Translations under genes and position numbers: made by a program
Shown: in pieces, positions 1-64,000 of the stretch
Position numbering within the stretch: the first letter of the stretch is position 1
How the letters are laid out: the number at the start of each line of letters is the position of its first letter
Assembly: GCA_023247255.1 (NCBI GenBank)
Contig: JAHFGV010000002.1
Location: 33,835-97,834 of the forward strand
Reading direction: 5' to 3'
Length of the DNA stretch: 64,000 nucleotides
DNA from: Candidatus Omnitrophota bacterium
GTDB lineage: Bacteria; Omnitrophota; Gorgyraeia; Aquiviventales; Aquiviventaceae
Notes under the pieces: model-generated
Seen by the model: the letters and a program-made list of their open reading frames with translations, nothing else
Databases searched by the model: none
Told to the model about the DNA's origin: nothing

Positions 1-863
1 CGCGACAAACACCGGGATTTTCAGGAGCGGATTTAGCCAACCTCGCTAATGAAGCGGCGTTGCTTGCGGCCCGTCGGAATAAAGACGGTGTGAGTACGAA
101 AGAACTGGAAGAAGCTATCGAGCGCGTCATTGCCGGACCCGAGCGAAAGACGCGCGTATTGAATGAACGGGAAAAAAAGATCACCGCCTTTCACGAATCA
201 GGCCATGCGCTGGTCGCTCTTCTGACGCCGGATACCGATCCGGTGCATAAGGTGTCGATCATTCCCCGGGGGGCGCATGCTTTGGGATACACCATGCAAC
301 TGCCCATCGAAGACCGTTACACGATGAGTAAGACGGAGCTGCTCGCCCGCATGACGGTCATGATGGGGGGACGCGCGGCCGAGGAGATTGTCTTTAATGA
401 GATCACCACAGGGGCGCAAAATGACATCGAGACTGCAACCGAGATGGCTCGCCGCATGGTATGCGAATTTGGCATGAGCGAGCGTTTGGGTTCTCTCACC
501 TATGGCCGTCGGGAACGGCAGATGTTTTTAGGAAGAGATCTGTTTGAGGACCGCAACTACAGCGAGCAAACCGCCGTCCTCATCGATGAAGAAATTCGGA
601 GGTTGATCGATACCTGCTATCAGCGCGCCAGTCAGCTATTACTCGACTATCGTCCTCAGTTGGAAAGCCTGGCTCAGGCCTTGTTGGACAAGGAGGTGTT
701 GGATGGGGAAGCCGTCAAGCGCATCGCAGGAGTGACTACCAGCGCCGGCTCCTCAGGATCTGCTACTCTCTCAGGTGATGTTCTCCAGCCGCCCCATCTT
801 AAATCACTCCCGGAGAGTCTTTCATCTTCCAAAACAAACTCAGGCTGCAATAAGAGTGCCTAA
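1..863 (+). CDS. ftsH: ATP-dependent zinc metalloprotease FtsH, C-terminal portion (5' end lies outside window)
   Basis: ORF is in frame from the window edge and has the HESGHA zinc-binding motif of M41 peptidases plus C-terminal helical region. Stop at 861-863. Confidence 0.85.
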   Translation, partial: RQTPGFSGADLANLANEAALLAARRNKDGVSTKELEEAIERVIAGPERKTRVLNEREKKITAFHESGHALVALLTPDTDPVHKVSIIPRGAHALGYTMQLPIEDRYTMSKTELLARMTVMMGGRAAEEIVFNEITTGAQNDIETATEMARRMVCEFGMSERLGSLTYGRRERQMFLGRDLFEDRNYSEQTAVLIDEEIRRLIDTCYQRASQLLLDYRPQLESLAQALLDKEVLDGEAVKRIAGVTTSAGSSGSATLSGDVLQPPHLKSLPESLSSSKTNSGCNKSA

Positions 864-1010
864 CTGGGCTTTTGCAAAAATAGCCAACACGTTGACGGAG
901 CGTTGTGTCATGTTTCATGTGTCACGAGTCATGGAAAGCAAAAGGAGCCCTTTGGCCATACTTGAGGTGCCTATTTATTTTCTGCTTTTTCATGACACAT
1001 AAACCATGAA
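864..1010. repeat. MITE-like element with 16-bp terminal inverted repeat tgtgtcatgtttcatg/catgaaacatgacaca ('catgacac' family)
   Basis: Perfect inverted repeat at 903-918 and 995-1010. The internal ~85 bp is nearly identical to 62443-62545. Related copies at 45048-45192 and a partial copy at 23925-23975. Confidence 0.6.
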
Positions 1011-1208
1011 ACATGACACAGACGTGAGCACTACCACTAACCGCGATGCATTTTGCAAAACCTCAGTGCCGACATAATGAGCACATGGCCGCGATCATTA
1101 TGTTAGGCACTTTAGTCTGTATCTTCTTCCACTCATACAAACGAACGCATTCGTGATACATCCTAGAGTTCGTTTTGCGTTTGTATGAGTTGACACCACT
1201 TTTTACGC

Positions 1209-2165
1209 ATGCCCACCGGTGTTTGGCACGCAACGATGTCATCCCCGCACTCGCCTGAAGATCAGGCCGCAGGTTTAAGGTTTCAAGACCGCATCATCCC
1301 TTGCGCTCATAGCAAGCAGCTTGCCTATCGAGGGTTTCCGCTGGTCATGGGTATTCTCAACGTCACCCCTGATTCATTCAGCGACGGCGGCCGGTTTGCG
1401 ACACTGGAAGGCGCGCGACAGCGAGCCCAGAAGATGATTAGCGAAGGGGTCGATTTGATCGACGTCGGAGGCGAATCTACCCGACCCGGCGCAAGTTTTG
1501 TTCCGCTTGAGGAAGAGCTGCAGCGGGTGATTCCGGTCGTTGAACGTCTGGCGCGGATATTACACGTGCCTATTTCTGTGGATACTCACAAAGCTGAAGT
1601 CGCCCGTCAGTCCCTGGATGTGGGTGCGTGTCTCATCAACGACGTGACGGCATTCCGGGGCGATTCCCAAATGATCTCGGTGATTGTCCGTGCCAAGGCT
1701 GCCGTTATTTTGATGCATATGCGTGGCACACCTCAGACGATGCAGGATCAGCCCCGTTACGGCCAGCTCGTTCCGGAAATCAGCGGGTGGCTTTCCCATG
1801 CGGCTCAACAGGCTGAGGTTGCTGGCGTGGAGCGCTCACGTATTCTCATTGACCCTGGCCTGGGATTTGGAAAAACACTTGAGCATAACCTTCAACTGAT
1901 GCGAGGACTCGACGCTTTTGTGGCGCTGGGTTATCCGGTCGTGGTCGGGCCTTCCCGTAAATCGTTTATTGGAAAGACGCTCGATTTGGATGTCGAGGAC
2001 CGGCTAGCGGGAACGCTGGCCTGCGTGGCTTATGCGCAGTTGCAGGGAGTGCACATCGTTCGGGTCCACGATGTGCCGCCGGCTGTTCAAGTTATTCAGA
2101 TGATTCGGGCGATTGAGGAATCTCAAGGATCAGAAAAAGCAGATGCGCTTGGGTGTCAACGTTGA
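1209..2165 (+). CDS. folP: dihydropteroate synthase
   Basis: GILNVTPDSFSDGG and DVGGESTRPGA motifs of the DHPS pterin-binding domain. Start uncertain; ATGs at 1209, 1236 and 1347 are all possible. Confidence 0.85.
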   Translation: MPTGVWHATMSSPHSPEDQAAGLRFQDRIIPCAHSKQLAYRGFPLVMGILNVTPDSFSDGGRFATLEGARQRAQKMISEGVDLIDVGGESTRPGASFVPLEEELQRVIPVVERLARILHVPISVDTHKAEVARQSLDVGACLINDVTAFRGDSQMISVIVRAKAAVILMHMRGTPQTMQDQPRYGQLVPEISGWLSHAAQQAEVAGVERSRILIDPGLGFGKTLEHNLQLMRGLDAFVALGYPVVVGPSRKSFIGKTLDLDVEDRLAGTLACVAYAQLQGVHIVRVHDVPPAVQVIQMIRAIEESQGSEKADALGCQR

Positions 2166-2862
2166 TCATATTGCGACCTTAAGGCAGGCCCGGAAAACTT
2201 CAAACCCGGATCCGAAAGATGCTGCTCGAATATGTGAGCAGGCCGGGGCCAGCAGCATCGTGTGTCATCTGCGGGAAGATCGGCGTCATATTCAAGACAC
2301 AGACGTTTGGCGACTGCGGCAGTCCATCACCACTCGCTTGAATCTGGAGATGTCTATCGCCAAAGGGATTGTCGCCATCGCCCTTGCGGTCAAACCCGCA
2401 CAGGTGACTCTGGTTCCCGAGCGTCGGCAGGAACTGACGACAGAAGGTGGCCTGGATATTGTCAATCTGCGGGGCCGTCTCAAGCGGGTGGTTCGAACGT
2501 TTCAGGAACGTGGGATTGAAGTCAGCTTATTTGTGGATCCCATCATCCGTCAGTTGCAAGCGGCGCAGGACCTAGGGGTTGAAATGATTGAGCTGCACAC
2601 GGGACGATATGCCGAGGCTTCAGCACCGCGTCTGCGTTTGCATCAGTTGAGGCAACTTTCCAAAGCGGCACAGGCAGCAAGGAAACTGGAAATTTCCGTC
2701 GCTGCAGGCCACGGTTTGGACTATGACAACGTCTCTGCGGTTGTCGAGATCCCTGAGATTGAGGAACTTAACATTGGCTATGCGATCATCAGGCGAGCGC
2801 TGTTTGTCGGTCTTCAGGATGCGGTCAGAGAAATGGTCGGGTTGGTTTCTGTCCCGTCATAG
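2143..2862 (+). CDS. pdxJ: pyridoxine 5'-phosphate synthase
   Basis: LGVNVDHIATLRQAR N-terminus and PdxJ TIM-barrel signature. Overlaps the folP end. ATG at 2143 fits the PdxJ N-terminus better than the ORF-track start 2113. Confidence 0.85.
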   Translation: MRLGVNVDHIATLRQARKTSNPDPKDAARICEQAGASSIVCHLREDRRHIQDTDVWRLRQSITTRLNLEMSIAKGIVAIALAVKPAQVTLVPERRQELTTEGGLDIVNLRGRLKRVVRTFQERGIEVSLFVDPIIRQLQAAQDLGVEMIELHTGRYAEASAPRLRLHQLRQLSKAAQAARKLEISVAAGHGLDYDNVSAVVEIPEIEELNIGYAIIRRALFVGLQDAVREMVGLVSVPS

Positions 2863-3078
2863 GACCCGGCCTTTGGCTGTGGACCGATGGTTTCGTTGGG
2901 TCTTTAGCCAAAAGCAAAAGCCCCGGGTTCTCGAGCAAACGGGTGTTTTTCCGCAGCCTGTGAGGTGCTCTTAATGCGAACCTTGCGACGTCCGTCGAAG
3001 TATCTTTGGAATAGCTCGCCTTCGCGGAATCGCAGACGTCACAAACACCCAGCTAAAATTTTAGCAAATTCCGAATCG

Positions 3079-3498
3079 ATGGCGATTGGTTGTGGAGTCG
3101 ATGTCGTGGAGTTGGATCGATTCAAGGAAGCGCTCAGACGAGGGGGGGCGGCTTTTCTCCGAAGAGTCTTTACGGCTCAAGAGGTGACTTACGCCAAGGC
3201 AAGAAAGCGAACGGTCCTTTTGCATCTGGCTGCCCGGTTTGCCGCCAAGGAAGCAGTAATCAAAGCCGTCTCGCAGATCGCTCCCCGTCGGATGCTGGCC
3301 ATGAACCAAGTCGAGGTTTGTAACGATTCGTTAGGACGGCCGCACATTTTTCTCCATGATGATCGACATCGAGGATCGACGCCGCTGACTCTATTGGTCA
3401 GCCTTTCACACACAGAGCGTGTCGCGGTGGCAAACGCCATCGCTTTTCAGAAAGGCTTTCTCCCTCACCAACCCTGCGCTCAGAAAGGCCGAAGATGA
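3079..3498 (+). CDS. acpS: holo-[acyl-carrier-protein] synthase (4'-phosphopantetheinyl transferase)
   Basis: MAIGCGVDVVELDRF N-terminus is typical of AcpS. The ORF-track start 2965 adds an implausible basic extension. Confidence 0.75.
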   Translation: MAIGCGVDVVELDRFKEALRRGGAAFLRRVFTAQEVTYAKARKRTVLLHLAARFAAKEAVIKAVSQIAPRRMLAMNQVEVCNDSLGRPHIFLHDDRHRGSTPLTLLVSLSHTERVAVANAIAFQKGFLPHQPCAQKGRR

Positions 3499-4361
3499 TC
3501 CCGGCAGGATTGTTTCCCCCACGTAGTCCTCAGACCCACAAAGGGGATGTCGGGCGTGTTTTCATTGTTGCAGGTTCTGTCGGATTAAGCGGAGCCGCAG
3601 CCCTCTGCGCTCAGGGTGCCTTGCGTATCGGTGCGGGGCTTGTCACTCTGGGCATTCCCCGCAGCCTTCATGATTCGATGGCGGCCAAACTGACAGAGGT
3701 GATGCTCAGGGTTTTGCCAGAGACACAAGCCGGCAGCCTAGCCCTTCAGGCCTTGCCCGAGTTGATGGCTATTGTAGAGTCGATGGATGCCGTCGCCCTT
3801 GGCCCTGGACTGTCGCAGAATCCGCAAACCAAAACACTTGTTTCTCGGCTGTTGCCCAAGGTTACCCACCCCTTGGTGCTCGATGCGGATGGACTCAATG
3901 CCCTTGCCGAAGACATAGGGCTATTAAAGAAACTTCCGCTTCCGATTGTTATCACGCCACATCCCGGTGAGATGGCGCGTTTGATTCGGCAATCAGCCGC
4001 AGAGGTCCAACGAGATCGTCAACGCATTGCCGTAGAGTTCGCTAAGCGGTATCGTGTCGTCGTTGTTCTCAAAGGACACCAGACGGTGGTGGCGGATGTG
4101 GACGGTTCTATCTATGTCAACGACACCGGCAATCCTGGTATGGCCTCAGGGGGTTGCGGTGACGTATTGACAGGAATCATCGTCGGCCTTTTGGGTCAGC
4201 GTTTGTCGCTCTTTGACGCAGCGCGTCTTGGGGTGTACCTGCATGGTTTGACCGGAGACCTCGCAGCCAGCGTTCGAGGCCCAATCGGCTTGATTGCATC
4301 CGATCTGCTGGATAGAATACCCCAAGCCATCCGACAGTATCAGGCCTTGAGTCCATCTTGA
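3495..4361 (+). CDS. ADP-dependent NAD(P)H-hydrate dehydratase (YjeF C-terminal domain family)
   Basis: VFIVAGSVGLSGAA and GNPGMASGGCGDVLTG motifs of the carbohydrate-kinase-like Nnr domain. Confidence 0.8.
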   Translation: MIPAGLFPPRSPQTHKGDVGRVFIVAGSVGLSGAAALCAQGALRIGAGLVTLGIPRSLHDSMAAKLTEVMLRVLPETQAGSLALQALPELMAIVESMDAVALGPGLSQNPQTKTLVSRLLPKVTHPLVLDADGLNALAEDIGLLKKLPLPIVITPHPGEMARLIRQSAAEVQRDRQRIAVEFAKRYRVVVVLKGHQTVVADVDGSIYVNDTGNPGMASGGCGDVLTGIIVGLLGQRLSLFDAARLGVYLHGLTGDLAASVRGPIGLIASDLLDRIPQAIRQYQALSPS

Positions 4362-4383
4362 TCGTTACAGAACAGAATAAGAT

Positions 4384-4455
4384 GCTGGCGTAGCTCAATG
4401 GCAGAGCAACGGTTTTGTAAACCGTGGGTTGGAGGTTCAATTCCTCTCGCCAGCT
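4384..4455 (+). tRNA. tRNA-Thr (anticodon TGT)
   Basis: Manual cloverleaf: 7-bp acceptor gctggcg/cgccagc, anticodon loop tttgtaa, T-loop ttcaatt, 72 nt, no encoded CCA. Confidence 0.8.
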
Positions 4456-4650
4456 TATTTCTCGTCTTGCGAGAGGAATTGAAGGGAGCGCCGACTCAGT
4501 TTAAGGGCGCTGCGACGGGCAGGAGCAGCGACATTCCTTTGGAGGCGCGGGTGGCCGACCCGGAGCGAGTCGAAGACGAGCGGAGGGCGCCAATTCCTCT
4601 CGCCAGCTTATTTCTCGTCTTGCGAGAGGAATCGAAGGGAGCCGAGCCTT
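4436..4650 (+). repeat. tRNA-Thr 3'-end duplication module (52-nt direct repeats at 4436-4492 and 4591-4650 flanking a conserved 45-nt motif at 4546-4590)
   Basis: aattcctctcgccagcttatttctcgtcttgcgagaggaat[t/c]gaagggagc occurs twice. The second copy sits 155 nt downstream of the real tRNA 3' end. Confidence 0.7.
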
Positions 4651-4674
4651 CGGTCAATCAAGAGAGCCGAGGGA

Positions 4675-4752
4675 ATTGTCGATTGCCGATTTTCGATTGA
4701 ACGAAGGTTTTTCAATCGACAATCCAAAATCGACAATCGACAATTCCAAGGC
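4675..4752. repeat. palindromic TCGATTGTCGATT-family element
   Basis: ttgtcgattttcgattgaa ... ttcaatcgacaatccaaaatcgacaa inverted arms. Confidence 0.7.
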
Positions 4753-4782
4753 TGTTTCATGATCCCTTAGTCGAGGCGGGTG

Positions 4783-4843
4783 GCCGACCCGGAGCGAGTC
4801 GAAGACGAGCGGAGGGCGCCGATTCCTCTGGCCATCTGAGTTA
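4783..4843 (+). repeat. third copy of conserved 45-nt motif gcgggtggccgacccggagcgagtcgaagacgagcggagggcgcc plus degenerate tRNA-Thr 3' end
   Basis: Near-identical to 4546-4590. Followed by gattcctctggcca, a degenerate form of aattcctctcgccagc. Confidence 0.6.
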
Positions 4844-4915
4844 GCCTCACGAGGAGTTATGGTATGGTAGGAGTTCTTAGATATTCCAGTTCTGTGCGCT
4901 GATTGCTGTTCTTCA

Positions 4916-5001
4916 AGGGCAGGTGCCGGAGTGGCCAATCGGATCAGTCTGTAAAACTGACGGGCTTACCGCCCTACCCAGGTTCGAACCCTGGCCTGCC
5001 C
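4916..5001 (+). tRNA. tRNA-Tyr (anticodon GTA), long variable arm
   Basis: Acceptor gggcagg/cctgccc, anticodon stem tcagt/actga with loop ctgtaaa, type-II variable arm, T-loop ttcgaac, 86 nt. Confidence 0.8.
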
Positions 5002-5180
5002 ATCGTTTTCAAGATATGCTTACATTTTGCCACAGGCCGGTATTTGTGAAGGGAACCCGTTTGTTCCTGCAAGAAGGGGAGGGTTCGAAGGCCGAACGCC
5101 CACCGCGTTCGGCATTCCGCGGCTGCCCCGATGACAGCCGCTGCAGGAGCCGAGCCGTCGATCAATCAAAAGAGCTGAAG

Positions 5181-5250
5181 GAATTGTCGATTTTCGATTG
5201 AATGAAGGTCTTTCAATCGACAATCCAAAATCGACAATTCCAACAGCTTG
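5181..5250. repeat. palindromic TCGATTGTCGATT-family element
   Basis: aattgtcgattttcgattgaatgaagg...ttcaatcgacaatccaaaatcgacaattcc. Confidence 0.7.
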
Positions 5251-5285
5251 TCACTTGTAACTTGCTACTTGTCACTATTCTTAAT

Positions 5286-5356
5286 GCGGGTGTAGCACAG
5301 TGGTAGTGCGCTAGCCTTCCAAGCTAGTCACACGGGTTCGATTCCCGTCACCCGCT
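5286..5356 (+). tRNA. tRNA-Gly (anticodon TCC)
   Basis: Acceptor gcgggtg/cacccgc, anticodon loop cttccaa, T-loop ttcgatt, discriminator U, 71 nt. Confidence 0.8.
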
Positions 5357-5612
5357 TTTTTGTCTTGTGACGGGAATCGAAGGGAGCCGCGACACAGATT
5401 AACGTCGATCCGACGAATAGGAGGATCGATATTCCTTAGGAGCGGCGGGTGGCCGACCGAAGCGAGCCGAAGGCGAGCGGAGGCGCCGATTCCCGTCACC
5501 CGCTTTTTTGTCTTGTGACGGGAATCGAAGGGAGCCGAGCCTTCGGTCAATCAAGAGAGCCGAGGGAATTGCCGATTGTCGATTTTCGATTGAATAAAGC
5601 TATAAGAATCGG
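5339..5612 (+). repeat. tRNA-Gly 3'-end duplication module (copies at 5339-5390 and 5488-5540, conserved motif at 5440-5487) followed by a half palindromic element
   Basis: gattcccgtcacccgcttttttgtcttgtgacgggaatcgaagggagcc is duplicated. Between the copies lies ggcgggtggccgaccgaagcgagccgaaggcgagcggaggcgcc, which is homologous to the Thr-module motif. Confidence 0.7.
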
Positions 5613-5785
5613 TATTGTTTGGGCTGACCTCCTTTTGCTCCCAACGCGCATTTACTCAGGAGAGCGGAAAATAGGTTGCATTACCGCCATGCCGATTCGA
5701 CGCTGCACTCAGCGCAAGGGGCAACCTTTCATTCGCTCCGCTCAGTAAGATTTAATATGAGTCAACGCGTGCGATGGCCCTGCCG

Positions 5786-5814
5786 TTGACAGTGGGCTCA
5801 AAAGATGCTAGAGT
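5786..5814 (+). promoter_or_regulatory. candidate sigma70-type promoter for rplM-rpsI (TTGACA-17nt-TAGAGT)
   Basis: TTGACA at 5786-5791, 17-nt spacer, TAGAGT at 5809-5814, ~14 nt before the rplM ATG. Confidence 0.35.
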
Positions 5815-5827
5815 GATACCCTTTAGA

Positions 5828-6265
5828 ATGACGACGACATTCGCCAAAGAAATAACCGCGAAACGCCAGTGGTTGGTCATCGACGCCAAGGATCAAGTTC
5901 TGGGTCGTTTAGCCAGCCGTATCGCCCTCATTCTGCGTGGGAAGCACAAAGTTGCTTACACGCCGTTTATAGATACGGGGGATTTTGTGGTGGTGATTAA
6001 CGCCTCGAATATCGCTGTGACGGGAAACAAGCGTACTCAGAAACTTTATCAACGATATTCAGGGTATCCAGGAGGACGGAAGGTGCAGACGCTGGGTGAG
6101 GTCCTGGATACTCATCCCGATCGTGTGATTCGCCTGGCTGTAAAGAGAATGATGCCCGAAGGACCATTGAGCCGACGGATGCTGAATAAGCTTAAAATCT
6201 ATCCTGGGCCGGATCATCCGCATGTGGCGCAGCAACCGAAACCCATTTCAATAAGCAACGGTTAA
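5828..6265 (+). CDS. rplM: 50S ribosomal protein L13
   Basis: MTTTFAKEITAKRQWLVIDAKDQVLGRLAS is a canonical L13 N-terminus. Confidence 0.9.
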   Translation: MTTTFAKEITAKRQWLVIDAKDQVLGRLASRIALILRGKHKVAYTPFIDTGDFVVVINASNIAVTGNKRTQKLYQRYSGYPGGRKVQTLGEVLDTHPDRVIRLAVKRMMPEGPLSRRMLNKLKIYPGPDHPHVAQQPKPISISNG

Positions 6266-6275
6266 GAGCTAACCC

Positions 6276-6761
6276 ATGCCTGATTTCCTAGAGTCTGCAG
6301 GGGTTGTAGAGCCTGAACCCCCAAAGACTAAAAGTCCACAGGACCCAACTGAAAGGGAAGAGCACCCAGCTGAAATGAAAGCCTCAGCCGGGACCGGACG
6401 TCGCAAGACTTCCATTGCACGCGTGCGGCTCATTCCAGGTACTGGGACCATTACGGTGAATCATACGCCTTACGAACAATGGTTTCCGCGTGAGTCGCTG
6501 CGCTTGAGCATTCGGGAACCGTTGCTGCTCACACGGCAGATTGGAAGGTATGACGTTTTCGCAAACGTGAGCGGAGGCGGTTTAAGTGGCCAGGCCGGTG
6601 CCATTCGATTAGGCATTGCGCGGGCCCTCCTTCAACTCGATCAGACCAACCGCTCGGGATTGCGCAGCGGTGGATTCTTGACTCGTGATCCTCGGATGAA
6701 GGAACGTAAGAAATACGGTCGGAAAGGCGCTCGGAAGCGATTCCAGTGGACCAAGCGGTAA
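6276..6761 (+). CDS. rpsI: 30S ribosomal protein S9
   Basis: [12 protein letters not shown] through the C-terminal [11 protein letters not shown] tail. An alternative start at 6372 ([11 protein letters not shown]) would match the canonical 130-aa S9 length. Confidence 0.85.
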
Positions 6762-6796
6762 GGCAATCAATTTTCTGCACGAAATGTCTGCTGGTG

Positions 6797-7092
6797 TTAA
6801 GAGTGCGTCCCAGAATCTCCCGTGCCCTGCGCTGGGCCTAGCTGCGAGACCCGCAAGGCGCGAGGATCGCCGCGTACCAGCTCCTGCGGTACGCAAGCGA
6901 CGAGCAACGCCGCGGGACGACGCAGATCGGCCCAGCCAATGGGCAGACTCAGGGTTGCGGCGCCAGACGGCCATCTGCGGCGTCGCTTCTCCTCGACGTA
7001 CCACGGGGGGTACGCCGTCGTCGTCGCTCCTTGCATCTGGCCGTCTGGCGCCGCAACGCAGGGTACGCGAGATTCTGGGACGCACTCTAAGA
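6797..7092. repeat. structured ~300-bp element A with 24-bp terminal inverted repeats and internal 19-bp hairpin (family shared with 55492-55804)
   Basis: Terminal inverted repeat gttaagagtgcgtcccagaatctc / gagattctgggacgcactctaa. Internal stem gttgcggcgccagacggcc...ggccgtctggcgccgcaac. The core is homologous to element B, with compensatory stem changes. Confidence 0.65.
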
Positions 7093-7114
7093 TGACAGTT
7101 ACCAATCCTTATAG

Positions 7115-8152
7115 ATGTCCAAGCTGCGAATCGCCATTGCTGGGGCGACTGGATATGCGGGAGAAGAGCTTATCCGGATCCTTCAGCACCATCCCTTCGT
7201 TGAGCTTACCCAATTGGCGGCTTCAGCCAAATGGGACCGCCCAGTCCCATTAGCCGAAGTCTTTCCACGCTTTGCCCACCCACTGGACTTGGCGATTGAA
7301 TCCTACGATCCCCAAACGTTTGCCCAGAAAAGCGATATCGCTTTTCTGGTCCTGCCCCATGGACTCTCGATGGATTTAGTGCCTATCCTGCTCAGGGCTG
7401 GCCTTCGCGTGATCGATTTGGGAGGGGATTTCAGGCTCAAGGATCCATCGCTGTTCAACCAATGGTACGGCAGAGTTCACGGCCATCCGGAATTTCTGGC
7501 GGAGGCAGTCTATGGTCTGTCGGAGCTCAATCGAGAGTCTATTGCACAAGCTCGTTTAGTGGCCAATCCGGGGTGCTATGCAACGTCGGTTATCTTGGCC
7601 GTTGCCCCTTTGCTCCGTGCAGGGATGGTGGAACCGACCGGGATGATTGTGGATGCCAAGTCAGGGCTCACCGGGGCTGGGCGAAAGGCAGAGACATCCT
7701 TAATGTTTGCCGAGATGAATGAAAATCTGTGGGCCTATAAGGTCAATCACCATCAGCACCAGCCGGAGATTCAACAAGCGCTGCGGCCTTTCACGACAGC
7801 GCAGAAAATCTCTTTGTGTTTTGTTCCTCACGTCGTGCCGCTGAATCGGGGGATTTTTTCCACCATTTATCTGCGTCTGGCCCGGTCCTGTCGTTGGGAG
7901 GATATCGATTCCGTGTATCGGGATTTTTATCGAGACACCCCATTCGTGCGCATGCGTCCCGCGCAGTCCTGGCCCAAGGTGAGTGACGTGGCGGGCACGA
8001 ACTTTTGCGATCTGGCTTTTACCGTTGATACCGACCAGCGCTTGGTGGTGGTCGGCGCAGTGATCGATAACTTAACCAAAGGAGCTGCGGGCCAGGCCGT
8101 GCAGAATCTGAATCTTATGGCTGGCTGGTCCGAGACGATGGGTCTGTTGTGA
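7115..8152 (+). CDS. argC: N-acetyl-gamma-glutamyl-phosphate reductase
   Basis: MSKLRIAIAGATGYAGEELIRIL Rossmann N-terminus and the catalytic Cys region ANPGCYATS. Confidence 0.9.
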   Translation: MSKLRIAIAGATGYAGEELIRILQHHPFVELTQLAASAKWDRPVPLAEVFPRFAHPLDLAIESYDPQTFAQKSDIAFLVLPHGLSMDLVPILLRAGLRVIDLGGDFRLKDPSLFNQWYGRVHGHPEFLAEAVYGLSELNRESIAQARLVANPGCYATSVILAVAPLLRAGMVEPTGMIVDAKSGLTGAGRKAETSLMFAEMNENLWAYKVNHHQHQPEIQQALRPFTTAQKISLCFVPHVVPLNRGIFSTIYLRLARSCRWEDIDSVYRDFYRDTPFVRMRPAQSWPKVSDVAGTNFCDLAFTVDTDQRLVVVGAVIDNLTKGAAGQAVQNLNLMAGWSETMGLL

Positions 8153-9351
8153 TGAGGCAGGTTTCTGGAGGAGTCACAGCGGCGAAAGGGTTTGTAGCGT
8201 CTGGAACGAGTGCCGGGATTAAACGGGGTCGTAAACCAGACGTTGCGCTTGTGGTCTCAGAATGGCCGGCAATCGTCGCTGGTGTTTTCACCAGAAACCG
8301 GGTGCAGGCAGCCCCCGTGCGCATCAGCAAAGACCGTGTGCGCAAGGCTAAGGCACGCGCGGTGTTTTTAACGAGTGGCTGTGCCAACTGTTTGACGGGA
8401 GTGCAGGGATGGCAGGATGCGCGGCTGCTTGGCCGAGTGGTTGCCCGTCACCTGGGATTCCCTGAGGACGAAGTTCTGTTGGCATCCACAGGAGTTATCG
8501 GACGTCGATTGCCTGTGCCAAGAATTCTACGGGTGATTCCCCAGTTAGTCCAGCGGCTCGATCGCGCGCATCATCGCGCGGCAGCACAGGCGATTCTGAC
8601 GACGGACCTCAAACCCAAAGAAGTGGCCCTGCAGACGACGATTCAGGGTCGGCGCTGCCACGTTGGAGGCATGGCGAAAGGTGCCGGTATGATTGCGCCT
8701 TCGATGGCGACGCTGCTTTCCGTGATTACCACTGATGTCGGCATGAGCCCGAGTGTGCTGCAGGCGATGCTTCGCGAGGCTGTCGCGCAGACGTTCAACC
8801 GTATCAGCGTTGACGGCGATAGGAGTACCAACGACACGGTGTTCGCGCTGGCCAATGGAGCTTCTGGGCTGAGCGTGAAGGCCATGACGCGCGACGCCAA
8901 GATCATCTCAGAGATGTTGCATCAGGTCTGCAAGGAGTTGGCCCAGCGGATTGTCGAGGATGGAGAAGGAGTCAGCCGTCTGATGGATGTCCAGGTATTG
9001 GGGGCACGCAGCCAAAGAGAGGCCGAAGCTTGTGTGCGGCAGGTCGCCGGCTCTAGTTTGGTGAAAACCATGTTGGCTGGTGCGGATCCTAATGTGGGTC
9101 GTATCGCGGCGGCGGCTGGCGCTTCCGCGGCTCGTTTTGATCCTTCGCAGATGGAGGTATTCATTGGAGGCCGACGAGTCATCGCCCAGGATAGGGTGTT
9201 GCCCTTGGACAAAGCTGTAGCCAAACGTCTTTTAGCCCCTTCTCGGGTTGCGGTGCGCATCGATCTGCACGCAGGCACGTTCCAGGCGCATCTTCTGACC
9301 TGCGATCTTACCGAAGATTACGTGAAGATCAACGCCGGCTATGCAACGTAA
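8149..9351 (+). CDS. argJ: bifunctional glutamate N-acetyltransferase / amino-acid acetyltransferase
   Basis: ArgJ family, with the autoproteolytic ATLLS site region and GAGMIAPSMATLLSVITTD. Confidence 0.9.
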   Translation: MMRQVSGGVTAAKGFVASGTSAGIKRGRKPDVALVVSEWPAIVAGVFTRNRVQAAPVRISKDRVRKAKARAVFLTSGCANCLTGVQGWQDARLLGRVVARHLGFPEDEVLLASTGVIGRRLPVPRILRVIPQLVQRLDRAHHRAAAQAILTTDLKPKEVALQTTIQGRRCHVGGMAKGAGMIAPSMATLLSVITTDVGMSPSVLQAMLREAVAQTFNRISVDGDRSTNDTVFALANGASGLSVKAMTRDAKIISEMLHQVCKELAQRIVEDGEGVSRLMDVQVLGARSQREAEACVRQVAGSSLVKTMLAGADPNVGRIAAAAGASAARFDPSQMEVFIGGRRVIAQDRVLPLDKAVAKRLLAPSRVAVRIDLHAGTFQAHLLTCDLTEDYVKINAGYAT

Positions 9352-9496
9352 TAAGCATGGCCAGCCTGTTAGGGTGTTAACGAGTGAGCGTGTCAGCGAG
9401 TATGCGGGTTTGTGAAATAGATTGTAACGGGCAAACGCGCCAACTCCCCAACTCGCTAACACGCCAGCACGCCAACTGGCTAACGCGCTAACTCTA

Positions 9497-10345
9497 ATGC
9501 AAGACTCTATACGAAAAGCCGATATCCTGATCGAGGCGCGGCCTTATCTGCAGGCATTCCGGGGTAAGGTGATCGTCGCTAAATATGGTGGCAGCGCGAT
9601 CGATAATCCAACCGCTATGCGCGGCATCCTGGAGGATCTCGTATTCCTGAGCGTGGTAGGGATTCGTGCGGTGTTGGTTCATGGGGGTGGCCCTGCGATT
9701 GCCCGCAAACTGGATTCACTCGGAAAGCAAAGCCGATTCGTGGATGGCATGCGCGTTACGGATCGGTTTACCCTGCGTGTGGTGAATAAAACCCTGGAAG
9801 AAATCAATCGCAGGCTCGTGAGTCAGATTCATCAGCTCGCAGGAGAGGCTGAAGGCCTGACGCCCAAACAAGAGGTCATCGTGGCCGAGCCTCATCTTCG
9901 GGCAGGCGAGTTGGGATACGTCGGTTCGGTGGCCTGGGTGCATACAGGCAGCATCCGTCGGGTGTTTGCACGACAGGCCATTGCCGTCATCTCACCCGTC
10001 GGGGTGGGTAACGGACAGCTTTACAACGTCAACGCGGATGACGTGGCCAGTGAAGTTGCCGCCAGTCTAAAAGCAGAAAAATTAGTTCTTTTGACCAATG
10101 TGCGCGGCATACTCAGCAAACCGGCTGATAGCGGATCGTTGCTGTCGACGCTGTCTGTTCGTAAAGTGACCCAGCTTATCCAGAAGGGAACCATCCAAGC
10201 AGGGATGATCCCAAAGGTCAATGCATGCGTCGAGGCGCTGCGGCGAGGGGTAAAGAAAACGCACATCATCGACGCGGCTTTGCCGCATGCGATGCTTCTT
10301 GAGATATTCACCCAACGAGGGATCGGGACGGAGATTATTCGATAA
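9497..10345 (+). CDS. argB: acetylglutamate kinase
   Basis: VIVAKYGGSAIDNP and VLVHGGGP motifs of amino-acid kinases. Confidence 0.9.
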   Translation: MQDSIRKADILIEARPYLQAFRGKVIVAKYGGSAIDNPTAMRGILEDLVFLSVVGIRAVLVHGGGPAIARKLDSLGKQSRFVDGMRVTDRFTLRVVNKTLEEINRRLVSQIHQLAGEAEGLTPKQEVIVAEPHLRAGELGYVGSVAWVHTGSIRRVFARQAIAVISPVGVGNGQLYNVNADDVASEVAASLKAEKLVLLTNVRGILSKPADSGSLLSTLSVRKVTQLIQKGTIQAGMIPKVNACVEALRRGVKKTHIIDAALPHAMLLEIFTQRGIGTEIIR

Positions 10346-10377
10346 AATGAGGGGGCAAGAGACACGGAGCAAGTTAT

Positions 10378-10447
10378 CATTTCGAATTTCGGATTTTTGA
10401 TTTCTTTTCAATCCGCCACTCGCAATCCCAAATCCGAAATTGAAACT
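10378..10447. repeat. palindromic element, TCGGATTT variant of the TCGATTG family
   Basis: ttcgaatttcggatttttgatttc ... caaatccgaaattgaaac inverted arms in the argB-argD spacer. Confidence 0.55.
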
Positions 10448-10463
10448 TGCCCCATTCTCCTGA

Positions 10464-11666
10464 GTGTGTGTTTCAATGGCTTCCCAGACCCAGAAGGTGA
10501 TTGAACAATACGAACGCTACGTGATGAACACCTACGTGCGCAGCCCCCTGGCATTGACGAAGGGCAAGGGTAGCCGGCTGTGGGATGTGGAGGGGCGAGA
10601 GTATCTGGATTTGTTTCCCGGTTGGGGCGTCGGTATCTTGGGCCACAACCATCCTTGGGTGATGAGCGCCTTGCGGGGACAGACCCGGCGTCTCATCCAT
10701 GTATCCAACAACTACTACCACCCGCTTCAATGGCAGGCAGCCAAGCGTGTCGTTGAAGCCTCCTTTGACGGAAAAGTCTTCTTTTGCAACAGCGGGGCAG
10801 AGGCGGTTGAATCGGCGGTGAAATTGGCGCGGCGCTGGGGCGCGGGGCGTTATGAAATTATTGTGATGGAACGTTCCTTCCACGGTCGCACGATGGCCGC
10901 CTTGAGCGCGACGGGACAGTCCAAATACCAGCAAGGCTTCGAGCCGCTATTGCCTGGGTTCATCCGAGTTCCGTTCAATGATTTGGAAGCGGTTCGCCGC
11001 GCGATTACGCCGAAGACCTGCGCGGTTTTGGTGGAGCCGATTCAGGGTGAGGGGGGACTGCGCGTCGGCACCGATGCATTTCTGCAAGGGCTTCGACAGC
11101 TCTGCGATGAGCACAGGTTCTTGCTCATCATGGACGAGGTCCAAAGCGGCATGGGACGAACAGGCAAATGGTTTGCCTATCAGCATACAGGCATTACGCC
11201 GGACGTGATGGTGCTTGCAAAGGCCCTGGGCGGCGGATTTCCAATTGCCGCCATGATAGCCAGACGCTCGGTTGCCGATACCCTGACACCGGGAAGCCAT
11301 GCTTCGACGTTTGGCGGAAATCCCTTGGGATGTGCAGCCATCGTGGCGGTCTTTGAAGCCATAGAAAAACAGGCTCTTCTTCAAAAAGTCAACACGCTCA
11401 GTCGAGTGATCTTTGAGCGGCTGAGGAAACTCGCGACGCGTTGCCCGATTATTCAAGAGGTGCGGGGGCGGGGATTCATGATTGGGATCGAGCTTACTGT
11501 CGCGGGACGGCCATTGGTGAGTGCCGCTTTGGACGAACGACTCCTGTTGAATTGTACCCAGGATACAGTTCTGAGGTTGCTTCCAGCCATGACGATTGCC
11601 AAACTTGAGCTCAACCGTGCGCTTTCGATTCTCGAGGGGATACTCTTGAAGAAGGCTCAAGGATAG
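10464..11666 (+). CDS. argD: acetylornithine aminotransferase
   Basis: Class-III PLP aminotransferase with DEVQSGMGRTGKWFA (Lys in the PLP site). Start may be 10476. Confidence 0.85.
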   Translation: MCVSMASQTQKVIEQYERYVMNTYVRSPLALTKGKGSRLWDVEGREYLDLFPGWGVGILGHNHPWVMSALRGQTRRLIHVSNNYYHPLQWQAAKRVVEASFDGKVFFCNSGAEAVESAVKLARRWGAGRYEIIVMERSFHGRTMAALSATGQSKYQQGFEPLLPGFIRVPFNDLEAVRRAITPKTCAVLVEPIQGEGGLRVGTDAFLQGLRQLCDEHRFLLIMDEVQSGMGRTGKWFAYQHTGITPDVMVLAKALGGGFPIAAMIARRSVADTLTPGSHASTFGGNPLGCAAIVAVFEAIEKQALLQKVNTLSRVIFERLRKLATRCPIIQEVRGRGFMIGIELTVAGRPLVSAALDERLLLNCTQDTVLRLLPAMTIAKLELNRALSILEGILLKKAQG

Positions 11667-11692
11667 CCCAGCGGAATTGAGAATAGGCCTCA

Positions 11693-12637
11693 TTGAGAAT
11701 GACGTCACGCCATTTTCTGACCTTGCAGGATGTGAGCGAAGACGAATTGCGCGGCTTGCTGTTGGAGGCCTCGCGCATGAAGTCGGACCGAAGCCGGGCG
11801 CAAAACGTATTGAAGGGCAAGACGGTCGCGTTGATTTTTCAAAAACCGTCCATGCGAACTCGCGTTGCCTGTGAAGTTGCCGTGCAGCAGCTGGCAGGCT
11901 CGGTGATCTATCTGGGCAAGGAGGATATCCAACTCGGGCAGCGAGAGCCGATCAAGGATGTAGCGCGGGTAATCTCGCGATATGTCGATGGCGTTGTGGT
12001 GCGCATGTTCGCGCATCGTGAGGTTGAAGAATTCGCCCGCTACGCCACGGTTCCTGTAATCAACGGCTTGTCTGATTCGGCGCATCCCTGTCAGGCGGTC
12101 GCGGATTTGTTGACCATCCAAGAACAGATGGGTCGTCTGCGGGGGGTTCGACTGGCCTATATCGGTGACGGGAACAATGTGTTGCATTCGTTGATGAACG
12201 GATGCGCGATGCTGGGGGTCAATCTGGCAGTAGCGACTCCGACGCGGTATCGGCCGGACCGAGGAATTTGGGAACAGGCCAGGCAGTCCGCCCGCAAGCA
12301 TGGTGGCAGCCTTCGATGGGAAGAAGATCCCCGTGAAGCTGCCCGAGGGGCCCAGGTGGTCTACACAGACGTCTGGATCAGCATGGGTCAGGAGAGGGAG
12401 CGTGCGGCGCGTCGCCAGGCATTTGGTCGCTATCAGCTTAATCCAACGCTGCTTAAACGGGCATCTGTGGATTGCCGGATCATGCACTGCCTTCCCGCTC
12501 ATCGTGGGGAGGAAATCACAGAAGAAGTTATGGAAAGTTCTGGTTCAGTGATCTTCGATCAAGCAGAGAACCGTCTTCATGTTCATAAGGCGATTCTGGT
12601 TTTCTTGATGACAAAACGAAAGAAGCATACTCGTTAA
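11693..12637 (+). CDS. argF: ornithine carbamoyltransferase
   Basis: SMRTR carbamoyl-phosphate motif and HPCQ ornithine-binding motif. Confidence 0.85.
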   Translation: MRMTSRHFLTLQDVSEDELRGLLLEASRMKSDRSRAQNVLKGKTVALIFQKPSMRTRVACEVAVQQLAGSVIYLGKEDIQLGQREPIKDVARVISRYVDGVVVRMFAHREVEEFARYATVPVINGLSDSAHPCQAVADLLTIQEQMGRLRGVRLAYIGDGNNVLHSLMNGCAMLGVNLAVATPTRYRPDRGIWEQARQSARKHGGSLRWEEDPREAARGAQVVYTDVWISMGQERERAARRQAFGRYQLNPTLLKRASVDCRIMHCLPAHRGEEITEEVMESSGSVIFDQAENRLHVHKAILVFLMTKRKKHTR

Positions 12638-12650
12638 AAACACAGGATCG

Positions 12651-13853
12651 ATGATGAAAACAGTTGTCTTAGCCTATTCCGGAGGATTGGACACATCGGT
12701 GTGCGTGAAGTGGTTGGCCGAGCGGGGCTATCGTGTCGTTGCGTTCATGGCGGATGTCGGGCAAGGTGAGCCTTCCACCGCAGCCATCCGTCGAGCCAAA
12801 ATTGCCGGCGCCGATTCGGTGATCATCCGCGATCTGCGTCAGGAGTTTGTGACTGACTTCTGCTGGCCGGCGCTGAAGGCCCATGCGGTTTATGAAGGGG
12901 CTTACTTGTTGGCGACGGCACTGTCGCGTCCTTTGATCGCCAAGCATCTGGTGGCTGTCGCGCATCGACTGAAGGCAAAAGCGATCGCCCATGGCTGCAC
13001 GGGCAAAGGCAATGATCAGGTTCGCTTTGAAGTGACGGCGAGGATTTTAGATCCTTCGCTTCAGATCATTGCTCCGGTCCGCGAGTGGGAATTTCGCAGC
13101 CGAGAAGAGGAAGTGGAGTATGCCTTGCGCCATCGTATTCCTATCGAGGTTTCCAAACGCAGCCCTTACAGCATCGACCAGAACCTTTGGGGAACAAGTA
13201 TTGAAGCCGGGGTTTTGGAGGATCCTTGGACGGAGCCGCCGGAAGAAACCTACCGGTCCATTCGTTCTCCCCGTCGGACATCTTCTCAACCGACGGCTGT
13301 GACGATCGGATTTGCAAAAGGCAATCCGATCAGTCTCAACGGTGAACGTTTGAAAGCGGTACCGCTTGTGGAGCGACTCAACCGACTCGGGGCCTTGCAC
13401 GGCGTTGGGCGCTGCGATATGATCGAAAGCCGAGTCGTGGGCATTAAATCCCGTGAGGTTTACGAATCACCGGCCGGGACGATTTTGCTTGGCGCGCATC
13501 AAGAACTGGAACGGTTGGTGTTGGATCGCCAGCTATTTCAGATGAAACAAACCTTGGGTATTAAGTACGCCGAGCTTGTCTATGGTGGACTCTGGTTCAC
13601 ACCGCTTAAAACAGCCTTGGACGCTTTTATCGATGAAACCCAACGCACCGTCACCGGGGAAGTCCGCCTGAAACTCTTCAAGGGGACTTGTCAGGTCGTT
13701 GGACGCCGATCCCCGCATAGCCTCTACCGAGAACATTTAGCTACTTACTCAGCCAAGGATCGATTCGACCCGCGCGCCTCAACAGGATTCATTAAATTAT
13801 TTGGACTTCCCTATGAAGGTAAAATGTGGAAGGTGGAGGATGGAAAGCGATAG
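12651..13853 (+). CDS. argG: argininosuccinate synthase
   Basis: AYSGGLDTS PP-loop. Confidence 0.9.
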   Translation: MMKTVVLAYSGGLDTSVCVKWLAERGYRVVAFMADVGQGEPSTAAIRRAKIAGADSVIIRDLRQEFVTDFCWPALKAHAVYEGAYLLATALSRPLIAKHLVAVAHRLKAKAIAHGCTGKGNDQVRFEVTARILDPSLQIIAPVREWEFRSREEEVEYALRHRIPIEVSKRSPYSIDQNLWGTSIEAGVLEDPWTEPPEETYRSIRSPRRTSSQPTAVTIGFAKGNPISLNGERLKAVPLVERLNRLGALHGVGRCDMIESRVVGIKSREVYESPAGTILLGAHQELERLVLDRQLFQMKQTLGIKYAELVYGGLWFTPLKTALDAFIDETQRTVTGEVRLKLFKGTCQVVGRRSPHSLYREHLATYSAKDRFDPRASTGFIKLFGLPYEGKMWKVEDGKR

Positions 13854-13890
13854 GCCCATGCGTGAGTCTGGTCTGCTTTTTATTGCAATC

Positions 13891-13925
13891 ACTGGTCACT
13901 GGTCACTGGTCACTAGCCACTGATA
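13891..13925. repeat. heptanucleotide tandem array (actggtc)x3 plus 2 degenerate units in the argG-argH spacer
   Basis: tcactggtcactggtcactggtcactagccactga immediately before the argH ATG. Confidence 0.7.
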
Positions 13926-15316
13926 TGGGTATTTCTCACACTAAGTTGTGGGGCGGACGTTTCCGAAAACAGACGGATCCGCTAGTCGAGGGGTACACGT
14001 CCAGCATTCGAGTGGATTATCGTCTGGCGCGCTATGATGTGATCGGTTCCATCGCTCATGCAAAGATGCTGGGTCGTTGTCAGATCATCGGTCCGAAAGA
14101 TTGCCGCAAGCTTGTCCGTGGCCTTGAGCGGATCCTTCGCACCATCGAGCAGGGTGACTGGCAAATGGATCCTTCCGCCGAGGATGTTCATACGCAGATT
14201 CAACAACAGTTGGAACGCCGGGTAGGTTCTGTCGCGCATAAGCTTCACACCGCACGCAGCCGTAACGATCAGGTCAGCTTGGATCTTCGACTCTATTGCC
14301 GGGATGCGGTTATCCAACTGGCCCAAGTAATCGGTATCCTTCAACGCGCCCTGATTCGATTCGCCGCAAAGAGTCAGAAGATTGTGATTCCAGGCTACAC
14401 GCACCTGCAACGGGCGCAGCCTGTCTTGTTCGCGCATCATCTTCTGGCCTACGTCGAGATGCTCCAGCGCGATGCCCAGCGCCTGGAGGATGTTCAGCGA
14501 CGCATCCAGGTGTTGCCTCTAGGTGCGGCGGCACTTGCGGGAACTTCCTTGCCGATCGATCGGCATTACGTGGCCAAGCTTCTGGGTTTTCCCCGGATAG
14601 CAGCCAACAGCCTGGATGCTGTTTCCGACCGGGACTTTGCTTGCGAGCTTATCGGTGTACTTGCCGGATTGCACGTTCATCTGTCTCGTTTTGCACAGGA
14701 CTGTATTCTTTGGGCGACGGAAGAATTTGGCCTCATCCGTCTGGATGACGCCATCGCGACAGGATCCAGCCTGATGCCGCAGAAGAAAAATCCGGATGTC
14801 CTTGAACTCATACGCGGACAAGCAGGACTCATCATCGGGAATCTGAGCGGATTCTTGACGGTGATGAAAGGCCTACCCTTGTCGTACAATCGAGACTTGC
14901 AGTGGGATAAGCGTTTTGTCTTCGAGTCGGTTGAGGCAAGCGTGGATGCCTTGACGGTTCTTGAGCGGTTCGTCTGCCATCTAAACGTTCGTCCGGAGGG
15001 AATCGCGCATCTGTTGGAATCGGACTTTATCTGCGCGACGGACTTGGCTGAATACTTGGTTGAGAGAGGCCTTGCGTTTCGTCAGGCCCATGAAGTCGTG
15101 GGACGCCTGGTTGCCTTCACCGAGACGCAGGGAAAGCGTTTGAAGGATCTATCCTTGGCGCAGCTTCGGCGTTTTTCCAAACGATTCGATGAACCAGCGC
15201 TGCGTTTGGCTGACCCTTACCGGTCGGTTGAGCGCAAACGCAGCTTCGGCAGCACCCATCCGGCTCAGGTCCGTCGAGCGCTGCGTCAATGGCGGCTTCG
15301 ATTGGGAATGCGGTGA
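13925..15316 (+). CDS. argH: argininosuccinate lyase
   Basis: MGISHTKLWGGRF N-terminus and the fumarate-lyase signature. ORF-track start 13826 is a read-through of the heptamer array and is rejected. Confidence 0.9.
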   Translation: MGISHTKLWGGRFRKQTDPLVEGYTSSIRVDYRLARYDVIGSIAHAKMLGRCQIIGPKDCRKLVRGLERILRTIEQGDWQMDPSAEDVHTQIQQQLERRVGSVAHKLHTARSRNDQVSLDLRLYCRDAVIQLAQVIGILQRALIRFAAKSQKIVIPGYTHLQRAQPVLFAHHLLAYVEMLQRDAQRLEDVQRRIQVLPLGAAALAGTSLPIDRHYVAKLLGFPRIAANSLDAVSDRDFACELIGVLAGLHVHLSRFAQDCILWATEEFGLIRLDDAIATGSSLMPQKKNPDVLELIRGQAGLIIGNLSGFLTVMKGLPLSYNRDLQWDKRFVFESVEASVDALTVLERFVCHLNVRPEGIAHLLESDFICATDLAEYLVERGLAFRQAHEVVGRLVAFTETQGKRLKDLSLAQLRRFSKRFDEPALRLADPYRSVERKRSFGSTHPAQVRRALRQWRLRLGMR

Positions 15317-15382
15317 CTGCGTATAAGCTCACTGATGAGGCTGTTGTGAGAAATTGTCGATTCTTGATTAACGATCGTTGCT

Positions 15383-16696
15383 ATGTTCTATCCGCATGAC
15401 TTTCATCGCGTAAAGGGTGATCTTTATTGTGAAGGCGTATCCGTCGAGCGGATTGCCCAGGCCGTGGGTACGCCGGTCTACGTCTACAGCTACAAGACGA
15501 TCGTGGAGCACTTCCGAAAGCTCAAAGGGGCTTTCAAGAGCATTCGTCCTTTGATCTGTTTCTCCGTCAAGGCCAATGGTAATTTGGCTATCCTCCGCCT
15601 GTTGGTGCGTGAGGGGGCGGGTTTGGACATCGTTTCCGGAGGCGAGTTATACAAGGCACGGAAAGCCGGCTGTTTTGGCTCGCGTATCGTGTATGCTAGC
15701 GTTGGTAAAAGGCCAGATGAAATTCGGACAGCGCTGGGGGCCAAGATATTCTGTTTTAACGTGGAATCCGCGCCGGAGTTGGAAGCGATCGATGCGGCTG
15801 CGCGTCGGATGCATACCGTTGCCCGGGTGGCGTTGCGTATCAATCCGAATGTCGAGGCGCATACCCACAGGCACATTACGACAGGCATTGCAGAAAGCAA
15901 ATTCGGCATCGATTCAAAGACAGCCTTGAGTCTGATTCGCCGTCACGCAGGCTTTCCAGGAATACGCATGATCGGTCTGCATGTTCATATCGGCTCTCAG
16001 ATCAGCCGTGCGCAGCCTTTCATCCAGGCGATTCGTCGTCTGGCTCCTCTGATTCACAAGGCGCGTCGTTTGGGTGTAGGGCTGGAATGGCTCAATCTGG
16101 GTGGGGGCTTGGGGATCGTCTATCAAGAACACGAGCAGCCGCAGACGCCTCAGGCGTTTGCGAAAGCGGTGCTTCCTCCGTTGCGCCGGTTGCGTGTGCG
16201 ATTGATTCTGGAGCCTGGGCGTTTTATTGTCGGTAACGCCGGGGTGTTGGTGACACGAGTGCTTTATGTAAAATCGGGTTTTGCGACGGATGATTCCGTC
16301 CAAACTCAGGCAGGCAGGCAATTTGTGGTGGTGGACGCAGGGATGAACGATTTGATCCGGCCGGCGCTCTACGATGCTTACCATGAAGTGATTCCTGTTA
16401 AGGCTCATCGCCAAACGCTCAACGGTCAACGACGGTATCACATCGTAGGGCCGGTTTGTGAGAGCGCGGATGTGCTGGCGCGTGATAGGGCTCTGGGAGA
16501 GCTGATGTCTGGAGATTTCTTAGCCATCTTGGGAACCGGTGCCTACGGCTCTACGATGAGTTCCAACTATAACGGTCGCCCGCGGCCGGCGGAGGTTCTG
16601 GTGCGCGGCAACGAATGGGCTTTGATCCGTAAGCGAGAGACGCTGCGCGATCTCATTCGGCAGGATGTCGTTCCGACTCAGATTTTGGGTAGATGA
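15383..16696 (+). CDS. lysA: diaminopimelate decarboxylase
   Basis: Orn/DAP/Arg decarboxylase family 2 with FSVKAN PLP lysine. Confidence 0.9.
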   Translation: MFYPHDFHRVKGDLYCEGVSVERIAQAVGTPVYVYSYKTIVEHFRKLKGAFKSIRPLICFSVKANGNLAILRLLVREGAGLDIVSGGELYKARKAGCFGSRIVYASVGKRPDEIRTALGAKIFCFNVESAPELEAIDAAARRMHTVARVALRINPNVEAHTHRHITTGIAESKFGIDSKTALSLIRRHAGFPGIRMIGLHVHIGSQISRAQPFIQAIRRLAPLIHKARRLGVGLEWLNLGGGLGIVYQEHEQPQTPQAFAKAVLPPLRRLRVRLILEPGRFIVGNAGVLVTRVLYVKSGFATDDSVQTQAGRQFVVVDAGMNDLIRPALYDAYHEVIPVKAHRQTLNGQRRYHIVGPVCESADVLARDRALGELMSGDFLAILGTGAYGSTMSSNYNGRPRPAEVLVRGNEWALIRKRETLRDLIRQDVVPTQILGR

Positions 16697-16750
16697 CAGG
16701 TGCCACTTGAAAGGTGCTAGGTGAGAGGTGAATGAAAAATAAGGTGAAAG
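16697..16750. repeat. purine-rich AGGTGA-type tandem repeats (lysA-dapF spacer)
   Basis: gaaaggtgctaggtgagaggtgaatgaaaaataaggtgaaag. Confidence 0.5.
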
Positions 16751-17721
16751 CCGCAATCCGCAATCCGCAATCCCCGATTCAAGGCGTTTCGTACACTAAA
16801 TTATCGGGCACAGGCAATGATTTTGTGCTGGTGGATACGCTCCATACGCAAACGGGCCGAGCGCATGTGAGCTGGCCGAGGATTGCCCAGCGTCTATGCA
16901 ATCGCAGCCAGGGGATCGGAGCGGATGGCCTGTTGGTATTGGGACGCTCGCGTGTCGCGGATGTTCGGATGAGAATTTTTAATCCGGACGGCTCAGAACC
17001 TGACATGTGCGGAAATGGGCTGCGGTGCCTGGCTTGGTACGCTACGCGATCGGGACAGGCTCGGGAGGGAGGAACTCTGACCATCCAAACCAAGGCCGGA
17101 ATCAAACAGGCCACCTTTGATAGTCCTAATCATGTTCGGGTTGATTTGGGAGTGCCTCGGTTTATTCGGCACTTCCACCGATTCGTCGTGGAAGGGCGGA
17201 GGGTTTTTCATATGGACGTTGTCAACTCCGGGGTTTTCCATGTCGTGTGTTGGGTATCGGATGTATCTCGGATCGATGTCCGGAAGCTCGGACGTTATCT
17301 GCGAAACCATCCCCGGTTTCGACCGCAAGGAGCCAATGTCGATTTCGTGGAATGGGTTTCTATGACTCAGCCCGCACGCCCGTTCGGAAATGAGCGGCCT
17401 TATCGAATCCGATTGAAGATGAGGACGTATGAACGCGGGGTGGAAGCCGAGACGCGTGCGTGTGGCACGGGGGCCGTGGCATCTGCGGCTGCTGCCATCC
17501 ATCATGCGTTGAGCCGTGAAACCCAAAGAACCTCTTCGGATATGCATCGTCCATTCGCTGTCGAGGTTTCTGTTCCGGGGGGAGTGCTTCGGGTCAATCT
17601 TGAGGCTAAAAGCCACTGCCTGCGGCAGAAGCAGAAATGGAATCTCGGCCATGCGTGGCTTGAAGGCAAGATCACACGACTCGACAGGGGAGTTTTTACG
17701 TTTGCCAACGGGAGAGAATAA
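16732..17721 (+). CDS. dapF: diaminopimelate epimerase
   Basis: KLSGTGNDFVLVD and catalytic Cys motifs CGNGLRC. Confidence 0.85.
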   Translation: MKNKVKAAIRNPQSPIQGVSYTKLSGTGNDFVLVDTLHTQTGRAHVSWPRIAQRLCNRSQGIGADGLLVLGRSRVADVRMRIFNPDGSEPDMCGNGLRCLAWYATRSGQAREGGTLTIQTKAGIKQATFDSPNHVRVDLGVPRFIRHFHRFVVEGRRVFHMDVVNSGVFHVVCWVSDVSRIDVRKLGRYLRNHPRFRPQGANVDFVEWVSMTQPARPFGNERPYRIRLKMRTYERGVEAETRACGTGAVASAAAAIHHALSRETQRTSSDMHRPFAVEVSVPGGVLRVNLEAKSHCLRQKQKWNLGHAWLEGKITRLDRGVFTFANGRE

Positions 17722-17723
17722 AA

Positions 17724-18638
17724 ATGATTCAGTGGCGCGGGTCCATGGTCGCACTCGTCACACCCTTTCGTGATGATCGAATTGACGAAAGCGTCCTCAA
17801 GCAGCTCGTCCAGATGCATGTCGAATCCGGCACCAGCGCCTTGGTGCCTTGCGGAACCACAGGCGAATCTGCCACCCTCTCTCACGAGGAACATGATCGC
17901 GTGATCGAAGTGACGGTTCAGGCCTCACGCGGCCGGATTCCGGTAATTGCCGGAACCGGATCAAACAACACGCGTGAAGCCGTCCGTCTGACCCAACATG
18001 CCCAACGAGTGGGTGTCGATGCCGCCTTGTTGATCAGCCCTTACTACAACCGCCCGACCCAACAGGGACTCTACCTTCACTTTAAAGCGATCGCTGAATC
18101 GGTGGATCTGCCTCTTGTGGTTTACAACGTTCCCTCTCGAACGGCGGTCAACATTGAACCAGAAACCCTCGCGAGGCTTACGGAATTTCGTAACATCGTG
18201 GCGGTCAAAGAAGCCAGCGGCAATCTCCAGCAGATGAGACGGATATTGGAACTCACCCAGGGAAAGCTGGCACTTCTATCCGGCGATGACTCCCTGACCT
18301 TTCCCGTGCTAGAGCTTGGGGGAAGAGGGGTGATCTCCGTCGTTGCAAATATCGTGCCGGCCGATGTGGCTGCGATGGTGGCTGCTTCAGAAGTCGGGAA
18401 AAGGCAACGGGCCAACGAGTGGCATGAACGCCTGCTTCCCTTGGCCAAGGTGCTGTTTCTTGAGACCAATCCGATTCCCGTTAAGACCGCCATGGGAATG
18501 CTAGGGATGATTCAACCGGAGTTGCGACTTCCCCTGTGCGCGCTGTCCGAGTCGAATCAACAAAGACTGCGCCAAGCCCTCCAAGCGTATGGGCTCCTCA
18601 AAGCAGGTGAAAGGTGCGAGGTGAAAGGTGCGAAGTAA
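17724..18638 (+). CDS. dapA: 4-hydroxy-tetrahydrodipicolinate synthase
   Basis: MVALVTPF...GTTGESATLS N-terminus. The C-terminal tail runs into the AGGTGA repeats. Confidence 0.9.
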   Translation: MIQWRGSMVALVTPFRDDRIDESVLKQLVQMHVESGTSALVPCGTTGESATLSHEEHDRVIEVTVQASRGRIPVIAGTGSNNTREAVRLTQHAQRVGVDAALLISPYYNRPTQQGLYLHFKAIAESVDLPLVVYNVPSRTAVNIEPETLARLTEFRNIVAVKEASGNLQQMRRILELTQGKLALLSGDDSLTFPVLELGGRGVISVVANIVPADVAAMVAASEVGKRQRANEWHERLLPLAKVLFLETNPIPVKTAMGMLGMIQPELRLPLCALSESNQQRLRQALQAYGLLKAGERCEVKGAK

Positions 18639-18655
18639 TAGGTGCGAGGTGAGAG
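18604..18655. repeat. AGGTG(A/C) tandem repeats at the dapA 3' end / dapB upstream
   Basis: aggtgaaaggtgcgaggtgaaaggtgcgaagtaataggtgcgaggtgagagg. Confidence 0.5.
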
Positions 18656-18727
18656 GATATCGTGCTTCATTACTCCCCTGTCGTTCTTGTGAACGGCATA
18701 ATACTGTGTGCTGAGGGAAAATTTGGC

Positions 18728-19510
18728 ATGTCTCTAAAACTGACGATTGCAGGTTGTTGCGGACGGATGGGCCAGCGCATTGCGCGTTTGGCTCTCCAAG
18801 ACTCTAGATATATTCTTGCCGCCGTTTTTGAATCTCATGCGCATACGGCTATCGGCCGCGTGCTTGCAGAACTTCTGCCTGAGTCAAAGGCTCAAGGGCT
18901 GACGATTCAGGGCGATGCGAAAGCAGCGATGGCTCAAGGCCATGTGACCATCGACTTCACGTCGCCTGAGGCCACTGACGAACACGTCCAGTTGGCTGTG
19001 CAACTCGGCAAGGCAATGGTGATCGGAACGACGGGGCTTTCCCAACAGCAGGTGGCTTCTGTACGTCAAGCGGCTCAAAGGATCCCCATCGTTATGAGTC
19101 CCAACATGAGCCTTGGGGTTAATGTTCTCTTTGATCTGGCTCAGTTGGCCGCTGTGCGGCTGGGAACTTCTTTTGACGTCGCGATCGTAGAAAGCCACCA
19201 TAAACATAAAAAAGACGCCCCCAGCGGAACGGCAAAGCGATTGGCACAAGTAGTGGAGTCTGCTCGAAAAGAGCAAACAAACGCAGTCGCCATTCACTCG
19301 GTAAGGGCTGGTGAGATTATCGGAGATCACACGGTGATTTTCTCAGGTCCTTCGGAATGTTTGGAGCTCACGCATCGGGCGCAAACACGCGAGACCTTTG
19401 CCGAAGGAGCACTGGTCGCCGCTGAATTTGTGCACAGCCAACCCCCGGGTCTGTATGACATGTCTAATGTGATTAAATGGAGGGCGGCTTCAACGGTGAG
19501 TAGGGAATGA
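18728..19510 (+). CDS. dapB: 4-hydroxy-tetrahydrodipicolinate reductase
   Basis: MSLKLTIAGCCGRMGQRI NAD(P)-binding N-terminus and ESHHKHKKDAPSGTA catalytic motif. Confidence 0.85.
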   Translation: MSLKLTIAGCCGRMGQRIARLALQDSRYILAAVFESHAHTAIGRVLAELLPESKAQGLTIQGDAKAAMAQGHVTIDFTSPEATDEHVQLAVQLGKAMVIGTTGLSQQQVASVRQAAQRIPIVMSPNMSLGVNVLFDLAQLAAVRLGTSFDVAIVESHHKHKKDAPSGTAKRLAQVVESARKEQTNAVAIHSVRAGEIIGDHTVIFSGPSECLELTHRAQTRETFAEGALVAAEFVHSQPPGLYDMSNVIKWRAASTVSRE

Positions 19511-20694
19511 TCCCAGACACAGAAGCACGTGTGAACTTTGAAGAGGCCACACGCTTGAAACAATTGCCTCCCTATTTATTCGTGGAGATGGATCGTGTCA
19601 AGCGCATGCATTTGGCAGCAGGCAAAGACGTCATTGATCTAGGTATCGGCGATCCGGATCTTCCCACACCGGCGCCTATCGTGGCGAGGCTCAAAGAAAC
19701 CGTCGAGGATCCCCAGAATCATCGCTATAGCTTGACGGAGGGATTGCCTCAGCTACGCCAAGCGATTGCCCAGTGGTACCATCGTCGGTTTGGCGTCAGC
19801 CTCGATCCCCAGACAGAGGTTCTGCCTTTGTTGGGATCTAAAGAGGGCATCGCTCATTTTCCATTGGCTGTGGCCAATCCGGCAGACGTCGTGCTTGTTC
19901 CGGATCCTTGCTATCCTCCTTATTGCAGCGGCACACTCTTTGCGGGTGCTGAAGTGGTTTCGATGCCATTGCTTGAAGAAAACGCCTTCTTTCCAGATCT
20001 GGGAGCGGTTAGCCAGAAGGCCGTTCGCCGAGCCAAGGTTTTATTCCTGAATTATCCCAACAACCCGACGGCTGCGGTAGCCACGCGTGAGCAATTTCAA
20101 GAAGCCATTGTCTTGGCTAAGGATTATTCCATTGCTATCGCGCATGACGCCGCTTATTCGGAGATTGCTTTTGACGGAAATCGTCCGATCAGCTTTCTTG
20201 AGCTGCCGGATGCGAAATCCGTAGGCGTTGAGTTTCACAGCCTTTCCAAGACTTATCAGATGACCGGCTGGCGGATCGGCTGGGTCTGCGGCAATGCGCG
20301 ACTGATTGCTGCTCTGAGCAAACTCAAGGCCAATGCCGATTCTGGAATTTTTCAACCGATTCAGTGGGCAGGGATTGCAGCCCTTGAAGCAGACGAGGCG
20401 ATTCTCAGACAGACCGTCGCCACCTATCAACAGCGACGGGATTTGTTGGTCGATGCCTTGGGTGAGGCAGGCTGGAAAGTGCCCAAGCCCGCAGCCAGCT
20501 TTTATGTTTGGGCGCGGCTTCCCACGCAAGAATCGTCCATGGCTTTTGCCTCGCGGATCCTCGAACAGGCTCAAGTCGTTCTGACTCCCGGCGTGGGCTT
20601 TGGCCCTTCGGGGGAAGGTTACATCCGTATGTCCTTGACCGTTGCTACCGAGCGCCTTCAAGAAGCCGTCGCTCGTATCGTTAGGATACTCTGA
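19507..20694 (+). CDS. class I/II PLP aminotransferase, LL-diaminopimelate aminotransferase (DapL)-like
   Basis: LGIGDPDLPTP, NYPNNPT and SLSKTYQMTGWRIGW motifs. Sits between dapB and folK. The DapL assignment is an inference from context. Confidence 0.65.
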   Translation: MIPDTEARVNFEEATRLKQLPPYLFVEMDRVKRMHLAAGKDVIDLGIGDPDLPTPAPIVARLKETVEDPQNHRYSLTEGLPQLRQAIAQWYHRRFGVSLDPQTEVLPLLGSKEGIAHFPLAVANPADVVLVPDPCYPPYCSGTLFAGAEVVSMPLLEENAFFPDLGAVSQKAVRRAKVLFLNYPNNPTAAVATREQFQEAIVLAKDYSIAIAHDAAYSEIAFDGNRPISFLELPDAKSVGVEFHSLSKTYQMTGWRIGWVCGNARLIAALSKLKANADSGIFQPIQWAGIAALEADEAILRQTVATYQQRRDLLVDALGEAGWKVPKPAASFYVWARLPTQESSMAFASRILEQAQVVLTPGVGFGPSGEGYIRMSLTVATERLQEAVARIVRIL

Positions 20695-20710
20695 CGAGCA
20701 GGCTGCTGAT

Positions 20711-21223
20711 ATGGCACGCGTTTTCATCGGCGTAGGATCTAACGAGGGGGATCGGCTGTGGAATATCTCCAGGGCCATCCAAGCATTGAGCCAGACGTCT
20801 GGAGTCGGAGTGGCGAACATGGCGACGATCATCGAGACAAAACCGGAAGGTGGGCCGGTGCAGGGTCCTTACCTGAACACAGTAGTGGAAGTCGAAACCA
20901 GCCTGGATCCAGATTCGTTACTTGAGATTCTCCAAAACATTGAGCGTTTGCTGGGACGTGTGCCTTGCGCAATCCGTTGGTCCGCACGTCCGATCGATTT
21001 GGATTTGTTACTCTACGACGATCGCGTCATCCAGCAGCCGAGACTGATTGTTCCTCATCCGCGAATGCACCTGCGCATTTTCGTCCTGGAACCTCTGGCT
21101 CAACTGGCTCCTGATTTTCTCCATCCGGTCTTGCGGCAGCCGATCTCGGCCCTTGCCGAAGCGGTTGCCCGTGTTTCAGACTCTTGCTCATTTGTCCTGC
21201 AATCCTCCGGCGAAAACTCCTAA
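20711..21223 (+). CDS. folK: 2-amino-4-hydroxy-6-hydroxymethyldihydropteridine pyrophosphokinase
   Basis: MARVFIGVGSN ... RPIDLDLLLYDD HPPK motifs. Confidence 0.85.
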   Translation: MARVFIGVGSNEGDRLWNISRAIQALSQTSGVGVANMATIIETKPEGGPVQGPYLNTVVEVETSLDPDSLLEILQNIERLLGRVPCAIRWSARPIDLDLLLYDDRVIQQPRLIVPHPRMHLRIFVLEPLAQLAPDFLHPVLRQPISALAEAVARVSDSCSFVLQSSGENS

Positions 21224-21226
21224 GCT

Positions 21227-22075
21227 ATGCGCCTGATCCGTTCGGTTCAGCAAATGGCCGCCTTTTCACTGAGTCTCAGACGGCATGGAAAATCAATAGG
21301 CGTGGTACCCACCCTGGGGGCGCTCCATGAAGGCCACCTATCGCTGATCCGCAGGGCGGTCGAAGAAAACGAGATTGTGATTGTGACGATTTTCGTCAAC
21401 CCGCTGCAATTTGGACCCGGCGAAGATTTTGCCCGCTATCCTCGGAACCTCAGGCGTGACCTTGGATTGATTGCTGCCACAAAGGCAACGATCGCTTTTG
21501 CTCCGACGGCTCGCAGCTTTTATCCCGATGATTTTCAAACCACCCTTGACGTCGGGAAACTTACCGAGCTTTGGGAAGGCCGCTTTCGGCCGGGTCACTT
21601 CAAGGGTGTCGCTACCGTCGTTGCCATCCTGTTTCACCTGACATGTCCGACGCGCGCTTACTTCGGACAGAAAGACTACCAGCAGGTTCTTGTGATCAAG
21701 CAGATGGTGAAGGATCTTTTGCTTCCGATCTCCATTCGAATGCTTCCGACGGTGCGTGAGCGAGATGGCCTTGCCCTGAGCTCGCGCAATCAATACCTGA
21801 GTCCCACCGAACGTCATCAGGCGGCGGCTCTTTTCCAAGCGCTTTCCGTCGCCCGTCGGCAGATTCGATCCGGGCAACGCAACGTCGCTCGGCTTCTTGC
21901 GACGATGCGAGCGCAGATCCGCACTCAATCCAAGGCCCGCGTCGATTATGTCGCCATCGTGGATGCCCAGACGCTCAGAGCCATTCCCCGCATTCGAGGA
22001 CGCGTGGCTTTGCTGGCTGCCGTTTGGATTGGACGCACACGACTGATTGACAATCTCCTCGTCGAGGTGTCATAA
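21227..22075 (+). CDS. panC: pantoate--beta-alanine ligase
   Basis: PTLGALHEGHLSL HIGH-type motif. Confidence 0.9.
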   Translation: MRLIRSVQQMAAFSLSLRRHGKSIGVVPTLGALHEGHLSLIRRAVEENEIVIVTIFVNPLQFGPGEDFARYPRNLRRDLGLIAATKATIAFAPTARSFYPDDFQTTLDVGKLTELWEGRFRPGHFKGVATVVAILFHLTCPTRAYFGQKDYQQVLVIKQMVKDLLLPISIRMLPTVRERDGLALSSRNQYLSPTERHQAAALFQALSVARRQIRSGQRNVARLLATMRAQIRTQSKARVDYVAIVDAQTLRAIPRIRGRVALLAAVWIGRTRLIDNLLVEVS

Positions 22076-22117
22076 TAGCCCTCGTTCAAAGACGCTCAGC
22101 CAACTGAGCGCGTGGGC

Positions 22118-22286
22118 TAAGGGTTCGTTAAGAAATAACTGCATCAATTTGATCGGGGGCTTTTGACTCATGGCTGCGTTGCTCATCGCTTACATCCTCG
22201 TCGCGGATGCTCGCTCTTCGCGCCTTGCCCTGAGTCAAAATCCCCAACGGCCAAATAGCGCAGTCATTTCTTAACGAACCCTAACC
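22118..22286. repeat. MITE-like element bounded by 25-bp inverted repeats taagggttcgttaagaaataactgc / gcagtcatttcttaacgaaccctaa
   Basis: Inverted repeat plus an internal ttgactca/tgagtcaa sub-palindrome. A left-half copy lies at 58714-58800. Confidence 0.6.
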
Positions 22287-22327
22287 CGTAAACCGGCAGA
22301 CTCGCTAACACGCGAACGCACCTTACC

Positions 22328-22750
22328 ATGCTACGAACGATGTGCCAGTCCAAAATCCACGGGGCGGTTGTCACACAGGCGAAGCTGGAATATGAAGGCA
22401 GCCTCACGATCGACGCCCATCTCATGAAAGCGGCCGGCATCCTTCCTTACGAACAAGTCCACGTGGTGGATATCACCAACGGCGCGCGGCTGGTAACGTA
22501 CTGCCTGGAAGGACCATCCGGCTCCGGGATGGTCTGTATCAATGGGGCTGCGGCACGCTTGGTTGCCGTCGGGGATCGTATCATCGTGATCACCTACGCC
22601 CAAATGAGTCCAGAAGAGATCACCCGTTTTGTCCCGACTGTTCTATTATTAGAGCAGGGAAATCGGATTCGGCAGGTCATCCGCAGTACCGATGAATTTC
22701 TTTCTACGCAGGATCCTCTGTGTGAAATTTCCTCTGGGGCATCAGCGTAA
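22328..22750 (+). CDS. panD: aspartate 1-decarboxylase
   Basis: KIHGAVVTQAKLEYEGSLTID, including the Gly-Ser self-cleavage site. Confidence 0.85.
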   Translation: MLRTMCQSKIHGAVVTQAKLEYEGSLTIDAHLMKAAGILPYEQVHVVDITNGARLVTYCLEGPSGSGMVCINGAAARLVAVGDRIIVITYAQMSPEEITRFVPTVLLLEQGNRIRQVIRSTDEFLSTQDPLCEISSGASA

Positions 22751-23580
22751 TGGTTCGAGTGGGTCTTGTCGGTTGCGGTACCATTGGCCGACGATTGGCT
22801 CAAACCCTCCGACGCTCTTACCCGCACCTCGCCCGCCTGAGTGCCATCCATGATGGGGATATGGCCCAAGCCATCGCCCTGCGACGGTTTCTTAGGTCTT
22901 CGGTGCGTATCGTGTCTCTGAACGAGCTCATTCGCCGTTGTGAGCTTGTGATCGAAGCGGCGTCTGCCGATGCGGCTGTCGATGTGGCAGTGCGAGCCCT
23001 GCGTGCCCATCGGGATGTACTCATCATGAGTGTCGGTGGCCTTCTACGAAATAATGCTTGGCGAAGGATTGCCCGTCGATCCCAAGGAAGTGTGTGGATT
23101 CCCAGTGGAGCCCTCGCCGGTTTGGATGGGGTGAAGGCTTTAGCTGTCGGGACGATCAAAAGGGTTTCGTTGACGACGCGTAAGCCCCCACAGGCACTGG
23201 CCGCCGCCCCTTATATCCTTCAGAACCGCATCGAACTCGATTGTCTGAAGGTTCCGAGGCTCCTGTTTGAAGGCTCGCCGCTTGAGGTTGTGAAAGCCTT
23301 TCCCCAAAACACAAACGTTGCTGCCACCCTCGCCTTGGCAGTAAGTGGCCAGGCTGAACCAAAGGCAAAGAAAGGCTCGCCACCGATTTTGGTTCGGGTG
23401 ATTGCGGATCCCACACTCAGCGCGAATGTGCATGAGCTGGAAGTGGAGGGGGATTGCGGCCGCATTCACTGTCGGGTTGAGAGTCGTCCCAGCGCGAATC
23501 CTAGAACGAGTGAGCTGGCTGTGCGCTCCGCCATAGCAACTTTATCTCGGATATTCGAGCCTATTCGATTGGGGACTTGA
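22750..23580 (+). CDS. L-aspartate dehydrogenase (NadX-like)
   Basis: MVRVGLVGCGTIG N-terminus and the NadX C-terminal domain (GALAGLDGV, KPP, VIADP). Confidence 0.7.
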   Translation: MVRVGLVGCGTIGRRLAQTLRRSYPHLARLSAIHDGDMAQAIALRRFLRSSVRIVSLNELIRRCELVIEAASADAAVDVAVRALRAHRDVLIMSVGGLLRNNAWRRIARRSQGSVWIPSGALAGLDGVKALAVGTIKRVSLTTRKPPQALAAAPYILQNRIELDCLKVPRLLFEGSPLEVVKAFPQNTNVAATLALAVSGQAEPKAKKGSPPILVRVIADPTLSANVHELEVEGDCGRIHCRVESRPSANPRTSELAVRSAIATLSRIFEPIRLGT

Positions 23581-23648
23581 GCCGCTGATAGAGCGTTATC
23601 GTCGGCGTTATGTCAGGGCTCATAGAAATAGAAAGGGGGTGAGTTTCA

Positions 23649-23783
23649 GTGGCAGAGAAGGTGGCAAAGGTTGGCATCAAGAAGGAACGGGGTTACCTTT
23701 ACTTCATTGACAAGCAGGGAGACATCTCGAGAGCGAAAATGGCTCGGGGTGGCCAGCGCCGCAGCCGTAGCAAACGGCGATAA
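23649..23783 (+). CDS. small basic protein (44 aa), GTG start
   Basis: Strong SD aagggggtga 6-9 nt upstream. Peptide VAEKVAKVGIKKERGYLYFIDKQGDISRAKMARGGQRRSRSKRR. Not in the ORF track because it is under 60 aa. Confidence 0.35.
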   Translation: MAEKVAKVGIKKERGYLYFIDKQGDISRAKMARGGQRRSRSKRR

Positions 23784-23980
23784 ACCGCATTGTTGGGAAT
23801 TCTTGACCCCTTGCTTTCGGGACGTTGGCCATCGACAGGGTAAACGCAAATGCTCGATGGCCTGTGTTCTCGGAAGCAGGGGGTCTTGTGTTATAATCGA
23901 ACAACCGACGTATGGAAGACTGTTTCATGAAACCTGACACAATCCTCATTACTTCCCTTGGAATATGACACAGCATTCGA

Positions 23981-26929
23981 ATGGCATCTTCTGATAGCGC
24001 CATCGTGATTCGAGGCGCAAAGGAACACAATCTTAAACAAATCGACTTGAGGATTCCCCGCAACCGCTTGGTTGTGATCACCGGGCTTTCGGGATCAGGG
24101 AAATCCTCTTTGGCCTTCGATACCCTCTACGCCGAGGGTCAGCGCCGGTACGTGGAAAGCCTCTCGGCCTACGCCCGGCAGTTTCTGGAACGCCTGGAAA
24201 AACCGGACGTTGAATCCATCGAGGGTCTATCCCCGGCGATTGCCATCGAGCAACGTACCGCAGGCAGCAATCCCCGCTCGACGGTGGCGACCCAAACGGA
24301 AATCTATGACTACCTCCGGGTGCTGTTTGCCCGGATCGGCCTGCCCCACTGCCCTCGGTGCCGTGTGCCCATCAGCCAGCAATCCGCTCAGGAGATTGTG
24401 TCTCAGGTGCTTACACTGCCTGCCCAGACGCCCCTGACCGTTCTGGCCCCTGTGGTGCGCGGACGCAAAGGCCAGGCGTTGGAAATATTCCGCCAGATCA
24501 AACGACAGGGTTTCGTGCGTGTTCGTGTGGATGGCGTCCTTCACGATTTGGATGAATCCATCGATCTGGACAAGAAACGCGCGCATACGATTGAGGTTGT
24601 GGTGGATCGGCTTACCATCGAGCCGGACATCAAGTCTCGCCTGACGGAATCCATTGAGAGCGCCCTCAAGCTGGGCAAGGGGATCGTCATTATTAATACC
24701 AGCTCCAGAGGCGAGGGCCCAGCGGCAAGGGCGAAAAAATCCTCGGTTTCAGGGGTCAAAGCCCGTGATGAGTTGATCTTCAGTGAGCTCTACGCCTGTC
24801 CCACCTGCGGGTTCAGTTTTGAGGAAATCTCTCCTCGGGTTTTTTCATTCAATTCCCCTTATGGCGCTTGCCCCACCTGCGATGGACTAGGAACGCGCCT
24901 TGAGATCGATCCGGAGCTTGTGGTTCCTGATCGCGATAAAACGCTCAGCGAAGGCGCCATTGAGCCGTGGAAACGTGGCGGGCTGCATATGGTGATGTAC
25001 TACAATCGTCTGCTTCGCGAAGCGGTTCGATACTACGATGTTAGCTTGAATGCGCCCTTTAAGTCGTTGGACCGAAAGATTCAGAGGATTCTTCTGTATG
25101 GTTCTGCGGATGAGGTGTGGGGAAATCCCTTTGAGGGTGTGATTCCCAATCTGGAGCGGCGATTCCGGCACACGGATTCGGACTACGTTAAAGAAGAAAT
25201 CGCTCGATACATGAGTGTGCTGAGCTGTCCCACCTGTGGCGGAACGCGCCTGAAGCCGGAATGCCTCTCTGTTGTTGTCGACGGCCGTTCGATTGCCCAG
25301 GTGACTTCGGATTCTATCGTCGCTGCTTGGCGCTGGATCAGCCAGGTGCCTATTCCTCGACAGTTACAGGCGGTAGCCGAGCCGATCGTCAAAGAAATCG
25401 CCAACCGTTTGCAGTTTCTGATCGACGTGGGCCTGGGATATCTGACGCTGGATCGGCCCTCCGGCAGTCTCTCGGGTGGGGAAGCGCAGCGGATTCGCTT
25501 GGCCACGCAGGTGGGATCCGGATTGGTGGGGGTGCTTTACATTTTAGACGAACCGTCGATCGGGCTTCACCAGCGTGATAACGAGAAACTACTCAACACG
25601 CTCCAGCGGCTGCGCGATCTGGGAAACACCCTGTTGGTCATCGAGCATGATGAGGCTACCATCCGACGCGCGGACTACATCATCGACTTGGGTCCTGGGG
25701 CAGGCAAGCATGGCGGAGAAGTCGTAGCCGCCGGCACCCTTGAAGATATCCTCCGAGAGAGCAAAAGCCTAACGGGACAGTTTTTAAGCGGCAAGCGGCA
25801 CATTCCGATTCCTGCCGTCAGACGGCCCTCGACGCGCCGGATGAGTCTGATCGTCAAGGGAGCGTCCGAGCACAATCTCAAGCGGATCGACGTGAGATTT
25901 CCATTGGGATGTTTGATCTGTGTCAGCGGTGTTTCAGGTTCCGGAAAATCGACGCTGGTGGATGACATTCTTTATCGCGCCTTGGCTCGACGGCTCTACG
26001 GCAGTCGGCAACGTCCCGGAAGGCACGAGCGCATTAGCGGTATCGAGCACATCGACAAGGTGATCGTGATTGATCAGTCCCCGATTGGTCGCACCCCGCG
26101 TTCCAATCCCGCGACCTACACGGATGCCTTCGGCCCGATTCGAGAGCTCTTTAGCCAGACGCCAGCCGCAAAGCTGCGAGGGTTCAAACCCGGCCGGTTC
26201 AGTTTCAACGTCAAAGGAGGCCGTTGCGAGGCCTGTCAGGGGGATGGCATCAAGCGCATTGAGATGCATTTTCTCTCTGATGTTTACGTTCGTTGCGAGC
26301 TCTGCAAGGGCCGGCGATTCAACGAACAAACGTTGGAGATTACCTACAAGGGACGTTCCATCGCCGATGTGCTGGCCATGACGGTGGATGAGGCGCTGGA
26401 GTTGTTTGAGCCGATTCCTGCGATTCGGCAGAAGCTCCAGACGATCCAAGCGGTCGGTTTAGGGTATCTGGAGCTGGGCCAATCAGCAACGACTCTGTCC
26501 GGGGGTGAGGCCCAGCGCATCAAGCTGGCCAAAGAGCTTTCGCGCCGCGCGACAGGACGCACCCTCTATCTGTTGGATGAGCCAACGACCGGTTTGCATG
26601 TCGCCGACATCGAGAAACTGCTCAGGGTTTTGCATCAGTTGGTCGAACACGGCAATACGGTTGTGATTGTCGAGCACAATCTCGATGTGATCAAGACGGC
26701 GGATCATGTCATCGATCTGGGCCCTGAAGGTGGGGATGCGGGAGGAGAGCTGGTGGCTTGCGGGACTCCGGAGCAAATCGCCGCCGAGCCGAAATCGGCG
26801 ACGGGACAATTTTTGAAGCGACTCCTCAACGGCCCACGGGGTAGCCTCGCCCTGTCCAGTCAAATGTCGGACGTCTTCGCGTTTCCCAGAAACAATGCTC
26901 TGGCGCTTCGCAAAAATAATGGGAGTTAA
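23981..26929 (+). CDS. uvrA: excinuclease ABC subunit A
   Basis: Two ABC ATPase modules ([18 protein letters not shown]) and zinc-finger Cys clusters; 982 aa. Confidence 0.95.
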
Positions 26930-29192
26930 GAGTGCGTCGATTTCTGCGAGGCGCAATCCCATTGAGGTTCGCCAGTGTCCATTCATTATGCGGACATCAA
27001 TGGAACCTACAGCTAGCCCACAGCAGCGTGGGGTGCTGGGACAAATGATTATTTCATGGGTGGCCTGTGTATGGGTGGCCATGAGTTTTCCGTGTCGGGC
27101 CGCGGAAACGACGCCGCTGATTGCCACATACGATTCTGTTCGTACCGCTTTCTTGCGCGAGTCTTTCGAGGAGGTGACGACTTTGGCCCAGAGCTTTGTC
27201 CATCAATCGCAAGTCCTCCCCGATGAAGTGGCAAGGGTCCGGTGTTGGTGGGCGCTTAGTCTGGACCGGCTTCAACGACCGCATGAAGCTCTAAAAGTGT
27301 TAGATGTTCTTAAGACGGAACTTTCCGCAGACGATCCCTTCTGGGCGGAAGTGCTCTTCTGGGAAGGGGAAATCAGCCGGCGCGCTTTTCAAATGGTTCG
27401 TGCCCGGTTGTCTTACCAACAGTTGCTTGAGCGTGCGCCGCGTTCGATATGGGCGGCGCAGGCTCGAGTTGGGCTTGGGAAGGTCCTCATCCATGAACAG
27501 GCATTGACAGAGGCTCTCGAGCAGTTTCAAACGGTTGCGGCACAGAAAGAGAATCAGACACTCGCTCAAGATGCCGCTCTTTTAGAGGGATTCTGTCTTG
27601 TGCAACTTAAGCGGTTTCAGCAAGCCACTCGGGTTCTTCAGGATTTGCTGGATCGATCCCAGAACCCCGACACAGTGGCTCAGGTCGCTTTCTATTTGGG
27701 GGAGAGCTTAACCGGGTTGGATCGTTTCGAACAAGCGCAGCAAGCCTATCAGCGTTCGATTGACGTAAAACCCGATTCTCCATGGGCGTGGGCGTCTGGG
27801 TTTGGTTTGGGATGGGTTCAGTATCAATCCGGCGACTGTGAAGCCTGCCTGCATACCTTGGAGCGCTATCTCACTCCAACGACGAAGGACCGCAACGCTT
27901 CCTATCAAACCGAAGCGCGCTTCGCTCAAGCCGGTTGCCTCATGCGGCTGGGACGGGAGCCGGAGGCCTTGACTTTGTTTGAGCGGATTCTTTCCGACGA
28001 TTTCAAACATCCCTTGGCCTTGCAGACTGGTTTGACCCTGGTGGACATCTATCGCCGTCACGGGGATATTCTGCGCGCTGTGGGAGTGTTGGAAAGCCTC
28101 TCTGATCGTCCGCTCGATCCGATCCCTCGCGCTCAACTTCAGCTGAAAGCGGGAAGCATCGCCTTGGATCAGGGGCAGTTCCTGCAGGCCAGACGTTTTT
28201 TCAAGCTCGCATCCGAGGTGGGACAGTTGGCGATCCGCCAGGTGTCTTTGGCAGGGTTAGCCGACGTCGAAATGTTCCTGGGCAACGTCGGTCAAGCGCA
28301 GGTTTATTATGAACAGGGGATAACGCTCTCACCCCAGACGCCAGAAGCCGCTTATGCTTCCTATCAACTGGGTCGTTTGAATCTAGAATCCGGCTCCTTT
28401 GACCAGGCGATGGAGATCTTTCAACGACTGACATCCAGCACCGACGCCTCGATAGCACAGGATGCTGCTTTGGCATTGGCCCTGGCGCACGTTCGTCGCG
28501 GTGAGAACCGTCTGGCTCGGGGTTATTTGCAAGCCCTTGCGCAGCAACAAGGCAATCCCACAGCTACCGCCCGGACTTTTTATTACCTTGCGTTGCTCGC
28601 CATCGATGAGGCCGATGAAGAATCGGCAAGCGCCTTCTGCCAGCAGACCATTCAAGGAGCGCCGGATTCCGAAGAAGCCCTCGAAGCCCGGCTTCTGCTT
28701 GCGGAGCTGACGGCTCGTCAGTCTACGGATGCGTCGGTTCAGGAGTTGCAAAGGGTGTATGCGACGGAGAAATTACCGCTTCGTCATCGGGCTCGTGTGG
28801 CTCAGCGATTGGGGGATATTACTCATAAAGACGGCAGATATGCAGAAGCGATCCGTTGGTACGAGATTGCGTATGAGGTTTTTCCGAATATCGAGGGAGA
28901 ACTTGGGTATTCCATCGCCAGTTGTTACGAAGAGGCGGCAGATATCGAGTTAGCCATTCATCGTTATCAAAAGCTGAAACAGGCTCCTTGGCGCGTTCGT
29001 GGCCAACTGGCTGCAGCCAGGCTTCTGGAACGCCAAAACCAGTTGGATCAGGCCAAGGCGATCTATATCGCCCTTGCCCAAGAGCCGATTCCAGAGGCAA
29101 AGGTCCTTCAGGAACGATTGGCTTTTTGGGATCAGCAGACATGGCAGCAGCCCCAACGCATGTCCGTTTCTGGGGATGTCTACAAGGAGTAG
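26895..29192 (+). CDS. secreted TPR-repeat protein
   Basis: Signal peptide [20 protein letters not shown], then tetratricopeptide-like helical repeats. Start uncertain; ATGs at 26895, 26988 and 27045 are all possible. Confidence 0.7.
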
Positions 29193-29198
29193 AAAAAC

Positions 29199-29882
29199 AT
29201 GATTGCGCGTATGGTGCAGACCATTCTCTTCGTTGTCGTGGCCGCCATTGTAGGCACAGTGCTGTATTGGTATATCGACATTATCCACAGAGGCGGCGTT
29301 GTGATGATTCCCATCGTCATGTGTTCCATCTTTGCCGTGGCGATTGCCATCGAGCGATTTGTGTATTTCTTTGGGACAGGCCCCGACACAGATCAGTTCA
29401 TCGTGCAATTGCGCAGCCACGTACAATCCGGTCACTGGCAGGAAATAGAGGCCCTGTGCCAGAACACAAAAGGATCAGTGGCTCGCGTGACTCATGCGGG
29501 ACTGTCGGTTCGTGAACGCCAAGCCCTTGAGATCGAGCGGGTCATGGAAGAAGCGGCACGGGAAGAACTTCCCCTGGTTGAACGTCACCACCGTTGGCTG
29601 GCTACCCTGGCACAGACTGCCACCCTTCTGGGACTTTTAGGAACCGTGACCGGCATGGTGAATGCTTTCCAGGTCATTCAAAGTAAAGCGACCTTAACCA
29701 ATCCGGTCAACCCTGCGGATCTAGCCGGTGGGATTTGGGAAGCGCTGATTACGACGGTGGCCGGTCTTGAGGTGGCGATTCCTACCATCCTGGTCTACAA
29801 TTATTTTGTCGGCCGCTCGGTTGAGGTTCAATCTCAGATCGAGCGGGTAGCAGGTATTGTGGCTCACTGGCGTCGCTCCTAG
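29199..29882 (+). CDS. MotA/TolQ/ExbB proton-channel protein
   Basis: Three TM helices; conserved LATLAQTATLLGLLGTVTGM region. Confidence 0.8.
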   Translation: MIARMVQTILFVVVAAIVGTVLYWYIDIIHRGGVVMIPIVMCSIFAVAIAIERFVYFFGTGPDTDQFIVQLRSHVQSGHWQEIEALCQNTKGSVARVTHAGLSVRERQALEIERVMEEAAREELPLVERHHRWLATLAQTATLLGLLGTVTGMVNAFQVIQSKATLTNPVNPADLAGGIWEALITTVAGLEVAIPTILVYNYFVGRSVEVQSQIERVAGIVAHWRRS

Positions 29883-29891
29883 TGATTTCGG

Positions 29892-30287
29892 ATGGCCTTG
29901 CACTTGAGAAAATCTTCAGCGGAAGCAGTGCCCATTGACATCGCTCCCCTGATTGATGTTGTTTTTCAATTGCTTTTGTTTTTCATGCTCACCTCCAGCT
30001 TTGTCCTGCATCCTGGAATCCGCGTGGCCCTGCCAAAAGCGACGACAGGCCGGAGTGTGACGTCTTCCACAGTCATCCTCACATTGACCAAAGATCATCT
30101 CATTTATTGGAATGATGAGTTGGTGACGCTTCAAGAATTGCGTCGTAACCTGAAGGAAACTAACGGGCAGCAGTCGATCTTAATTCGTTGTGATCGGCAT
30201 GCCTACGTCGATAAGCTCATTGCCCTTTGGGATCTTTGCCGTGAGGTAGGTGCCACGGAAGTCCATATCGCGACACTGTCTGAGTAA
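29892..30287 (+). CDS. ExbD/TolR biopolymer transport protein
   Basis: N-terminal IDIAPLIDVVFQLLLFFM TM helix and ExbD fold. Confidence 0.8.
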   Translation: MALHLRKSSAEAVPIDIAPLIDVVFQLLLFFMLTSSFVLHPGIRVALPKATTGRSVTSSTVILTLTKDHLIYWNDELVTLQELRRNLKETNGQQSILIRCDRHAYVDKLIALWDLCREVGATEVHIATLSE

Positions 30288-30321
30288 CATCTGTACACCT
30301 TGACTCTGACACGGTACACTA

Positions 30322-30410
30322 GTGCCGTCTACATCGAACTGACGGATAGTCCGCTGCAATTCATAGCCGACTTTAGTATCGGCGACCCGTCATTTCAATC
30401 TGGATGGAGC
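30322..30410. repeat. ~90-bp repeat shared with 57370-57541
   Basis: gtgc.gtctacatcgaac..ggatagtccgctgcaattcat and agtatcggc.acccgtcatttcaatctgg.tggag blocks are conserved. Both copies sit just downstream of a gene end. Confidence 0.55.
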
Positions 30411-30456
30411 ACTAGCCGGGGGCTCGAAGTGCCTACGGCCAATTAAGGAGGTTTCT

Positions 30457-30657
30457 ATGATTACGGAAATTGGGATTGTGGCAGGAGAGATCTGGCATTA
30501 TCTGGATGAGCATGGAGAGGTGCTGTTCTCCCGTCTGATGGCTGGCATTGAGCGTCCTAAGGAATTGGCCTTGATGAGCCTGGGCTGGCTGGCACGTGAG
30601 GGGCATGTCATCGTTCGCCAAGAAGGCCAGGATTTCCAGGTCGTTCTGCGTCGGTGA
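30457..30657 (+). CDS. hypothetical small protein, probable winged-helix fold
   Basis: Strong RBS aaggagg and compact 66-aa ORF. Confidence 0.5.
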   Translation: MITEIGIVAGEIWHYLDEHGEVLFSRLMAGIERPKELALMSLGWLAREGHVIVRQEGQDFQVVLRR

Positions 30658-30669
30658 AGCTAAGGCAAG

Positions 30670-31014
30670 ATGCACCGATTGGGGAATGCGAAACGGTTTG
30701 TCGTGGTGATGGTTAGCTGTCCTACACTGCTGGTGGCCCGTCGGATAACCAGGCATATTCTCGATCGTCGTTTAGCTGCTTGCGTCAATATCATTCCTGG
30801 GATCGAGTCGAATTTCTGGTGGCAAGGGAAGATCGACCGCTGTCGGGAGCACTTATTGATCATCAAAACTGCAGATAGTCACTTCCAAAAGCTCAAGCAG
30901 GCCATCATTGCCATTCATCCCTATGAAGTACCTGAGGTCCTCGCACTTTCCCTAGCAAGCGGCCATACCCCTTATCTGGAGTGGGTTCTCCAAAACCTCA
31001 TCTCCAGGCCATAA
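30670..31014 (+). CDS. cutA: divalent-cation tolerance protein CutA
   Basis: AACVNIIPGIESNFWWQGKI and HPYEVPE motifs. Confidence 0.8.
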   Translation: MHRLGNAKRFVVVMVSCPTLLVARRITRHILDRRLAACVNIIPGIESNFWWQGKIDRCREHLLIIKTADSHFQKLKQAIIAIHPYEVPEVLALSLASGHTPYLEWVLQNLISRP

Positions 31015-31089
31015 TTCAGGGCTCCACTTGACACAATTAAAATGGCTCAGGCATACTTTATGTAGTTGATATTTAAATATTTACTTACG

Positions 31090-31225
31090 CTTTACATGGT
31101 ACTGGCGAAAGGGCAAATCCACCGTGAGGTGGAGACCCCCGAGAAATTAGCTTCGGGGCCGCGGGTCTGAAATCAGGACAAGACGCGGGCAAAGCTACGG
31201 GTCTCACGAGACTGCCGAGCTGCCG
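31090..31225 (+). ncRNA. candidate c-di-GMP-I (GEMM) riboswitch aptamer
   Basis: GCGAAAGGGCAAATCC plus hairpin CCACC-GTGA-GGTGG (GNRA loop) plus GAC aligns to the Vc2 GEMM 5' half CGCACAGGGCAAACC-AUUCGAAAGAGUGG-GAC. Downstream GACGCGGGCAAAGCTACGGGTC resembles the P3 consensus. Confidence 0.35.
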
Positions 31226-31257
31226 ACCAGAAAAACGGCGCCGATGGAGAATGAGAC

Positions 31258-31287
31258 CGCCGAGCTACCGAACCAGTGGTGAAGGTT
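31258..31287 (+). terminator. intrinsic terminator (possible riboswitch expression platform)
   Basis: ccgaacc-agtggtgaa-ggttcgg 7-bp stem followed by TTTTTTT, 48 nt before the pilX-like ATG. Confidence 0.6.
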
Positions 31288-31335
31288 CGGTTTTTTTATT
31301 TACTATCACCTGTCATTTATCTGAGACCTAACAAG

Positions 31336-31710
31336 ATGGCTTCTGAAATGGTTTCTCACAGATCCCTTCTTCTCTCAGAACGTGGAGCTATCCTCGGATT
31401 AGTGACCGTCATGGCGCTTGCTTGTGCCATTGCGTCCTACACGGTTTTGATGATGGCTGGAAGCGATGTCCGGCAGGGTGGATTCTACGAAGGGCGCACG
31501 GAATCCCGCTATGCTGCGGAAGCAGGTCTGATATGGGCCATGCAGCAGTTGTGGGTGGATCCGTATTGGCAGTCGGCCGCCGGCACTACCGACGTCACAG
31601 TCGATGTCAACGGCAGGCCGGTGAACGTAGACATTATCATGCCCAGTTGTGGGGTGGTAGCGCCGACTCCATGTCCTCCCCGCAGTCTCCAAGCCAAGGT
31701 GGTGTACTAA
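31336..31710 (+). CDS. type IV pilus assembly protein PilX-like (PilX_N domain)
   Basis: SERGAILGLVTVMALACAIASYTVLMMA...AAEAGL matches the PilX N-terminal family. ORF-track start 31276 lies inside the terminator hairpin and is rejected. Confidence 0.7.
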   Translation: MASEMVSHRSLLLSERGAILGLVTVMALACAIASYTVLMMAGSDVRQGGFYEGRTESRYAAEAGLIWAMQQLWVDPYWQSAAGTTDVTVDVNGRPVNVDIIMPSCGVVAPTPCPPRSLQAKVVY

Positions 31711-31712
31711 TA

Positions 31713-31766
31713 CAATACAAACGAATTATCTAACGCGACAGTGCCAGAGGATAATTCGTTTGTATA
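31713..31766. repeat. 54-bp hairpin element atacaaacgaattatctaacgcgac.gtgccagaggataattcgtttgtat
   Basis: 16-bp stem atacaaacgaattatc/gataattcgtttgtat. Second copy at 49147-49199; related hairpin at 1131-1190. Confidence 0.6.
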
Positions 31767-31773
31767 CTAAAAG

Positions 31774-32328
31774 ATGCATTCTGCGAGCGTTTATTCTAAG
31801 ACAGTTATGCGCTCAAGGCTCAAGGCTCAAGGCTCAAGGCTATTTCCTACAGCCTACAGCCTACAGCCTACAGCCAATAGGGATTTTAAAGCATACCCTT
31901 GTGAATCTCGATGGATTTCATTCGTTTCTCAATATGGCTATACGTTTATGGAGGTTTTAACCACTGTCGTCATTCTCTCGGTTTTAATGATGATGGGCCT
32001 GCCTCAGTATCGCAAGGTGATCGAGCGCGGCTACTGGGACAGCGCCCGCGACGTTCTTTTAGCGATTTACGCAGGTGAGCAAACTTATGTGACGGTGAAT
32101 GGCACGTACAAAGGCGGCTTGGGAACGGCAAGCAGCATGACTGACTGGAGGGCAATCTATGTGGACAAACCGGCCGCTGCAGGGGAGCCTGTGGAATACA
32201 GTGTCACCGCGGCGGGACCTCCACCGACATTCACCGCAACGGCCAAGCGTATCGGTGGATCGTTTGACAGCAAGACAATAACGATCGATCAAGACAAGGC
32301 ATGGGGCGGAACATGGGCCAGGCCATGA
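31774..32328 (+). CDS. type IV pilin-like protein (minor pilin)
   Basis: Prepilin cleavage motif G|YTFMEVL with Glu at +5 and a hydrophobic helix. N-terminal extent uncertain; in-frame ATGs at 31774 and 31807 lie upstream of heptamer arrays. Confidence 0.6.
   Translation: MHSASVYSKTVMRSRLKAQGSRLFPTAYSLQPTANRDFKAYPCESRWISFVSQYGYTFMEVLTTVVILSVLMMMGLPQYRKVIERGYWDSARDVLLAIYAGEQTYVTVNGTYKGGLGTASSMTDWRAIYVDKPAAAGEPVEYSVTAAGPPPTFTATAKRIGGSFDSKTITIDQDKAWGGTWARP
31814..31876. repeat. two adjacent heptanucleotide arrays, (caaggct)x4 and (acagcct)x4
   Basis: 31814-31841 and 31849-31876. The core pentamers aggct/agcct are reverse complements, so the arrays can pair as an imperfect hairpin. Confidence 0.75.
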
Positions 32329-32873
32329 GGGGGTACCCGTGGTGTCTATCGTCGATTTTCGATTTTCGATTGTCGATTGAAAGCCATAGCGTTATCGATC
32401 GACGATCCACAATCCACAATCGACAATTCCATAGAGGTATCCGTGGTTTCACCATGATCGAGGTTCTCATCGCCTCAGTCATTGCTTCCATAGTCATCGG
32501 GGGAACGATGACAGCCTTTGTGACGGCAAGCCGGATGACGCGTCAGCAAAGCGGACCGGCCAATTCCGATGCCGCTTTGTATGTCCAGCAGCTTTTGGAG
32601 GCGATTCGCAATCACGTGGCTGCCGACTCGACATGGTTCAGCACAAGGGTCGGGCCGGTTCCCGCTACGTGGGCGGCTTGGCGAAACGATGATCCCCCAT
32701 TGTCGGCGTCCTGTCCCTCGGCATCTATCGTTTGCCGGACAGATGTGAACAATGGGCGGAAATATTTTATCACCTATGTCGACGACACCTGTGATGATGA
32801 CGGCGATACCAGTGATTGTTACTACGCCGTGACCGTGAGGGTCTGTTGGGATGAGCCGGCCTCGTCATGCTAA
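32301..32873 (+). CDS. type IV pilin-like protein (minor pilin, PilV/FimT-like)
   Basis: G|FTMIEVLIASV class III signal motif (Gly -1, Phe +1, Glu +5). No canonical start near the motif; the ORF reads through palindromic element 32345-32430. Confidence 0.6.
   Translation: MGRNMGQAMRGYPWCLSSIFDFRLSIESHSVIDRRSTIHNRQFHRGIRGFTMIEVLIASVIASIVIGGTMTAFVTASRMTRQQSGPANSDAALYVQQLLEAIRNHVAADSTWFSTRVGPVPATWAAWRNDDPPLSASCPSASIVCRTDVNNGRKYFITYVDDTCDDDGDTSDCYYAVTVRVCWDEPASSC
32345..32430. repeat. palindromic TCGATTGTCGATT-family element inside the pilin leader ORF
   Basis: cgattttcgattttcgattgtcgattgaaagccatagcg...cgacgatccacaatccacaatcgacaattcc. Confidence 0.7.
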
Positions 32874-33606
32874 ACAAGCGTATCCTTTTCGATTGTCGAT
32901 TGTCGATTTTCGATTGAAAGCCATAGCATTGCCAATCGACGATCCACAATCGACGATCGACGATTCCATTGTAGGTATGACTCTGATTGAGGTTATGGTC
33001 TCCCTGACGCTGGCGATGATCGTTCTGCTTGCGGTAACCAGCATCGATGTGACGCGGGTGCGGATTCACGAAGAGCTTCGTGATCGCTCAGGAATTGCAA
33101 CGCCGGAGCATGGGGAGGCTTCCTTGGCTGCTCTCTCTATAGAAAAAGACATCGAGCAGGCCGATCGGATCAATATCATTGCGGATGGCATTCAAGTGCG
33201 GATTCCCGATATGACGATCGCAGGATGTACGGGGACTGTTCCTGATGCCAGTTGCTTTGATGCTGCGGCCAACTACCGCTGGGACCAATACCGGCTTGAC
33301 GCTGACCAGCTGCTTTATTACCGCGGCACCCAAGTGGCCTGCCCCACTCCCACAGTGCTGGCTGAACAGATTGCGGATTTATCGTTTCAGTACGTGAATG
33401 AAGCCCCCGCTCCTCCTGGAGGCGATCCGGCAAACCAAGACAACAACCTGCTTGCCTACACGGTGAAATGGGATAACGCAGATGGGCTAAGCCATGAATT
33501 TCAGGGGGTGGTCAGTCTCAGAGCCTCTGCCTACACGGATGTTTCGACAGGGCTTCAGGCTCCCAATGGAACAGACATCAGTCCACCGCCTACGGTATGT
33601 TCGTAG
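32851..33606 (+). CDS. type IV pilin-like protein (minor pilin, PilW-like size)
   Basis: G|MTLIEVMVSLTLAMIVLL motif. The ORF reads through palindromic element 32886-32967. Confidence 0.6.
   Translation: MSRPRHAKQAYPFRLSIVDFRLKAIALPIDDPQSTIDDSIVGMTLIEVMVSLTLAMIVLLAVTSIDVTRVRIHEELRDRSGIATPEHGEASLAALSIEKDIEQADRINIIADGIQVRIPDMTIAGCTGTVPDASCFDAAANYRWDQYRLDADQLLYYRGTQVACPTPTVLAEQIADLSFQYVNEAPAPPGGDPANQDNNLLAYTVKWDNADGLSHEFQGVVSLRASAYTDVSTGLQAPNGTDISPPPTVCS
32886..32967. repeat. palindromic TCGATTGTCGATT-family element
   Basis: cgattgtcgattgtcgattttcgattgaaagccatagc...caatcgacgatccacaatcgacgatcgacgattcc. Confidence 0.7.
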
Positions 33607-33998
33607 AAAAGTTAGGAACTCGTGATTAGTGGCTAAAGAGAAAAGTAGCTAAGTGGGGATTCAAGAAGAAGAGGTGAGCGATGAACGGATTTCCGCAAGG
33701 CGAAGATTTATCGTTTGGCGAAGAAGGCAAACATCTCTTGGATGAGGTTGGCTCTGACACGTTCGATCTTAGCTTCAACCTGGGTGAGCCGTTTCTCAAA
33801 CTCCTTTTTTCTTCCACGCGAAGAGGATAATGCTCAGCACCAAGCAGCCGATGCCGAGCGCGACAAAGCCATCCTGCACTATTGGGAGATGATAAGGTTC
33901 TGACGAGGGAAATCGAGATGGACACTGACGTGTTTGAGGAAATTCAGTCCCAAGAGACCGCGCACTGGACTTTGGGATGGGAGATCGTGAGCGACGAT

Positions 33999-34319
33999 CT
34001 ACAAGTGGGGGATTCGGATGCCGAGCGCTTGCACGCTCCGGAGCGTCACGATGGGTTTGAACTCTACACTTCCCGCAGCGATGAACTCTACCCGCGCTTT
34101 CGATGCAGCCGGATCGTAGCCGATAGCTCGCAGGGTGTGAATGGGTGCCATCGTGTAGGTGGCACCTGTATCCAGAGCCATGCGGACAAACTGACGGCCA
34201 TTGGGTCCTTCAAGAAGGACATCCACAGGAATGATTGGCTTGGCAGGATCCAGTGGGAAGGAAGAAGGGCTAGAAGGCAGCGGCATATCCCTGCGGGAGG
34301 GTGTCGCTTCCATAGACAA
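33999..34319 (-). CDS. retropepsin-like (clan AA) aspartic protease domain protein
   Basis: FVRMALDTGATYTMAP contains the D-T/S-G-A active-site motif preceded by a hydrophobic beta-strand; 106 aa. Confidence 0.5.
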   Translation of the reverse strand: MSMEATPSRRDMPLPSSPSSFPLDPAKPIIPVDVLLEGPNGRQFVRMALDTGATYTMAPIHTLRAIGYDPAASKARVEFIAAGSVEFKPIVTLRSVQALGIRIPHL

Positions 34320-34524
34320 GATAAATCAAACCCTTCCGATGAGTCACTTCTTGCTCAAGTGTATCCCGCAGCTTGGAGTGGGCGAGAAGCCGCCCGGTCA
34401 GAGGCGTGGTGGTTTGGGGATCAAACTGATCCACTTGAACGAGTAGCCACTCATCAGAGAATCTGCGACGTAACTTTTGGATGGGTTGACTCTGTTGACG
34501 TTTCATTAAAAATCTGCGCCGCAT
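34270..34524 (-). CDS. hypothetical small protein overlapping the protease gene by 50 nt (+1 frame)
   Basis: ORF only. Its 5' end overlaps the duplicated upstream block of fibre gene 1. No recognisable motif. Confidence 0.2.
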   Translation of the reverse strand: MRRRFLMKRQQSQPIQKLRRRFSDEWLLVQVDQFDPQTTTPLTGRLLAHSKLRDTLEQEVTHRKGLIYLVYGSDTLPQGYAAAF

Positions 34525-34525
34525 A

Positions 34526-34543
34526 CCCCGCCCATGGGTGGGG
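34526..34543. promoter_or_regulatory. near-perfect 18-bp palindrome ccccgcccatgggtgggg upstream of fibre gene 1 (candidate operator)
   Basis: Sits 48 nt before the ATG. A perfect copy ccccgcccatgggcgggg lies at 36623-36640 upstream of fibre gene 2. Confidence 0.45.
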
Positions 34544-34590
34544 AGGAGGCGCAGCCTTTTGATGCCAGCAGTATAACACGAGGTGAGGTT

Positions 34591-36198
34591 ATGTTCAATA
34601 CAGGTGTAAGCTTTCCCCGTCGGCGAGCAACCCGCACTGGTTTGCGAGTCACAAGCGACGAGCGACGAGCAACGATACGTGGGGTTTTTGTAACCATTCT
34701 ATATTTCTGTGGTGTGTTCCTCAGCCTTGCGCCTGCGACGGGGGCGGAAGACGTCACGGTGACGACCTACTACCCCTCTCCGCGCGGAGTCTACGATGAG
34801 CTGCGCACAACCGGCGATGTGAGAATTGGGACGACTTCTGCTCCTGCGGCACGGTTGCACGTGGTCCAGACAAACGCACAAAACGCCTTTCGGGTCGATG
34901 ATGCGAATCCAGATACGACCCCATTCGTCATCGATCAGAATGGCAATGTCGGGATCAAGACGGCAAGCCCTCTGGCTGATCTCCATGTACGAGATGACGC
35001 CGATATAGTAAATCTTCGTGTCACATCGGACAATGAGCGAGCCGGAATTTCTTTATTGTCAGACAATACCGGTGAAGTATTAATCTATACCGAAGACGGA
35101 TCAGATGATTTGCGCTTTCAGGTTGGTGGTACAGATCGTATGACTATTGAAAGTGCCGCTGCTGAGACAAGCATTACGGGTGAGCTAGGGATAGGGACGG
35201 CGAATCCAGAGAGTCCCTTACACATTGTCACTCCAGCTGGGTCCGGTATAAATGAAGTACGTCTTGAAGAGACAGGTGGATCTACCCTGAGTCTGAGCGC
35301 TGGAGGTGGAGTGACCAGGATTGCCTCTAGCGATAATCTACAGATAGAAGCTCCAGGAGGAACCACTCGTATGATCGTGTTGGGCACAGGCAATGTTGGT
35401 ATAGGCGCAGGGAACCCATTGTCCCGTCTCAGCGTAGGAGCTGATGGGTTCGCGGCAACGGCTATTTATGGAGAAAGTGGAGGAGCAGGATCGGGTGTGG
35501 CTGGAAAGGGGGGTGGAAGGGGAGTGGAAGGATGGGCGAGCCTAGGAGCGGGAGCTGTTGCGGGCGTAGCTGGTACTACCATCGATCCAGCGACAATTCC
35601 TGGGGGAGAAATTCCGAATGGTGCGGGTGTATTTGGTTATGGACATACCTATGGAATCCGGGCCGTAGCGACGGACGCCGGGGGCACAGGGGTTTATGGA
35701 AAAGGGCCGGCTTGGGCAGGGGATTTTATAGGCGATGTGCGTGTATCCGATGACCTCTTTGTTGGTAATGATGTAGATGTTCAGGGGGATATTTCGGTAA
35801 CGGGGAACATCACAGGCGATGTTTCAGAACATGTGGATTGTTCAGGGTGTGAAGCGACCGATGTGGTGGTGATCGATCCTGACCACGACCAGCGCCTGCG
35901 CCCATCCAGCAAGGCCTATGACTCGACGGTGGCCGGCGTGATTTCAGAGAAACCGTCTCTAAAGATCGGCGGCAGCCAATCCGAGATCGCCAAGCCCTTG
36001 GCGCTTGCCGGGCTGGTTCGTGTGAAAGCGACGACGGAAAACGGGCCGATTCATCGGGGGGATCTACTCGTGACTTCATCAAAGCCTGGGCATGCCATGC
36101 GGGCCGATCCTGATGCGATCAAACCAGGGATGCTGCTGGGCAAGGCGCTGGAGCCTCTTTCCGAAGGCGATGGGGCGATAGTGATCTTGGTGGAATGA
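34591..36198 (+). CDS. secreted fibre-like repeat protein, paralog 1 (tail-fibre-like NGNVGIGT repeats, Gly-rich core, conserved C-terminal module)
   Basis: Strong RBS gaggtgagg. Signal-anchor VFVTILYFCGVFLSLAPATGA. Repeats of the type L.VV.....AFRVDD..PDTTPFVIDQNGNVGI. C-terminal 115 aa are ~85% identical to paralog 2. Confidence 0.75.
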   Translation: MFNTGVSFPRRRATRTGLRVTSDERRATIRGVFVTILYFCGVFLSLAPATGAEDVTVTTYYPSPRGVYDELRTTGDVRIGTTSAPAARLHVVQTNAQNAFRVDDANPDTTPFVIDQNGNVGIKTASPLADLHVRDDADIVNLRVTSDNERAGISLLSDNTGEVLIYTEDGSDDLRFQVGGTDRMTIESAAAETSITGELGIGTANPESPLHIVTPAGSGINEVRLEETGGSTLSLSAGGGVTRIASSDNLQIEAPGGTTRMIVLGTGNVGIGAGNPLSRLSVGADGFAATAIYGESGGAGSGVAGKGGGRGVEGWASLGAGAVAGVAGTTIDPATIPGGEIPNGAGVFGYGHTYGIRAVATDAGGTGVYGKGPAWAGDFIGDVRVSDDLFVGNDVDVQGDISVTGNITGDVSEHVDCSGCEATDVVVIDPDHDQRLRPSSKAYDSTVAGVISEKPSLKIGGSQSEIAKPLALAGLVRVKATTENGPIHRGDLLVTSSKPGHAMRADPDAIKPGMLLGKALEPLSEGDGAIVILVE

Positions 36199-36256
36199 TG
36201 CCCAGAACTAAGACCGTAGCACAGAAAGCCCAGGGATGTTTGCGAAGTCGATCCGA

Positions 36257-36604
36257 TCATAAGGTTAAGAGGGCTGCTCCTGATTCAATGGCGGTGGCGG
36301 CAATAAGGGCATCCGGGATCTTGCGGCGTTGTCGGCTATACCGTGAGACAAACAGCTCTGCGGCACGATCGATAATCGGTTGGGAGAGTCCAATGGGTTT
36401 TAGGGCTTCCAACAAGGTGTGCGCTCGCTGATGGTGGGCTACTTCTGGGGTGGCAAGCAGTTCGAAACGCGTGATCAGGCTGTAACCGATTACTGTACTT
36501 GCGTCCATCGATTCCAACAGCTGCTTCGCCTCTTGGCCCCTCGGGGTTGCTTCCAACAGGTCGATCAGCACATTGGTATCGAGGACGATGAGATTCGCTA
36601 CCAC
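36257..36604 (-). CDS. PIN-domain (VapC-like) ribonuclease, solitary
   Basis: LIVLDTNVLIDLLE N-terminal PIN motif with conserved Asp residues; GTG start at 36604. The alternative ATG at 36676 overlaps the fibre gene 2 upstream block. No upstream antitoxin ORF is possible on this strand. Confidence 0.65.
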   Translation of the reverse strand: MVANLIVLDTNVLIDLLEATPRGQEAKQLLESMDASTVIGYSLITRFELLATPEVAHHQRAHTLLEALKPIGLSQPIIDRAAELFVSRYSRQRRKIPDALIAATAIESGAALLTL

Positions 36605-36622
36605 AAAAATCTGCGCCGCATA

Positions 36623-36640
36623 CCCCGCCCATGGGCGGGG
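36623..36640. promoter_or_regulatory. perfect 18-bp palindrome ccccgcccatgggcgggg upstream of fibre gene 2
   Basis: Sits 48 nt before the ATG at 36688, inside the duplicated ~340-bp block 36606-36950 (copy of 34508-34850). Confidence 0.45.
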
Positions 36641-36687
36641 AGGAGGCGCAGCCTTTTGATGCCAGCAGTATAACACGAGGTGAGGTT

Positions 36688-38367
36688 ATGTTCAATACAG
36701 GTGTAACAGGTGTAAGCTTTCCCCATCGGCGAGCAACCCGCACTGGTTTGCGAGTCACAAGCGACGAGCGACGAGCGACGATACGTCGGGTTTTTGTAAC
36801 CATTCTATATTATTTCTGTGGTGTGTTCCTCAGCCTTGTGCCTGCGATGGGGGCGGAAGACGTCACGGTGACGACCTACTACCCCTCCCCGCGCGGAGTC
36901 TACGATGAGCTGCGCACAACCGGCGATGTGGGGGTGGGGGTAACCGGTCCGGTACTCGGCAAGCTGCACGTGGTGCAGACTGCTATCGCTCCTGCCTTCC
37001 GTGTGGAGGATGAGGCTACTGCAACTGAGGTGACGCCTTTTTTGATTGATTTTGATGGAAATGTAGGTGCGGGTACCGGGGCCCCTGGGGCTAAGCTCCA
37101 CGTTGTGCAAGATAACGCTGCGAATGCATTTCGCGTGGATGATGAGGTTCCTCCGGATACCACGCCATTTCTGATTGACCAGAATGGCAGCGTAGGCATT
37201 CAAACAATACCTACAACCACATTGGAGATTGTCGATAACGATGCCAGTGGTGACTCGGTTGTAAAGATCGTCAGCGATGATACAGTCTCTGCCTTTCTTC
37301 AGTTTGTGTATGATGACGCGGTTGATCGGGACTGGAGGTTCTACATCAATGTGGATGGGAAATTGTACGTAGCAGATCAAACAGACGGCCTTAACGTGAT
37401 GATCTTTAATAATAATGGACGCGTGGGAATTGGAACAGATACCCCAGCAGCTGGTTTGGAGGTACAGCCATTTGTAGGGGTCACTGGTGTTAAGGGTGAG
37501 GGGGATGGGGCTGTGGGTGTGCATGGTGTGAGTAATAACAATGTAGGTGTTTTAGGTCAAAGTGCTACTGGTACTGGTATTGGGGTTTCTGGATCCTGCC
37601 CAGGCTGTCTTGGAGTCAAAGGGCAAGGTGCAACTGGTGTGGTTGGGGAGAGCACCAATGTGGGTGGTTTTGGCGTTTCCGGGCAGGTAGCCGATGGAAT
37701 TGGTGTTCAAGGTATCGTGACAGATGGAACTGGTGTTGTAGGTACCTCTACAAATGGTGTAGGAGTTATGGCTACAGGTGGGATTGGGTTTGGAGATGCG
37801 GGATTGATTGCTGAAGGAACAGACGGTGTTATAGCGACAGCAAAAGCAGTCGGAGGAGCTGGTATTCATGCGCTTGATGATGGTGATCCGGCCAGATTAG
37901 CTGGACGCTTTGATGGAGAAGTGGAAGTCAATGGATTGCTTGATGTGAATGGAAATATCGAAGTCAGTGGTAGTATTACCGGAGGAGACGTTGCAGAGTT
38001 TATGGACTGCGTTGGGTGTAAGCCAACCGATGTGGTCGTCATCGATACAGAGCACAATCGGTACGTAAAGCCATCCAGCCGGCCCTATGATTCGACTGTT
38101 GCTGGTGTCGTCTCAGAGAAACCTTCGCTTAAGATCGGAGGCAGTGACTCGGAAATCGCAAAGCCCTTGGCTCTGGCTGGCCTTGTGCGTGTAAAAGCGA
38201 CGACGGAAAACGGGCCTATCAAGCGGGGGGATCTGCTCGTAACTTCATCAAAGCCAGGCCATGCGATGCGGGCGGATCCGGAGCGGATCAAGCCTGGGAT
38301 GCTTTTGGGAAAAGCGCTGGAGCCACTTGAGGAAGGTGATGGAACGATTCTACTCCTTGTCGAGTAA
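36688..38367 (+). CDS. secreted fibre-like repeat protein, paralog 2
   Basis: First ~85 aa and last ~115 aa are near-identical to paralog 1. Divergent Gly/Val/Thr-rich core (GVxGxSTNGVGV repeats). Shares the CxGC plus DVVVID...YDSTVAGV...GDLLVTSSKPGHAMRA C-terminal module. Confidence 0.75.
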   Translation: MFNTGVTGVSFPHRRATRTGLRVTSDERRATIRRVFVTILYYFCGVFLSLVPAMGAEDVTVTTYYPSPRGVYDELRTTGDVGVGVTGPVLGKLHVVQTAIAPAFRVEDEATATEVTPFLIDFDGNVGAGTGAPGAKLHVVQDNAANAFRVDDEVPPDTTPFLIDQNGSVGIQTIPTTTLEIVDNDASGDSVVKIVSDDTVSAFLQFVYDDAVDRDWRFYINVDGKLYVADQTDGLNVMIFNNNGRVGIGTDTPAAGLEVQPFVGVTGVKGEGDGAVGVHGVSNNNVGVLGQSATGTGIGVSGSCPGCLGVKGQGATGVVGESTNVGGFGVSGQVADGIGVQGIVTDGTGVVGTSTNGVGVMATGGIGFGDAGLIAEGTDGVIATAKAVGGAGIHALDDGDPARLAGRFDGEVEVNGLLDVNGNIEVSGSITGGDVAEFMDCVGCKPTDVVVIDTEHNRYVKPSSRPYDSTVAGVVSEKPSLKIGGSDSEIAKPLALAGLVRVKATTENGPIKRGDLLVTSSKPGHAMRADPERIKPGMLLGKALEPLEEGDGTILLLVE

Positions 38368-38469
38368 TGGCTTAAGGGGCAGGGGGTGTGGGATAGGGGA
38401 CGTGAGAGAAGCAACCAGAGTGAGTGGTTGTCGGTTCACTCTATTAAGAAACGGCGAGGAGAGCCTGAG

Positions 38470-39939
38470 ATGCCGATAGCCGAGAGATTTCGGACAGCCG
38501 GCATAAAACGATCCATTCGAGTAGGGCTCGTGGCTGCTGGTCTGGGGCTGATGATGGGCTTGGCCCTACCACAGATGGCATGGGCGGCTGTGGGAGATGC
38601 CTGTTCTGCGGTGCTTCCTTGTCCAGAATGTCAGACCTGTAGCGCTGCGGTTTGTATCGCAAGTACTGGATCTTTGTGCGCCGGGACCACCGATTGCAAC
38701 GATCTAGACTCCGACTGTAGGAACTATAGCGGTTCGGCCACAAACCGATGCGATGCCGCTGGAACGTGTCAGCCTTACTATGCAGGTTGTACGACTTACA
38801 CGGATGCTCCTTCAGGTACTTTATGTCCTGGCACTACGGATTGTGACTCACTTGACGTCACCTGTCGTAATTACAACGACGTGAGCAATGTCTGCAATGG
38901 ATCGGGCGGTTGCGGAAGCGGCAGTTGCACTAGCTACACGAATAATGATGGGATTCACTGTAACACCAGAAGCTGCGGCTTTTCAAAAGGCGATCATTAT
39001 TATCAGACAGGGGTGAATGGGGCGCTAGTCACAGAGACTGATGTCTGTAACCTGCATGACGTCGAAGACCGACTCAGTTACTGTAGCGGGGGAAGCTGTC
39101 CCAGCCCACCCGCTTGCGATCCGGCTAGTTATACTGATCAGCTTAACTTGTATTCTTGTGGGGCCTGTAAATACATCAAAGATGCTGTCGATTGTATAGG
39201 CTCGACTTATGGATCATGCACCAACTCTCCCAATCATTCGGTGTGTGATAGCAGTTGTACCATTGCAACTGACGCGACGACGGCAACAAAATGTGTGAGT
39301 ACCGGTCCGCCACCGACAAACAGTGGTTGTAGGCTTAAGTGCGACAATGGCAATCCAAAAGAATGCGATACCTCCGGAAACTGCCAAGCATCCTGCCCCC
39401 GTACCAGTAGCGTGAACTTCGATACAGACGCGGACGGCTGGCAGCCGGCTCCCTGCGGGGATTGTAACAATGACAACCTCGTGATACATCCCGGAGTGTC
39501 GAATCGGTTCTGCGATTGCGACTCCTTAACCGGCTATAGCGCTTTGTTTGAGAACGCGTCTACCAACCCAACCGATCCTTGGGCAGGATACCCGGAGACG
39601 ACGAATTGTATAACGGGATCTGATTTTGAATTTAGCTCAACTTGTTTCTGTAACAACGGCAGGGATGATGATTGCGATGGGGCCATCGATGATGCAGACA
39701 GCGATTGCCCCAGCGCAGCGAATGACCTCATCATTGATCCTGGAGCCGGAAACACGGTGACACTGAGTCACGATGCTGCTTTCTGTGGGTTGCATGTTCT
39801 CAGTGGGACGTTACGGATTCTTTCAGGTGTGACATTGACGCTCGATGATGATGATGGGCTACATTCGCATTCTACGGCAGGTGCGGTGGACCTACAAAGT
39901 AACACTGCTGTGATTGATCTTATCGAACGCTGTCCATAG
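38470..39939 (+). CDS. secreted cysteine-rich protein (CxGTTDCxxLDxxCRNY repeats, C-terminal MopE-like Asp/Cys metal-binding motif)
   Basis: SD ggcgaggagag. Signal peptide ...LALPQMAWAAVGD. About 60 Cys. Motif CAGTTDCNDLDSDCRNY occurs twice. CNNGRDDDCDGAIDDADSDCPS near the C-terminus. Confidence 0.7.
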   Translation: MPIAERFRTAGIKRSIRVGLVAAGLGLMMGLALPQMAWAAVGDACSAVLPCPECQTCSAAVCIASTGSLCAGTTDCNDLDSDCRNYSGSATNRCDAAGTCQPYYAGCTTYTDAPSGTLCPGTTDCDSLDVTCRNYNDVSNVCNGSGGCGSGSCTSYTNNDGIHCNTRSCGFSKGDHYYQTGVNGALVTETDVCNLHDVEDRLSYCSGGSCPSPPACDPASYTDQLNLYSCGACKYIKDAVDCIGSTYGSCTNSPNHSVCDSSCTIATDATTATKCVSTGPPPTNSGCRLKCDNGNPKECDTSGNCQASCPRTSSVNFDTDADGWQPAPCGDCNNDNLVIHPGVSNRFCDCDSLTGYSALFENASTNPTDPWAGYPETTNCITGSDFEFSSTCFCNNGRDDDCDGAIDDADSDCPSAANDLIIDPGAGNTVTLSHDAAFCGLHVLSGTLRILSGVTLTLDDDDGLHSHSTAGAVDLQSNTAVIDLIERCP

Positions 39940-40016
39940 ACTCCATGAATTCAACGGACAGCAGATGGCAATTAGCAGATAGCACATAGCAGATAGAAGA
40001 AGGGGACGGCTAGTAA

Positions 40017-41753
40017 ATGAAGCTGGCGTTGGCGAAAATAGCGGCGGGACTGGTCATACGCACCTCTGAGGTGGAGTTGCTTGCGCGGCAGGCAACGCGG
40101 ATCGTCAGCCGTATGCGCGTTCCCATTGAGGCAGATAACCAGCAGAGTTTGGTCCGCGCCATTCAGCAGGCGGTCAGCGTTGCTAGCAACCTGAACACCA
40201 ACCGCTTCGCTGTTTCCATCTTGACCCAGGATATAGTCTTTCGGTTTTTCACGATTCCGGCGATTCCGAAGAATGACTGGGATTCGGCGGTGCAGTTTGA
40301 GGCCCGCAAATACATTCCCTTCAAGATTGATAAATTGGTTTGGGACGCCGTGGTGGTTCCTTCTCGCATGCCGCAACGGCTCGATGTAATTTTCAGCGCC
40401 ATCCCGCGAGAAATCTTTGACGCAATCCAGGTCGCTTTGAAGGAGGCCGGGGTAGTACCGACGGTCATTGAGCCGCGGACGGCGAGTCTGGCCCGATTGG
40501 TGGGACACTCAACCGTACAGGCAACGGCCGGCTCGAAAGCGGCCGGGGTTGCGGCAAACACGGATACGTTTGCGTGTCTGGTCGATATCGACCGGGATAC
40601 GGCACACTTGGCGATCGTGAAGAATCGCTTGCCTTACTTGGCACGGGATATTCATCTGGTGCCCAGCAAGGAGGCGCGTTTGGATAATCTATATCTCTAT
40701 GCGGGGGTTGCCGATCCACCCGTTCAGCCGGTAGTCAATGAGCCAGCGTCAGGCCCTGCGATTGCGACAGGGGAAGGATCGACGGGTGTTCCTTTAAAGC
40801 CTCCGATCGCCCTGGAGGTGCCTCAATCCGTGGATCCCAAGATTCAGAAGCTGCTGAGCGAGTTGCGGGTTTCGATTGATTTCTTCACTCGGGAGCATCC
40901 TTCAGCGACTATTGAAAAGGTGTGGCTCTTTGGGGAGGATTCGGTAATCGGGCAGTGGCAACAGGCGTTGTCTGAACAGCTTCAAGGGACCGTTGACGTT
41001 GGCCGTAGCCTCCTCAATCAACGGTTTGAAGGGGGACTGCCTGTGTCTTTTGCCTCCGCGGCAGGGCTTTTGGAAGACAAAGAAGGACTGTCGATCAATT
41101 TTCTGAAACGCAGCATCGGCAAAAGCTCAGGCAACAACTTAAAAGAGATTCTCGCAGATCGGTTTCAGATCGACTCCAGCCGATTAATCGCCATGCTGGA
41201 CATGCGGCAGTTGGTCGTATGTGCGGCCGTTGCGGTGGCCCTGTTGGTCGGTTTATGGACTTTAGGATATCGACGGGTGAAAGAGGCCAAACAGCGCCTT
41301 CAGGTGGCTATTCAGGAAAGACAGGATGTCGGCTGGGACCTTAAGGGGAAGACCGAAACGGAAATAAAGCCGATTCAGGAGAATGCGAAAGCCCAACTCG
41401 CTTTGCTCAGTCAGGTGATCAATGGGCGGTCCCAATCGGCATTGGTGTTGGATCAACTGGCGCGATCTTTGCCGGATGGCGTGTGGCTGACCAGCCTGAC
41501 GTTTGAAGATCAATCCATAAAATCCGGAAAGGGGCAGTTTACGCTGATCGTCCAGGGTGCCTGTTTTCTGGGTTCCCCTGGCCAGGAGGTCAATGCGATT
41601 CAGGCATTCGAGGATCGCATGAAGCATAGCCCGGTCATTTCTTATATGCGGAACATTCGTGTGGATGCGATTAATGCTCAGGTAAGCCAGAACTATACCT
41701 ACCGGACATTTCAGTTGCAGTATCAATCGGATCGGATGGATCGGAGGCTGTAG
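40017..41753 (+). CDS. type IV pilus assembly PilM-PilN fusion protein
   Basis: N-terminal actin-like PilM domain (~350 aa), then a TM helix LVVCAAVAVALLVGLW and PilN-type coiled-coil periplasmic domain; 578 aa single ORF. Confidence 0.8.
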   Translation: MKLALAKIAAGLVIRTSEVELLARQATRIVSRMRVPIEADNQQSLVRAIQQAVSVASNLNTNRFAVSILTQDIVFRFFTIPAIPKNDWDSAVQFEARKYIPFKIDKLVWDAVVVPSRMPQRLDVIFSAIPREIFDAIQVALKEAGVVPTVIEPRTASLARLVGHSTVQATAGSKAAGVAANTDTFACLVDIDRDTAHLAIVKNRLPYLARDIHLVPSKEARLDNLYLYAGVADPPVQPVVNEPASGPAIATGEGSTGVPLKPPIALEVPQSVDPKIQKLLSELRVSIDFFTREHPSATIEKVWLFGEDSVIGQWQQALSEQLQGTVDVGRSLLNQRFEGGLPVSFASAAGLLEDKEGLSINFLKRSIGKSSGNNLKEILADRFQIDSSRLIAMLDMRQLVVCAAVAVALLVGLWTLGYRRVKEAKQRLQVAIQERQDVGWDLKGKTETEIKPIQENAKAQLALLSQVINGRSQSALVLDQLARSLPDGVWLTSLTFEDQSIKSGKGQFTLIVQGACFLGSPGQEVNAIQAFEDRMKHSPVISYMRNIRVDAINAQVSQNYTYRTFQLQYQSDRMDRRL

Positions 41754-41759
41754 ACTCTG

Positions 41760-42305
41760 ATGAAAGGTTTCAACCCGACAGCGATCGTTGGAGGAATTGG
41801 AGTTGTCTGCATAGGCATCTTGGGGTATCATACCCTCTATGCGCGCCAATTGCAGCAGGTGCGAACCATTGAAGCACAAGTTGCTCAAGAGCACCGGGAT
41901 CAGCAGGTTCAACAAGAGGTAGCCAAGCTGCTGGAGCAACTGGAGCGCCAGCGAAAACGACTGCCCCCCGAGCCGGATCCTTCATGGCTAGTGCGGGAAG
42001 TGGTTTCCCATGGTCAACAGGCAGGTCTTCAGTTGACGAGCATCACCCAGCAACCTTCCGAACAACAAGCCTCAGCCCTTCGTCTTGCCGTAAATCTCCA
42101 GGTCCAGGCTTCCTACCATCAATTGGGAAGGTTTCTCGACTCTCTGGAGCGCTCCGAGTCTTTTATCAAAGTGGACAAAATCGAATTATCCAATCCCAAC
42201 GATAATGGCGTTGCCGTGGCGCGACTGATGTTGAGCACTATTTACCTTCCTCCGGTTACGCAAGCGTCTGCGCCTACTATAAGGAAAAAGGAAGATCTAG
42301 GGTGA
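41760..42305 (+). CDS. pilO: type IV pilus assembly protein PilO
   Basis: N-terminal TM helix, coiled coil, PilO-like C-terminal domain; position after pilMN. Confidence 0.75.
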   Translation: MKGFNPTAIVGGIGVVCIGILGYHTLYARQLQQVRTIEAQVAQEHRDQQVQQEVAKLLEQLERQRKRLPPEPDPSWLVREVVSHGQQAGLQLTSITQQPSEQQASALRLAVNLQVQASYHQLGRFLDSLERSESFIKVDKIELSNPNDNGVAVARLMLSTIYLPPVTQASAPTIRKKEDLG

Positions 42306-42306
42306 A

Positions 42307-42990
42307 ATGGACACTGTGAAACGCGCCAATTTCGAAAAACGTCTGGTATTAATCCTGGTGATTCTGTTTTCCTTCACATTGCTTGGCGCTCTGAAGAATG
42401 CCGGCATATTGAAGATCCCAGGATTTGTTAAGGCCGCGACGGCTGCGAGTCCCAAGCAAACAACAGCCCCGCTGGCTGCGGCGGATTCTTCTCCATCGGC
42501 ACAGGCAGAGCCGGTCGCGCCGCTTGAAGTTCAAACGTCCGTTACAGAGCCAAAGCGCTCGAGTGCCTCGCAGGCTGTGGCAGGCTATACGGCTCAAGAC
42601 CTGCGCGATCCCCTGAAAGATTTGCTTCCGCAACCTTCTCGAGGTCCTACTCAAACGGTTTCGACCAGCTCTTATGGAGGATCGAACGCTTCATCGACTT
42701 TGAATCCTTCCGTTTCATCTACAAGACCGCTTGCCATTTCTGAGCTGAGCCTGCAAGGCCTGATATGGGGAGGCCCTCAACCTCAGGCGATCATTAACCA
42801 TCAAACCTATAAAGTGGGTGATCGACTACAGAGCGGGCGGATCGTTTCCATAACCCGTCAGGGGGTCGTCATTGAACAAGCCGGGGATAATACTCTGTTG
42901 TCCCCCAGCTCTTCGGATCAGTCTTTTTCTTCGATGTCGGTCACAAACAGCTTGCAGATACCGACGCATCAGCAGGGGGTTCGCCAATGA
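42307..42990 (+). CDS. pilP: type IV pilus assembly protein PilP-like
   Basis: TM/lipoprotein-like N-terminus, Ser/Pro-rich linker, C-terminal beta domain (VGDRLQSGRIVSITRQGVVIEQAG); position before the secretin gene. Confidence 0.65.
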   Translation: MDTVKRANFEKRLVLILVILFSFTLLGALKNAGILKIPGFVKAATAASPKQTTAPLAAADSSPSAQAEPVAPLEVQTSVTEPKRSSASQAVAGYTAQDLRDPLKDLLPQPSRGPTQTVSTSSYGGSNASSTLNPSVSSTRPLAISELSLQGLIWGGPQPQAIINHQTYKVGDRLQSGRIVSITRQGVVIEQAGDNTLLSPSSSDQSFSSMSVTNSLQIPTHQQGVRQ

Positions 42991-43044
42991 TGCTAATGAC
43001 GTTTTCATTTACAAAGCCTGTCTCTGTGAGTTTTGGGCTTAACG

Positions 43045-43118
43045 AATTGTCGATTGCCGATGGATAGGATCTGGACGGTTTTCAATCCACAATCCAAAAT
43101 CGGTAATCGAAGATTCAA
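43045..43118. repeat. palindromic TCGATTGTCGATT-family element (upstream / 5' region of pilQ)
   Basis: cgaattgtcgattgccgatgg...ttcaatccacaatccaaaatcggtaatcgaag. Confidence 0.6.
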
Positions 43119-43194
43119 TGGACCGCTAGCCTTTAGCTGCCAGTCTCATTTATTCTTGAAACAAGCTCTAGCAGGCTGCGGGAAAACCCTTCGT

Positions 43195-43322
43195 AGTTCT
43201 GGGTTGAGGGTTCAGGGTTCGGGGCAAATACACCATGGCTCATCGGTGAGACGGGTTCTGGCCCCCAGCCCAGAGCCCAGGACCCTGAACCGACTGGCGT
43301 TTTTCAGCATCCTGCTAGTGCG
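43195..43322. repeat. ~115-bp repeat shared with 49035-49148
   Basis: ctgggttgagggttcagggt...acacca..gctcatcggtgagacgggt.ctggcccccagcccaga.cc...gaaccgactggcgtttttcagca.cctgct; ~85% identity. Confidence 0.6.
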
Positions 43323-45006
43323 GGGGATCGGCTTCTGTGTCTGGCTTTTATGTATCGCAGGTCTGGGGGCTCAGGAGAGCGTTCATTCTTTGGAGGTCTC
43401 AGAAGCAGCATCGCCATCCGAAGAAGACTCTCTTTCTTTGAATGAACCGGACACGTTAGACCTGGCTTCGTCCTCAGAGGGGGCTTTCTCCTATGAACCC
43501 CTACGGCTTTCGATGGAATTTCAAGACGCTAACCTAAAGGACGTTTTGAAGATTTTTTCTCAGCAAACAGGCATCAACGTGATTACGAGCGCTCAGGTGG
43601 GTGATCAACCGGTCACTATCTACTTGGAAGATGTGGAAGCTATGGATGCGTTGGATCAAATCCTTCTCGCCGCTGGACTGACTTATGAACGGCCTGCTGG
43701 CAGCGAGATCTATATTGTGAAGCCCATCGAGCTACAGGAAACGGGTGTGACGACGATGACGCGGGTCTATCGACTACGATACGCGCGTGTCTCGAGTACT
43801 CCATTGGCTCAGGCGGCCGGCAAGCTCATAGCCGGCGGTAGCCTTGGGGGAGGGGGAAGTGGAGGGGGAGGTGGTGGAGGGGGTAGCGGAAGCTCCGCAG
43901 GTGCGGGCTCTTCCGGAGGAACCGGTGGAGGCGGTAGCACGGGTGGTGGCGGTGGTGGTGGAGCGACAGGTGGTGGAGGAGGTAGTGGCGTCGATACTGT
44001 ATTGACCGGACTTTTGACTTCTCAGGGAAGTATCGTAGTCGATGGCCGCACGAATAGTTTGATCGTGACCGATGTGCCCGAAAACTTTCCCCGTTTGGAG
44101 GCGGCGTTAGCGGCCCTGGATATTCCAACGCAGCAGATTATGATTCACGTGGAGATTATCGAGACTACCTTAGGAAAAGATAAAACCCTGGGTTTTCAAT
44201 GGGGCACAGGCGCCGATGGGGATATGCTCACCCTTACCCCGGGCTCTCGGACCACTCGATTTCCTTTTGGATTGCTTCGGGACGGGATTTCCCCCACAGG
44301 CCCGACGCCTTTTTCAACCAGCACCCTCTCTGCGCAAAGAGCGGCCGGACTCCTTCAGGCTTTGGAAAGCGATTCCGATACCAAGATCCTTGCCAGGCCG
44401 AAGATCTTGACATTGGACAACGAAAGTGCGGTGATTCGCTTGACGACGGATCAAGCGATTGGATTTGCTTCGAGCAGCCAGCAGTCCACAGGCACGACGA
44501 CTTCAGAGCCAGAGCGCCAAACCACCGGAGTCCTATTGACAGTCACCCCGCAAGTGAACGAGAAGAAATACATCACGATGGTGCTGGAGCCCGCGATTAC
44601 CAAAACCGTCGCTTCCCAGATTACCGCACCTTCGGGCCAATCTACCCCGATTGATCCTAAAACGCGCAGTTCCCGGACGGTGGTTCGGGTGCGCGGTGGA
44701 GACACCATTGTGGTCGGCGGCCTCATTGATCAAAGCGATCAAGAGAGTCACAAGCGGGTGCCTGTGGTGTCCGGTATTCCATTCTTAGGCGAAGTGTTTA
44801 AGCATAAAGAAGTCAACAGCTCCATAAGCGAGCTTTTAGTGTTTGTGACTCCCCAACTTCTTGAAGATGCTCAACAGGAGGATCAACACGGGATGTTGGC
44901 TTCCAAAGACCCAAAGGCTAGATTTCCCCAACAACAGGAATCCACACGCTCCAGACACACGTTGATGGAAGAGACGTTGAACGTGTTGGAGCGGCGTGAT
45001 CATTGA
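43318..45006 (+). CDS. pilQ: type IV pilus secretin PilQ
   Basis: In-frame GTG at 43318 gives signal peptide VRGIGFCVWLLCIAGLGAQES. Secretin N-domains, a ~50-aa Gly-rich linker, and the C-terminal secretin domain (VVSGIPFLGEVFKHK). The upstream in-frame ORF 43033-43317 is repeat sequence. Confidence 0.85.
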   Translation: MRGIGFCVWLLCIAGLGAQESVHSLEVSEAASPSEEDSLSLNEPDTLDLASSSEGAFSYEPLRLSMEFQDANLKDVLKIFSQQTGINVITSAQVGDQPVTIYLEDVEAMDALDQILLAAGLTYERPAGSEIYIVKPIELQETGVTTMTRVYRLRYARVSSTPLAQAAGKLIAGGSLGGGGSGGGGGGGGSGSSAGAGSSGGTGGGGSTGGGGGGGATGGGGGSGVDTVLTGLLTSQGSIVVDGRTNSLIVTDVPENFPRLEAALAALDIPTQQIMIHVEIIETTLGKDKTLGFQWGTGADGDMLTLTPGSRTTRFPFGLLRDGISPTGPTPFSTSTLSAQRAAGLLQALESDSDTKILARPKILTLDNESAVIRLTTDQAIGFASSSQQSTGTTTSEPERQTTGVLLTVTPQVNEKKYITMVLEPAITKTVASQITAPSGQSTPIDPKTRSSRTVVRVRGGDTIVVGGLIDQSDQESHKRVPVVSGIPFLGEVFKHKEVNSSISELLVFVTPQLLEDAQQEDQHGMLASKDPKARFPQQQESTRSRHTLMEETLNVLERRDH

Positions 45007-45047
45007 GAGAAGAACTGAAGGTCGTGTTGTGTTTCAAGAGAAGTAAT

Positions 45048-45192
45048 AAGGATTGTGTCATGCTTTATGTGTCATGAGTCATGGAACGACAGCAGACATG
45101 GGAAGTCTTTCATGACACATAAAACATGACTCATGAAACAAACGTGAGTACTGGGTCTTAGAATCATGACTCATGAAACATGACACAAACGT
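45048..45192. repeat. 'catgacac' inverted-repeat element copy upstream of pilB
   Basis: gtgtcatgctttatgtgtcatgagtcatgg ... tcatgactcatgaaacatgacaca. Confidence 0.6.
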
Positions 45193-45218
45193 CGTTGTTT
45201 GAAGCTGAGGAAATCAAC

Positions 45219-46946
45219 ATGTCCGTGCTGAAGACGACCCAAAAAATCGGCGATCTTTTGATCAAAGCCGGCGTGCTCTCGAAAGAACAACTGGACAAGG
45301 CTCTTGAGGTTCAGCGCGGAACGACCAAGCGGATCGGTGAAATCTTGGTGGAGTTGGGACTAGCGACAGAGCTTGAGATTGCTTCCGCTTTGAGCAAGCA
45401 GCTTGGAATTCCCTTTGCCTCCGGCGCATCCGGTTTGCTCAACCCGAAGGAAGACGAAGGACTGGAACAACTGGTGCCTGAGGAGTTTGCCCGGACTCAT
45501 TTGATCCTTCCACTATCCAAGACCCTTCATTCGCTTACGATCGCCTGCGTCAATCCATTGGATCTGATCGCCATAGATAACCTGAGCCGGATCTCTCGCT
45601 GCGAGATCAATCCCGTGGTCACTACCAAGGTAGACGTGGAACGGGCCATCGACAAGTTCTACGGCCATGATTCCATGCTCAGAGAAGCGGTCGGCCACTC
45701 GTATGAGCTGGCTCAAGAAGAAGGATTTACGACTGACGGCGATCAGTCTTTGGATCTGGGCCGTTTGAAGGAGGCGGCGGAAGAAGCCCCGGTCATTCGT
45801 CTGGTGGATCTGATTCTTCGCCAGGCGATCAAGGATAGAGCCAGCGATATCCATATCGAACCGTTCAAGGACCGTATCAGCTTGCGCTACCGGGTCGATG
45901 GCGCTTTGTGCGAGGTCACCTCGCCTGCGAAGTCTTTCAACGCGGCGATCGTTTCGCGTATCAAGATTCTCTGTAAGATGGATATCGCGGAAAAGCGATT
46001 GCCTCAAGATGGAGCCTTCATGATGACTATGGAGGGGCGATCCATCGATTTTCGCGTCAATAGCGTCCCGACGATTTATGGCGAGAAAGTCGTCATCCGG
46101 ATTCTCGACAAGTCGCCCGCTTTGTTGGATTTAAGTCGCCTGGGTTTTGACGAGCGTTCCCTTACCGTTTTTAGAGAGGCCATCCACGATCCCTACGGTC
46201 TTATCTTGATCACAGGACCAACCGGATCCGGAAAGTCCACGACGCTCTATGCGGTCCTCAACGAGATTAACGCTCCCTCCAAGAATATTCTCACCATCGA
46301 AGATCCTGTGGAGTACCGACTGTCCGGGGTCAATCAAATTCAGGCCAAGACGGATATCGGCCTAAGTTTTGCGGCAGGGTTGCGCGCGTTCATGCGCCAG
46401 GATCCGGATATCATCATGGTGGGAGAGACCCGGGACAAGGAGACCGCGGAGATTTGCATCCGGGCTTCATTAACCGGACATTTGGTGTTCACCACGTTGC
46501 ATACCAACGATGCCCCCAGCGCGGTTACTCGATTGGTGGATATCGGCATCGCGCCTTATCTGCTTTCCTCGACCCTTCGTCTGGTGGTGGCCCAACGGTT
46601 GCTGCGCAAGCTGTGCGACCATTGCAAGGAAGCGTATGAACCGATCGATCCTCTTCGAAAACAATTCGGGATCATGGAGGAGCTTTTGTACCGTCCTAAA
46701 GGTTGCGATCAGTGCGCGTCCTCCAGCGCCAACAAAGGCTACCGAGGGCGTATCGGCGTTTATGAAGTGATGCCCATCACACGGGAAATTCGTGATGGGA
46801 TCGCCAAAGGTGTCGCACCGCATACGCTCAAAGATCTTTCTGTAGCCTCAGGCATGAGCACCCTGTGGTCCGATGGCCTGCGCAAGGTGCGGCTTGGGAT
46901 CACAAGCCTTGAGGAATTGGAAGGCGTCGTCTTGTTGGAGGCTTAG
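45219..46946 (+). CDS. pilB: type IV pilus assembly ATPase PilB (GspE family)
   Basis: N-terminal T2SSE_N/MshEN-like domain, Walker A GPTGSGKST, tetracysteine CDHC...GCDQC motif. ATG 45219 has RBS gaggaaa. Upstream ATG 45180 lies inside the repeat. Confidence 0.9.
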   Translation: MSVLKTTQKIGDLLIKAGVLSKEQLDKALEVQRGTTKRIGEILVELGLATELEIASALSKQLGIPFASGASGLLNPKEDEGLEQLVPEEFARTHLILPLSKTLHSLTIACVNPLDLIAIDNLSRISRCEINPVVTTKVDVERAIDKFYGHDSMLREAVGHSYELAQEEGFTTDGDQSLDLGRLKEAAEEAPVIRLVDLILRQAIKDRASDIHIEPFKDRISLRYRVDGALCEVTSPAKSFNAAIVSRIKILCKMDIAEKRLPQDGAFMMTMEGRSIDFRVNSVPTIYGEKVVIRILDKSPALLDLSRLGFDERSLTVFREAIHDPYGLILITGPTGSGKSTTLYAVLNEINAPSKNILTIEDPVEYRLSGVNQIQAKTDIGLSFAAGLRAFMRQDPDIIMVGETRDKETAEICIRASLTGHLVFTTLHTNDAPSAVTRLVDIGIAPYLLSSTLRLVVAQRLLRKLCDHCKEAYEPIDPLRKQFGIMEELLYRPKGCDQCASSSANKGYRGRIGVYEVMPITREIRDGIAKGVAPHTLKDLSVASGMSTLWSDGLRKVRLGITSLEELEGVVLLEA

Positions 46947-46974
46947 CGTGTCATGTTCCAAGAGGTAGAGTAAC

Positions 46975-48207
46975 ATGCCGACTTTTGTCTACAGTGCAAG
47001 AGACCAACGCGGGGTCGTCCAAACCGGCCGTCTGGATGCCGTCAATGAAGATGACGTGATTGCCCAGCTCCAGCATCGAGGCCTTCTCATTACCTCTGTG
47101 GAGCGGAAGGACTCCCAGCAGGGCGTTAAGACCATCCATCGCTCCAGAAAACCCCGCCGCATGCACGCGGGGGTTAAGACCGAGGATCATGTCATATTTT
47201 GCCAGCAGCTTGCAACCATGGTTGAGGCCGGTGTTCCACTCTTGAAGGGTCTTCGGGTCGTATCCTCTCAGGTGGAAAGTCGCAAGATGCTTCTCGTTTT
47301 GGAAGAGGTTCGTCGGGATGTCGAGGCCGGACGCACCTTTCGGGAGGCTTTGGCCAAGCACCCCGCTGTTTTTTCCTCTCTCTGGCTGAATCTCGTTGAA
47401 ACCGGAGAGGCCAGCGGACATCTGGCTCAATCCCTTCAGCAGTTGTCTCGCCATTTTGAGGCTGCCCAGCATCTTCAGAATGAGGCAAAGACCGCCATGA
47501 CCTATCCGGCTTTTCTGATGGTGGCTGCCGTCGGGGTGCTTGCGTTTTTTGTATACTGGCTCATCCCCAAGTTCACCGCCATCTTCGCCTCTATGGATCT
47601 CGATCTGCCTCCCCTCACCCGTGCGGTCATTACTTTCAGTGAAGCTGGCCGTCGGTATTTCGTGTTCATCATCTTGGGAATCGCCGGGTTGGTCTATTTA
47701 ATCCGCCGTTATCTGCGCACAGAAGCAGGGCAATGGATGCGGGACCGCGCCATGCTGCGCCTGCCTTTGTTTAACACCCTTTTTTCCTACATTCACCTTG
47801 CCGAATTTTCCCGCGGTCTTTCCACGCTTTTAGAAAGCGGCGTTCCTCTTCTGTCTGCCTTGACGATTTTGGAGAATAGTGCTACAAACAAAGTTTATGG
47901 CGCAGCAGTCACTCGCGTGAAGCAAGCGGTTCAGGAAGGCCAGACCATGGCCGATCCCATGGCTCAAGAAGACATCTTCCCGCCTATGGCCGTTCAGATG
48001 GTGCAGGTCGGCGAAGAGGTGGGTGAGCTTTCCAAGATGGCGGATCGCATTGCCAAGTATTACGAAGGCCGGGTGGAGATTTTCATCGGCCGGATGACGC
48101 GGCTCTTTGAGCCTATCGCGATTGTGGTCATGGGCGCGATGGTCATGGTCATCGTCCTTTCGATCTTCATGCCCATCTTCAAGATGGCAGGCTCCTTTAA
48201 AGGATAA
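46975..48207 (+). CDS. pilC: type IV pilus platform protein PilC (GspF family)
   Basis: Two T2SSF repeats and three TM segments; 410 aa. Confidence 0.9.
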   Translation: MPTFVYSARDQRGVVQTGRLDAVNEDDVIAQLQHRGLLITSVERKDSQQGVKTIHRSRKPRRMHAGVKTEDHVIFCQQLATMVEAGVPLLKGLRVVSSQVESRKMLLVLEEVRRDVEAGRTFREALAKHPAVFSSLWLNLVETGEASGHLAQSLQQLSRHFEAAQHLQNEAKTAMTYPAFLMVAAVGVLAFFVYWLIPKFTAIFASMDLDLPPLTRAVITFSEAGRRYFVFIILGIAGLVYLIRRYLRTEAGQWMRDRAMLRLPLFNTLFSYIHLAEFSRGLSTLLESGVPLLSALTILENSATNKVYGAAVTRVKQAVQEGQTMADPMAQEDIFPPMAVQMVQVGEEVGELSKMADRIAKYYEGRVEIFIGRMTRLFEPIAIVVMGAMVMVIVLSIFMPIFKMAGSFKG

Positions 48208-48217
48208 AATCTGAGGA

Positions 48218-48305
48218 ATTTTCGATTGTCGATTTGCGATTGTCGATTGGAAAAAAGTTTTTGGCTGTGAATCGAGAATCCGGAATTGGCAATCGACGAT
48301 TCATC
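48218..48305. repeat. palindromic TCGATTGTCGATT-family element
   Basis: aattttcgattgtcgatttgcgattgtcgattgg...aatcgagaatccggaattggcaatcgacgattc. Confidence 0.65.
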
Positions 48306-48360
48306 AGTAAGTTATGACAACAGAAAGGAGGGAGAACACACATCAGAGATAGAATGTGGT

Positions 48361-48424
48361 ATTTTCGATTGTCGATGGGTTAGGATAGAAAGGTTTTTCA
48401 ATCGAAGATCTAAAATCGACAATA
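48361..48424. repeat. palindromic TCGATTGTCGATT-family element
   Basis: attttcgattgtcgatgg...ttcaatcgaagatctaaaatcgacaat. Confidence 0.65.
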
Positions 48425-48505
48425 ACTAAGTAGTGGTTTATTGTTCGGCTCATTGTTGAGGATGGCTTCTTAGACATGACAATAGGAAGAACCTAGGAGG
48501 AAACA

Positions 48506-48964
48506 ATGAAGAGAAAAAGCGGGTTTACGTTGCTTGAGTTGTTGATGGTCGTCATCATCATTGCAATCTTGGCTTCCATCGCTTTGCCTCAGTTCATGCG
48601 TGCGTCCGAGCGCGCCCGTGCCACCGAGGCGATTCAACTACTCGGCCAGATCCGCACGGCGGAAAATCGATACAAGTCCCAGAATGATCTAAACAACTAC
48701 TCCGATGTCGTGGGTGATCTGGACTTTGATCTGCCGACATCAACTCGGTTCTGGAATTGGACGGGTGCTGCAGTAGGTGTAGCTCCTGCATTCAATGTCA
48801 ATGAGACGAATGCAGCGGCTGGAACCCCAGCAACAGGCATGGCAGAAGCAGCTAGAAGTTCAGGGCAGTATATAGGAGAAATCGTTGGCATCCAATTTGG
48901 GACGGGGACCATTTGTGGTAACTTTACTCCCATGATGCCGCTAGTGGCTTGTGTGGAGGACTGA
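48506..48964 (+). CDS. type IV major pilin paralog 1
   Basis: RBS aggagg. Leader MKRKSG|FTLLELL. Conserved alpha1 helix ...ALPQFMRASERARATEA. C-terminal GIQFGTGTICGNFTP...AC disulfide loop. Confidence 0.85.
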   Translation: MKRKSGFTLLELLMVVIIIAILASIALPQFMRASERARATEAIQLLGQIRTAENRYKSQNDLNNYSDVVGDLDFDLPTSTRFWNWTGAAVGVAPAFNVNETNAAAGTPATGMAEAARSSGQYIGEIVGIQFGTGTICGNFTPMMPLVACVED

Positions 48965-49034
48965 TCCGTTTCAAGAGAATTGCGTAAGCACGCGATTCTG
49001 GCAAGCAAGAGAATCTTGCCATGGTGGTTGGACT

Positions 49035-49148
49035 TCTAGGCTCTGGGTTGAGGGTTCAGGGTAAATACACCACCGCTCATCGGTGAGACGGGTCCTGGCC
49101 CCCAGCCCAGAACCCCGAACCGACTGGCGTTTTTCAGCAGCCTGCTGA
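49035..49148. repeat. second copy of the ~115-bp pilQ-leader repeat
   Basis: See 43195-43322. Located between pilin paralogs 1 and 2 and followed directly by the hairpin element. Confidence 0.6.
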
Positions 49149-49199
49149 TACAAACGAATTATCTAACGCGACGATGCCAGAGGATAATTCGTTTGTATC
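49147..49199. repeat. second copy of the 54-bp hairpin element
   Basis: gatacaaacgaattatctaacgcgacgatgccagaggataattcgtttgtatc. Confidence 0.6.
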
Positions 49200-49346
49200 A
49201 GTGGGTATGAGTGGAAGGTTACGTAGACAAGGGCTTTGAGAAAGGTAGTCTGCTAGGGGGAGGTGAGCCTGTTATTGAATCTCGCAGAATCATTTGGTAC
49301 GATCTCTCAACGATAAATCAGTTTCATTCCTTCCGTGAGCTGCAAT

Positions 49347-49826
49347 ATGATTAAAATTAGGGTTAGAAGAAAGGGCGGCTTCACTCTCCTTGAAATGCTA
49401 ACAGTCGTTATCATCATCGCCATCCTTACCTCGATTGCCCTGCCGCAGTTCATGCGGGCTTCCGAGCGCGTCCGTGCAGCAGAGGCCATTCAAATATTGG
49501 GTCAGATTCGCGGCTCCCAGCATCGGCACAAGGCTATGAGTCTCGCCAACGACTATACCAACGACGTGACAGCATTAGATGTGGACTTACCTCAAGATAA
49601 GACAGGTGCTCCGATTACCAATATCTGGGATTGGACCCCTGCGATCCTGAATAGCAACATGTCCGTAAGCCATACTGCTCCGTTCTTCGCCACAGGCTAT
49701 GTAGCGGTTCCAAGAAATAGTGGTCAGTATAAGGGTGAGCTCTTAGGTATACAATTCGGGACAGGAACATTGTGTGGTGATTTCACCCCTTACGGAGGCA
49801 CAATCATCGCCTGTGGTGAGGATTAA
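49347..49826 (+). CDS. type IV major pilin paralog 2
   Basis: Leader MIKIRVRRKGG|FTLLEML. The same SERxRAAEA helix and CGDFTP C-terminal loop. GTG 49335 is an alternative start. Confidence 0.8.
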   Translation: MIKIRVRRKGGFTLLEMLTVVIIIAILTSIALPQFMRASERVRAAEAIQILGQIRGSQHRHKAMSLANDYTNDVTALDVDLPQDKTGAPITNIWDWTPAILNSNMSVSHTAPFFATGYVAVPRNSGQYKGELLGIQFGTGTLCGDFTPYGGTIIACGED

Positions 49827-49923
49827 ATCAGTGACCAGTGAGAAGCTCTGCGAGAATACACTCCACGCAATTCAAAAGAGGCGGATCACGGAAGGACTCA
49901 CCAGAAAGAGGAGGTGATTCAAG

Positions 49924-50412
49924 ATGAGGAGACTGGGTTTTACCTTGATTGAGCTTCTGACTGTCGTCATCATCTTGGGTGTTTTAGCCGCTGCCGCCCT
50001 GCCACAGTATATGAAAGCCGTAGAGGCATCCCGTGCCGGTGAGGCGCTGAGCATGCTTACGGCGTTGCGTCGTGCCGCCCTTCGTTACCAGCTCCAGCAT
50101 GATCAGGCACACTTCCCAATAGATTCAGAAGTCACTAACGGCATATTGGATGTTGAATGGTACATTGATACTACTACGAATGGCAAGTTTGATGCCGGTG
50201 AGACACTACTCATGCAGTATTGGACATTTAATCCGAGTACTGACTACGATGTGGATAATAGCGTTTCTCCCAGTATAGGACATATCCAAACGGTACGTAA
50301 AAGTGGTACGAACATAGGTAAAACCATTGGTGTTGAACTTAACAGTGGGGATACCTGTGGTGATTTTCCTGCAGCTTCGATTGTTGCACCCGGTGCTTGT
50401 GCCAATAACTAA
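49924..50412 (+). CDS. type IV major pilin paralog 3
   Basis: RBS gaggaggtga. Leader MRRLG|FTLIELL. YMKAVEASRAGEA helix. C-terminal GDTCGDFP...GACANN loop. Confidence 0.85.
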   Translation: MRRLGFTLIELLTVVIILGVLAAAALPQYMKAVEASRAGEALSMLTALRRAALRYQLQHDQAHFPIDSEVTNGILDVEWYIDTTTNGKFDAGETLLMQYWTFNPSTDYDVDNSVSPSIGHIQTVRKSGTNIGKTIGVELNSGDTCGDFPAASIVAPGACANN

Positions 50413-50424
50413 TCCTCCAGAGAG

Positions 50425-50898
50425 GTGAAGAAAATGGGAAGGAGATCTTTTACACTACCAGAACTATTAGTAGTAGTCGTTGTCCTTGCTGTTCTAGCAT
50501 CAATGGCCATTCCAGAGTACATCAAAGCGGTGGAGAAAAGCCGCGCCGCTGAGGCCCTGGATGCCTTAGGAGCGATTCGCCAATCTGTGAAACGTTACCG
50601 TTGGGCCAATTCTACTGGTATATATCCAGATAACGCTGCTGATCTTGACATTGGTGCGACCAATCTGAAGTATTGGGATAGCCTTAATCTTGACAACAAT
50701 AGCGATGGTACTGGTGCCAGTGCTAAAGGCTACGCAGACTACCAGCGCAATGGCGGTAACTTTGACAATAGACACCTGGGAATAACCTTTGGGACCGGTA
50801 TACTTTGTGGAGACTTTGTGCCTATGGGACTGATTCTAACCGCTGGTAAGACATGGCAGGACGACCCCAACGTAGGCTGTGTTACAAAACGCAATTGA
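50425..50898 (+). CDS. type IV major pilin paralog 4 (atypical Ser at -1, Pro at +4)
   Basis: RBS gagaggtga. MKKMGRRS|FTLPELL. YIKAVEKSRAAEA helix. GILCGDFVP loop. Confidence 0.75.
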   Translation: MKKMGRRSFTLPELLVVVVVLAVLASMAIPEYIKAVEKSRAAEALDALGAIRQSVKRYRWANSTGIYPDNAADLDIGATNLKYWDSLNLDNNSDGTGASAKGYADYQRNGGNFDNRHLGITFGTGILCGDFVPMGLILTAGKTWQDDPNVGCVTKRN

Positions 50899-50933
50899 TA
50901 GAATAGGGTATGAGTTAGGTGGGGATTTATCCC

Positions 50934-51374
50934 ATGCCGAAAGGCTTAGCTGGTTTTACCCTGCTTGAGCTATTGAGTGTGGTGATTATCATCGCTGTCC
51001 TTACGACGGCAGCGATTCCGGAGTACATGAAGGCGGTTGAGCGCTCGCGCGCGGCGGAGGCCCTGACCCTTTTGGGTGCGATTCGCGTTTCTGAGCAACG
51101 CTACAAGGCCCAGTCCCCAGGCGATACGTATACGGCCGCCTTTAGCGAGTTGGACATACAGTTTCCTGTCGGTGGTACACAAAGCTGGGGTGCTGAAACT
51201 CCTGCCGGTGGGAATCCTCCAAATCCTCCAGAGAACTTCAGCCTTACGACTTCTCGTGCTCGGCTGACACGCAAGGGGGGGACCTACAACGATCAAGTGC
51301 TGGGAATGATTTTTGATACTGGCGCTCTGTGCGGCGACTTCGTCCCCCTCAGCGTGAGCGTCGGCTGTCCTTAG
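50934..51374 (+). CDS. type IV major pilin paralog 5
   Basis: Leader MPKGLAG|FTLLELL. YMKAVERSRAAEA helix. GALCGDFVP...GCP C-terminus. GTG 50919 is an alternative start. Confidence 0.8.
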   Translation: MPKGLAGFTLLELLSVVIIIAVLTTAAIPEYMKAVERSRAAEALTLLGAIRVSEQRYKAQSPGDTYTAAFSELDIQFPVGGTQSWGAETPAGGNPPNPPENFSLTTSRARLTRKGGTYNDQVLGMIFDTGALCGDFVPLSVSVGCP

Positions 51375-51470
51375 TTCTTCCTGCTTTCCTCCTGCATGTT
51401 CAACCTCCCAGTTTTGTAGAAGCATAGGTATCTATGCTACAATCGTTCGAGCCGAAGTAGATTTGGAAGA

Positions 51471-51512
51471 CGGCTGTTCAATCGAAAATCGACAATCATC
51501 AATCGACAATTC
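51471..51512. repeat. half copy of palindromic TCGATTG-family element (right arm only)
   Basis: gacggctgttcaatcgaaaatcgacaatcatcaatcgacaattcc. Confidence 0.5.
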
Positions 51513-51616
51513 CATGGGGGAGACATCCCGCCCACCCGATCGTTGAAGCAAACCAACTGGGCCCATGCCTTCGGCTGTGGGCCCGATGGCGGGGAGGAGT
51601 CCCACAAGATGAGTTT

Positions 51617-51746
51617 GTGGCACTGATAACCTCTCCCCTCTCAAGGAATCATGAAACTGCCTTGGAATTTTCGATTGTCGATTTTGGATTTTCGATTGGA
51701 AGACGGCTGTTCAAACGAAAATCGACAATCGTCAATCGACAATTCC
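51617..51746. repeat. composite repeat: ~45-bp block plus palindromic TCGATTG-family element (near-duplicate of 58517-58646)
   Basis: gtggcactgataacctctcccctctcaaggaatcatgaaactgcc followed by ttttcgattgtcgattttggattttcgattggaagacggctgttcaaacgaaaatcgacaatcgtcaatcgacaattcc. Confidence 0.65.
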
Positions 51747-51889
51747 ACGGAATGAGTTTGTGGCATTCAAGAACACGCTCCGCGTGGGTCGACATCCCGC
51801 CCACCCATTGGCTGTTCTGCCGTGTCACCTACGGCTTTCGGCGTGGCGCAATGGCGGGGTCGAAATTAATTCGCGGAGGCAAAATTCTT

Positions 51890-51962
51890 GGGGCAGTAGC
51901 TCAGTTGGGAGAGCGCGACATTCGCATTGTCGAGGCCAGGGGTTCGATCCCCCTCTGCTCCA
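51890..51962 (+). tRNA. tRNA-Ala (anticodon CGC)
   Basis: Acceptor ggggcag/ctgctcc with the G3:U70 Ala identity pair, anticodon loop ttcgcat, T-loop ttcgatc, 73 nt. Confidence 0.8.
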
Positions 51963-52318
51963 TTTCTAAACGTCTTGGGGATCGAAGGGAGCCGAGCCTT
52001 CTTTCCTCAACGTCGCCGCGACTTATGGGAGCGGCGACAATCCACTTGGCGAGGCGAGTGCCCGACCGGAGCCCGAACGAAGTGAGGGCGAAGGCGGCGA
52101 TCCCCCTCTGCTCCATTTCTAGACGTCTTGGGGATCGAAGGTCAAGCGCCCGTCGCGCTCGACATTCCGCGGCTGCCACGATGGCAGCCGCTTCAGGAGC
52201 ACCGAGCCTTCGACCAATGAAGAGAGCCGAAGGAATTGTCGATTGATGATTGTCGATTTTCGATTGAACGAAGGTTTTTTAATCGACAATCCAAAATCGA
52301 CAATCGAAAATTCAAAAA
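51950..52318 (+). repeat. tRNA-Ala 3'-end duplication module (copies at 51950-51995 and 52097-52145; motif cccgaccggagcccgaacgaagtgagggcgaaggcggc) followed by palindromic element 52233-52312
   Basis: gatccccctctgctccatttcta.acgtcttggggatcgaagg is duplicated. Same architecture as the Thr and Gly modules at 4436-5612. Confidence 0.7.
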
Positions 52319-52544
52319 GGGAACGCCGACAACCGAGGCCGAAGGCCAAGGAAGTACCGCAATCAGGCAGACGATTGCGGTACCTCCGCTGCTCCACCCT
52401 GCTTAACATAGGTTGCAATATATTATACTACGACCCTCGTTTCACGTTCGTGACGGCCCACGCTAATAAAAACTCTTGAGGTCACATCCGTTCATTGACG
52501 ACTACAGCACGGACATGCTACCCTTTCAAGCAGGAGGAAACGCC

Positions 52545-52739
52545 ATGAGCACAAGCGTAGAGGAGCAGTACGTGATCAATCCAGCTGGCAAGAAGACTGC
52601 GGTCATCTTGTCACTTAAGCAGTACCAGCGCATACAGGAAGATCTTCACGACTTAGCAGTCGTTGCTGAGCGTCGAGAGGAAAAAGCCATTAGCCTAAAG
52701 GAGATGGAACGGCGACTGAAGAAGGATGACCTCTTATAG
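52545..52739 (+). CDS. type II antitoxin, Phd/YefM-like
   Basis: RBS aggagga. KKTAVILSLKQYQRIQEDLHDLAVV resembles the Phd/YefM core. Overlaps the downstream RelE/ParE reading frame by 14 nt. Confidence 0.65.
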   Translation: MSTSVEEQYVINPAGKKTAVILSLKQYQRIQEDLHDLAVVAERREEKAISLKEMERRLKKDDLL

Positions 52740-52992
52740 TCTCGTCTTCAAGCCGTCGGTCGAAAAGGATTTCCGCTGTCTCTCCCATGAAGTTGTACCC
52801 CGCCTGACGAAGAAGGTCGAAGAGCTCCGGACAAATCCTTTTCCCCATCAGGCCGAGAGGCTCTCGGGTGCCGAACGGCTCTATCGGATTCGTATCGGAG
52901 ACTAGCGGGTTGTCTACGAGGTCGACACGCATCTCAAGCAGATCACCATCCATCACATACGGCACCGCCGAGAGGTCTATCGAGCACTATGA
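52726..52992 (+). pseudogene. RelE/ParE-family toxin gene interrupted by in-frame TAG at codon 60 (52903-52905)
   Basis: Conceptual translation ...AERLSGAERLYRIRIGD*RVVYEVDTHLKQITIHHIRHRREVYRAL matches the RelE/ParE signature YRIRVGDYRVIY...HRREVY, with the conserved Tyr codon replaced by TAG. Confidence 0.65.
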
Positions 52993-53729
52993 TGCCGCGT
53001 GTGTTTATCCCCACACATCAAATCCACGGCTCCGTCATAACGATTGATGATGCGCGACAGATCCATCATCTTCGCGATGTGCTGCGTCTGAAGATGGGCG
53101 ATGGCATCATTTGTTGCGACAGTCAGGGAACAGAACACAGGGGTCTGATCCGCTTTGAGTCCAAAGACCGACTGGAAGTCGAACTTCAAGGATCTAGCCT
53201 TGTTGCGAAACAGTCCGTTTCCATCTGGTTGGCTGCGGCCCTCATCAAAGCGAATCGCTTCGATTGGTTGGTGCAAAAAGCGACAGAGTTAGGCGTTTCA
53301 AGAATCAGCCCTCTGGTTACTCGTTACACCGTGATTCGTCTTAGACAAGAACAGGCAAGATCAAAGTGCGCACGGTGGCAACGCATCGCCCAAGAAGCCG
53401 CCAAGCAATGCGGTCGGAAGACCCTGCCCATCGTCGACGTCCCTGAGCCCATGGGACGACTGCTTGAGCAGACTAAGCAAAGCCCTCTTGTGCTTATCCC
53501 CACCTTGGTCAAGGAGGCCATTCCTCTTTCGGAGGTTTTGAAAAGCTCGGGTGCCGCTCGTGAAGTGGTGGTTTTCATCGGGCCGGAGGGGGATTTTAGT
53601 GAAGAAGAGCTGCGCCTGGCCCGATCCTTCGGTGCAAGGCCCGTGTCCTTGGGATCTCTGACGCTGCGTTCGGAGACCGCCGCTGTTGCCGCAGTTGCGA
53701 TTCTACAATACAGCCTGGGGGGCCTGTGA
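52989..53729 (+). CDS. rsmE: 16S rRNA (uracil1498-N3)-methyltransferase
   Basis: PUA-like N-domain and SPOUT C-domain with FIGPEGDFSEEEL motif. Confidence 0.85.
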   Translation: MMPRVFIPTHQIHGSVITIDDARQIHHLRDVLRLKMGDGIICCDSQGTEHRGLIRFESKDRLEVELQGSSLVAKQSVSIWLAAALIKANRFDWLVQKATELGVSRISPLVTRYTVIRLRQEQARSKCARWQRIAQEAAKQCGRKTLPIVDVPEPMGRLLEQTKQSPLVLIPTLVKEAIPLSEVLKSSGAAREVVVFIGPEGDFSEEELRLARSFGARPVSLGSLTLRSETAAVAAVAILQYSLGGL

Positions 53730-55393
53730 GTTTTTCCCGCCGCTGGATGCGTTGGTTGCCTTGGCTGAGTCTGGCTGCGTTCAGTTCCTTATGGCTTGCC
53801 CACTGGCCGATCTTTCCTCTGGTGTTGGATCCCTACTACCACCTGCTCATCGCCCGGCAAGTGGCTGAGGCAGGCGGTCCCATCGTTTATGAATGGTGGC
53901 AATATGCCCCCATCGGGAGATTTCACCTCTATCCACCCTTTCTTCATCTTCTCCTTGCAGGATTTTTGAAGTTGGGAATTCCAGCGATTACGACGATCCG
54001 CATTGCCAGTGTTGTTTTGTTACCGGCGCTTTTGTTGAGCCTTTGGCTTGTCATGCGACGGCTGCTCGGCCCTTCCATCGCGCTGGCCAGTCTGTGGGTA
54101 GGCATGGTGCCGTTTTCCTTTCATCTTCACAGCGTCATTACGATGGCGGCGACATTATCCCTGATCGAGTGGTTATGGTTGATGGATGCGTTGGAGCACG
54201 GTCGCATTCTGGCGGCTGGCTTATTGTTGGCCTTGTTGTGTTATACGCACTTAGGGCTTCCTTGGATAGTTCTGGTGACGATTGGGATTTGTGGATGTCT
54301 GCGGCCCGATTGTTGGAAACGATGGCTGAGGGCATCTTGGGGGCTTCTGCTGGTTGTTCCCTGGTGGTGGCATTTATGGAGTCATCGGATGAGTTTGGTG
54401 CCTTTTCCTCGGGACGAGAATAGAATGGTAGAATTGATGCCTTTGGTTTATCTTGCGGCTGCCGTTGGCGTCTGGCGGTGTTGGGTCGGCAAGGGAGCTT
54501 TTAGGTGGCTGCCTGCCTGTTGGCTCGGATTTTCGTTGTTGGCTTTTGAGTACCGGTATCGTTGGCTCAGCGGCGAGGGGTTGTTTGCGGTTATTCTCCT
54601 TGCAGGAGTCGGGGTCGATTGGCTTGCGGGATGTCTGGCTGCTTGCGGACAACGTCTCAGGATCGCGCCCTCTCAAAGATCAGGCCGGGATGATCGATTG
54701 ACGAGTCGCGAGACAGGAAATGGAGGACAGAATTCAGGGAAGCAACTGCTCTGGGCGGGTGCGATCGTGGGACTGCTGTTATGTTCTGGCACCTTGGCTT
54801 TCGAGGAAGACCATCTGAGGTGGCGATGGCCGGATAGTGGGCTGGCGCATCTGGCAGGCATTCGCGGCGTTCAGGAAAAGGATTTGGACCAGGGTCTCTA
54901 CACGCCTGTGATGGAGCGATTGATCCGGGTGGTTTCTGAACAGACCCAACCGCTTGAGATCCTCTGGTCGAACGCCCCTTACGTGCTCGGTCTCATTGCC
55001 GCTGTTGTCGGACGTCCGATGTCTTCAGCGATGCTTAATGAGGTTAGGCCAGAGAGGGCTTTCGATTCGGTAGCGGCCGCCCATTGGATCGTTTGGTTTA
55101 AATTCGATCAGCCTCCTGAGTTGAGTCTTCTTAAGCAGATCCAGCGATACCCTTTGCGTCGGGTATACGAAGAAGATCTAGCCATCGTTTTCCGACAGGA
55201 ATCCCCCATCCAACCGGCTCACCCGCCACAAGCTATCCTTCCCGTCGGAATGGCGTTTGGGATTCTTGGCGTCGTCTTGGGACTGGTTGTTTGGGATCTG
55301 CGAATGGGCGCTCCACAGCGCTACACCCAGGGAGCGTCCATGACCGATATTTCGCTTTGTCGTAAAAATGTCGGATATGAAGGAATCCCTTAA
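53726..55393 (+). CDS. polytopic integral membrane protein, function unknown (possibly glycosyltransferase-like)
   Basis: More than 10 predicted TM helices; 555 aa; no confident family assignment. Confidence 0.55.
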   Translation: MSFSRRWMRWLPWLSLAAFSSLWLAHWPIFPLVLDPYYHLLIARQVAEAGGPIVYEWWQYAPIGRFHLYPPFLHLLLAGFLKLGIPAITTIRIASVVLLPALLLSLWLVMRRLLGPSIALASLWVGMVPFSFHLHSVITMAATLSLIEWLWLMDALEHGRILAAGLLLALLCYTHLGLPWIVLVTIGICGCLRPDCWKRWLRASWGLLLVVPWWWHLWSHRMSLVPFPRDENRMVELMPLVYLAAAVGVWRCWVGKGAFRWLPACWLGFSLLAFEYRYRWLSGEGLFAVILLAGVGVDWLAGCLAACGQRLRIAPSQRSGRDDRLTSRETGNGGQNSGKQLLWAGAIVGLLLCSGTLAFEEDHLRWRWPDSGLAHLAGIRGVQEKDLDQGLYTPVMERLIRVVSEQTQPLEILWSNAPYVLGLIAAVVGRPMSSAMLNEVRPERAFDSVAAAHWIVWFKFDQPPELSLLKQIQRYPLRRVYEEDLAIVFRQESPIQPAHPPQAILPVGMAFGILGVVLGLVVWDLRMGAPQRYTQGASMTDISLCRKNVGYEGIP

Positions 55394-55491
55394 TACAAAA
55401 GTGTCAAGGGGGCATCCATCCCTATGAAGACAACAGTGGCCAACGCAAGTATAATACGATACCGTGTTTTTCATCGCATGCGAGTGATTCC

Positions 55492-55804
55492 TTAGAGCAC
55501 CTAACATAATGAAAACGTGACTGCGCTGGGATTAGATGCAAGCTGCGCAAGGCGCTCGCCCTTGACAAGCTTGTCAAGGGCGAGGAGGAAGGCATATCAT
55601 GCGGCAAGCGATATGGCGACGACGAGCAACGCAGCGAAGCGAAGCAGATAAGCCCAGCCCTTCGGGTTGCGGCAAAAACTGCCCATCTGCTGCGTCACTT
55701 CTTCTCTGCGTATCGCTAGCTTTACGCCATCGTCGTCGTTCCTTGCATCTGGGCAGTTTTCGCCGCAACGCAGCCATGTTTTCATTATGTTAGGTGCTCT
55801 TAGA
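55492..55804. repeat. structured ~310-bp element B with 25-bp terminal inverted repeats; homolog of element A
   Basis: Terminal inverted repeat cttagagcacctaacataatgaaaac / gttttcattatgttaggtgctcttag. Internal stem gttgcggcaaaaactgccc...gggcagttttcgccgcaac. The shared core gcgacgagcaacgc...cccagcc...atctgcggcgtc...tcgtcgtcg.tccttgcatctg...gccgcaacgcag matches element A. Confidence 0.65.
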
Positions 55805-55812
55805 AAGGACGT

Positions 55813-57369
55813 ATGGAGAAGATGGCAAAGGTAAGAGAAATCTTGATCAGCGCAGATGCGCAAGAGACGCGCGTTGCGGTCACCGAGGACAAGCGCCTTG
55901 AGGAATATTACGTGGAGCGCCCATCGGATAGTCGGATGGTGGGCAGCGTCTATAAAGGACACGTAAGTTCTGTGGTGCCTGGAATCAACGCGGCGTTTGT
56001 GGATATCGGGTTGGGGAAAAACGGTTTTCTCTATGTGTCCGATATCGTAGAGCCCAAGCCCGATGAAGAGGTAATCTTGGAAGGGGAAGTGTCTCCAGGG
56101 GTGTCACAGGCTGCAGGGGTGCATCGCGAGCGGCAACGTTCTGGAGCTCGCCATCAGAGGCACTCACGGATCGAGGACGTGGTTAAAAGCAATCAAGAGA
56201 TTCTGGTGCAGGTGGTTAAAGAGCCCTTCGGAACCAAAGGCGCTCGGCTGACGACCCATTTAAGCCTTCCCGGCCGCTACATGGTTTTGATGTGCAATGA
56301 CGCGCGGCTGGGAATTTCAAAACGGATTGAAGATCCGCAAGAGCGCAGCCGTTTGCGTGAAATACTTCCAAAACTGCGATTCTCGGAAGAAGCGGGACTC
56401 ATCATCCGGACCGCGGGGGTGGGCAAAACGGAGAAAGATTTTATCAGGGATGTCCGGTATCTATCCGGGATTTATCAGCGTCTCAAGCGACTCGGTGCCC
56501 GATCCAAAGCGCCGGCTTGTCTGTATCAAGAGTACGAATTACCCCAACGGGTCATCCGAGACAGCTTTACAGAGGATGTTCAACGCATCGTGGTGGATTC
56601 CAAAGGGGTGTTCCATCGGCTGCGACGATTTCTCAATGTGCTGATTCCCCGCGTCAGGGTTCGCATGGAATTGTACCGAGGAGAGGAACCTTTGTTTGAG
56701 GCGGTTGGGTTGGATGAACAGATCGCTGCTCTGTTTGATAAGCGGGTACAACTGCCCTCCGGAGGATCGATTATTGTGGAACCTACCGAGGGAATGGTTG
56801 CGGTTGACGTCAACACCTCTAAGTTTACTGGGCGCCGTAATCTTGAAGAAACGGCGTTTCAGGTTGATAAAGAGGCGGCCATTGAAGTGGCCCGCCAACT
56901 GCGCTTGCGTGATATCGGCGGCATCGTTGTGATCGACTTTATCGATCTGGATGTTGCCGCACACCGTCGAGAGCTGGTGAAAACGTTGGAACAAGCCTTG
57001 GTGCGTGATCGTGCCAAGACCAATCTCGTTTCTTTTTCTGAGATCTGCGTTGCAGAACTGACACGCCAGCGCATGCGGCGTTCCGTTGAGACCGTAAGCT
57101 ATCAAAGCTGCCCCTATTGTAACGGGCGGGGAACAGTCAAGTCCGTTCAGACAATGGCCATCGAAGCCATCCGTCAGGCCAAGCGCGCCCTTAAGAATAT
57201 CCAGCATAAGACCCTGGAATTGCTGGTGCATCCTCAGGTGGCCGTCCGGCTGCTTCAAGAGGACCGACCCAGCTTGACTACGTTGGAGAATCAGAGTCAT
57301 TCTAAAATCCTTGTGCTGTCCGATCCCAGCTTGCACGTCGAGCAGATCAAAGTCCAGGTATCGGGCTAG
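55813..57369 (+). CDS. rng: ribonuclease G (RNase E/G family catalytic domain)
   Basis: S1 domain, DNase-I-like region, and GGIVVIDFIDL Mg-binding motif. At 518 aa it is RNase G sized. Confidence 0.85.
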   Translation: MEKMAKVREILISADAQETRVAVTEDKRLEEYYVERPSDSRMVGSVYKGHVSSVVPGINAAFVDIGLGKNGFLYVSDIVEPKPDEEVILEGEVSPGVSQAAGVHRERQRSGARHQRHSRIEDVVKSNQEILVQVVKEPFGTKGARLTTHLSLPGRYMVLMCNDARLGISKRIEDPQERSRLREILPKLRFSEEAGLIIRTAGVGKTEKDFIRDVRYLSGIYQRLKRLGARSKAPACLYQEYELPQRVIRDSFTEDVQRIVVDSKGVFHRLRRFLNVLIPRVRVRMELYRGEEPLFEAVGLDEQIAALFDKRVQLPSGGSIIVEPTEGMVAVDVNTSKFTGRRNLEETAFQVDKEAAIEVARQLRLRDIGGIVVIDFIDLDVAAHRRELVKTLEQALVRDRAKTNLVSFSEICVAELTRQRMRRSVETVSYQSCPYCNGRGTVKSVQTMAIEAIRQAKRALKNIQHKTLELLVHPQVAVRLLQEDRPSLTTLENQSHSKILVLSDPSLHVEQIKVQVSG

Positions 57370-57541
57370 TGCTCCGTCTACATCGAACGGATGGATAGTC
57401 CGCTGCAATTCATCGCCTACTTTATTGATGCTCGCGCAATTGTATGACAGGCTTCACCGTCGATAAATACTGTCATACTGATTTGCGAGACTCAATAGTA
57501 TCGGCAACCCGTCATTTCAATCTGGCTGGAGATCTGCTGGA
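57370..57541. repeat. second copy of the 30322-30410 repeat, with ~70-bp internal insertion
   Basis: gtgctccgtctacatcgaacggatggatagtccgctgcaattcatcgcctac ... agtatcggcaacccgtcatttcaatctggctggag. Confidence 0.55.
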
Positions 57542-57894
57542 GTGTGGGACCGCTCGTGGCAACAGTGCTGTCCTGATGGGACCAGCGCTTAAACAAATGG
57601 GTGATCGCCGTCGGCTCTGGGTTTTGATATGAGAGCGTCAAGACCTGTTTGGATTGCCTCTATGATTGGGTCAGTCCGGGATGAGTGATTCAGATCGATG
57701 ATTACGGCCATTGGCAGAGGGCTCGGAAAGCGGTGGATGACTTTCTTAAGCAGCGTTCAATGACTATCCCACTGCGCTGGCTTGATTATACTGGACGACA
57801 ATGGGGCAAATCTTGAAAAACCCTTGACCGGACACGAGGATTCAGCCAAAATAGAGCCTACTTTTTGACGCCATATAGATGAGGGAATAGGCTC

Positions 57895-58227
57895 ATGTAC
57901 GCTATTGTTGAAGTGGGAGGAAGACAGTGGAAGGTAGAATCAGGAACACATTTGGATATCAATCGTGTTTCCTTTGAGGTGGGGGCAAGACACACCCTGG
58001 AGCATGTGTTGTTCGCACGGCAAGAGGAACAGGTGCATATTGGACATCCTTACGTGCCCAATGCTCAGGTTGTTTGTGAAGTACTTGAGCATCGGCTGGG
58101 TCCTAAGGTCGTTTCCTATCACTACCGGCGACGAGAGAACTGGCGCAAGACCGTGGGACATCGTCAACCATTGACCCGGTTGGTCGTGAAAGAGATTAAA
58201 ATCGGTTCAATGGCTCCTCGGCAGTAG
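57895..58227 (+). CDS. rplU: 50S ribosomal protein L21
   Basis: MYAIVEVGGRQWKV is a canonical L21 N-terminus. Confidence 0.9.
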   Translation: MYAIVEVGGRQWKVESGTHLDINRVSFEVGARHTLEHVLFARQEEQVHIGHPYVPNAQVVCEVLEHRLGPKVVSYHYRRRENWRKTVGHRQPLTRLVVKEIKIGSMAPRQ

Positions 58228-58265
58228 GCAGTAAGCAGCAATAGTAAACAGTAACAGGTGAAACG

Positions 58266-58511
58266 ATGGCGCATAAAGCAGGTGCTGGGTCGACAAAGAA
58301 TGGACGTGATAGCTGTGGAAAACGGCTGGGTGTGAAGTGCTACGCAGGACAGAAGGTTTCAGCAGGATCAATCCTCGTGCGGCAACGGGGAACACCGTTT
58401 AAACCAGGATGGTTCGTCGGAACTGGAAGCGATTGGACCCTCTATGCCGAGATTGATGGAATTGTCCGCTTTCCAAAACCTCGCGTGGTCAGTGTGGAGC
58501 CCCAGGGGTAG
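58266..58511 (+). CDS. rpmA: 50S ribosomal protein L27
   Basis: [16 protein letters not shown] is a canonical L27 N-terminus. Confidence 0.9.
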
Positions 58512-58516
58512 AGCCC

Positions 58517-58646
58517 GTGGCACTAGTAACTTCTCCCTTGCCAAGGCATCATGAAACTACCTTTGAATTTCCGATTTTCGATTTTGGATTGTCGATTGAA
58601 AGACCTCTGTTTAATCGAAAATCGACAATCGTCAATCGACAATTCC
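58517..58646. repeat. composite repeat (duplicate of 51617-51746)
   Basis: gtggcactagtaacttctcccttgccaaggcatcatgaaactacc plus a palindromic TCGATTG-family element. Confidence 0.65.
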
Positions 58647-58713
58647 TTGAGCCCTCTTGTAGTGAAGGCCGTGGCGCAATGGTGGGGTTGAGCCAGCCCC
58701 TACCAGTGGCTAA

Positions 58714-58875
58714 GGGTTCGTTAAGAAATAACTGCATCCATTTGACCAGGGGCTTTTGACCCATGGCTGCCTTGCTCATCGTTTACATCCTCATCAAGGA
58801 TGGAAGCGTATCCATTCGATACTGAAAGCTCAGTAGGCCCAGCGCAGGGCACGGGAGATTCTGGAACGCACTCTT
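58714..58875. repeat. left half of the 22118-type MITE followed by a 45-bp motif identical to the element-A terminus
   Basis: ggctaagggttcgttaagaaataactgcatccatttgaccaggggcttttgac...; then gcccagcgcagggcacgggagattctggaacgcactcttag, the reverse complement of 6797-6841. Confidence 0.55.
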
Positions 58876-58904
58876 AGCCACTGGGTCACGTGACCACTCT
58901 TTTG

Positions 58905-59894
58905 ATGTGGTTTGTCGACCAGGCCCAGATTACTGTGAAAGCTGGCGATGGCGGACGGGGATGTTCCGCTCTTGCCCAGCCCCCTTATACGCGTTATCCC
59001 TTTCCTGACGGCGGCGACGGGGGTGATGGTGGAGACGTCACCCTACTTACCGACCCCAACCTTGCAACCCTTCTGGATTTCCATTTTCGCCACGAATTTG
59101 CCGCCCAGCGAGGGACCCATGGCGGCAGCAATCGAAAAACCGGAAAGCGCGGGCAGGACTGTTTGATTCGCTTGCCAGTGGGCACGGTCATTCGTGATGC
59201 AGAGAAGGGGAACATTCTCCAGGACATGAGCCGGCCTGCAGAAAAGGTACTGATTGCCAAAGGTGGGCGGGGAGGATTGGGGAACGCCACGGCTAAAGAA
59301 GCCACAGACGGGCGAAGGGGACAAATCCGCCAGTTGATTTTAGAACTGAAACTGATTGCGGATGTGGGGATTGTGGGTTTTCCCAACGCCGGCAAGTCTT
59401 CACTGCTGTGCCGGATTTCAACGGCTCGACCCGCCATTGGGGCCTATCCGTTTACGACCCGTTTTCCGGTCTTGGGCGTTGTTCGGATGGATGCGGAGCG
59501 TTCCTTTGTGGTCTGTGACATCCCTGGGTTGATCGAAGGGGCTCATCAGGGTCGTGGGTTGGGGATTGAATTTCTGCGGCATATCGAGCGGACGCGCCTT
59601 TTGATCCATCTTGTGGATATGGCCGCAGTGGATCAACGAGATCCGGTGGATGCCTATGCGCATATCAACCAAGAACTGATCGCTTATGGGCAGGGGGTGG
59701 CGTCGAAACCTCAGGTAGTGGTGGCGAATAAAATAGATCTGCCAGAGGCTCAGGCGAATCTCGGACGATTTTCCCAAGCGTACGGTCATCTGAAAGTTTG
59801 GCCGATTTCCTGCGTAACCGCTCAGGGTATTGCTGAGATGCTCCAGGGGCTATGGCAGGCTCTGAGTATGACGAAACCTTCCGCGAATGTCTGA
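58905..59894 (+). CDS. obg: GTPase Obg
   Basis: MWFVDQAQITVKAGDGGRG Obg fold N-terminus and G1 motif GFPNAGKSS. GTG 58890 is an alternative start. Confidence 0.9.
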   Translation: MWFVDQAQITVKAGDGGRGCSALAQPPYTRYPFPDGGDGGDGGDVTLLTDPNLATLLDFHFRHEFAAQRGTHGGSNRKTGKRGQDCLIRLPVGTVIRDAEKGNILQDMSRPAEKVLIAKGGRGGLGNATAKEATDGRRGQIRQLILELKLIADVGIVGFPNAGKSSLLCRISTARPAIGAYPFTTRFPVLGVVRMDAERSFVVCDIPGLIEGAHQGRGLGIEFLRHIERTRLLIHLVDMAAVDQRDPVDAYAHINQELIAYGQGVASKPQVVVANKIDLPEAQANLGRFSQAYGHLKVWPISCVTAQGIAEMLQGLWQALSMTKPSANV

Positions 59895-61002
59895 GCCGAA
59901 ATTCCATCTCTCACGTGTGGTAGTCAAAATTGGCTCCAGCGTCTTGACGGATGCCGCCGGACGATTGTTGCTCGAGCGTTTCAAATCGATTGTCAAGCAG
60001 GTAGCCGCTTGTGTTCCGGATGCTCCTCAAACCATCCTGGTTTCATCAGGGGCCATTGCCTGCGGCATGGCGATTCTGGGCCTTTCCAGCCGTCCGAAAG
60101 CGCTCGCCCAGCTTCAGGCCTGCGCGGCGGTTGGCCAAGGCCATTTGATGCAGTGCTATACAAAAGCGTTTGGGCAATACGGTATGACCCCCGCCCAGGT
60201 TTTGCTGACGCAGGAGGATTTGGCCGATCGGGGACGATTCCGGAACGCTAAACAAACGCTCCTGACCTTGTTGCACCATCGGGTGGTTCCGATTGTCAAT
60301 GAAAACGACACCGTGTCCGTTGAGGAGATTACCTTTGGCGATAACGATCGGCTCGCGGCACTGTTGAGCGTAGCCGTCGATGCCCAGTTGTTAATCATCT
60401 TATCGGATGTGGATGGGTTTCTGGAAGACGGCCGTCTCATTGAGCGGATCGACACCCTTAATGAGCGTCATCATGCGGCGATTCACGGCAGAGCCAGGGC
60501 TACGACCCGAGGAGGGATGTTTTCGAAGCTGGAGGCCTCGCGCATCGCTGGGCATCATGGCATTCCCGTGGTCATCGCCAACGGCACCAAGCCCTCGGTG
60601 TTGCAGGATCTTTTGGCCGGCCGTCCCGTAGGCACTTTGCTCGTGCCTCCTCGCGAACGTCTGAGTCCTCGAAAATGGTGGATTGCGTTTTCGTTGCGTC
60701 AGCCAAAAGGGCAGTTAGTCATCGATGCTGGCGCTTCCCAAGCCTTGCTTGAGCGTGGCAAAAGCCTGCTCGCCTCCGGTATCTTGGAGGTCAAAGGGCA
60801 TTTTCAAAAAGGTTGCTGTGTCGCCATCACCGATGGCCAACACAGGCAGCTCGCGCGAGGCATCGTCAATTTTTCATCGGCGGAGCTTTTGCGGATTCGA
60901 GGATTGCGCAGTATGGACATCGCTCGGACCTTGGGGGATGCAAGCGTCAGGGAAGTCGTTCATCGCGACCAGTTGGTATTTGCTCGGGATATGCACTCAT
61001 GA
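59887..61002 (+). CDS. proB: glutamate 5-kinase
   Basis: VVKIGSSVLTD amino-acid kinase N-terminus and C-terminal PUA domain. Confidence 0.9.
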   Translation: MSEPKFHLSRVVVKIGSSVLTDAAGRLLLERFKSIVKQVAACVPDAPQTILVSSGAIACGMAILGLSSRPKALAQLQACAAVGQGHLMQCYTKAFGQYGMTPAQVLLTQEDLADRGRFRNAKQTLLTLLHHRVVPIVNENDTVSVEEITFGDNDRLAALLSVAVDAQLLIILSDVDGFLEDGRLIERIDTLNERHHAAIHGRARATTRGGMFSKLEASRIAGHHGIPVVIANGTKPSVLQDLLAGRPVGTLLVPPRERLSPRKWWIAFSLRQPKGQLVIDAGASQALLERGKSLLASGILEVKGHFQKGCCVAITDGQHRQLARGIVNFSSAELLRIRGLRSMDIARTLGDASVREVVHRDQLVFARDMHS

Positions 61003-62285
61003 ACGCCACAGATGTATCCTCAGCGAATGCAGGGATTGAAGAGACAATCGTTGAGGTGGTGAAGAAATCCCGTGAGGCTTCGCGAGCGATTGCCTGTGCG
61101 CCGACGTCGCAGAAGAATCAGGCTTTGTCCCTGATGGCCCAGATGTTGCGCAGCCAAAATCAGCAGATCCTAAAGGCCAACGCCGAGGACGTGGCAGCGG
61201 CAAAAGCGTCCGGGCTTTCCAAAGCCTTGGTGGATCGCCTGAGTTTGACACCGCAGCGTCTGGAGGAGATGGTTCGATCCATAGAGGCGGTCATAGAGCT
61301 TTCCGATCCGGTCGGAGAATTAATCCGCAGTTGGCGGCGTCCGAATGGCCTGGAGATTCGAAAACTTCGGGTTCCATTGGGAGTGGTCGCTATCATCTAT
61401 GAATCTCGGCCCAACGTCACCAGTGACTGCGCCTCGTTATGTCTTAAAAGTGGAAATGCCGTGGTTCTACGCGGGGGCTCCGAGTCGTTTCGATCCAATC
61501 AGGCTATCGGCAGCGTCCTGAAAGAGGCCCTACGTGCGGCGAAACTTCCGGAAGCCACAGTGAGTCTGATCCCGACCGCAGATCGAAGGGGTGTGGACAT
61601 CATGCTGCAACTGGATGCATACATCGATGTCGTGATCCCTCGGGCAGGGGAGGATCTGATTCGCAAAATCACGAGCTCCTCCCGGATTCCTGTCATCAAA
61701 CACGCCAAGGGGATCTGTCATGTCTACGTGGATGCGGACGCGGATTTAGAAATGGCCAAGCGGATCGTGCATAATGCCAAGTGTCAACGGCCCGCTACCT
61801 GCAATGCGATGGAGACCCTTTTAGTGCACAAGAAAATCGCCCAACGTTTCCTGCCGGAGATGATTCGTCAACTGCGAGATTCAGGGGTTGAAATCCGTGG
61901 CTGTCCCCAGACTCAGGCAATGGCTGGCGGGATTATCGAGGCTACCGAACAGGATTGGCAGACCGAGTATCTCGATTTGATTGTGTCGGTAAAAATCGTC
62001 GAATCCCTACAGGAGGCGATTGCGCATATCGGACGATACGGATCGGCACATTCCGATGCCATCGTCACTCAAAATGAACAAACGGCGAACCGTTTCCTCA
62101 AAGAAGTAGACTCGGCGGCTGTTTACGTCAATGCCTCGACACGATTCACCGATGGATTTCAGTTCGGCCTTGGGGCGGAAATCGGCATCAGTACCGACCG
62201 GCTGCACGCCCGTGGGCCGATGGGGCTTGAGGAGCTCACTACCTACAAATACGTTGTGATTGGAAGCGGCCAGTTGAGGGAATGA
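60999..62285 (+). CDS. proA: gamma-glutamyl phosphate reductase
   Basis: ATG at 60999 overlaps the proB stop (ATGA). Aldehyde dehydrogenase family with catalytic Cys region. The ORF-track start 60813 is an unsupported 5' extension. Confidence 0.9.
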   Translation: MNATDVSSANAGIEETIVEVVKKSREASRAIACAPTSQKNQALSLMAQMLRSQNQQILKANAEDVAAAKASGLSKALVDRLSLTPQRLEEMVRSIEAVIELSDPVGELIRSWRRPNGLEIRKLRVPLGVVAIIYESRPNVTSDCASLCLKSGNAVVLRGGSESFRSNQAIGSVLKEALRAAKLPEATVSLIPTADRRGVDIMLQLDAYIDVVIPRAGEDLIRKITSSSRIPVIKHAKGICHVYVDADADLEMAKRIVHNAKCQRPATCNAMETLLVHKKIAQRFLPEMIRQLRDSGVEIRGCPQTQAMAGGIIEATEQDWQTEYLDLIVSVKIVESLQEAIAHIGRYGSAHSDAIVTQNEQTANRFLKEVDSAAVYVNASTRFTDGFQFGLGAEIGISTDRLHARGPMGLEELTTYKYVVIGSGQLRE

Positions 62286-62442
62286 GTACTCCTGTGTCAA
62301 GACCCACTTGCATTGATGCTGGAAGCTGAGCATGTGAGTGAAGGTATGCGTCGAGCAATACCCTCAAGATTCTGGAATAATTTCTAGAGCTTGGTGATGA
62401 CTGAGGTTTTGCAAAATGCATCGAGATTAGTGGCAGCGCTCA

Positions 62443-62625
62443 CGTCTGTGTCATGAGTCATGGAAAGCAAAAGGCGTACTTTGGCCGTGCTTGAGATGCC
62501 TGTTTATTTTCTGCTTTTTCATGACAGATGACTCATGAAACATGACACAATCCTCATTACTTCTCTTGGAATAGGACACAACACTCGGTCAACGCGTTGG
62601 CTATTTTTGCAAGAGCCCAGTGATG
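62443..62625. repeat. 'catgacac' element copy, inverted relative to 864-1010
   Basis: gtgtcatgagtcatggaaagcaaaagg...ctgctttttcatgaca...catgaaacatgacaca, followed by tgttggctatttttgcaagagcccag, the reverse complement of 865-890. Confidence 0.6.
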
Positions 62626-63213
62626 AGTATTAAGGTGATAATTCGGCTCGGTATCTTTGGGGGAACGTTCAATCCCATTCACTGGGGCCATCTGCTGTTG
62701 GCGGAGACGGCGCGTGAAGCCTACACTCTGGACCGGGTCCTGTTTGTTCCCACGTGGCAACCCCCACACAAAACCTCACGAGGACTCTTGCCAGGGTCGG
62801 TTCGATTTAAGCTGGTGGAGTTGGCGATCCACGATCATCCGAGTTTTGTGGCTTCAGACATTGAGCTGAAACGAGGAGGAACTTCCTATACCATTGATAC
62901 GGTCAAGACACTCAAGAAACAATTGCCGAATGCTCAGTTGTTCCTATTAGTGGGGCAAGACCTGTTGGGGGTTCGGTGGTTGGCGTGGGAAGAGATCAAG
63001 CGTTTGTGCACGGTGGTGGTCGCTCATCGGCCAGGATTTCAAAATCCCAAACGCCCCTCCAAGGTTAAATGGCTCCAGATGCCTCCGGTTGCCATTACCT
63101 CTTCCGAGATTCGCAAGCGGGTCCAAGCCGGACGTTCGATTCGTTACCTTGTGCCAACGACCGTAGAGCGTTATATCCAGCAGCATCAGCTCTACCAACA
63201 GGGCAGGGGATGA
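62620..63213 (+). CDS. nadD: nicotinate-nucleotide adenylyltransferase
   Basis: GIFGGTFNPIHWGHL (T/H)xGH nucleotidyltransferase motif. Confidence 0.85.
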   Translation: MMSIKVIIRLGIFGGTFNPIHWGHLLLAETAREAYTLDRVLFVPTWQPPHKTSRGLLPGSVRFKLVELAIHDHPSFVASDIELKRGGTSYTIDTVKTLKKQLPNAQLFLLVGQDLLGVRWLAWEEIKRLCTVVVAHRPGFQNPKRPSKVKWLQMPPVAITSSEIRKRVQAGRSIRYLVPTTVERYIQQHQLYQQGRG

Positions 63214-63221
63214 TCCCACCT

Positions 63222-63280
63222 TTCGAATTTTCGATTGTGGATTGTCGATTGTGGATTGTCCGTTCGATCAATCCGCATTC
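63222..63280. repeat. palindromic TCGATTG-family element (TGGATTG variant)
   Basis: ttcgaattttcgattgtggattgtcgattgtggattgtccgttcgatcaatccgcattcc. Confidence 0.6.
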
Positions 63281-63292
63281 CACGGTGGTGGG

Positions 63293-64000
63293 ATGATTCA
63301 TTCTTACCTTCGTAACGTCGATGGGACGATTGAAAAGGACGTTTCGACAGGGCGCTTTCGGCAGGTCCTGGCTAGTAATAATGAAGAATGCCTGCTCTGG
63401 GTGGATATCGAAGGGCCGGAGGATGATGAGATTGAGCTGTTGCTGGAAGTTTTTGGGCTGCATCCCCTCACGGTCGAAGACTGCATTATGCCCAATGTCC
63501 GACCCAAGCTGGAGGAATTTGAACATTATCTTTTCGTGACGCTTCAAGGATTGGCTCGTTCCGAGTCAGGGGGTCTGCGGGCGGTTGAATTGGACGTTTG
63601 CCTTGGAAAGAACTTTCTCATCACGATTCGCAGCGAGTCGATCCGGAGCATCGAAGAAGATCGTGCCCGAGTAGAACGTAAATCCCCGATCTTTTTTCGG
63701 GGAACTGATTTTCTTTTCTACGCGATCGTCGATTCGTTGATTGACAGTTATTTTCCGATCTTAGATGAGGTGGAATCCCGTGTCGATGAATTGGCCAGCA
63801 AGCTTCTGTCGGATTCCACCCAGGGTACGGTGCGTGAGTTTTTCAGCGTCTATCATGAGCTGGTGTTGCTTCGTAGAACCTTGGCTCCTCACCGGGACAT
63901 CCTGAGCCGATTCAATCGGGGGCAACTGTCATTCATCCAACCGGCGAACGCCATCTATTTTCGAGACATCTATGACCATCTATTGCGGATGAGCGATCTG
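63293..64000 (+). CDS. corA: magnesium/cobalt transporter CorA, N-terminal part (3' end outside window)
   Basis: MIHSYLRNVDG...LHPLTVEDC...YFRDIYDHLLRM CorA cytoplasmic-domain motifs; runs off the window end in frame. Confidence 0.8.
   Translation, partial: MIHSYLRNVDGTIEKDVSTGRFRQVLASNNEECLLWVDIEGPEDDEIELLLEVFGLHPLTVEDCIMPNVRPKLEEFEHYLFVTLQGLARSESGGLRAVELDVCLGKNFLITIRSESIRSIEEDRARVERKSPIFFRGTDFLFYAIVDSLIDSYFPILDEVESRVDELASKLLSDSTQGTVREFFSVYHELVLLRRTLAPHRDILSRFNRGQLSFIQPANAIYFRDIYDHLLRMSDL

Follow-up and report, generated by a model that had tools for sequence, protein, structure and literature searches.

A folded RNA element with sense and antisense copies of the neighbouring tRNA 3' end, located behind tRNA genes of an uncultured Omnitrophota-like bacterium

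Why should the 3' end of a tRNA gene be repeated a short distance downstream, at several tRNA genes of the same bacterium and with a conserved sequence in between? This locus raises that question in an uncultured Omnitrophota-like bacterium, of which a 64-kb stretch of DNA (the window) was analysed. The initial annotation had described, behind tRNA-Thr, tRNA-Gly and tRNA-Ala, duplicated tRNA 3' ends separated by some 70 nt of variable sequence and a 45-nt motif, and had suggested either a miniature element targeting tRNAs or a family of structured RNAs derived from tRNA. The downstream element is real, well above chance, and is confirmed here with corrections; the core of that suggestion is supported. 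Variable sequence and motif constitute a single unit, hereafter X, a folded RNA element of about 110-135 nt located right behind tRNA genes. Its arrangement matches no known RNA family or mobile element and is previously undescribed.

Each of the four tRNA genes of the window (Thr, Tyr, Gly, and Ala; Table 1) is followed by a downstream element, and all copies of X share the orientation and the strand of their tRNA. Complete elements were found at Thr, Gly, and Ala, a tandem second element at Thr and Ala, and truncated elements at Tyr and Gly, so that the module attributed to three of the four tRNAs stands for these three and extends, in truncated form, to tRNA-Tyr. The duplication of the tRNA 3' end (R1) as a downstream copy (R2) was recovered at Thr, Gly, and Ala as direct repeats of 44-52 nt with 98-100% identity, the R1/R2 repeats at loci outside the window being about 17-22 nt long. 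In L011, L013, and L015, the trailers behind R1 and R2 differ from each other. Between R1 and R2, X measures about 100-135 nt, and its interior contains no real ORF. A 40-nt core occurs at 4547-4586 and 4776-4815, where shuffled sequences give an expectation of 0. The core of the second Thr element (X2) is identical to that of the first (X1), and the third motif copy with a degenerate Thr 3' end, noticed earlier, was found again, while the P2 subtypes of the two elements differ (GCGCC in X1, GCCGAGCC in X2). The Gly copy is 86% identical over 146 nt (blast), and the 5' block of the second Gly copy (5532-5571) is identical to that of Thr X2. The Tyr element, without P4 and without a second tRNA end, shares 86% identity over 87 nt with the second Ala element (blast). 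The first Ala copy has the most divergent core, and its fold is preserved by compensatory changes in both P4a and P4b. Divergence of the second Ala element is such that the covariance model does not score it, even with filters off around the locus. Distal copies are degenerate, truncated, or invaded by a palindrome.

Table 1. Coordinates of tRNA genes, tRNA 3'-end copies and X elements in the window.
Feature	Position	Strand	Basis or description
tRNA-Thr(tgt)	4384..4455	+	ARAGORN; Rfam tRNA, 71.4 bits
R1 of Thr	4438-4455	+	last 18 nt, T-loop C56 to discriminator
Thr direct repeat	4438-4489 = 4591-4642		98%, 52 nt (blast)
X1, Thr locus	4466..4608	+	covariance-model match 4471-4601, 101.2 bits; repeats; structure counts
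Thr X1 antisense arm	4466-4481		P1 5' strand
Thr X1 junction	4481-4487		GAAGGGA
Thr X1 P2	4488-4492 with 4544-4548
Thr X1 P3 hairpin	4506-4532
Thr X1 P4	4553-4591
Thr X1 R2	4591-4608	+	sense copy of tRNA 3' end
X2, Thr locus	4619..4836	+	tandem, other subtype; covariance-model match 4624-4830, 78.7 bits
Thr X2 antisense arm	4619-4634
Thr X2 P2	4641-4648 with 4770-4777
Thr X2 P3	4672-4747		TCGATTG palindrome in its place
Third Thr copy, core	4776-4820
Thr X2 core/P4	4782-4820
Thr X2 R3	4821-4836	+	degenerate third tRNA 3' end
tRNA-Tyr(gta)	4917..5002	+	ARAGORN; Rfam
Truncated element after tRNA-Tyr	5075..5250	+	repeats; blast; two hairpins after the arm
Tyr element antisense arm	5075-5089		complementary to Tyr T-loop/T-stem
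Tyr element block	5146-5186		GAGCCGAGCC..GGAATTG
Tyr element palindrome	5173-5248
tRNA-Gly(tcc)	5286..5356	+	ARAGORN; Rfam
R1 of Gly	5339-5356
Gly direct repeat	5339-5389 = 5487-5537		100%, 51 nt (blast)
X, Gly locus	5367..5506	+	covariance-model match 5369-5497, 93.4 bits
Gly X antisense arm	5367-5379
Gly X junction	5379-5385
Gly X P2	5386-5390 with 5442-5446
Gly X P3	5404-5430
Gly X P4	5451-5489
Gly X R2	5489-5506
Truncated second copy at Gly	5515..5597	+	antisense arm 5515-5529; half palindrome
tRNA-Ala(cgc)	51889..51963	+	ARAGORN; Rfam
R1 of Ala	51945-51963
Ala direct repeat	51945-51988 = 52098-52141		98%, 44 nt (blast)
X, Ala locus	51977..52115	+	covariance-model match 51974-52108, 91 bits
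Ala X antisense arm	51977-51984
Ala X R2	52098-52115
Second, degenerate Ala element	52130..52398	+	sequence inspection; blast; two hairpins; remnant GCCGAAGGC
Second Ala element antisense arm	52130-52137
Second Ala element block	52202-52240		GAGCC..GGAATTG
Second Ala element palindrome	~52230-52310
Second Ala element acceptor end	~52383-52398		Ala-like, CCTCCGCTGCTCCACC

Two sequences previously counted as parts of the module have to be reassigned. The gagccttcg...ggaattg block belongs to the second tandem copy of X, of which it forms the 5' half. The TCGATTG palindrome, which happens to occupy P3 of Thr X2, is unrelated to X: it is a generic dispersed repeat, matched 18 times at ~9 sites of the window. 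Dispersal of the REP/MITE type, over many unrelated intergenic sites, is indeed seen for the palindrome and not for X.

From a structural point of view, the fold of X is a three-way junction that bears two conserved arms and is closed by a stem (P1) made of an antisense copy and a sense copy of the 3' end of its own tRNA. The 5' strand of P1 is antisense to the segment between T54 and the acceptor end of the local tRNA (T-loop, T-stem, and acceptor 3' strand), and its 3' strand, R2, is in complete copies a sense copy that begins at C56/R57 and stops at the tRNA 3' end or a few nt beyond. The antisense arm spans the whole T-loop (54-60), while R2 begins only at 56/57, and tRNA sequence in X is limited to the last 17-20 nt. 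The P2-P3 arm is capped by a GA-N[GNRNA]N'-GA loop, and P4 contains tandem G.A pairs and a GAA triloop. The spacer described as variable corresponds to the P2 and P3 helices of this fold, with many compensatory changes. The T-arm mimicry proposed for ggagg-loop-cctct could not be upheld, as GGAGG is invariant within P4 across copies with differing tRNA T-stems and its pairing with CCTCT is not conserved in other copies. The hairpin reported behind the tRNA, which is the antisense arm of X paired with the real tRNA, was found at Thr (18 nt at 94%) and Gly (15 nt at 100%), but is reduced to ~8 bp at Ala.

This fold is clearly sustained by covariation, for which the initial annotation had called. 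In an alignment made by hand to fit the structure and padded with N (MAFFT and RNAalifold had misaligned P2 and P3), drawn from a small sample of 13 sequences, several of them related, 22 of the 41 pairs were changed on both sides and 91.1% of pairing cells (12 sequences) were compatible with the structure, versus 35-52% with slid partners; the observed values were reached in none of 500 shuffles. Eight of the 10 pairs of P1 covary, showing that P1 tracks the tRNA. In all 11 copies, folding is better for the sense than for the antisense strand, and the fold is recovered by RNA energy parameters, not by DNA parameters; for Gly X, the RNA minimum free energy (MFE) structure is this same fold (z = -3.9). 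Because the antisense arm also pairs with the real tRNA 3' end, the tRNA precursor has two nearly isoenergetic predicted folds, 2-8 kcal/mol apart in 8/8 loci tested: fold A, comprising the tRNA and X, and fold B, in which the tRNA body is closed by R2 and ~150 nt are lodged in the T-loop. The MFE of the full precursor corresponds to the R2-completed tRNA in 7/8 loci.

Searches for known families yielded little over X. Against Rfam 15 at gathering thresholds, only the four tRNAs match in the window; at E <= 10, the region 4380-5620 gives nothing over X except chance miRNA-type matches on hairpins, and the X copy of contig L002 has no Rfam match either. Neither ARAGORN nor RF00005 calls the X regions as a tRNA or a tRNA-like structure. 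No Rfam match to a group I or group II intron was obtained for X, whose 108-135 nt also fall short of the more than 200 nt expected of such introns. Viral contigs gave 0 matches, a concatenated six-frame peptide query from core-derived spurious ORFs gave none at E <= 10, and a literature search did not reveal a description of an X-like element.

By motif scans and covariance-model searches, X was further found in nine more distinct genome or metagenome contig sequences. All real matches, in two collection scans and in the covariance-model searches, follow a tRNA immediately on its 3' side, in the same strand, and end in a copy of the 3' end of that very tRNA, as had been proposed. The hosts are tRNA-Thr (tgt and cgt), tRNA-Gly (tcc and ccc), tRNA-Ala (cgc and ggc), and tRNA-Arg (tcg), with one additional match behind a degenerate tRNA-like gene. 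No copy away from tRNA genes, of which a generic dispersed repeat would display many, was seen in the window or in the other loci searched. The 3' half of the interior is 91-100% conserved across copies (79-85% for the divergent Ala copy of the window). Presence is patchy: behind tRNA-Arg(tcg), X occurs in L013 and is missing in L025, which has a near-identical tRNA, as well as in L026-L028, L029, and L030; behind tRNA-Thr(tgt), it occurs in the window and is missing in the syntenic L017. The closest relatives of the L013 ORF do not present X after tRNA-Arg, and relatives retrieved through the L13 neighbour, in which no tRNA cluster precedes rplM, have no X there. The interior of the Gly copy is nearest to that of the Ala(ggc) copy in L015, and the interior of the window Ala copy is nearest to that of Arg in L013, not to the syntenic Ala(cgc) copies, so that interior similarity does not go with tRNA identity. 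Among the related Ala(cgc)-rsmE loci L009, L010, L012, and L014, compensatory changes maintain the fold, in that an A-U pair of P3 is swapped to C-G and P2 gains an extra C-G pair.

The genes flanking X are housekeeping genes, which makes a cis-regulatory tie to one gene class unlikely. In the Thr-Tyr-Gly cluster, a promoter-like site was found only upstream of tRNA-Thr, and neither promoter nor terminator signals were found between the genes, which therefore appear to form a single transcription unit. Genes for mobility proteins are absent from X and its flanks in the window and at most other loci; the only integrase seen at X loci is a tyrosine integrase 5' of tRNA-Ala in L012, outside the repeats. 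An archease-RtcB pair adjoins tRNA clusters in the related contigs L026 and L028. In the same lineage, a family of LAGLIDADG-like ORFs lies between a 5' fragment of tRNA-Lys and a full tRNA-Lys, which mirrors the arrangement of X. Pairing of the antisense arm extends to the CCA in L015, where G3:U70 is also replaced by A-U. The idea that the end of X mimics a tRNA acceptor for aminoacylation or RNase Z is weakened by both features of L015.

We tentatively favour the view that X is a structured-RNA element, non-autonomous, for which the T-loop of tRNA genes is the point of colonisation and which supplies a replacement 3' end. Such a small non-coding element would on repeated occasions have settled 3' of tRNA genes in the Omnitrophota-like lineage, entering the gene at position 56/57 with its own replacement 3' end, which would leave the tRNA intact and would account for the direct repeat and its sharp start at 56/57. 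The antisense arm may be the part that matches X to its tRNA, the conserved arms may be recognised by a trans-acting machinery, and new insertions next to the tRNA would push older copies outward, where they would decay. The covarying structure, the strict linkage to tRNAs, and the tracking of the tRNA by P1 favour this mobile origin, as do the patchy presence, the mixed-subtype tandem arrays, the interior similarity that does not follow the tRNA, the housekeeping neighbours, the LAGLIDADG-like/tRNA-Lys arrangement, and the integrase beside one X locus. Against it, mobility proteins are missing at X in the window and at most loci, and a recent pair of empty and filled sites from one species was not obtained. 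Moreover, since X carries a tRNA-specific 3' end and antisense arm, simple hopping between different tRNAs is impossible; to reach seven tRNA species, copies would have had to recombine with one another or to be copied from the target. The identity, at 100%, of a 40-nt block between Thr X2 and the second Gly copy could reflect gene conversion rather than transposition, and the in-place compensatory changes at the Ala(cgc)-rsmE loci also fit a host function. A more specific proposal, which we regard as rather unlikely, is that X is the nucleic-acid component of a homing system for tRNA genes, with insertion at 56/57 and a replacement 3' end: the antisense arm would read the T-loop/acceptor strand of one tRNA or of its gene, and the GA-rich arms would recruit an enzyme in trans, such as the LAGLIDADG-like protein, an integrase, or an RtcB-type ligase. 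Put equivalently, bacteria would then have, in X, their first T-loop intron-like element processed by a protein or a ribozyme.

Several known systems share features with X and suggest other explanations. A direct repeat starting in the T-loop is reportedly the classic footprint of integrases, and the attL/attR sites of genomic islands and prophages with tyrosine integrases using the T-loop sublocation resemble X in their T-loop-to-3'-end repeat, intact tRNA, and stackable insertions. This analogy, drawn by the initial annotation, proved purely formal: it holds for the start of the repeat, but X has no integrase gene or cargo between the repeats, contains a covarying single-strand fold and an extra inverted copy of the tRNA end, and presents the same interior at seven tRNA species. 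That the modules are inert scars, either attL/attR remnants of deleted integrase islands or products of local slippage or duplication, is in line with the T-loop start and with the integrase of L012, yet very improbable. Independent deletions would not yield an identical structured remnant, found with 22 covarying pairs in many genomes, and the inverted copy is no part of att sites; this explanation is largely refuted by the covariation. Integron attC and CTX-phage attP(+) sites also conserve structure, not sequence, in parts, with inverted and direct core copies recreating the target duplex in a stem, the newest unit proximal in arrays, and a putative crossover at the 5' edge of the 3' core copy. 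X differs from them by the absence of RYYYAAC/GTTRRRY cores (alignment), of an IntI/Xer context (no IntI among the window ORFs scanned), and of a cassette ORF, by a fold given by RNA and not DNA parameters, and by its site within a highly transcribed tRNA operon. With TnpB omega or right-end RNAs, IS200/IS605 ends, and IS110 bridge RNAs, X shares a scaffold of ~100-150 nt followed by ~17-20 nt equal to the target flank, subterminal hairpins, and an insertion that would take place on the 3' side of a short, fixed motif (GGTTC). X might thus be a guide RNA for some effector, aimed at the tRNA gene or the tRNA, with R2 (17-20 nt, directly 3' of the scaffold) as the target-matching segment, as in TnpB omega/right-end RNA guides or crRNAs, and a second, antisense segment recalling the two-strand guides of bridge RNAs. 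The invariant GGTTC 5' of the matching site in the tRNA, and the alternation of tRNA-specific segments with a conserved trailer (TTTCTC..GTCTT-like), the junction box, and the core, are compatible with such a role, which we nevertheless consider improbable. TnpB, IscB, Cas, and IS110 genes were absent near the X loci read and among the window ORFs scanned, TnpA was not found beside the loci read, and no guide-RNA family of Rfam matched, even at E = 10. The flank duplicates upstream sequence, the two putative guides pair together in P1 and would be occluded, and the target would be the cell's own adjacent essential gene. X also differs from TnpB and IS110 systems by its tRNA-specific left-end hairpin, and from IS200/IS605 by a target direct repeat, which the latter does not make.

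Explanations based on tRNA maturation were also considered. In archaea, introns occur at T-loop positions, have conserved interiors across different tRNAs, and have been proposed to transpose; like X, these non-canonical introns have flanks complementary to the local exon, and RtcB ligase is present in the lineage. X could be, or derive from, a bacterial T-loop intron: R2 would complete the tRNA body, the segment bounded by G57 of R1 and the CGCC end of X would lie in the T-loop, and excision and ligation, for example by RtcB/archease, would yield the same mature tRNA. The precursor MFE and the archease-RtcB pair beside tRNA clusters agree with this, but it seems a poor candidate, as the upstream tRNA, in a bacterial host, is already complete via its duplicated 3' exon, which makes splicing unnecessary. 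The predicted precursor folds are multi-helix junctions in which no bulge-helix-bulge was seen, no group I or group II signature was found in Rfam, a group I intron would be larger than X, the near-equal energies result from the duplication itself, and RtcB, being common in bacteria, is unspecific. The main rival to a mobile element is a host RNA, cis-acting or processed, co-transcribed in the tRNA trailer, a possibility that we take seriously while judging it less probable than not. Processing of the tRNA end might release X as a stable RNA with a tRNA-like closing helix. Alternatively, in a conformational switch, the antisense arm would invade the T-arm/acceptor with the T-loop as toehold, R2 would be an equal-affinity decoy, and a binder of the conserved arms would decide the maturation of the upstream tRNA. 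The strong covariation with its sense-strand bias, the location within an apparent tRNA operon, the two folds of similar energy, the greater T-loop coverage of the antisense arm than of R2, and the in-place compensatory evolution at syntenic Ala(cgc)-rsmE loci all support this rival. GA-rich internal loops are typical protein-binding RNA motifs, and the arms of X have such loops. Trailer RNAs of the 3'ETS-leuZ type, YrlA Y RNAs, and mascRNA, like X, derive from or are shaped like tRNA precursors, with closure by a terminal stem, and X lies in a tRNA trailer. In contrast to X, these RNAs do not contain sense and antisense copies of the 3' end of a neighbouring tRNA, and X has neither an Rfam match nor a T- or D-loop mimic. 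In L015, moreover, because the antisense arm pairs with CCA, RNase Z, the CCA-adding enzyme, or a synthetase would not meet a tRNA-like end. A host RNA is also at odds with the patchy presence at the same tRNA among close relatives, with the mixed-subtype tandems and the truncated or decayed copies, which suggest that individual copies are dispensable, and it leaves the arrival of X at seven tRNA species unexplained.

If this holds, X would represent a new class of structured RNA with built-in tRNA-specific sense and antisense arms; it would either control or exploit tRNA maturation, or home into tRNA genes while leaving them functional. In both cases, tRNA genes would serve as a genomic niche in a new way, within a little-studied, uncultured phylum. 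In combining a conserved RNA scaffold with segments for target matching that can be exchanged, X is also a compact natural instance of the principle on which guide-RNA tools are designed. Logan contigs break inside tRNA-Thr and were uninformative about population variants. Finally, X accounts for the misbehaviour of assemblies and gene callers at these tRNA genes: spurious ORFs of 99-100 aa are called across X, and contigs break there.

All four tRNA genes of the window lie on the forward strand. The duplicated tRNA 3' ends that the initial annotation had described behind the Thr, Gly and Ala genes were indeed found, as direct repeats of 98-100% identity, and inverted repeats let the T-loop of each tRNA and the 3' strands of its T-stem and acceptor form a hairpin with an arm 12-15 nt downstream. 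The stretch from this downstream antisense arm through the second tRNA end was taken as a single element, X. Its 40-nt core occurs exactly twice (4547 and 4776) and never in shuffles, and the Gly and Thr copies of X share 86% identity over 146 nt.

Features of the tRNA loci and palindrome sites in the window
Feature	Position	Strand	Remark
tRNA-Thr(tgt)	4384-4455	+	ARAGORN and Rfam agree
Thr direct repeat	4438-4489; 4591-4642		98% identity
Thr X1	4466-4608		follows tRNA
Thr X2	4619-4836		follows X1; then degenerate third 3' end
tRNA-Tyr(gta)	4917-5002	+	ARAGORN and Rfam agree
Tyr antisense arm	5075-5089		with same 5' block and palindrome
tRNA-Gly(tcc)	5286-5356	+	ARAGORN and Rfam agree
Gly direct repeat	5339-5389; 5487-5537		100% identity
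Gly X	5367-5506		follows tRNA; then truncated second copy
tRNA-Ala(cgc)	51889-51963	+	ARAGORN and Rfam agree
Ala direct repeat	51945-51988; 52098-52141		98% identity
Ala X	51977-52115		follows tRNA; then second degenerate element
TCGATTG palindrome	4672-4747; 5173-5248; 5565-5597; 32340-32420; 32885-32960; 48225-48300; 51470-51515; 51665-51750; 52230-52310; 58565-58645

The two Thr copies belong to different subtypes (P2 being GCGCC in X1 and GCCGAGCC in X2), and a TCGATTG palindrome takes the place of the P3 arm in X2. A gagccttcg...ggaattg block, previously regarded as a separate piece, is actually the 5' half of X2, after which the degenerate third Thr end was confirmed. The truncated Gly copy has a 5' block identical to that of Thr X2 (40/40), the second Ala element ends in an Ala-like acceptor sequence near 52383-52398, and the Tyr element lacks both P4 and a second 3' end. 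Promoter-like sites were found at 4290-4318, upstream of tRNA-Thr, and at 5786-5814, before rplM, with no terminator-like site between them, which is consistent with these X copies lying within one tRNA operon transcript. Public assemblies call ORFs at 4398-4700 (100 aa, over tRNA-Thr and X) and 5449-5748 (99 aa, over the Gly X core), as seen in contigs L019 and L031; both are almost certainly spurious.

Single-sequence folds of 11 copies recurrently gave a three-way junction of helices P1 to P4. As MAFFT misaligned the variable half of X, the structural alignment was built by hand and run through MAFFT padded with N. In the resulting set (12 sequences, 41 pairs), standard pairs filled 91.1% of cells, versus 35-52% when partners were slid by 1-3 columns, both-sided changes occurred in 22 pairs, and none of 500 shuffles reached the observed value of any pairing measure. 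A caveat is that this alignment was made to fit the fold; even so, the gap to the slid-partner control and the count of double changes are large. Covariation affects 8 of 10 pairs in P1 and 7 of 8 in P3, whose loop, GA-C[GAAUA]G-GA, shows a C-G to G-C swap in L013, while P2 varies, for example as GCCGC/GCGGC, GCGCC/GGCGC, GGCCC/GGGCC or GCC-GA-GCC/GGC-GA-GGC. P4a, GGCCGACC(C)/(G)GGCGCC, presents a correlated indel, a CCU/AGG variant and, in the window Ala copy, a G-C to C-G swap; P4b, GC-GA-GCC[GAA]GGC-GA-GC, has a U-A pair in Thr and is re-proportioned in Ala. The sense strand folds better than its complement by 5-13 kcal/mol in all 11 copies; the covariation-supported fold of the Gly copy is recovered with RNA energy parameters (z = -3.9) and not with DNA ones (z = -2.55); and on the opposite strand the tandem G.A motifs become C.T mismatches. 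On these three grounds, the folded molecule is taken to be the sense-strand transcript, folded sense-strand DNA being a possible alternative.

X is also present outside the window. When one genome per species was scanned for the exact pattern, three real copies emerged, two in MAGs labelled Planctomycetales (L002, L003) and one in an Omnitrophota MAG (L009), plus six chance matches in GC-rich coding regions. X follows tRNA-Thr(cgt) in L003 and tRNA-Ala(cgc) in L009, and adjoins a degenerate tRNA-like sequence, with no second 3' end, in L002. In metagenomes, eight of nine matches were real: three after Ala(cgc), two after Gly(ccc) (identical contigs L011 and L017), one after Arg(tcg) and two after Ala(ggc) (identical contigs L015 and L016). 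All eight immediately follow a tRNA on its 3' side, share its strand and terminate in the 3' end of that tRNA, which bears out the tRNA-linked family proposed initially. A covariance model derived from the hand alignment scored known copies at 71-107 bits and recovered the tandem Thr copy (4624-4830, 78.7 bits), with no further X in the window or the other loci searched. Viral contigs and Rfam, even at E = 10, gave no match to X, and our literature search found no precedent. The window, which derives from a metagenome, encodes an L13 protein whose nearest named counterparts come from Candidatus Omnitrophota MAGs (68-72% identity), and tRNA-Ala(cgc) with its elements precedes rsmE (52989-53729) in the same order, tRNA-Ala(cgc)-X-rsmE, as in L012, whose downstream sequence is common to L009, L010 and L014. 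We read all this as an Omnitrophota-type lineage feature and tone down an earlier impression of cross-phylum conservation.

The occurrence of X is patchy. Behind tRNA-Arg(tcg) it is present in L013 and absent from L025 (whose tRNA differs from that of L013 by one base), L026-L028, L029 and L030; likewise, L017 has tRNA-Thr(tgt) beside the same carbohydrate-kinase gene as in the window, yet without X. The 3' half is 91-100% identical between copies, except for the window Ala copy (79-85%). The 5' half clusters across tRNA types, window Gly with L015 Ala(ggc) (75%) and window Ala with L013 Arg (70%), and not by tRNA; window Ala reaches only 55-59% with the syntenic Ala(cgc) copies. In the related set L009, L010, L012 and L014, a double change in P3 (A-U to C-G) and an extra C-G pair in P2 keep the fold intact. 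X looks like an element selected for its own structure, single copies of which are gained, stacked, lost or degraded.

P1 ties each copy to its tRNA. Its 5' strand reverse-complements the local tRNA, starting at T54, covering the T-stem 3' strand and extending into the acceptor 3' strand (in L015, CCA included). Its 3' strand repeats the tRNA directly, beginning at C56/R57 and stopping at the 3' end or a few bases past it. With one antisense arm and two identical sense segments, the post-tRNA hairpin and the second tRNA end are therefore one design, and from sequence the arm can pair with either segment. When whole precursors of eight loci were folded with the arm forced upstream or downstream, the two states differed by 1.8-8.1 kcal/mol; in seven loci the lower-energy state placed the original 3' end in the hairpin and closed the tRNA body with the second, a predicted tRNA with about 150 nt inside its T-loop. 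Since this near equality results from the duplication itself, it is no independent evidence, and the two folds indicate what X-bearing RNA could do.

Tentatively, and at somewhat less than even chances, we favour a non-autonomous structured-RNA element that would enter tRNA genes at T-loop position 56/57 and supply a replacement 3' end. Such colonisation would account for the direct repeat with its sharp start, for the order of tandem copies and for the patchy occurrence; its weak points are the absence of a mobility gene and how tRNA-specific arms arise. A host RNA, either cis-acting or processed, is possible and rated as the less probable reading; it might control tRNA maturation as a competing-helix switch between the two folds. 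We consider a guide RNA of an as yet undefined effector unlikely, and equally so a T-loop intron-like element, despite the predicted state with X inside the T-loop. Inert att scars, to which duplicated 3' ends might point, are very improbable, being largely excluded by covariation.

Besides X, other tRNA-linked elements occur in the lineage. X-carrying contigs harbour a 225-290-aa ORF family (596 homologues, named only hypothetical proteins of Omnitrophica; no Pfam domain) in a conserved slot flanked by tRNA-Arg(tcg) and tRNA-Lys(ctt), where the ORF overlaps the tRNA at its 3' end. Upstream of the ORF, L026, L028 and L029 carry a tRNA-Lys 5' fragment, which abuts the start codon in L026 and L029 and is about 200 nt away in L028; this arrangement mirrors X. 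In L026 (7779-12531) and L028 (7770-10983), the tRNA-Lys behind this LAGLIDADG-like ORF is immediately followed by genes for archease, for an RtcB RNA ligase that contains an intein, and for seryl-tRNA synthetase. In L012, a tyrosine recombinase (11856-12779, minus strand; Phage_integrase, 6e-34) stands directly 5' of the X-carrying tRNA-Ala(cgc), at the contig end; the sequence upstream of tRNA-Ala is the same in L014 and differs in L010. The window contains neither the ORF, nor the archease-RtcB-SerRS cluster, nor an L012-type integrase. It is evident from these cases that elements which duplicate part of a tRNA, and so leave it whole, habitually target tRNA genes in this lineage.

Several minor observations concern these contigs. 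Further ORFs with faint LAGLIDADG_3 matches precede tRNA-Ser genes in the L026/L028 region. After tRNA-Arg(tcg), L026 (~6705-6800) has a tRNA-like pseudogene that keeps the acceptor stem and T-arm, its D and anticodon arms being replaced by a hairpin with loop CUGAAUGAAUACGAGA; in L027 (~6913-6975), a T-loop-to-acceptor direct copy (CGATTTCCTGCCGG) lies, without an intervening X, ~60 nt downstream of tRNA-Arg(tcg) and ~80 nt beyond its original. L017 has a 65-aa ORF of the HTH_17 (excisionase) family (11980-12177, plus strand), equipped with a promoter-like sequence of its own, directly after the X-borne second end of tRNA-Gly(ccc) and before tRNA-Thr(ggt). The second tRNA-Ala end of L009 (~230-250) reads ...GATCCACCA versus ...GATCCACTG in the tRNA gene (~100-120), CCA being in the second copy and not in the gene, the reverse of L010; this evidence is too slight to argue for a copy made from RNA.

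The palindrome comprises 3-4 tandem TCGATTG/TCGATTT heptamers opposite CAATCGA heptamers, often framed by GGAATT...AATTCC, with 18 pattern matches in the window versus 0.04 expected. This dispersed repeat is found at unrelated intergenic sites as well as in distal X copies, where it fills the P3 arm; copies at 51640-51770 and 58540-58670 have flanking sequence in common (CATCATGAAACT.CCTT). Across the window (1-64000), the 52 non-overlapping ORFs that reach 150 aa are all on the plus strand. Those scanned or annotated have housekeeping or pilus functions: folP, pdxJ, acpS, rplM-rpsI, uvrA, rsmE, RNase E/G, obg, an arginine and lysine biosynthesis block, and a type II/IV pilus cluster in which five pilin-like genes stand in tandem (48506-51374). 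Upstream of an unannotated ORF in a pilin-like gene region, positions 31030-31300, which match no Rfam family at gathering thresholds, hold a promoter-like TTGACA..., then about 200 nt that are rich in GC, seem to be structured and close with a hairpin and T-run (ccgaaccagtggtgaaggttcggttttttt).

Follow-up and report, generated by a model that had tools for sequence, protein, structure and literature searches.

This stretch of Omnitrophota DNA raises the question of what kind of repeat lies between so many of its genes, and why copies of it accompany tRNA and pilus genes. Within the window, as the whole analysed stretch of 64 kb is called here, TCGATTK arrays occur at 14 loci. All 14 positions listed in a preliminary description of an abundant, palindromic intergenic repeat family carry the motif. 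The window contains 32 matches to TCGATTGTCGATT with at most one mismatch (0.20 expected) and 19 matches to a 19-mer of the arm with at most three mismatches (0.05 expected). Each TCGATTK copy is an imperfect hairpin of 70–95 nt with a short loop, bracketed by GGAATT and AATTCC. The arms described earlier are present, but they are tandem 7-nt arrays and not one fixed sequence. They contain 3–5 heptanucleotide units, each made up of a GATT core and three variable bases, and TRF reports a period of 7 with 3.3–5.3 copies per arm. The number of units is often unequal between the two arms of one hairpin, which accounts for the periodic mismatches or 7-nt bulges in the stems. In the five hairpins tested against shuffled sequences, the folding z-scores are −7.4, −7.4, −5.4, −3.3 and −2.7. 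The TCGATTG elements are long, imperfect intergenic hairpins whose arms are short heptanucleotide arrays.

The copies are numbered H1 to H14 along the window. H1 (4672–4747; −45.6 kcal/mol, z −7.4) consists of GGAATT, three units, loop, four units and AATTCC, and is nested within the second of two elements that trail tRNA-Thr. H2 (5180–5241; z −7.4) lies 3′ of tRNA-Tyr and is preceded by a shared lead-in, CCGAGCC..AGAGCTGAAGG. H3 (5565–5597) is a left arm only, located at a truncated second element after tRNA-Gly that has a weak covariance model match (5515–5595). The copy in the argB/argD spacer (H4v, 10378–10447) is built from ATTTCGR/AATCCG-type units and is a variant, as previously proposed. 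H5 (32345–32434) fills the spacer between two pilin-like genes and ends about 22 nt 5′ of a likely start codon, and H6 (32882–32971) occupies the next spacer of this gene cluster. H7 (43037–43121) is 5′ of the secretin gene, and another hairpin, which belongs to the GGGTTCA family, comes after it. H8 (48215–48307) is immediately 3′ of pilC, and the shorter, degenerate H9 (48358–48437) is 5′ of the major pilin gene. H10 (51475–51517) is a right arm only, a local duplicate (~93% identity) of the loop and right arm of H11 at a spacing of 233 nt. H11 (51664–51750) and H12 (52232–52318) lie 5′ and 3′ of tRNA-Ala, respectively, the latter preceded by the shared lead-in. H13 (58564–58650) separates the rplU region from obg, in a spacer that holds a candidate rpmA. 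H14 (63224–63290), right behind nadD, is a GATTGTS array accompanied by a short inverted counterpart. The four tRNA-linked copies have a common lead-in, CCGAGCCTTCGGTCAATCAAGAGAGCCGAGGGAATT. Both arms had been attributed to every copy; this is not the case for the half-elements H3 and H10. The composites at 51617–51746 and 58517–58646 had been called nearly identical, but H11 and H13 with their flanks (51596–51746 and 58496–58646) are only 83–87% identical. A 12–13 nt direct repeat, GAGTTTGTGGCA, is present on both sides of the H11 composite. Such a flanking repeat is found only there, and no consistent target-site duplication is seen across the hairpin copies of the window.

The periodicity is not restricted to the TCGATTK family. 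The window contains 27 period-7 arrays, compared with 0–2 for periods 4–6 and 8–11 and one in shuffled sequence. Intergenic DNA makes up 15% of the window and holds 756 of the 818 array bases (92%). At least four heptamer families are present, several as inverted pairs, with TCGATTK dominant. Hairpins of the TGTGTCA/CATGACA family are found at 904–1032, 45108–45199 and 62447–62561, and those of the GGGTTCA/TGAACCC family at 43197–43316 and, after a pilin gene, 49034–49146 (85–90% identical). A stringent period-7 array of some family occurs in 13 of the 28 spacers of at least 100 nt. Several more spacers hold weaker CATGACA and GGGTTCA arrays.

Similar arrays occur beyond the window. A syntenic contig from an Omnitrophota relative has 13 period-7 arrays, with different units and several inverted pairs. 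A 20-mer from the window recurs without mismatch at 52 loci, which represent at least seven phyla (Acidobacteriota, Planctomycetota, Verrucomicrobiota, Desulfobacterota, Nitrospirota, Bacteroidota and Cyanobacteria); by our arithmetic, about one occurrence of a random 20-mer is expected in 596 Gb. An inverted partner is present for 21 of the 53 matches. The other-phylum loci contain 132 period-7 arrays, compared with 1–15 for other periods, and AATC/GATT-core units appear in 31 of the 77 other arrays of the 20-mer loci.

The hairpins are a further example of the known, unexplained heptameric SSR/STRR-like repeats. The hairpin arrays have at least three tandem 7-nt units, an excess of period 7 and an intergenic location. 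To our knowledge, and in the literature found, heptameric repeats of this kind are undescribed for Omnitrophota (PVC). Known cases include the STRR and GGGGATT repeats of Calothrix and Nostoc, and TAACTGA in Beggiatoaceae and Microcystis (PMC4692102, PMC4679880). An over-representation of heptameric SSRs has been described before, and slippage has been put forward as its mechanism (PMC4692102, citing Mrazek 2007; PMC4679880). The known repeats resemble the window arrays in their tandem 7-nt units, overwhelmingly intergenic location, unique over-representation of period 7, several unit families per genome and some inverted pairs able to form stem-loops. The Xanthomonas heptamer GGGAATC carries an AATC core (PMC4692102) that is shared with the window units. 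Unlike the known repeats, most window copies form complete hairpins in which the GGAATT/AATTCC feet are conserved, the loop is short and each arm has just 3–5 units. One lineage, moreover, lies embedded within an element that trails tRNA genes.

This embedding bears on the context bias that had been proposed, of which the tRNA part holds within this window. A copy is present in each of the five tRNA-flanking spacers that reach 100 nt or more, compared with 6 of the 23 remaining spacers (p about 0.005, our own arithmetic on the spacer counts of this window only). For pilus-gene spacers the difference is marginal (4/7, compared with 2/16 elsewhere). The tRNA bias arises because the hairpin is carried along in one stem of a different element, which is structured and lies behind tRNA genes. 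This element is about 150 nt long (about 130–180 nt) and ends in a copy of the 3′ end of the tRNA that it follows. The duplicated part spans the T-loop to the 3′ end, such that a direct repeat flanks the insert. On the + strand, copies are found after tRNA-Thr at 4469–4613 (142.5 bits with covariance model R1; exact 3′-end duplicate at 4592–4608) and 4622–4842 (98 bits), after tRNA-Gly at 5367–5509 (138.1 bits; duplicate at 5488–5504) and after tRNA-Ala at 51972–52120 (107.7 bits; duplicate at 52099–52115). In the second tRNA-Thr copy, H1 replaces stem P2b, the covariance model aligns across H1 and treats it as an insertion, and the terminal tRNA-Thr copy (4821–4837) is decayed at three positions. 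The tRNA-adjacent hairpins occupy P2b of one element lineage and are not independently targeted to tRNAs. This lineage would have reached the Thr, Tyr, Gly and Ala loci. If it picked up a heptamer hairpin in P2b, the apparent tRNA-targeting of heptamer repeats would be explained.

The tRNA-trailing element begins with a stretch complementary to the T-arm, followed by GAAGGGAGCC, the covarying stems P2 and P2b with a CGACGAAUAGGAG loop, GGGTGGCCGACCCGGAGCGAG, a variable hairpin, GAGCGGAGGGCGCC and the tRNA copy. Its covariation is strong, and the conserved purine-rich core and covarying stems give it the look of an RNA motif. One of its hairpins reproduces the target sequence as a duplex. The element recurs on about 17 metagenome contigs beside at least 11 tRNA types, and in each case its terminal copy matches the 3′ end of that tRNA. 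Exact 17-nt duplicates of the tRNA 3′ end occur behind the Thr, Gly and Ala genes and likewise at 10 metagenome loci. Tandem arrays occur, and the genome-encoded CCA is kept in the downstream 3′-end copy, while the gene-proximal copy is without it. None of the Rfam 15 covariance models matches the element. It is apparently undescribed so far and is more novel than the hairpins.

The module behind tRNA-Thr, -Gly and -Ala, and partly -Tyr, is quite possibly an undescribed, widespread class of miniature element that inserts into the T-loop and supplies a replacement tRNA 3′ end; we hold this reading tentatively. Such an element might move as a folded single strand, with a hairpin mimicking the target duplex. 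Integron attC and CTX-phi attP are folded single-strand recombination sites, to which the element may be likened. It resembles phage and ICE att sites at tRNA genes in the direct repeat of the tRNA 3′ part around an insert, the tandem arrays, the CCA in the downstream copy and the decay of that copy (4821–4837). Unlike phages and ICEs, it is only about 130–180 nt long, has a purine-rich covarying core and lies behind at least 11 tRNA types with matching 3′ ends. No integrase is found in or adjoining the element; its neighbour in the window, rplM, reads as a housekeeping gene. The metagenome neighbours of the element likewise read as housekeeping genes from their sequences, apparently glmU (L073), rpe (L079) and hom (L064). 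The 178-bp repeats of E. coli tyrT, to which the element may also be likened, are tandem units 3′ of a tRNA gene, and each unit starts with a repeat of the final ~19 nt of the tRNA. They are a peculiarity of a single locus, whereas the trailing element is found after many tRNAs and in many metagenomes. Alternatively, the element may be a new structured RNA made on the same transcripts as tRNAs, and a role as a protein or ribosome sponge would suit its five GGA/GGAG motifs.

For the hairpins themselves, the explanation that we favour, as a whole with modest confidence, combines period-7 repeat accumulation, growth by slippage, a role as RNA stem-loops and passenger status of the tRNA copies. 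Period-7 repeats accumulate between genes here, as in many bacteria of several phyla. The arrays would grow and shrink through slippage or duplication in a 7-nt register, and the inverted arrangement may be kept by templated correction between arms, by selection for the stem, or by both. Whole hairpins with their flanks would additionally be copied by local and dispersed duplication. As all genes in the window are on the + strand, the hairpins are probably transcribed within or at the ends of same-strand operons, where they would form stem-loops of about 25–30 bp, interrupted by mismatches at regular intervals. Like REP sequences, they would most likely act as intercistronic RNA stem-loops, by protecting 3′ ends, by offering a site for RNase III-type processing or by terminating transcription in part. 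Some observations are not easily accommodated. No direct sign of slippage is seen in a comparison that covers near-identical assemblies only: the hairpins are all unchanged between the window and two such assemblies that differ from it by 11 SNPs. The recurrence of AATC/GATT-core units across phyla may point to a sequence-specific factor instead of neutral slippage. Folding is better on the transcribed strand for 8 of the 12 hairpins, but the mean advantage is slight (about 2 kcal/mol), so RNA-level selection is not demonstrated.

Dispersed pairs (H11/H13, GGGTTCA and CATGACA) share 100–150 nt that include non-heptamer parts, and these common flanks are also compatible with transposition. The hairpins could then be MITE-like, non-autonomous transposons, spread by transposition in trans, whose terminal inverted repeats are heptamer arrays by chance. 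MITEs have terminal inverted repeats, a consistent target-site duplication and a related autonomous IS. The common GGAATT...AATTCC ends, inverted by construction, the direct repeat around H11 and the identical 20-mer in many phyla are consistent with this origin. It is nevertheless unlikely: target-site duplication is not consistent across copies, the number and order of units vary from copy to copy and also within a copy, from one arm to the other, and the window has no transposase gene or IS. A search of 2.9 million viral contigs gave no matches to the hairpin element. The half-elements and the local tandem duplication of H10 and H11 fit segmental duplication.

The constant 4-nt core with three variable bases would also fit arrays of protein-binding sites, with one heptad per monomer and the hairpin as a regulated switch, for example in antitermination. 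The protein could be a cold-shock-domain protein on single-stranded RNA or DNA, or a regulator on duplex DNA. AATC-core heptamers recur across phyla (PMC4692102), and CspB, as reviewed, binds heptamer repeats with one protein per heptad (PMC4679880). This purely inferential reading is quite unlikely, as one genome has several unrelated unit families and the relative uses different units.

Intrinsic (Rho-independent) terminators have a G+C-rich stem followed by a U-tract. The hairpins have A/T-rich stems with no T-run behind AATTCC, and none of them coincides with a terminator-like site in a consensus scan; a canonical U-tract terminator is rejected. Unusual, long-stem Rho-independent terminators are very unlikely. 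The stable stems and the copies behind tRNAs, pilC and nadD are consistent with this role, and canonical terminator-like sites are no more common in the window than chance (11, compared with 11 expected), so some other signal must terminate transcription. However, many copies, including those at 32345, 32882 and 58564, lie within conserved operons directly 5′ of the ribosome-binding site, where full termination would be harmful.

REPs are imperfect palindromes of 20–40 nt with a conserved GTAG or CGTC head, and a cognate gene for RAYT, a Y1 HUH transposase, is expected in the genome, usually flanked by REPs. The hairpins resemble REP/BIME (REPIN) elements as abundant, extragenic imperfect palindromes (about 1 per 4.5 kb), dense between co-directional genes and with a likely effect as intercistronic stem-loops, but mobilisation by RAYT, as the earlier REP/BIME-like label would imply, is highly improbable, given that they are 70–95 nt long (2–3 times longer), have GGAATT/AATTCC feet in place of a GTAG/CGTC head and arms of heptamer arrays with variable unit number, that families of unrelated sequence show the same behaviour, and that a Pfam search for the suggested RAYT gene found no RAYT/Y1 (PF01797), other transposase or integrase among the window ORFs.

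In a comparison with the Rfam 15 covariance models, only the four tRNAs of the window match at or near the gathering score, and the hairpins have only sub-threshold, generic miRNA-hairpin matches. The ORFs 4398–4700 and 51617–52246 overlap tRNA genes and repeat modules and are therefore spurious, as had been suspected. The starts of the ORFs at 32301, 32851 and 43033 run through hairpins, in agreement with the repeats noted earlier in their N-termini, and the true starts are likely at about 32457, 32985 and 43318.

The window has a G+C content of about 54%. The best named homologues of its RplM are all from Candidatus Omnitrophota MAGs (68–72% identity), and the gene order rplM-rpsI-asd-argJ-argB is common to the window and those Omnitrophota contigs. 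On this evidence, the source is most probably an uncultured Omnitrophota bacterium of the PVC group. The housekeeping genes present are ftsH, folP, pdxJ, rplM-rpsI, asd, an arg cluster, dap/lys genes, pan genes, uvrA, exbBD, rng, rplU, obg, proBA and nadD. Two type IV pilus/type II secretion-like clusters contain pilin-like genes, pilMNO, a secretin, pilB, pilC and several prepilins. The four tRNA genes are all on the + strand, with Thr, Tyr and Gly at 4384–5356 and Ala at 51889. GC skew is positive all along the window and cumulative skew climbs throughout. Co-orientation with replication is extreme, as all credible genes and the four tRNAs are on the + strand over 64 kb.

The preliminary description listed 14 positions of an abundant palindromic repeat, and the motif is present at all of them. 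In the window, TCGATTGTCGATT with one mismatch has 32 matches (0.2 expected), and the 19-nt arm has 19 when three mismatches or fewer are allowed (0.05 expected). The paired arms are confirmed, but they do not have the fixed sequence attributed to them. Instead, they are tandem heptanucleotide arrays, which the preliminary description missed. Tandem Repeats Finder returns period 7 at every arm, with 3.3–5.3 copies. A typical copy reads GGAATT-(KYCGATT)3-4-GAA-loop-TTC-(AATCGRM)3-4-AATTCC. Within the heptamer unit the GATT/AATC core is constant and the remaining three positions are variable. The two arms of one hairpin are often unequal in unit number or unit variant, which leaves the stem with mismatches spaced about 7 bp apart, or with a bulge of 7 nt. 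Five hairpins nonetheless fold far more stably than shuffled sequence, with z scores of -7.4, -7.4, -5.4, -3.3 and -2.7. Half-elements are present at two loci (5565–5597 and 51475–51517), and the locus at 10378 is built from a different heptamer unit. The claim that the repeats generate spurious ORFs holds, with the arrays accounting for two spurious called ORFs and several wrong gene starts.

The arrays are specific to period 7. When self-similarity at a fixed offset was scanned for periods 4 to 11 with a shuffled control, the window contained 27 arrays at period 7, 0–2 at each other period and 1 in the shuffle. AATCGAC is one heptamer family among several. For example, TGTGTCA/CATGACA hairpins occur at 904–1032, 45108–45199 and 62447–62561, and GGGTTCA/TGAACCC hairpins at 43197–43316 and 49034–49146. 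One-sided arrays have the units TCACTGG, CCGCAAT, GCTCAAG, CCTACAG and AGCAGAT. The arrays are largely intergenic, as 756 of 818 array bases fall in the 15% of the window that is non-gene. The window has 28 spacers of 100 nt or more, and a stringent array is present in 13 of them. The argJ|argB spacer (9426–9505) contains an imperfect 8-nt (and 24-nt) tandem repeat, AACGCGCC, in about 8 copies; it is almost the sole strong tandem array in the window with another period.

Heptamer arrays are also found outside this genome. A syntenic Omnitrophota relative (L059, 64% G+C) has 13 period-7 arrays, several as inverted pairs, with units that differ from those of the window (TCAGAAG/CTTCTGA, TAGCGTA/TACGCTA and AATCCGC). 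The exact 20-mer ATTGTCGATTTTCGATTGAA was scanned on both strands of 185,579 species-representative genomes (596 Gb). It occurs at 52 loci, compared with about 1 expected for a random 20-mer by our arithmetic. These loci belong to Acidobacteriota/Terriglobia, Planctomycetota, Verrucomicrobiota/Opitutales, Desulfobacterota, Nitrospirota, Bacteroidota and Microcoleus. The species of the window is absent from these representatives, at least as a contig with more than one or two matches. The loci from other phyla contain 132 period-7 arrays and 1–15 at other periods. The AATC/GATT core is present in 31 of 77 arrays more than 150 nt from the searched match, and 21 of 53 matches have an inverted partner within 95 nt. 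The 20-mer has no match in 2.9 million viral contigs.

The over-representation of heptameric repeats in bacterial intergenic regions has been recognized since 2007, and since 1990 for cyanobacteria. To our knowledge, they have no accepted mechanism or function. The repeat described here is real, and the heptamer hairpins belong to this known but unexplained kind. It now extends to an Omnitrophota-like genome, where in the window it often takes the shape of complete hairpins. The GATT-core unit recurs, down to a 20-mer, in at least seven phyla, which argues for a shared cause. This could be a property of the polymerase or of slippage, a conserved factor that binds the repeats, or horizontal spread. 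According to the literature, heptamers are over-represented among the SSRs of bacteria (Mrazek 2007, as cited in PMC4692102; PMC4679880), and the cause proposed there is polymerase slippage tied to the active-site footprint (PMC4692102, PMC4679880). These papers assign the repeats no established function (PMC4692102, PMC4679880). Some Xanthomonas GGGAATC arrays occur as inverted pairs (PMC4692102), and this unit has an AATC core, as the window units do. In practice, heptamer repeats mislead automatic annotation, which then calls spurious ORFs or extends N-termini falsely, and they break short-read assemblies.

The account that we favor, at somewhat better than even confidence overall, covers both origin and action. 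The hairpin arrays would be generated by slippage in a 7-nt register, with arm-to-arm correction and segmental duplication acting together with it. The hairpins may then act as intercistronic RNA stem-loops in same-strand operons, through 3'-end protection, RNase III-type processing or partial termination. Strand asymmetry of folding, examined as a sign of RNA-level selection, is only slight, with 8 of 12 hairpins favoring the transcribed strand, and confidence in this functional part is therefore low. In a strain comparison for unit-number polymorphism, the other assemblies found are all near-identical to the window (99.94–100%) and their hairpins are unchanged.

A MITE-like origin seems unlikely, with evidence on both sides. 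Some dispersed copies share 100–150 nt including non-heptamer flanks, as expected of such an element (51596–51746 and 58496–58646, 83–87% identity; the GGGTTCA pair, 85–90%; the CATGACA pair, 88%), and one copy is bracketed by a 12–13 nt direct repeat. However, target duplication is not consistent, the window has no parent IS and local tandem duplication is evident at the hairpin loci 51475–51517 and 51664–51750. Arrays maintained as sites for a heptad-reading binding protein are rather improbable. The hairpins are not canonical intrinsic terminators, since no T-run follows the hairpin 3' foot, and a terminator role is improbable; scans of the window found terminator-like and promoter-like sites at chance counts. 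The REP/BIME-like reading is very improbable, as the 20–40 nt palindrome with a GTAG or CGTC head is missing and the genes of the window include no RAYT, transposase or integrase. A gathering-score Rfam scan of the whole window returned only tRNAs, and a search of the two tRNA regions with E up to 5 added only meaningless miRNA-like hairpin matches.

The preliminary description also proposed biased placement next to tRNAs and pilus genes. Within the window the tRNA part of this claim stands. All 5 tRNA-flanking spacers of at least 100 nt contain a hairpin copy, compared with 6 of 23 other spacers (hypergeometric p ~0.005, our arithmetic). The pilus part is marginal on a small sample (4 of 7 pilus-cluster spacers, compared with 2 of the remaining 16). 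The 20-mer adjoins a tRNA in just 2 of the 52 loci of other phyla, and therefore tRNA proximity is not a property of the heptamer family itself.

A separate tRNA-trailing element was found while explaining this bias, and of all the findings it is the likeliest to be new. After tRNA-Thr, -Gly and -Ala, the downstream sequence has one common plan of ten parts in order. The tRNA and a short spacer are followed by a 10–15 nt stretch, specific to each tRNA, that is complementary to the T-loop, the T-stem 3' strand and the first acceptor bases. Next are GAAGGGAGCC, a stem enclosing a hairpin with loop CGACGAAUAGGAG, AUUCCUUnGGAG, GGGTGGCCGACCCGGAGCGAG, a variable hairpin and GAGCGGAGGGCGCC. The last part is an exact copy of the tRNA's own sequence from T-loop to discriminator (4592–4608, 5488–5504 and 52099–52115). 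The window copies are at 4469–4613, 4622–4842, 5367–5509, 5515–5595 and 51972–52120. Another trailer type, which is shorter, lies behind tRNA-Tyr and behind the first Ala element (5075–5179 and 52125–52231). Its order is anti-T-arm, GAAGG, a hairpin, GACATTCC, the hairpin GCGGCTGCC..GGCAGCCGC, CAGGAGC and finally the shared lead-in to the heptamer hairpin, with no E-box after.

The 21-nt box of the tRNA-trailing element is present in 22 JGI metagenome contigs (43–71% G+C), approximately 17 of which have the same architecture as the window copies. A tRNA gene (Arg, Pro, Ser, Gln, Lys, Met, Leu, Tyr or Thr) is typically directly upstream on the same strand. Several contigs contain tandem arrays (L062, L070 and L075), with periods of 127 and 153 nt. 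A consensus structure and covariance model (R1) were built from an alignment of 15 copies. With R1, four window copies score 142, 138, 108 and 98 bits. The model recovered two copies missed by the pattern, one of which sits after a tRNA-Thr preceding tRNA-Tyr, as in the window. Among 23 copies, in an alignment fitted to the model so that counts lean towards structure, 95.8% of pairs are standard, compared with 79% after shuffling and 28–50% when the partner is slid 1–3 columns. Covariation of the stems is strong, with changes on both sides in 14 of 22 pairs and in 76 cells (24 after shuffling). The same covariation is already visible in the unfitted MAFFT alignment. The element has no match in Rfam 15, and literature searches for a tRNA-trailing or miniature tRNA-targeting element found nothing relevant.

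The tRNA-trailing element probably inserted into the T-loop, bringing its own replacement 3' end. In two metagenome loci (L066 and L083), CCA is encoded in the other tRNA genes and in the distal duplicate after GGCGCC, and is missing from the element-linked tRNA copy. L071 and L079 have the same asymmetry. Therefore, the distal copy is read as the displaced original 3' end. Insertion is favored because of this asymmetry, the decayed last Thr-type copy and the tandem arrays. The last Thr-type copy in the window (4821–4837) has changed at three positions, as a copy freed from selection would be expected to, and repeated integration into a regenerated site would produce tandem arrays. The evidence is against a classical integrative element, as the size is only ~150 nt, there is no integrase nearby, at least 11 tRNA types are followed by the element, and its conserved purine-rich core and covarying stems resemble an RNA or folded single strand. 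An RNA-mediated origin of the CCA-bearing duplicate, by reverse transcription or template switching on mature tRNA, was rejected as part order and orientation do not fit. CCA tracks the genome's own CCA-encoding habit, which favors a displaced original 3' end. A tRNA-like mini-helix of the E-box and duplicated 3' end was also rejected, as a constant E-box cannot pair in general with T-arms whose stem sequence varies.

The heptamer hairpin is nested in the tRNA-trailing element. R1 recognizes the second Thr copy (4622–4842) with the hairpin at 4672–4747 as a long insertion at the usual site of stem P2b. The lead-in CCGAGCCTTCGGTCAATCAAGAGAGCCGAGGGAATT is common to the four tRNA-linked hairpins (Thr, Tyr, Gly and Ala; dispersed-repeat family D7, 75–96% identity). 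It corresponds to the GAGCC...GAUCA...GGAGCC segment of the long-form element found in L062 and L063. Thus, one element lineage carries the heptamer hairpin, and it appears to have spread to four tRNA loci. In the Gly copy, the canonical P2b stem is GTCGATCC/GGATCGAT, close to the heptamer unit, and therefore the array may have grown out of this stem, as we infer from the resemblance. In L083 (280–345, minus strand), a contig with the tRNA-Thr/tRNA-Tyr order of the window, the tRNA-trailing element is directly followed by TAGCGTA arrays, a unit also found in the syntenic relative. The CCA asymmetry, tandem arrays and decaying displaced 3' ends give a concrete, testable model. If confirmed as mobile or as a functional RNA, the element would be a new addition to the few known structured mobile elements of very small size or tRNA-linked RNAs.

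Other repeats are present in the window. The rpsI|asd and hyp|rng spacers share a 110-nt repeat (6952–7061 and 55664–55773, 75% identity), which may belong to a further repeat family or be a leader RNA that precedes asd and RNase E/G. Position 7062 is exactly where two other assemblies break, and 8 of 10 SNPs between the window and the near-identical assembly L060 cluster at 55598–55735. A 95-nt repeat (22115–22209 and 58708–58802, 91% identity) lies upstream of panD and obg, with the second copy just downstream of the hairpin at 58564–58650. Two adjacent large hypothetical genes without a Pfam match (34534–36198 and 36631–38367) lie beside the pilin-like cluster, and each contains an AGCGACG heptamer run in frame. 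Their 5' regions are 95–99% identical (34508–34830 and 36605–36939) and a 3' segment is 77% identical (35814–36113 and 37983–38282), which points to recent tandem duplication or gene conversion. The short dispersed repeat GACATCCCGCCCACCC (51524–51540 and 51790–51806) flanks hairpins near tRNA-Ala, and CGTGGCGCAATGGYGGGGTYGA occurs near tRNA-Ala (51840–51865) and after the hairpin at 58564–58650 (58670–58695). The 51375–52544 region is a mosaic of nested duplications.

Follow-up and report, generated by a model that had tools for sequence, protein, structure and literature searches.

Two inverted-repeat elements upstream of argC and rng

The window analysed here, a stretch of 64,000 nucleotides of the Candidatus Omnitrophota contig JAHFGV010000002.1, carries on its plus strand two long structured elements, which we call A and B. 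Element A (287 bp, 6801-7087) lies between rpsI (6276-6761) and argC (7115-8152) and has the ends GAGTGCG...CGCACTC, as read from the sequence. Element B (305 bp, 55495-55799) lies in the 5' untranslated region of rng, with a promoter-like site (55427-55455) on one side and the GAAAGGA ribosome-binding site on the other, and its ends are GAGCACCTAAC...GTTAGGTGCTC (GAGCACC...GGTGCTC). Both had been recognised in a first-pass annotation of this DNA and their limits shift by a few bases only; the terminal inverted repeats of about 25 bp described there correspond to the inverted repeats of 20-26 bp that close each element. Complementarity between these repeats is perfect for 20 nt in A, where the left one (GAGTGCGTCCCAGAATCTCC, 6801-6820, plus strand) pairs with the right one (7068-7087, plus strand), and for 23 nt in B, and it continues inward with a few mismatches. 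Directly outside them stand 3-bp direct repeats that had not been recorded before, TAA at 6798-6800 and 7088-7090 for A and TTA at 55492-55494 and 55800-55802 for B (no strand assigned).

Inside the terminal repeats, each element holds an inverted module, a short central hairpin and a second module, the two modules being homologous hairpins of about 120 nt. The right module of A (6925-7062, plus strand) scores 109.6 bits (E 9e-21) against R1, a covariance model of the right-hand module, and that of B (55652-55774, plus strand) 104.3 bits (E 1e-19). The left module of A (6836-6933, minus strand), which holds hairpin 1, is a diverged reverse-complement copy of the same hairpin and gives a minus-strand match of 20.9 bits (E 0.026); the left halves of other copies match the model on the opposite strand with 45-72 bits. 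The reverse complement of the left half also aligns to the right half in A, in B and in other copies, a relation that the first-pass annotation did not mention. This layout suggests that the whole element may represent two extended, diverged ends that became fused. The left module of B contains in addition a palindrome, CTCGCCCTTGACAAGCTTGTCAAGGGCGAG (55555-55584, plus strand), that is specific to it and opposite which A and every other aligned copy have a gap.

The conserved blocks of the core, GACGAGCAACGC, GCCCAGCC, the stem GTTGCGGC...GCCGCAAC and ACGCAG, were all found in the order originally reported, with a mean column identity of 78% in the pairwise alignment of the A and B cores, and they occur nowhere else in the window. 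The 19-bp stem had been described as complementary in both elements, which is exact for A (6954-6972/7039-7057), whereas in B (55666-55684/55751-55769) there is one A.C mismatch; the statement that eight of 11 variable positions differ has to be revised, the actual count in the 11-nt segment being seven for the 5' arm and six for the 3' arm. Hairpin 1 is indeed compensated between A (6872-6878/6888-6894) and B. Compared with dinucleotide shuffles, the fold z-scores of A and B as RNA are about -10 to -13.1 on either strand, and the scores as DNA (-10.0 and -11.6) are as significant as those for RNA; taking RNA and DNA together, element A scores -11.6 to -13.

Occupied and empty sites in related genomes

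The ArgC and Rng proteins assign the window to Candidatus Omnitrophota, their nearest named homologues being about 70% and 82% identical, respectively. The two spacers were compared with those of related Omnitrophota. The gene order rplM-rpsI-argC-argJ-argB-argD is kept in three relatives (L184, L186 and L188), and in all three element A is missing from the rpsI-argC spacer, which measures 62, 57 and 29 bp in these genomes against 353 bp in the window. The spacers of L184 and L188 contain TG(T/A)TAAGATGACA, which is the left flank of the window (...GGTGTTAA) and its right flank (GATGACAG...) joined on a single TAA, so that the relatives have one TAA where the window has TAA-element-TAA; the corresponding sequence of L186 is a diverged TGATACCATGACA. 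A transposase gene located beside rplM in L184 was considered and rejected, as its element has unrelated ends.

The rng locus gives a similar picture. Element B is missing upstream of rng in the two relatives with 82% identical Rng (L192 and L193), and the spacer is 100 and 48 bp long in these genomes against about 420 bp in the window. In the window, the insertion point is flanked by a promoter-like TATAAT box, a GAGTGATTC block and the ribosome-binding site GAAAGGA, and it lies a few bases upstream of this last site; the closer relative L192 keeps all three, while L193 clearly keeps the TATAAT box only. As these blocks stand on either side of the insertion point, B landed in the 5' untranslated region of rng. 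As is expected of a repeat, assemblies obtained independently from the same population stop at the edges of elements or at the limit of the conserved core, two contigs (L190 and L191) beginning at the edge or the core boundary of element B.

The same flanking pattern extends to other copies of the family. Among 20 copies with GAG(C/T) ends, 13 are flanked by an identical TNA trinucleotide and most of the others differ by one base; 27 further copies have TA on both sides. A and B are insertions that carry 3-bp target duplications, TAA and TTA, respectively.

A dispersed family with a conserved folded module

The first scan, made with an 18-base stem pattern on one genome per species, returned more than 114 stretches, of which about 50 are true members and the remainder chance matches, and the type-1 pattern was found in 62 metagenome stretches. 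A search with R1 then gave 90 full-length module matches in 90 loci (E <= 1e-13). Altogether the family comprises more than 90 copies across the Omnitrophota, the Planctomycetota (Planctomycetales and Phycisphaerales) and the Acidobacteriota, many of them in this last phylum, with some in unclassified metagenome-assembled genomes (MAGs). Individual genomes carry at least 4-8 copies among the matches listed, and metagenome contigs often break at them. Four patterns searched in viral contigs gave only chance coding matches and no model matches, and blastn of one type-1 and one type-2 element against 72,556 plasmids gave none. No Rfam family reached its gathering score on the window elements or in 18 related loci, and searching the element at E<=10 returned only chance matches to microRNA hairpins; the searchable literature (motif string; MITEs with covariation) contained no description of the family.

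Several types of ends can be distinguished: TNA|GAG(C/T)..., which includes A and B, TA|GAACCGG..., TA|GAGTTGG..., TA|GGCTCC... and, in Acidobacteriota, CTAG|CAGCC.... Terminal repeats are 13-34 nt long in other copies and the members range in size from about 160 to 310 bp. One-module versions (L053, L126, L025 at 7041-7215 and L065 at 1960-2140), truncated copies and copies with chimeric, partly non-complementary terminal repeats (L141 and L180) also occur. Two such relatives, absent from the first-pass annotation, lie in the window itself. The first is a one-module element of 161 bp on the minus strand (22121-22281), located between panC and panD, with ends GGGTTCGTTAAGAAAT... and flanked by TTA on both sides (22118-22120 and 22282-22284); it has the left-type module blocks CTGCGCT, GCAAGGCGCGA, a hairpin and GCGATGAGCAACGCAGCC. 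The other, of 160 bp on the minus strand (58714-58873), stands 14-17 nt upstream of obg between TAA and TTA, and is a chimera of an A-type left end (98% identical to 6798-6840) and the right end of the type found at 22 kb. A separate MITE at 854-1112 has a B-like end (GAGTGCCTAAC) and an unrelated interior, which suggests that one type of transposase moves several cargoes in this genome. The family is multi-copy, dispersed and recently active, with recombination between its subfamilies. Alignments of 30-32 copies have indels of 1-2 nt and no conserved frame, so that the elements are non-coding; the open reading frames that span A (6784-7095 and others) were discarded because of indels that are not multiples of three.

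The annotated family character, with structure kept by compensatory changes, is borne out. In 87 distinct module copies, standard pairs occupy 91.2% of cells, against 33-43% when the partners are slid by 1-3 columns; 21 of the 36 pairs have changes on both sides (403 cells), and none of 500 shuffles matched any of the observed pairing measures. An alignment-independent check on 32 full-length type-1 copies gave 82 consensus pairs that are 93% Watson-Crick; the closing stem, the stems of the left domain, hairpin 1 and the long stem all covary. Other positions do not vary: the tandem U.C/C.U mismatches in CCAUCUGC/GCAUCUGG and the CUCCU and CGUCG loops are invariant, as is an A.C in the apical hairpin except in two copies that have C-G. 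Since the stems stay complementary despite sequence change while mismatches and loops are kept, a single strand must fold and be read. In type-1 copies, the right module has a mean identity of 79% against 51-54% for the terminal repeats. A conserved folded interior between free-running terminal repeats is the reverse of the usual MITE pattern. Even within the source genome, the terminal repeats are highly diverse.

The data fit a constraint on RNA or on single-stranded DNA equally. Inside the module, one conserved A.C site set aside, G.U and A.C are similarly rare (41 and 35), each at about 1-1.3% of cells, which indicates no strand preference, unlike typical RNA families. Full-length type-1 copies have G.U in excess of A.C (77 against 22), for which three positions in the junction helix are mostly responsible; this excess may reflect a few inherited events, or it could point to one strand, possibly as RNA. 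With crude gene calls, 40 copies have the same orientation as the nearest downstream gene and 40 the opposite one. Neither a conserved promoter nor a terminator-like site was found in the element.

Mobility of the elements and possible recognition of the fold

Taken as a whole, A and B are probably copies of a non-autonomous DNA transposon, that is, a MITE, each of them inserted into a short spacer within a string of housekeeping genes with duplication of a TNA trinucleotide. An IS5-family DDE transposase would act in trans to move the elements, recognising the outer part of their terminal repeats, and the IS1031/IS427/ISL2-like groups would fit best, with their GAG ends, TNA (3-bp) or TA (2-bp) duplications and CTAG-type targets. 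The ISfinder table gives GAG ends and direct repeats of 3 bp for the IS1031 group. A 3-nt target is a feature of this group of the IS5 family (PMC2516522), and TNA duplications combined with GAG ends were found in A, B and 11 other copies. We conclude that A and B belong to a new MITE family with IS5/IS1031-like ends that is absent from Rfam.

An autonomous partner was sought in several ways. No transposase was detected among the 30 window ORFs scanned with Pfam; right-end 14-mers searched up to 8 kb away revealed no larger element with matching ends in any locus; a scan with the terminal-repeat motif found no autonomous partner in the fetched loci; and inverted repeats flanked by TA or TNA and 0.5-2.6 kb apart yielded only a pair of other MITEs flanking two genes (L025). 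No ORF in about 1.3 Mb of fetched DNA carries the IS4/IS5 Y-R-E-K signature, as searched with a strict regular expression, and clustering of ORFs found no recurrent neighbour genes, only spurious ORFs across the elements. As no partner appeared in the window or in the roughly 1.3 Mb of flanks, the IS5-type enzyme is to be regarded as putative. Sequence-specific recognition of the terminal repeats also fits poorly with an interior that is conserved across phyla between repeats that are highly diverse, and this reversed pattern leaves room for a structure-addressed mechanism or a role in RNA.

Comparison with known systems places the family closest, in its general features, to the bacterial MITEs derived from IS5 elements (IS1031/IS427/ISL2), whose eukaryotic counterparts are the Tourist MITEs of PIF/Harbinger. 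Like these, its members are small and non-coding, with terminal inverted repeats, TNA or TA duplications and ends that start with G (GAG), and they are multi-copy and intergenic, with filled and empty orthologous sites and chimeric and truncated copies. The family differs in that neither the window nor about 1.3 Mb of flanks yielded a parent IS with matching ends, that the interior rather than the repeats is conserved and common to three phyla, and that this interior is a covarying multi-helix fold of two inverted modules. Conceptually, the closest relative is bcr1 of the Bacillus cereus group, a dispersed and transcribed MITE-like repeat with short flanking direct repeats and a predicted cruciform-like fold, in which two independent stem-loops maintain their pairing through compensatory changes (PMC3184786). 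The two families show no evident relationship in sequence; bcr1 has a length of about 155 bp and a 5-bp direct repeat and is confined to one species group, whereas the present family spans phyla, has long closing repeats and builds its two domains from inverted copies of one module. Unlike the present family, bcr1 has documented transcription. Correia elements of Neisseria and ERIC elements of Enterobacteria are likewise MITEs found near genes and within operons with TA-containing duplications, but they are single hairpins of 100-160 bp formed mainly from the terminal repeats, have no conserved branched interior and are each limited to one genus or family. Transcripts of Correia and ERIC elements fold into long hairpins able to alter mRNA processing and stability. 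Both kinds of element are listed in PMC3184786. REPINs (REP doublets moved by RAYT) and elements derived from IS200/IS605 share with the family the inverted doublet of hairpin units and a sequence that drifts while complementarity is kept, and single-strand folding is their recognised feature; their units, however, are of 20-40 nt, without target duplication or long terminal repeats, and they carry a GTAG/CGTC tag and an associated RAYT/TnpA gene, neither of which is seen here. Assignment of A and B to that type was rejected in view of their target duplications, their modules of about 120 nt and the lack of a recurring gene nearby.

The alternatives to be weighed concern mainly what the fold does. 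Both copies had been pointed out as lying 5' of plus-strand genes, and a reading as gene-specific cis-regulatory leaders, comprising an rne-like autoregulatory 5' untranslated region for rng and a leader for argC, would agree with this position and with the place of B, which has a promoter-like site on one side and the ribosome-binding site of a gene of the RNase E/G family on the other. The position is real but says little, as 56 of the 57 large ORFs of the window are on the plus strand. A leader would have to be reconciled with its absence from the orthologous sites of relatives whose Rng is 82% and whose ArgC is about 70% identical, with dozens of unrelated genes adjoined by the same element in either orientation, and with target duplications around both elements. 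The small-RNA or 5'-leader interpretation proposed at the outset, including the suggested rng autoregulation, is for these reasons abandoned, and we hold it to be very improbable. Even less credible is a retron-like msr/msd RNA or another template for a reverse transcriptase: the outer inverted repeats around a multi-hairpin RNA of about 290 nt, with a 5' domain and a long 3' hairpin, recall such an RNA, but the neighbours are rpsI and argC for A and a hypothetical gene and rng for B, no reverse transcriptase lies beside either or recurs near other copies, and the family has many copies per genome, target duplications and empty sites. The conserved blocks were also inspected by eye as possible Shine-Dalgarno/start-codon, sigma-54, attC-like, dif-like, bridge-RNA and ribozyme features, and these readings were rejected, since spacing was inconsistent or defining features were missing.

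The other option raised at the outset, a mobile element dependent on its fold, is close to what the evidence shows, and three further readings deserve more weight than the leader. It is unlikely, though worth retaining, that the mobility machinery or some other factor acting in trans recognises the folded single-stranded module and not the terminal repeats; the copies would then be structure-addressed mobile elements, or a mobile structured RNA or DNA signal, shared across phyla, with terminal stems that need merely be complementary and the invariant U.C/C.U and A.C mismatches serving as a recognition code. Somewhat more doubtful is a reading of the module as a mobile RNA signal or non-coding RNA gene that has transposon ends for its vehicle and acts through its transcribed fold, for instance as a site for RNase III or other processing, as an mRNA stabiliser or insulator, or as a protein ligand, the inverted pair guaranteeing one sense copy in either direction of transcription. 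The multi-helix structure with invariant loops and mismatches conserved across three phyla, the core that is better conserved than the ends, the excess of G.U in type-1 copies and the documented transcription of bcr1 and similar repeats (PMC3184786) all speak for it. So do the lack of a terminator-like site and the location of all five MITE insertions of the window in co-directional gene strings, where they have to be transcribed or, at the least, leave transcription unblocked. Against this, even permissive thresholds gave no matching Rfam family, the module contains G.U and A.C at equally low frequencies (about 1.3% of cells each), the copies show no bias in their orientation to neighbouring genes, the left module is far more diverged than the right one, and the element has no conserved promoter. 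Folded single-stranded DNA is recognised by the TnpA of IS200/IS605, by the REP-associated RAYT and by integron integrases. A comparable structure-specific enzyme that reads the folded module and cuts at the base of the outer stem, with no DDE transposase involved and with the flanking TNA or TA as a recombination core instead of a staggered-cut duplication, appears improbable. It would account for an outer stem that is complementary but nearly free in sequence around a conserved module, for hairpin mismatches of the type that such enzymes read, for stems that are Watson-Crick on both strands and for the failure to find a DDE partner. A pre-existing trinucleotide that is cleanly duplicated while its site is unaltered in other respects makes up, with the G...C ends, a classic DDE signature, however; homology is still recognisable among the terminal repeats (GAGYNCCTAACA-like), which are also common to a MITE of unrelated cargo in the same genome; no Y1/HUH or recombinase gene recurs near the copies; and chimeric, partly non-complementary repeats exist.

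We return to the MITE moved in trans, and prefer to regard its fold as a cis-acting feature of the element itself that does not serve the neighbouring host gene. The fold could arise on single-stranded DNA, as part of an extruded cruciform or within a read-through transcript, and might keep master copies able to spread or tolerated inside operons. The argC and rng messages would carry a very stable fold of about 290 nt just upstream of their start codons.

For the annotation of Omnitrophota, Planctomycetota and Acidobacteriota MAGs, where its main relevance lies, the family explains long GC-rich structured "intergenic" stretches and contig breaks, and it should be masked before searches for regulatory RNAs, as its covariation signals are very strong but misleading. 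The MITEs sit in essential operons (rpsI-argC, rng, panCD, rpmA-obg and ftsH-folP), within 10-25 nt of start codons, and so offer a tractable case for studying how polycistronic messages can tolerate insertions of about 300 nt whose folding energies are near -190 kcal/mol. They equally offer a tractable case for learning what holds the interior of a MITE under selection.

Gene content of the window

Only one of the window's 57 large non-overlapping ORFs (1-64000) lies on the minus strand, and nearly the whole stretch is made up of operons for housekeeping functions (arg, dap, pan, fol, ribosomal proteins, type II secretion/pilin-like genes). Two tandem paralogous ORFs, at 34534-36198 (554 aa) and 36631-38367 (578 aa), have 5' regions that are 95-99% identical (34508-34830 versus 36605-36939), and neither ORF has a Pfam match.

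A palindromic repeat and a same-population contig

An abundant palindromic repeat of about 75 nt, built of ATTGTCGATT / AATCGACAAT units, occupies at least 14 sites in the window, for example 4642-4768, 5150-5252, 32345-32434, 32882-32971, 43037-43121, 48215-48437, 51441-51750, 52202-52318, 58560-58660 and 63224-63269. Its copies often follow a tRNA gene or a gene of another kind, and the repeat appears to form a family of its own, of REP-like or hairpin type. Contig L190, which comes from the window's own population, matches window 55491-58682 at 99.9% identity and then continues into a different locus with an Mfd-like gene, where the window has the chimeric MITE and obg. The two diverge directly after one copy of the ATTGTCGATT hairpin repeat, and the break reflects either structural variation or a chimeric assembly at repeats.

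Other mobile elements in the window and in a relative

The chimeric copy upstream of obg (58714-58873, minus strand) has differing flanks, TAA versus TTA, and is bordered by CCAGTGGC and GCCACTGG, which are themselves inverted repeats; recombination of two insertions with each other, or the insertion of an element into a palindrome, may have produced it. Another MITE of about 259 bp lies between ftsH and folP (854-1112), with ends GAGTGCCTAAC.../...GTTAGGCACTT and flanks TAA/TAG. Its terminal repeat is similar to that of element B, its interior is unrelated and carries many TTTCATGACAC motifs, and related pieces are found at about 45014-45199, 62400-62621 and 23926-23978. In L184, a related Omnitrophota locus that lacks element A, a DDE transposase of 409 aa with weak IS66/ISL3/Mutator matches is encoded in the upstream region of rplM (288-1517); it has its own ends, AGCGTCCCATTAACTGTTG, without relation to the MITE family of elements A and B.

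CTAG-associated arrangements

Outside the window, locus L025 carries two inverted copies (4679-4846 and 6877-7044) of another CTAG-ended MITE of about 170 bp, enclosing a 2-kb segment with methyltransferase-like and epimerase-like genes in an arrangement that resembles a composite transposon. A member of the A/B family with a single hairpin module (7041-7215) adjoins these MITEs, the CTAG being common to both. In two further loci, L048 (about 2600-2700 on the minus strand) and L103 (at 3160-3330), family copies are cut short precisely at CTAG tetranucleotides; in one case this is the apical-loop CTAG of the adjoining copy. These truncations suggest that CTAG serves as the target and also as a hotspot of secondary events.
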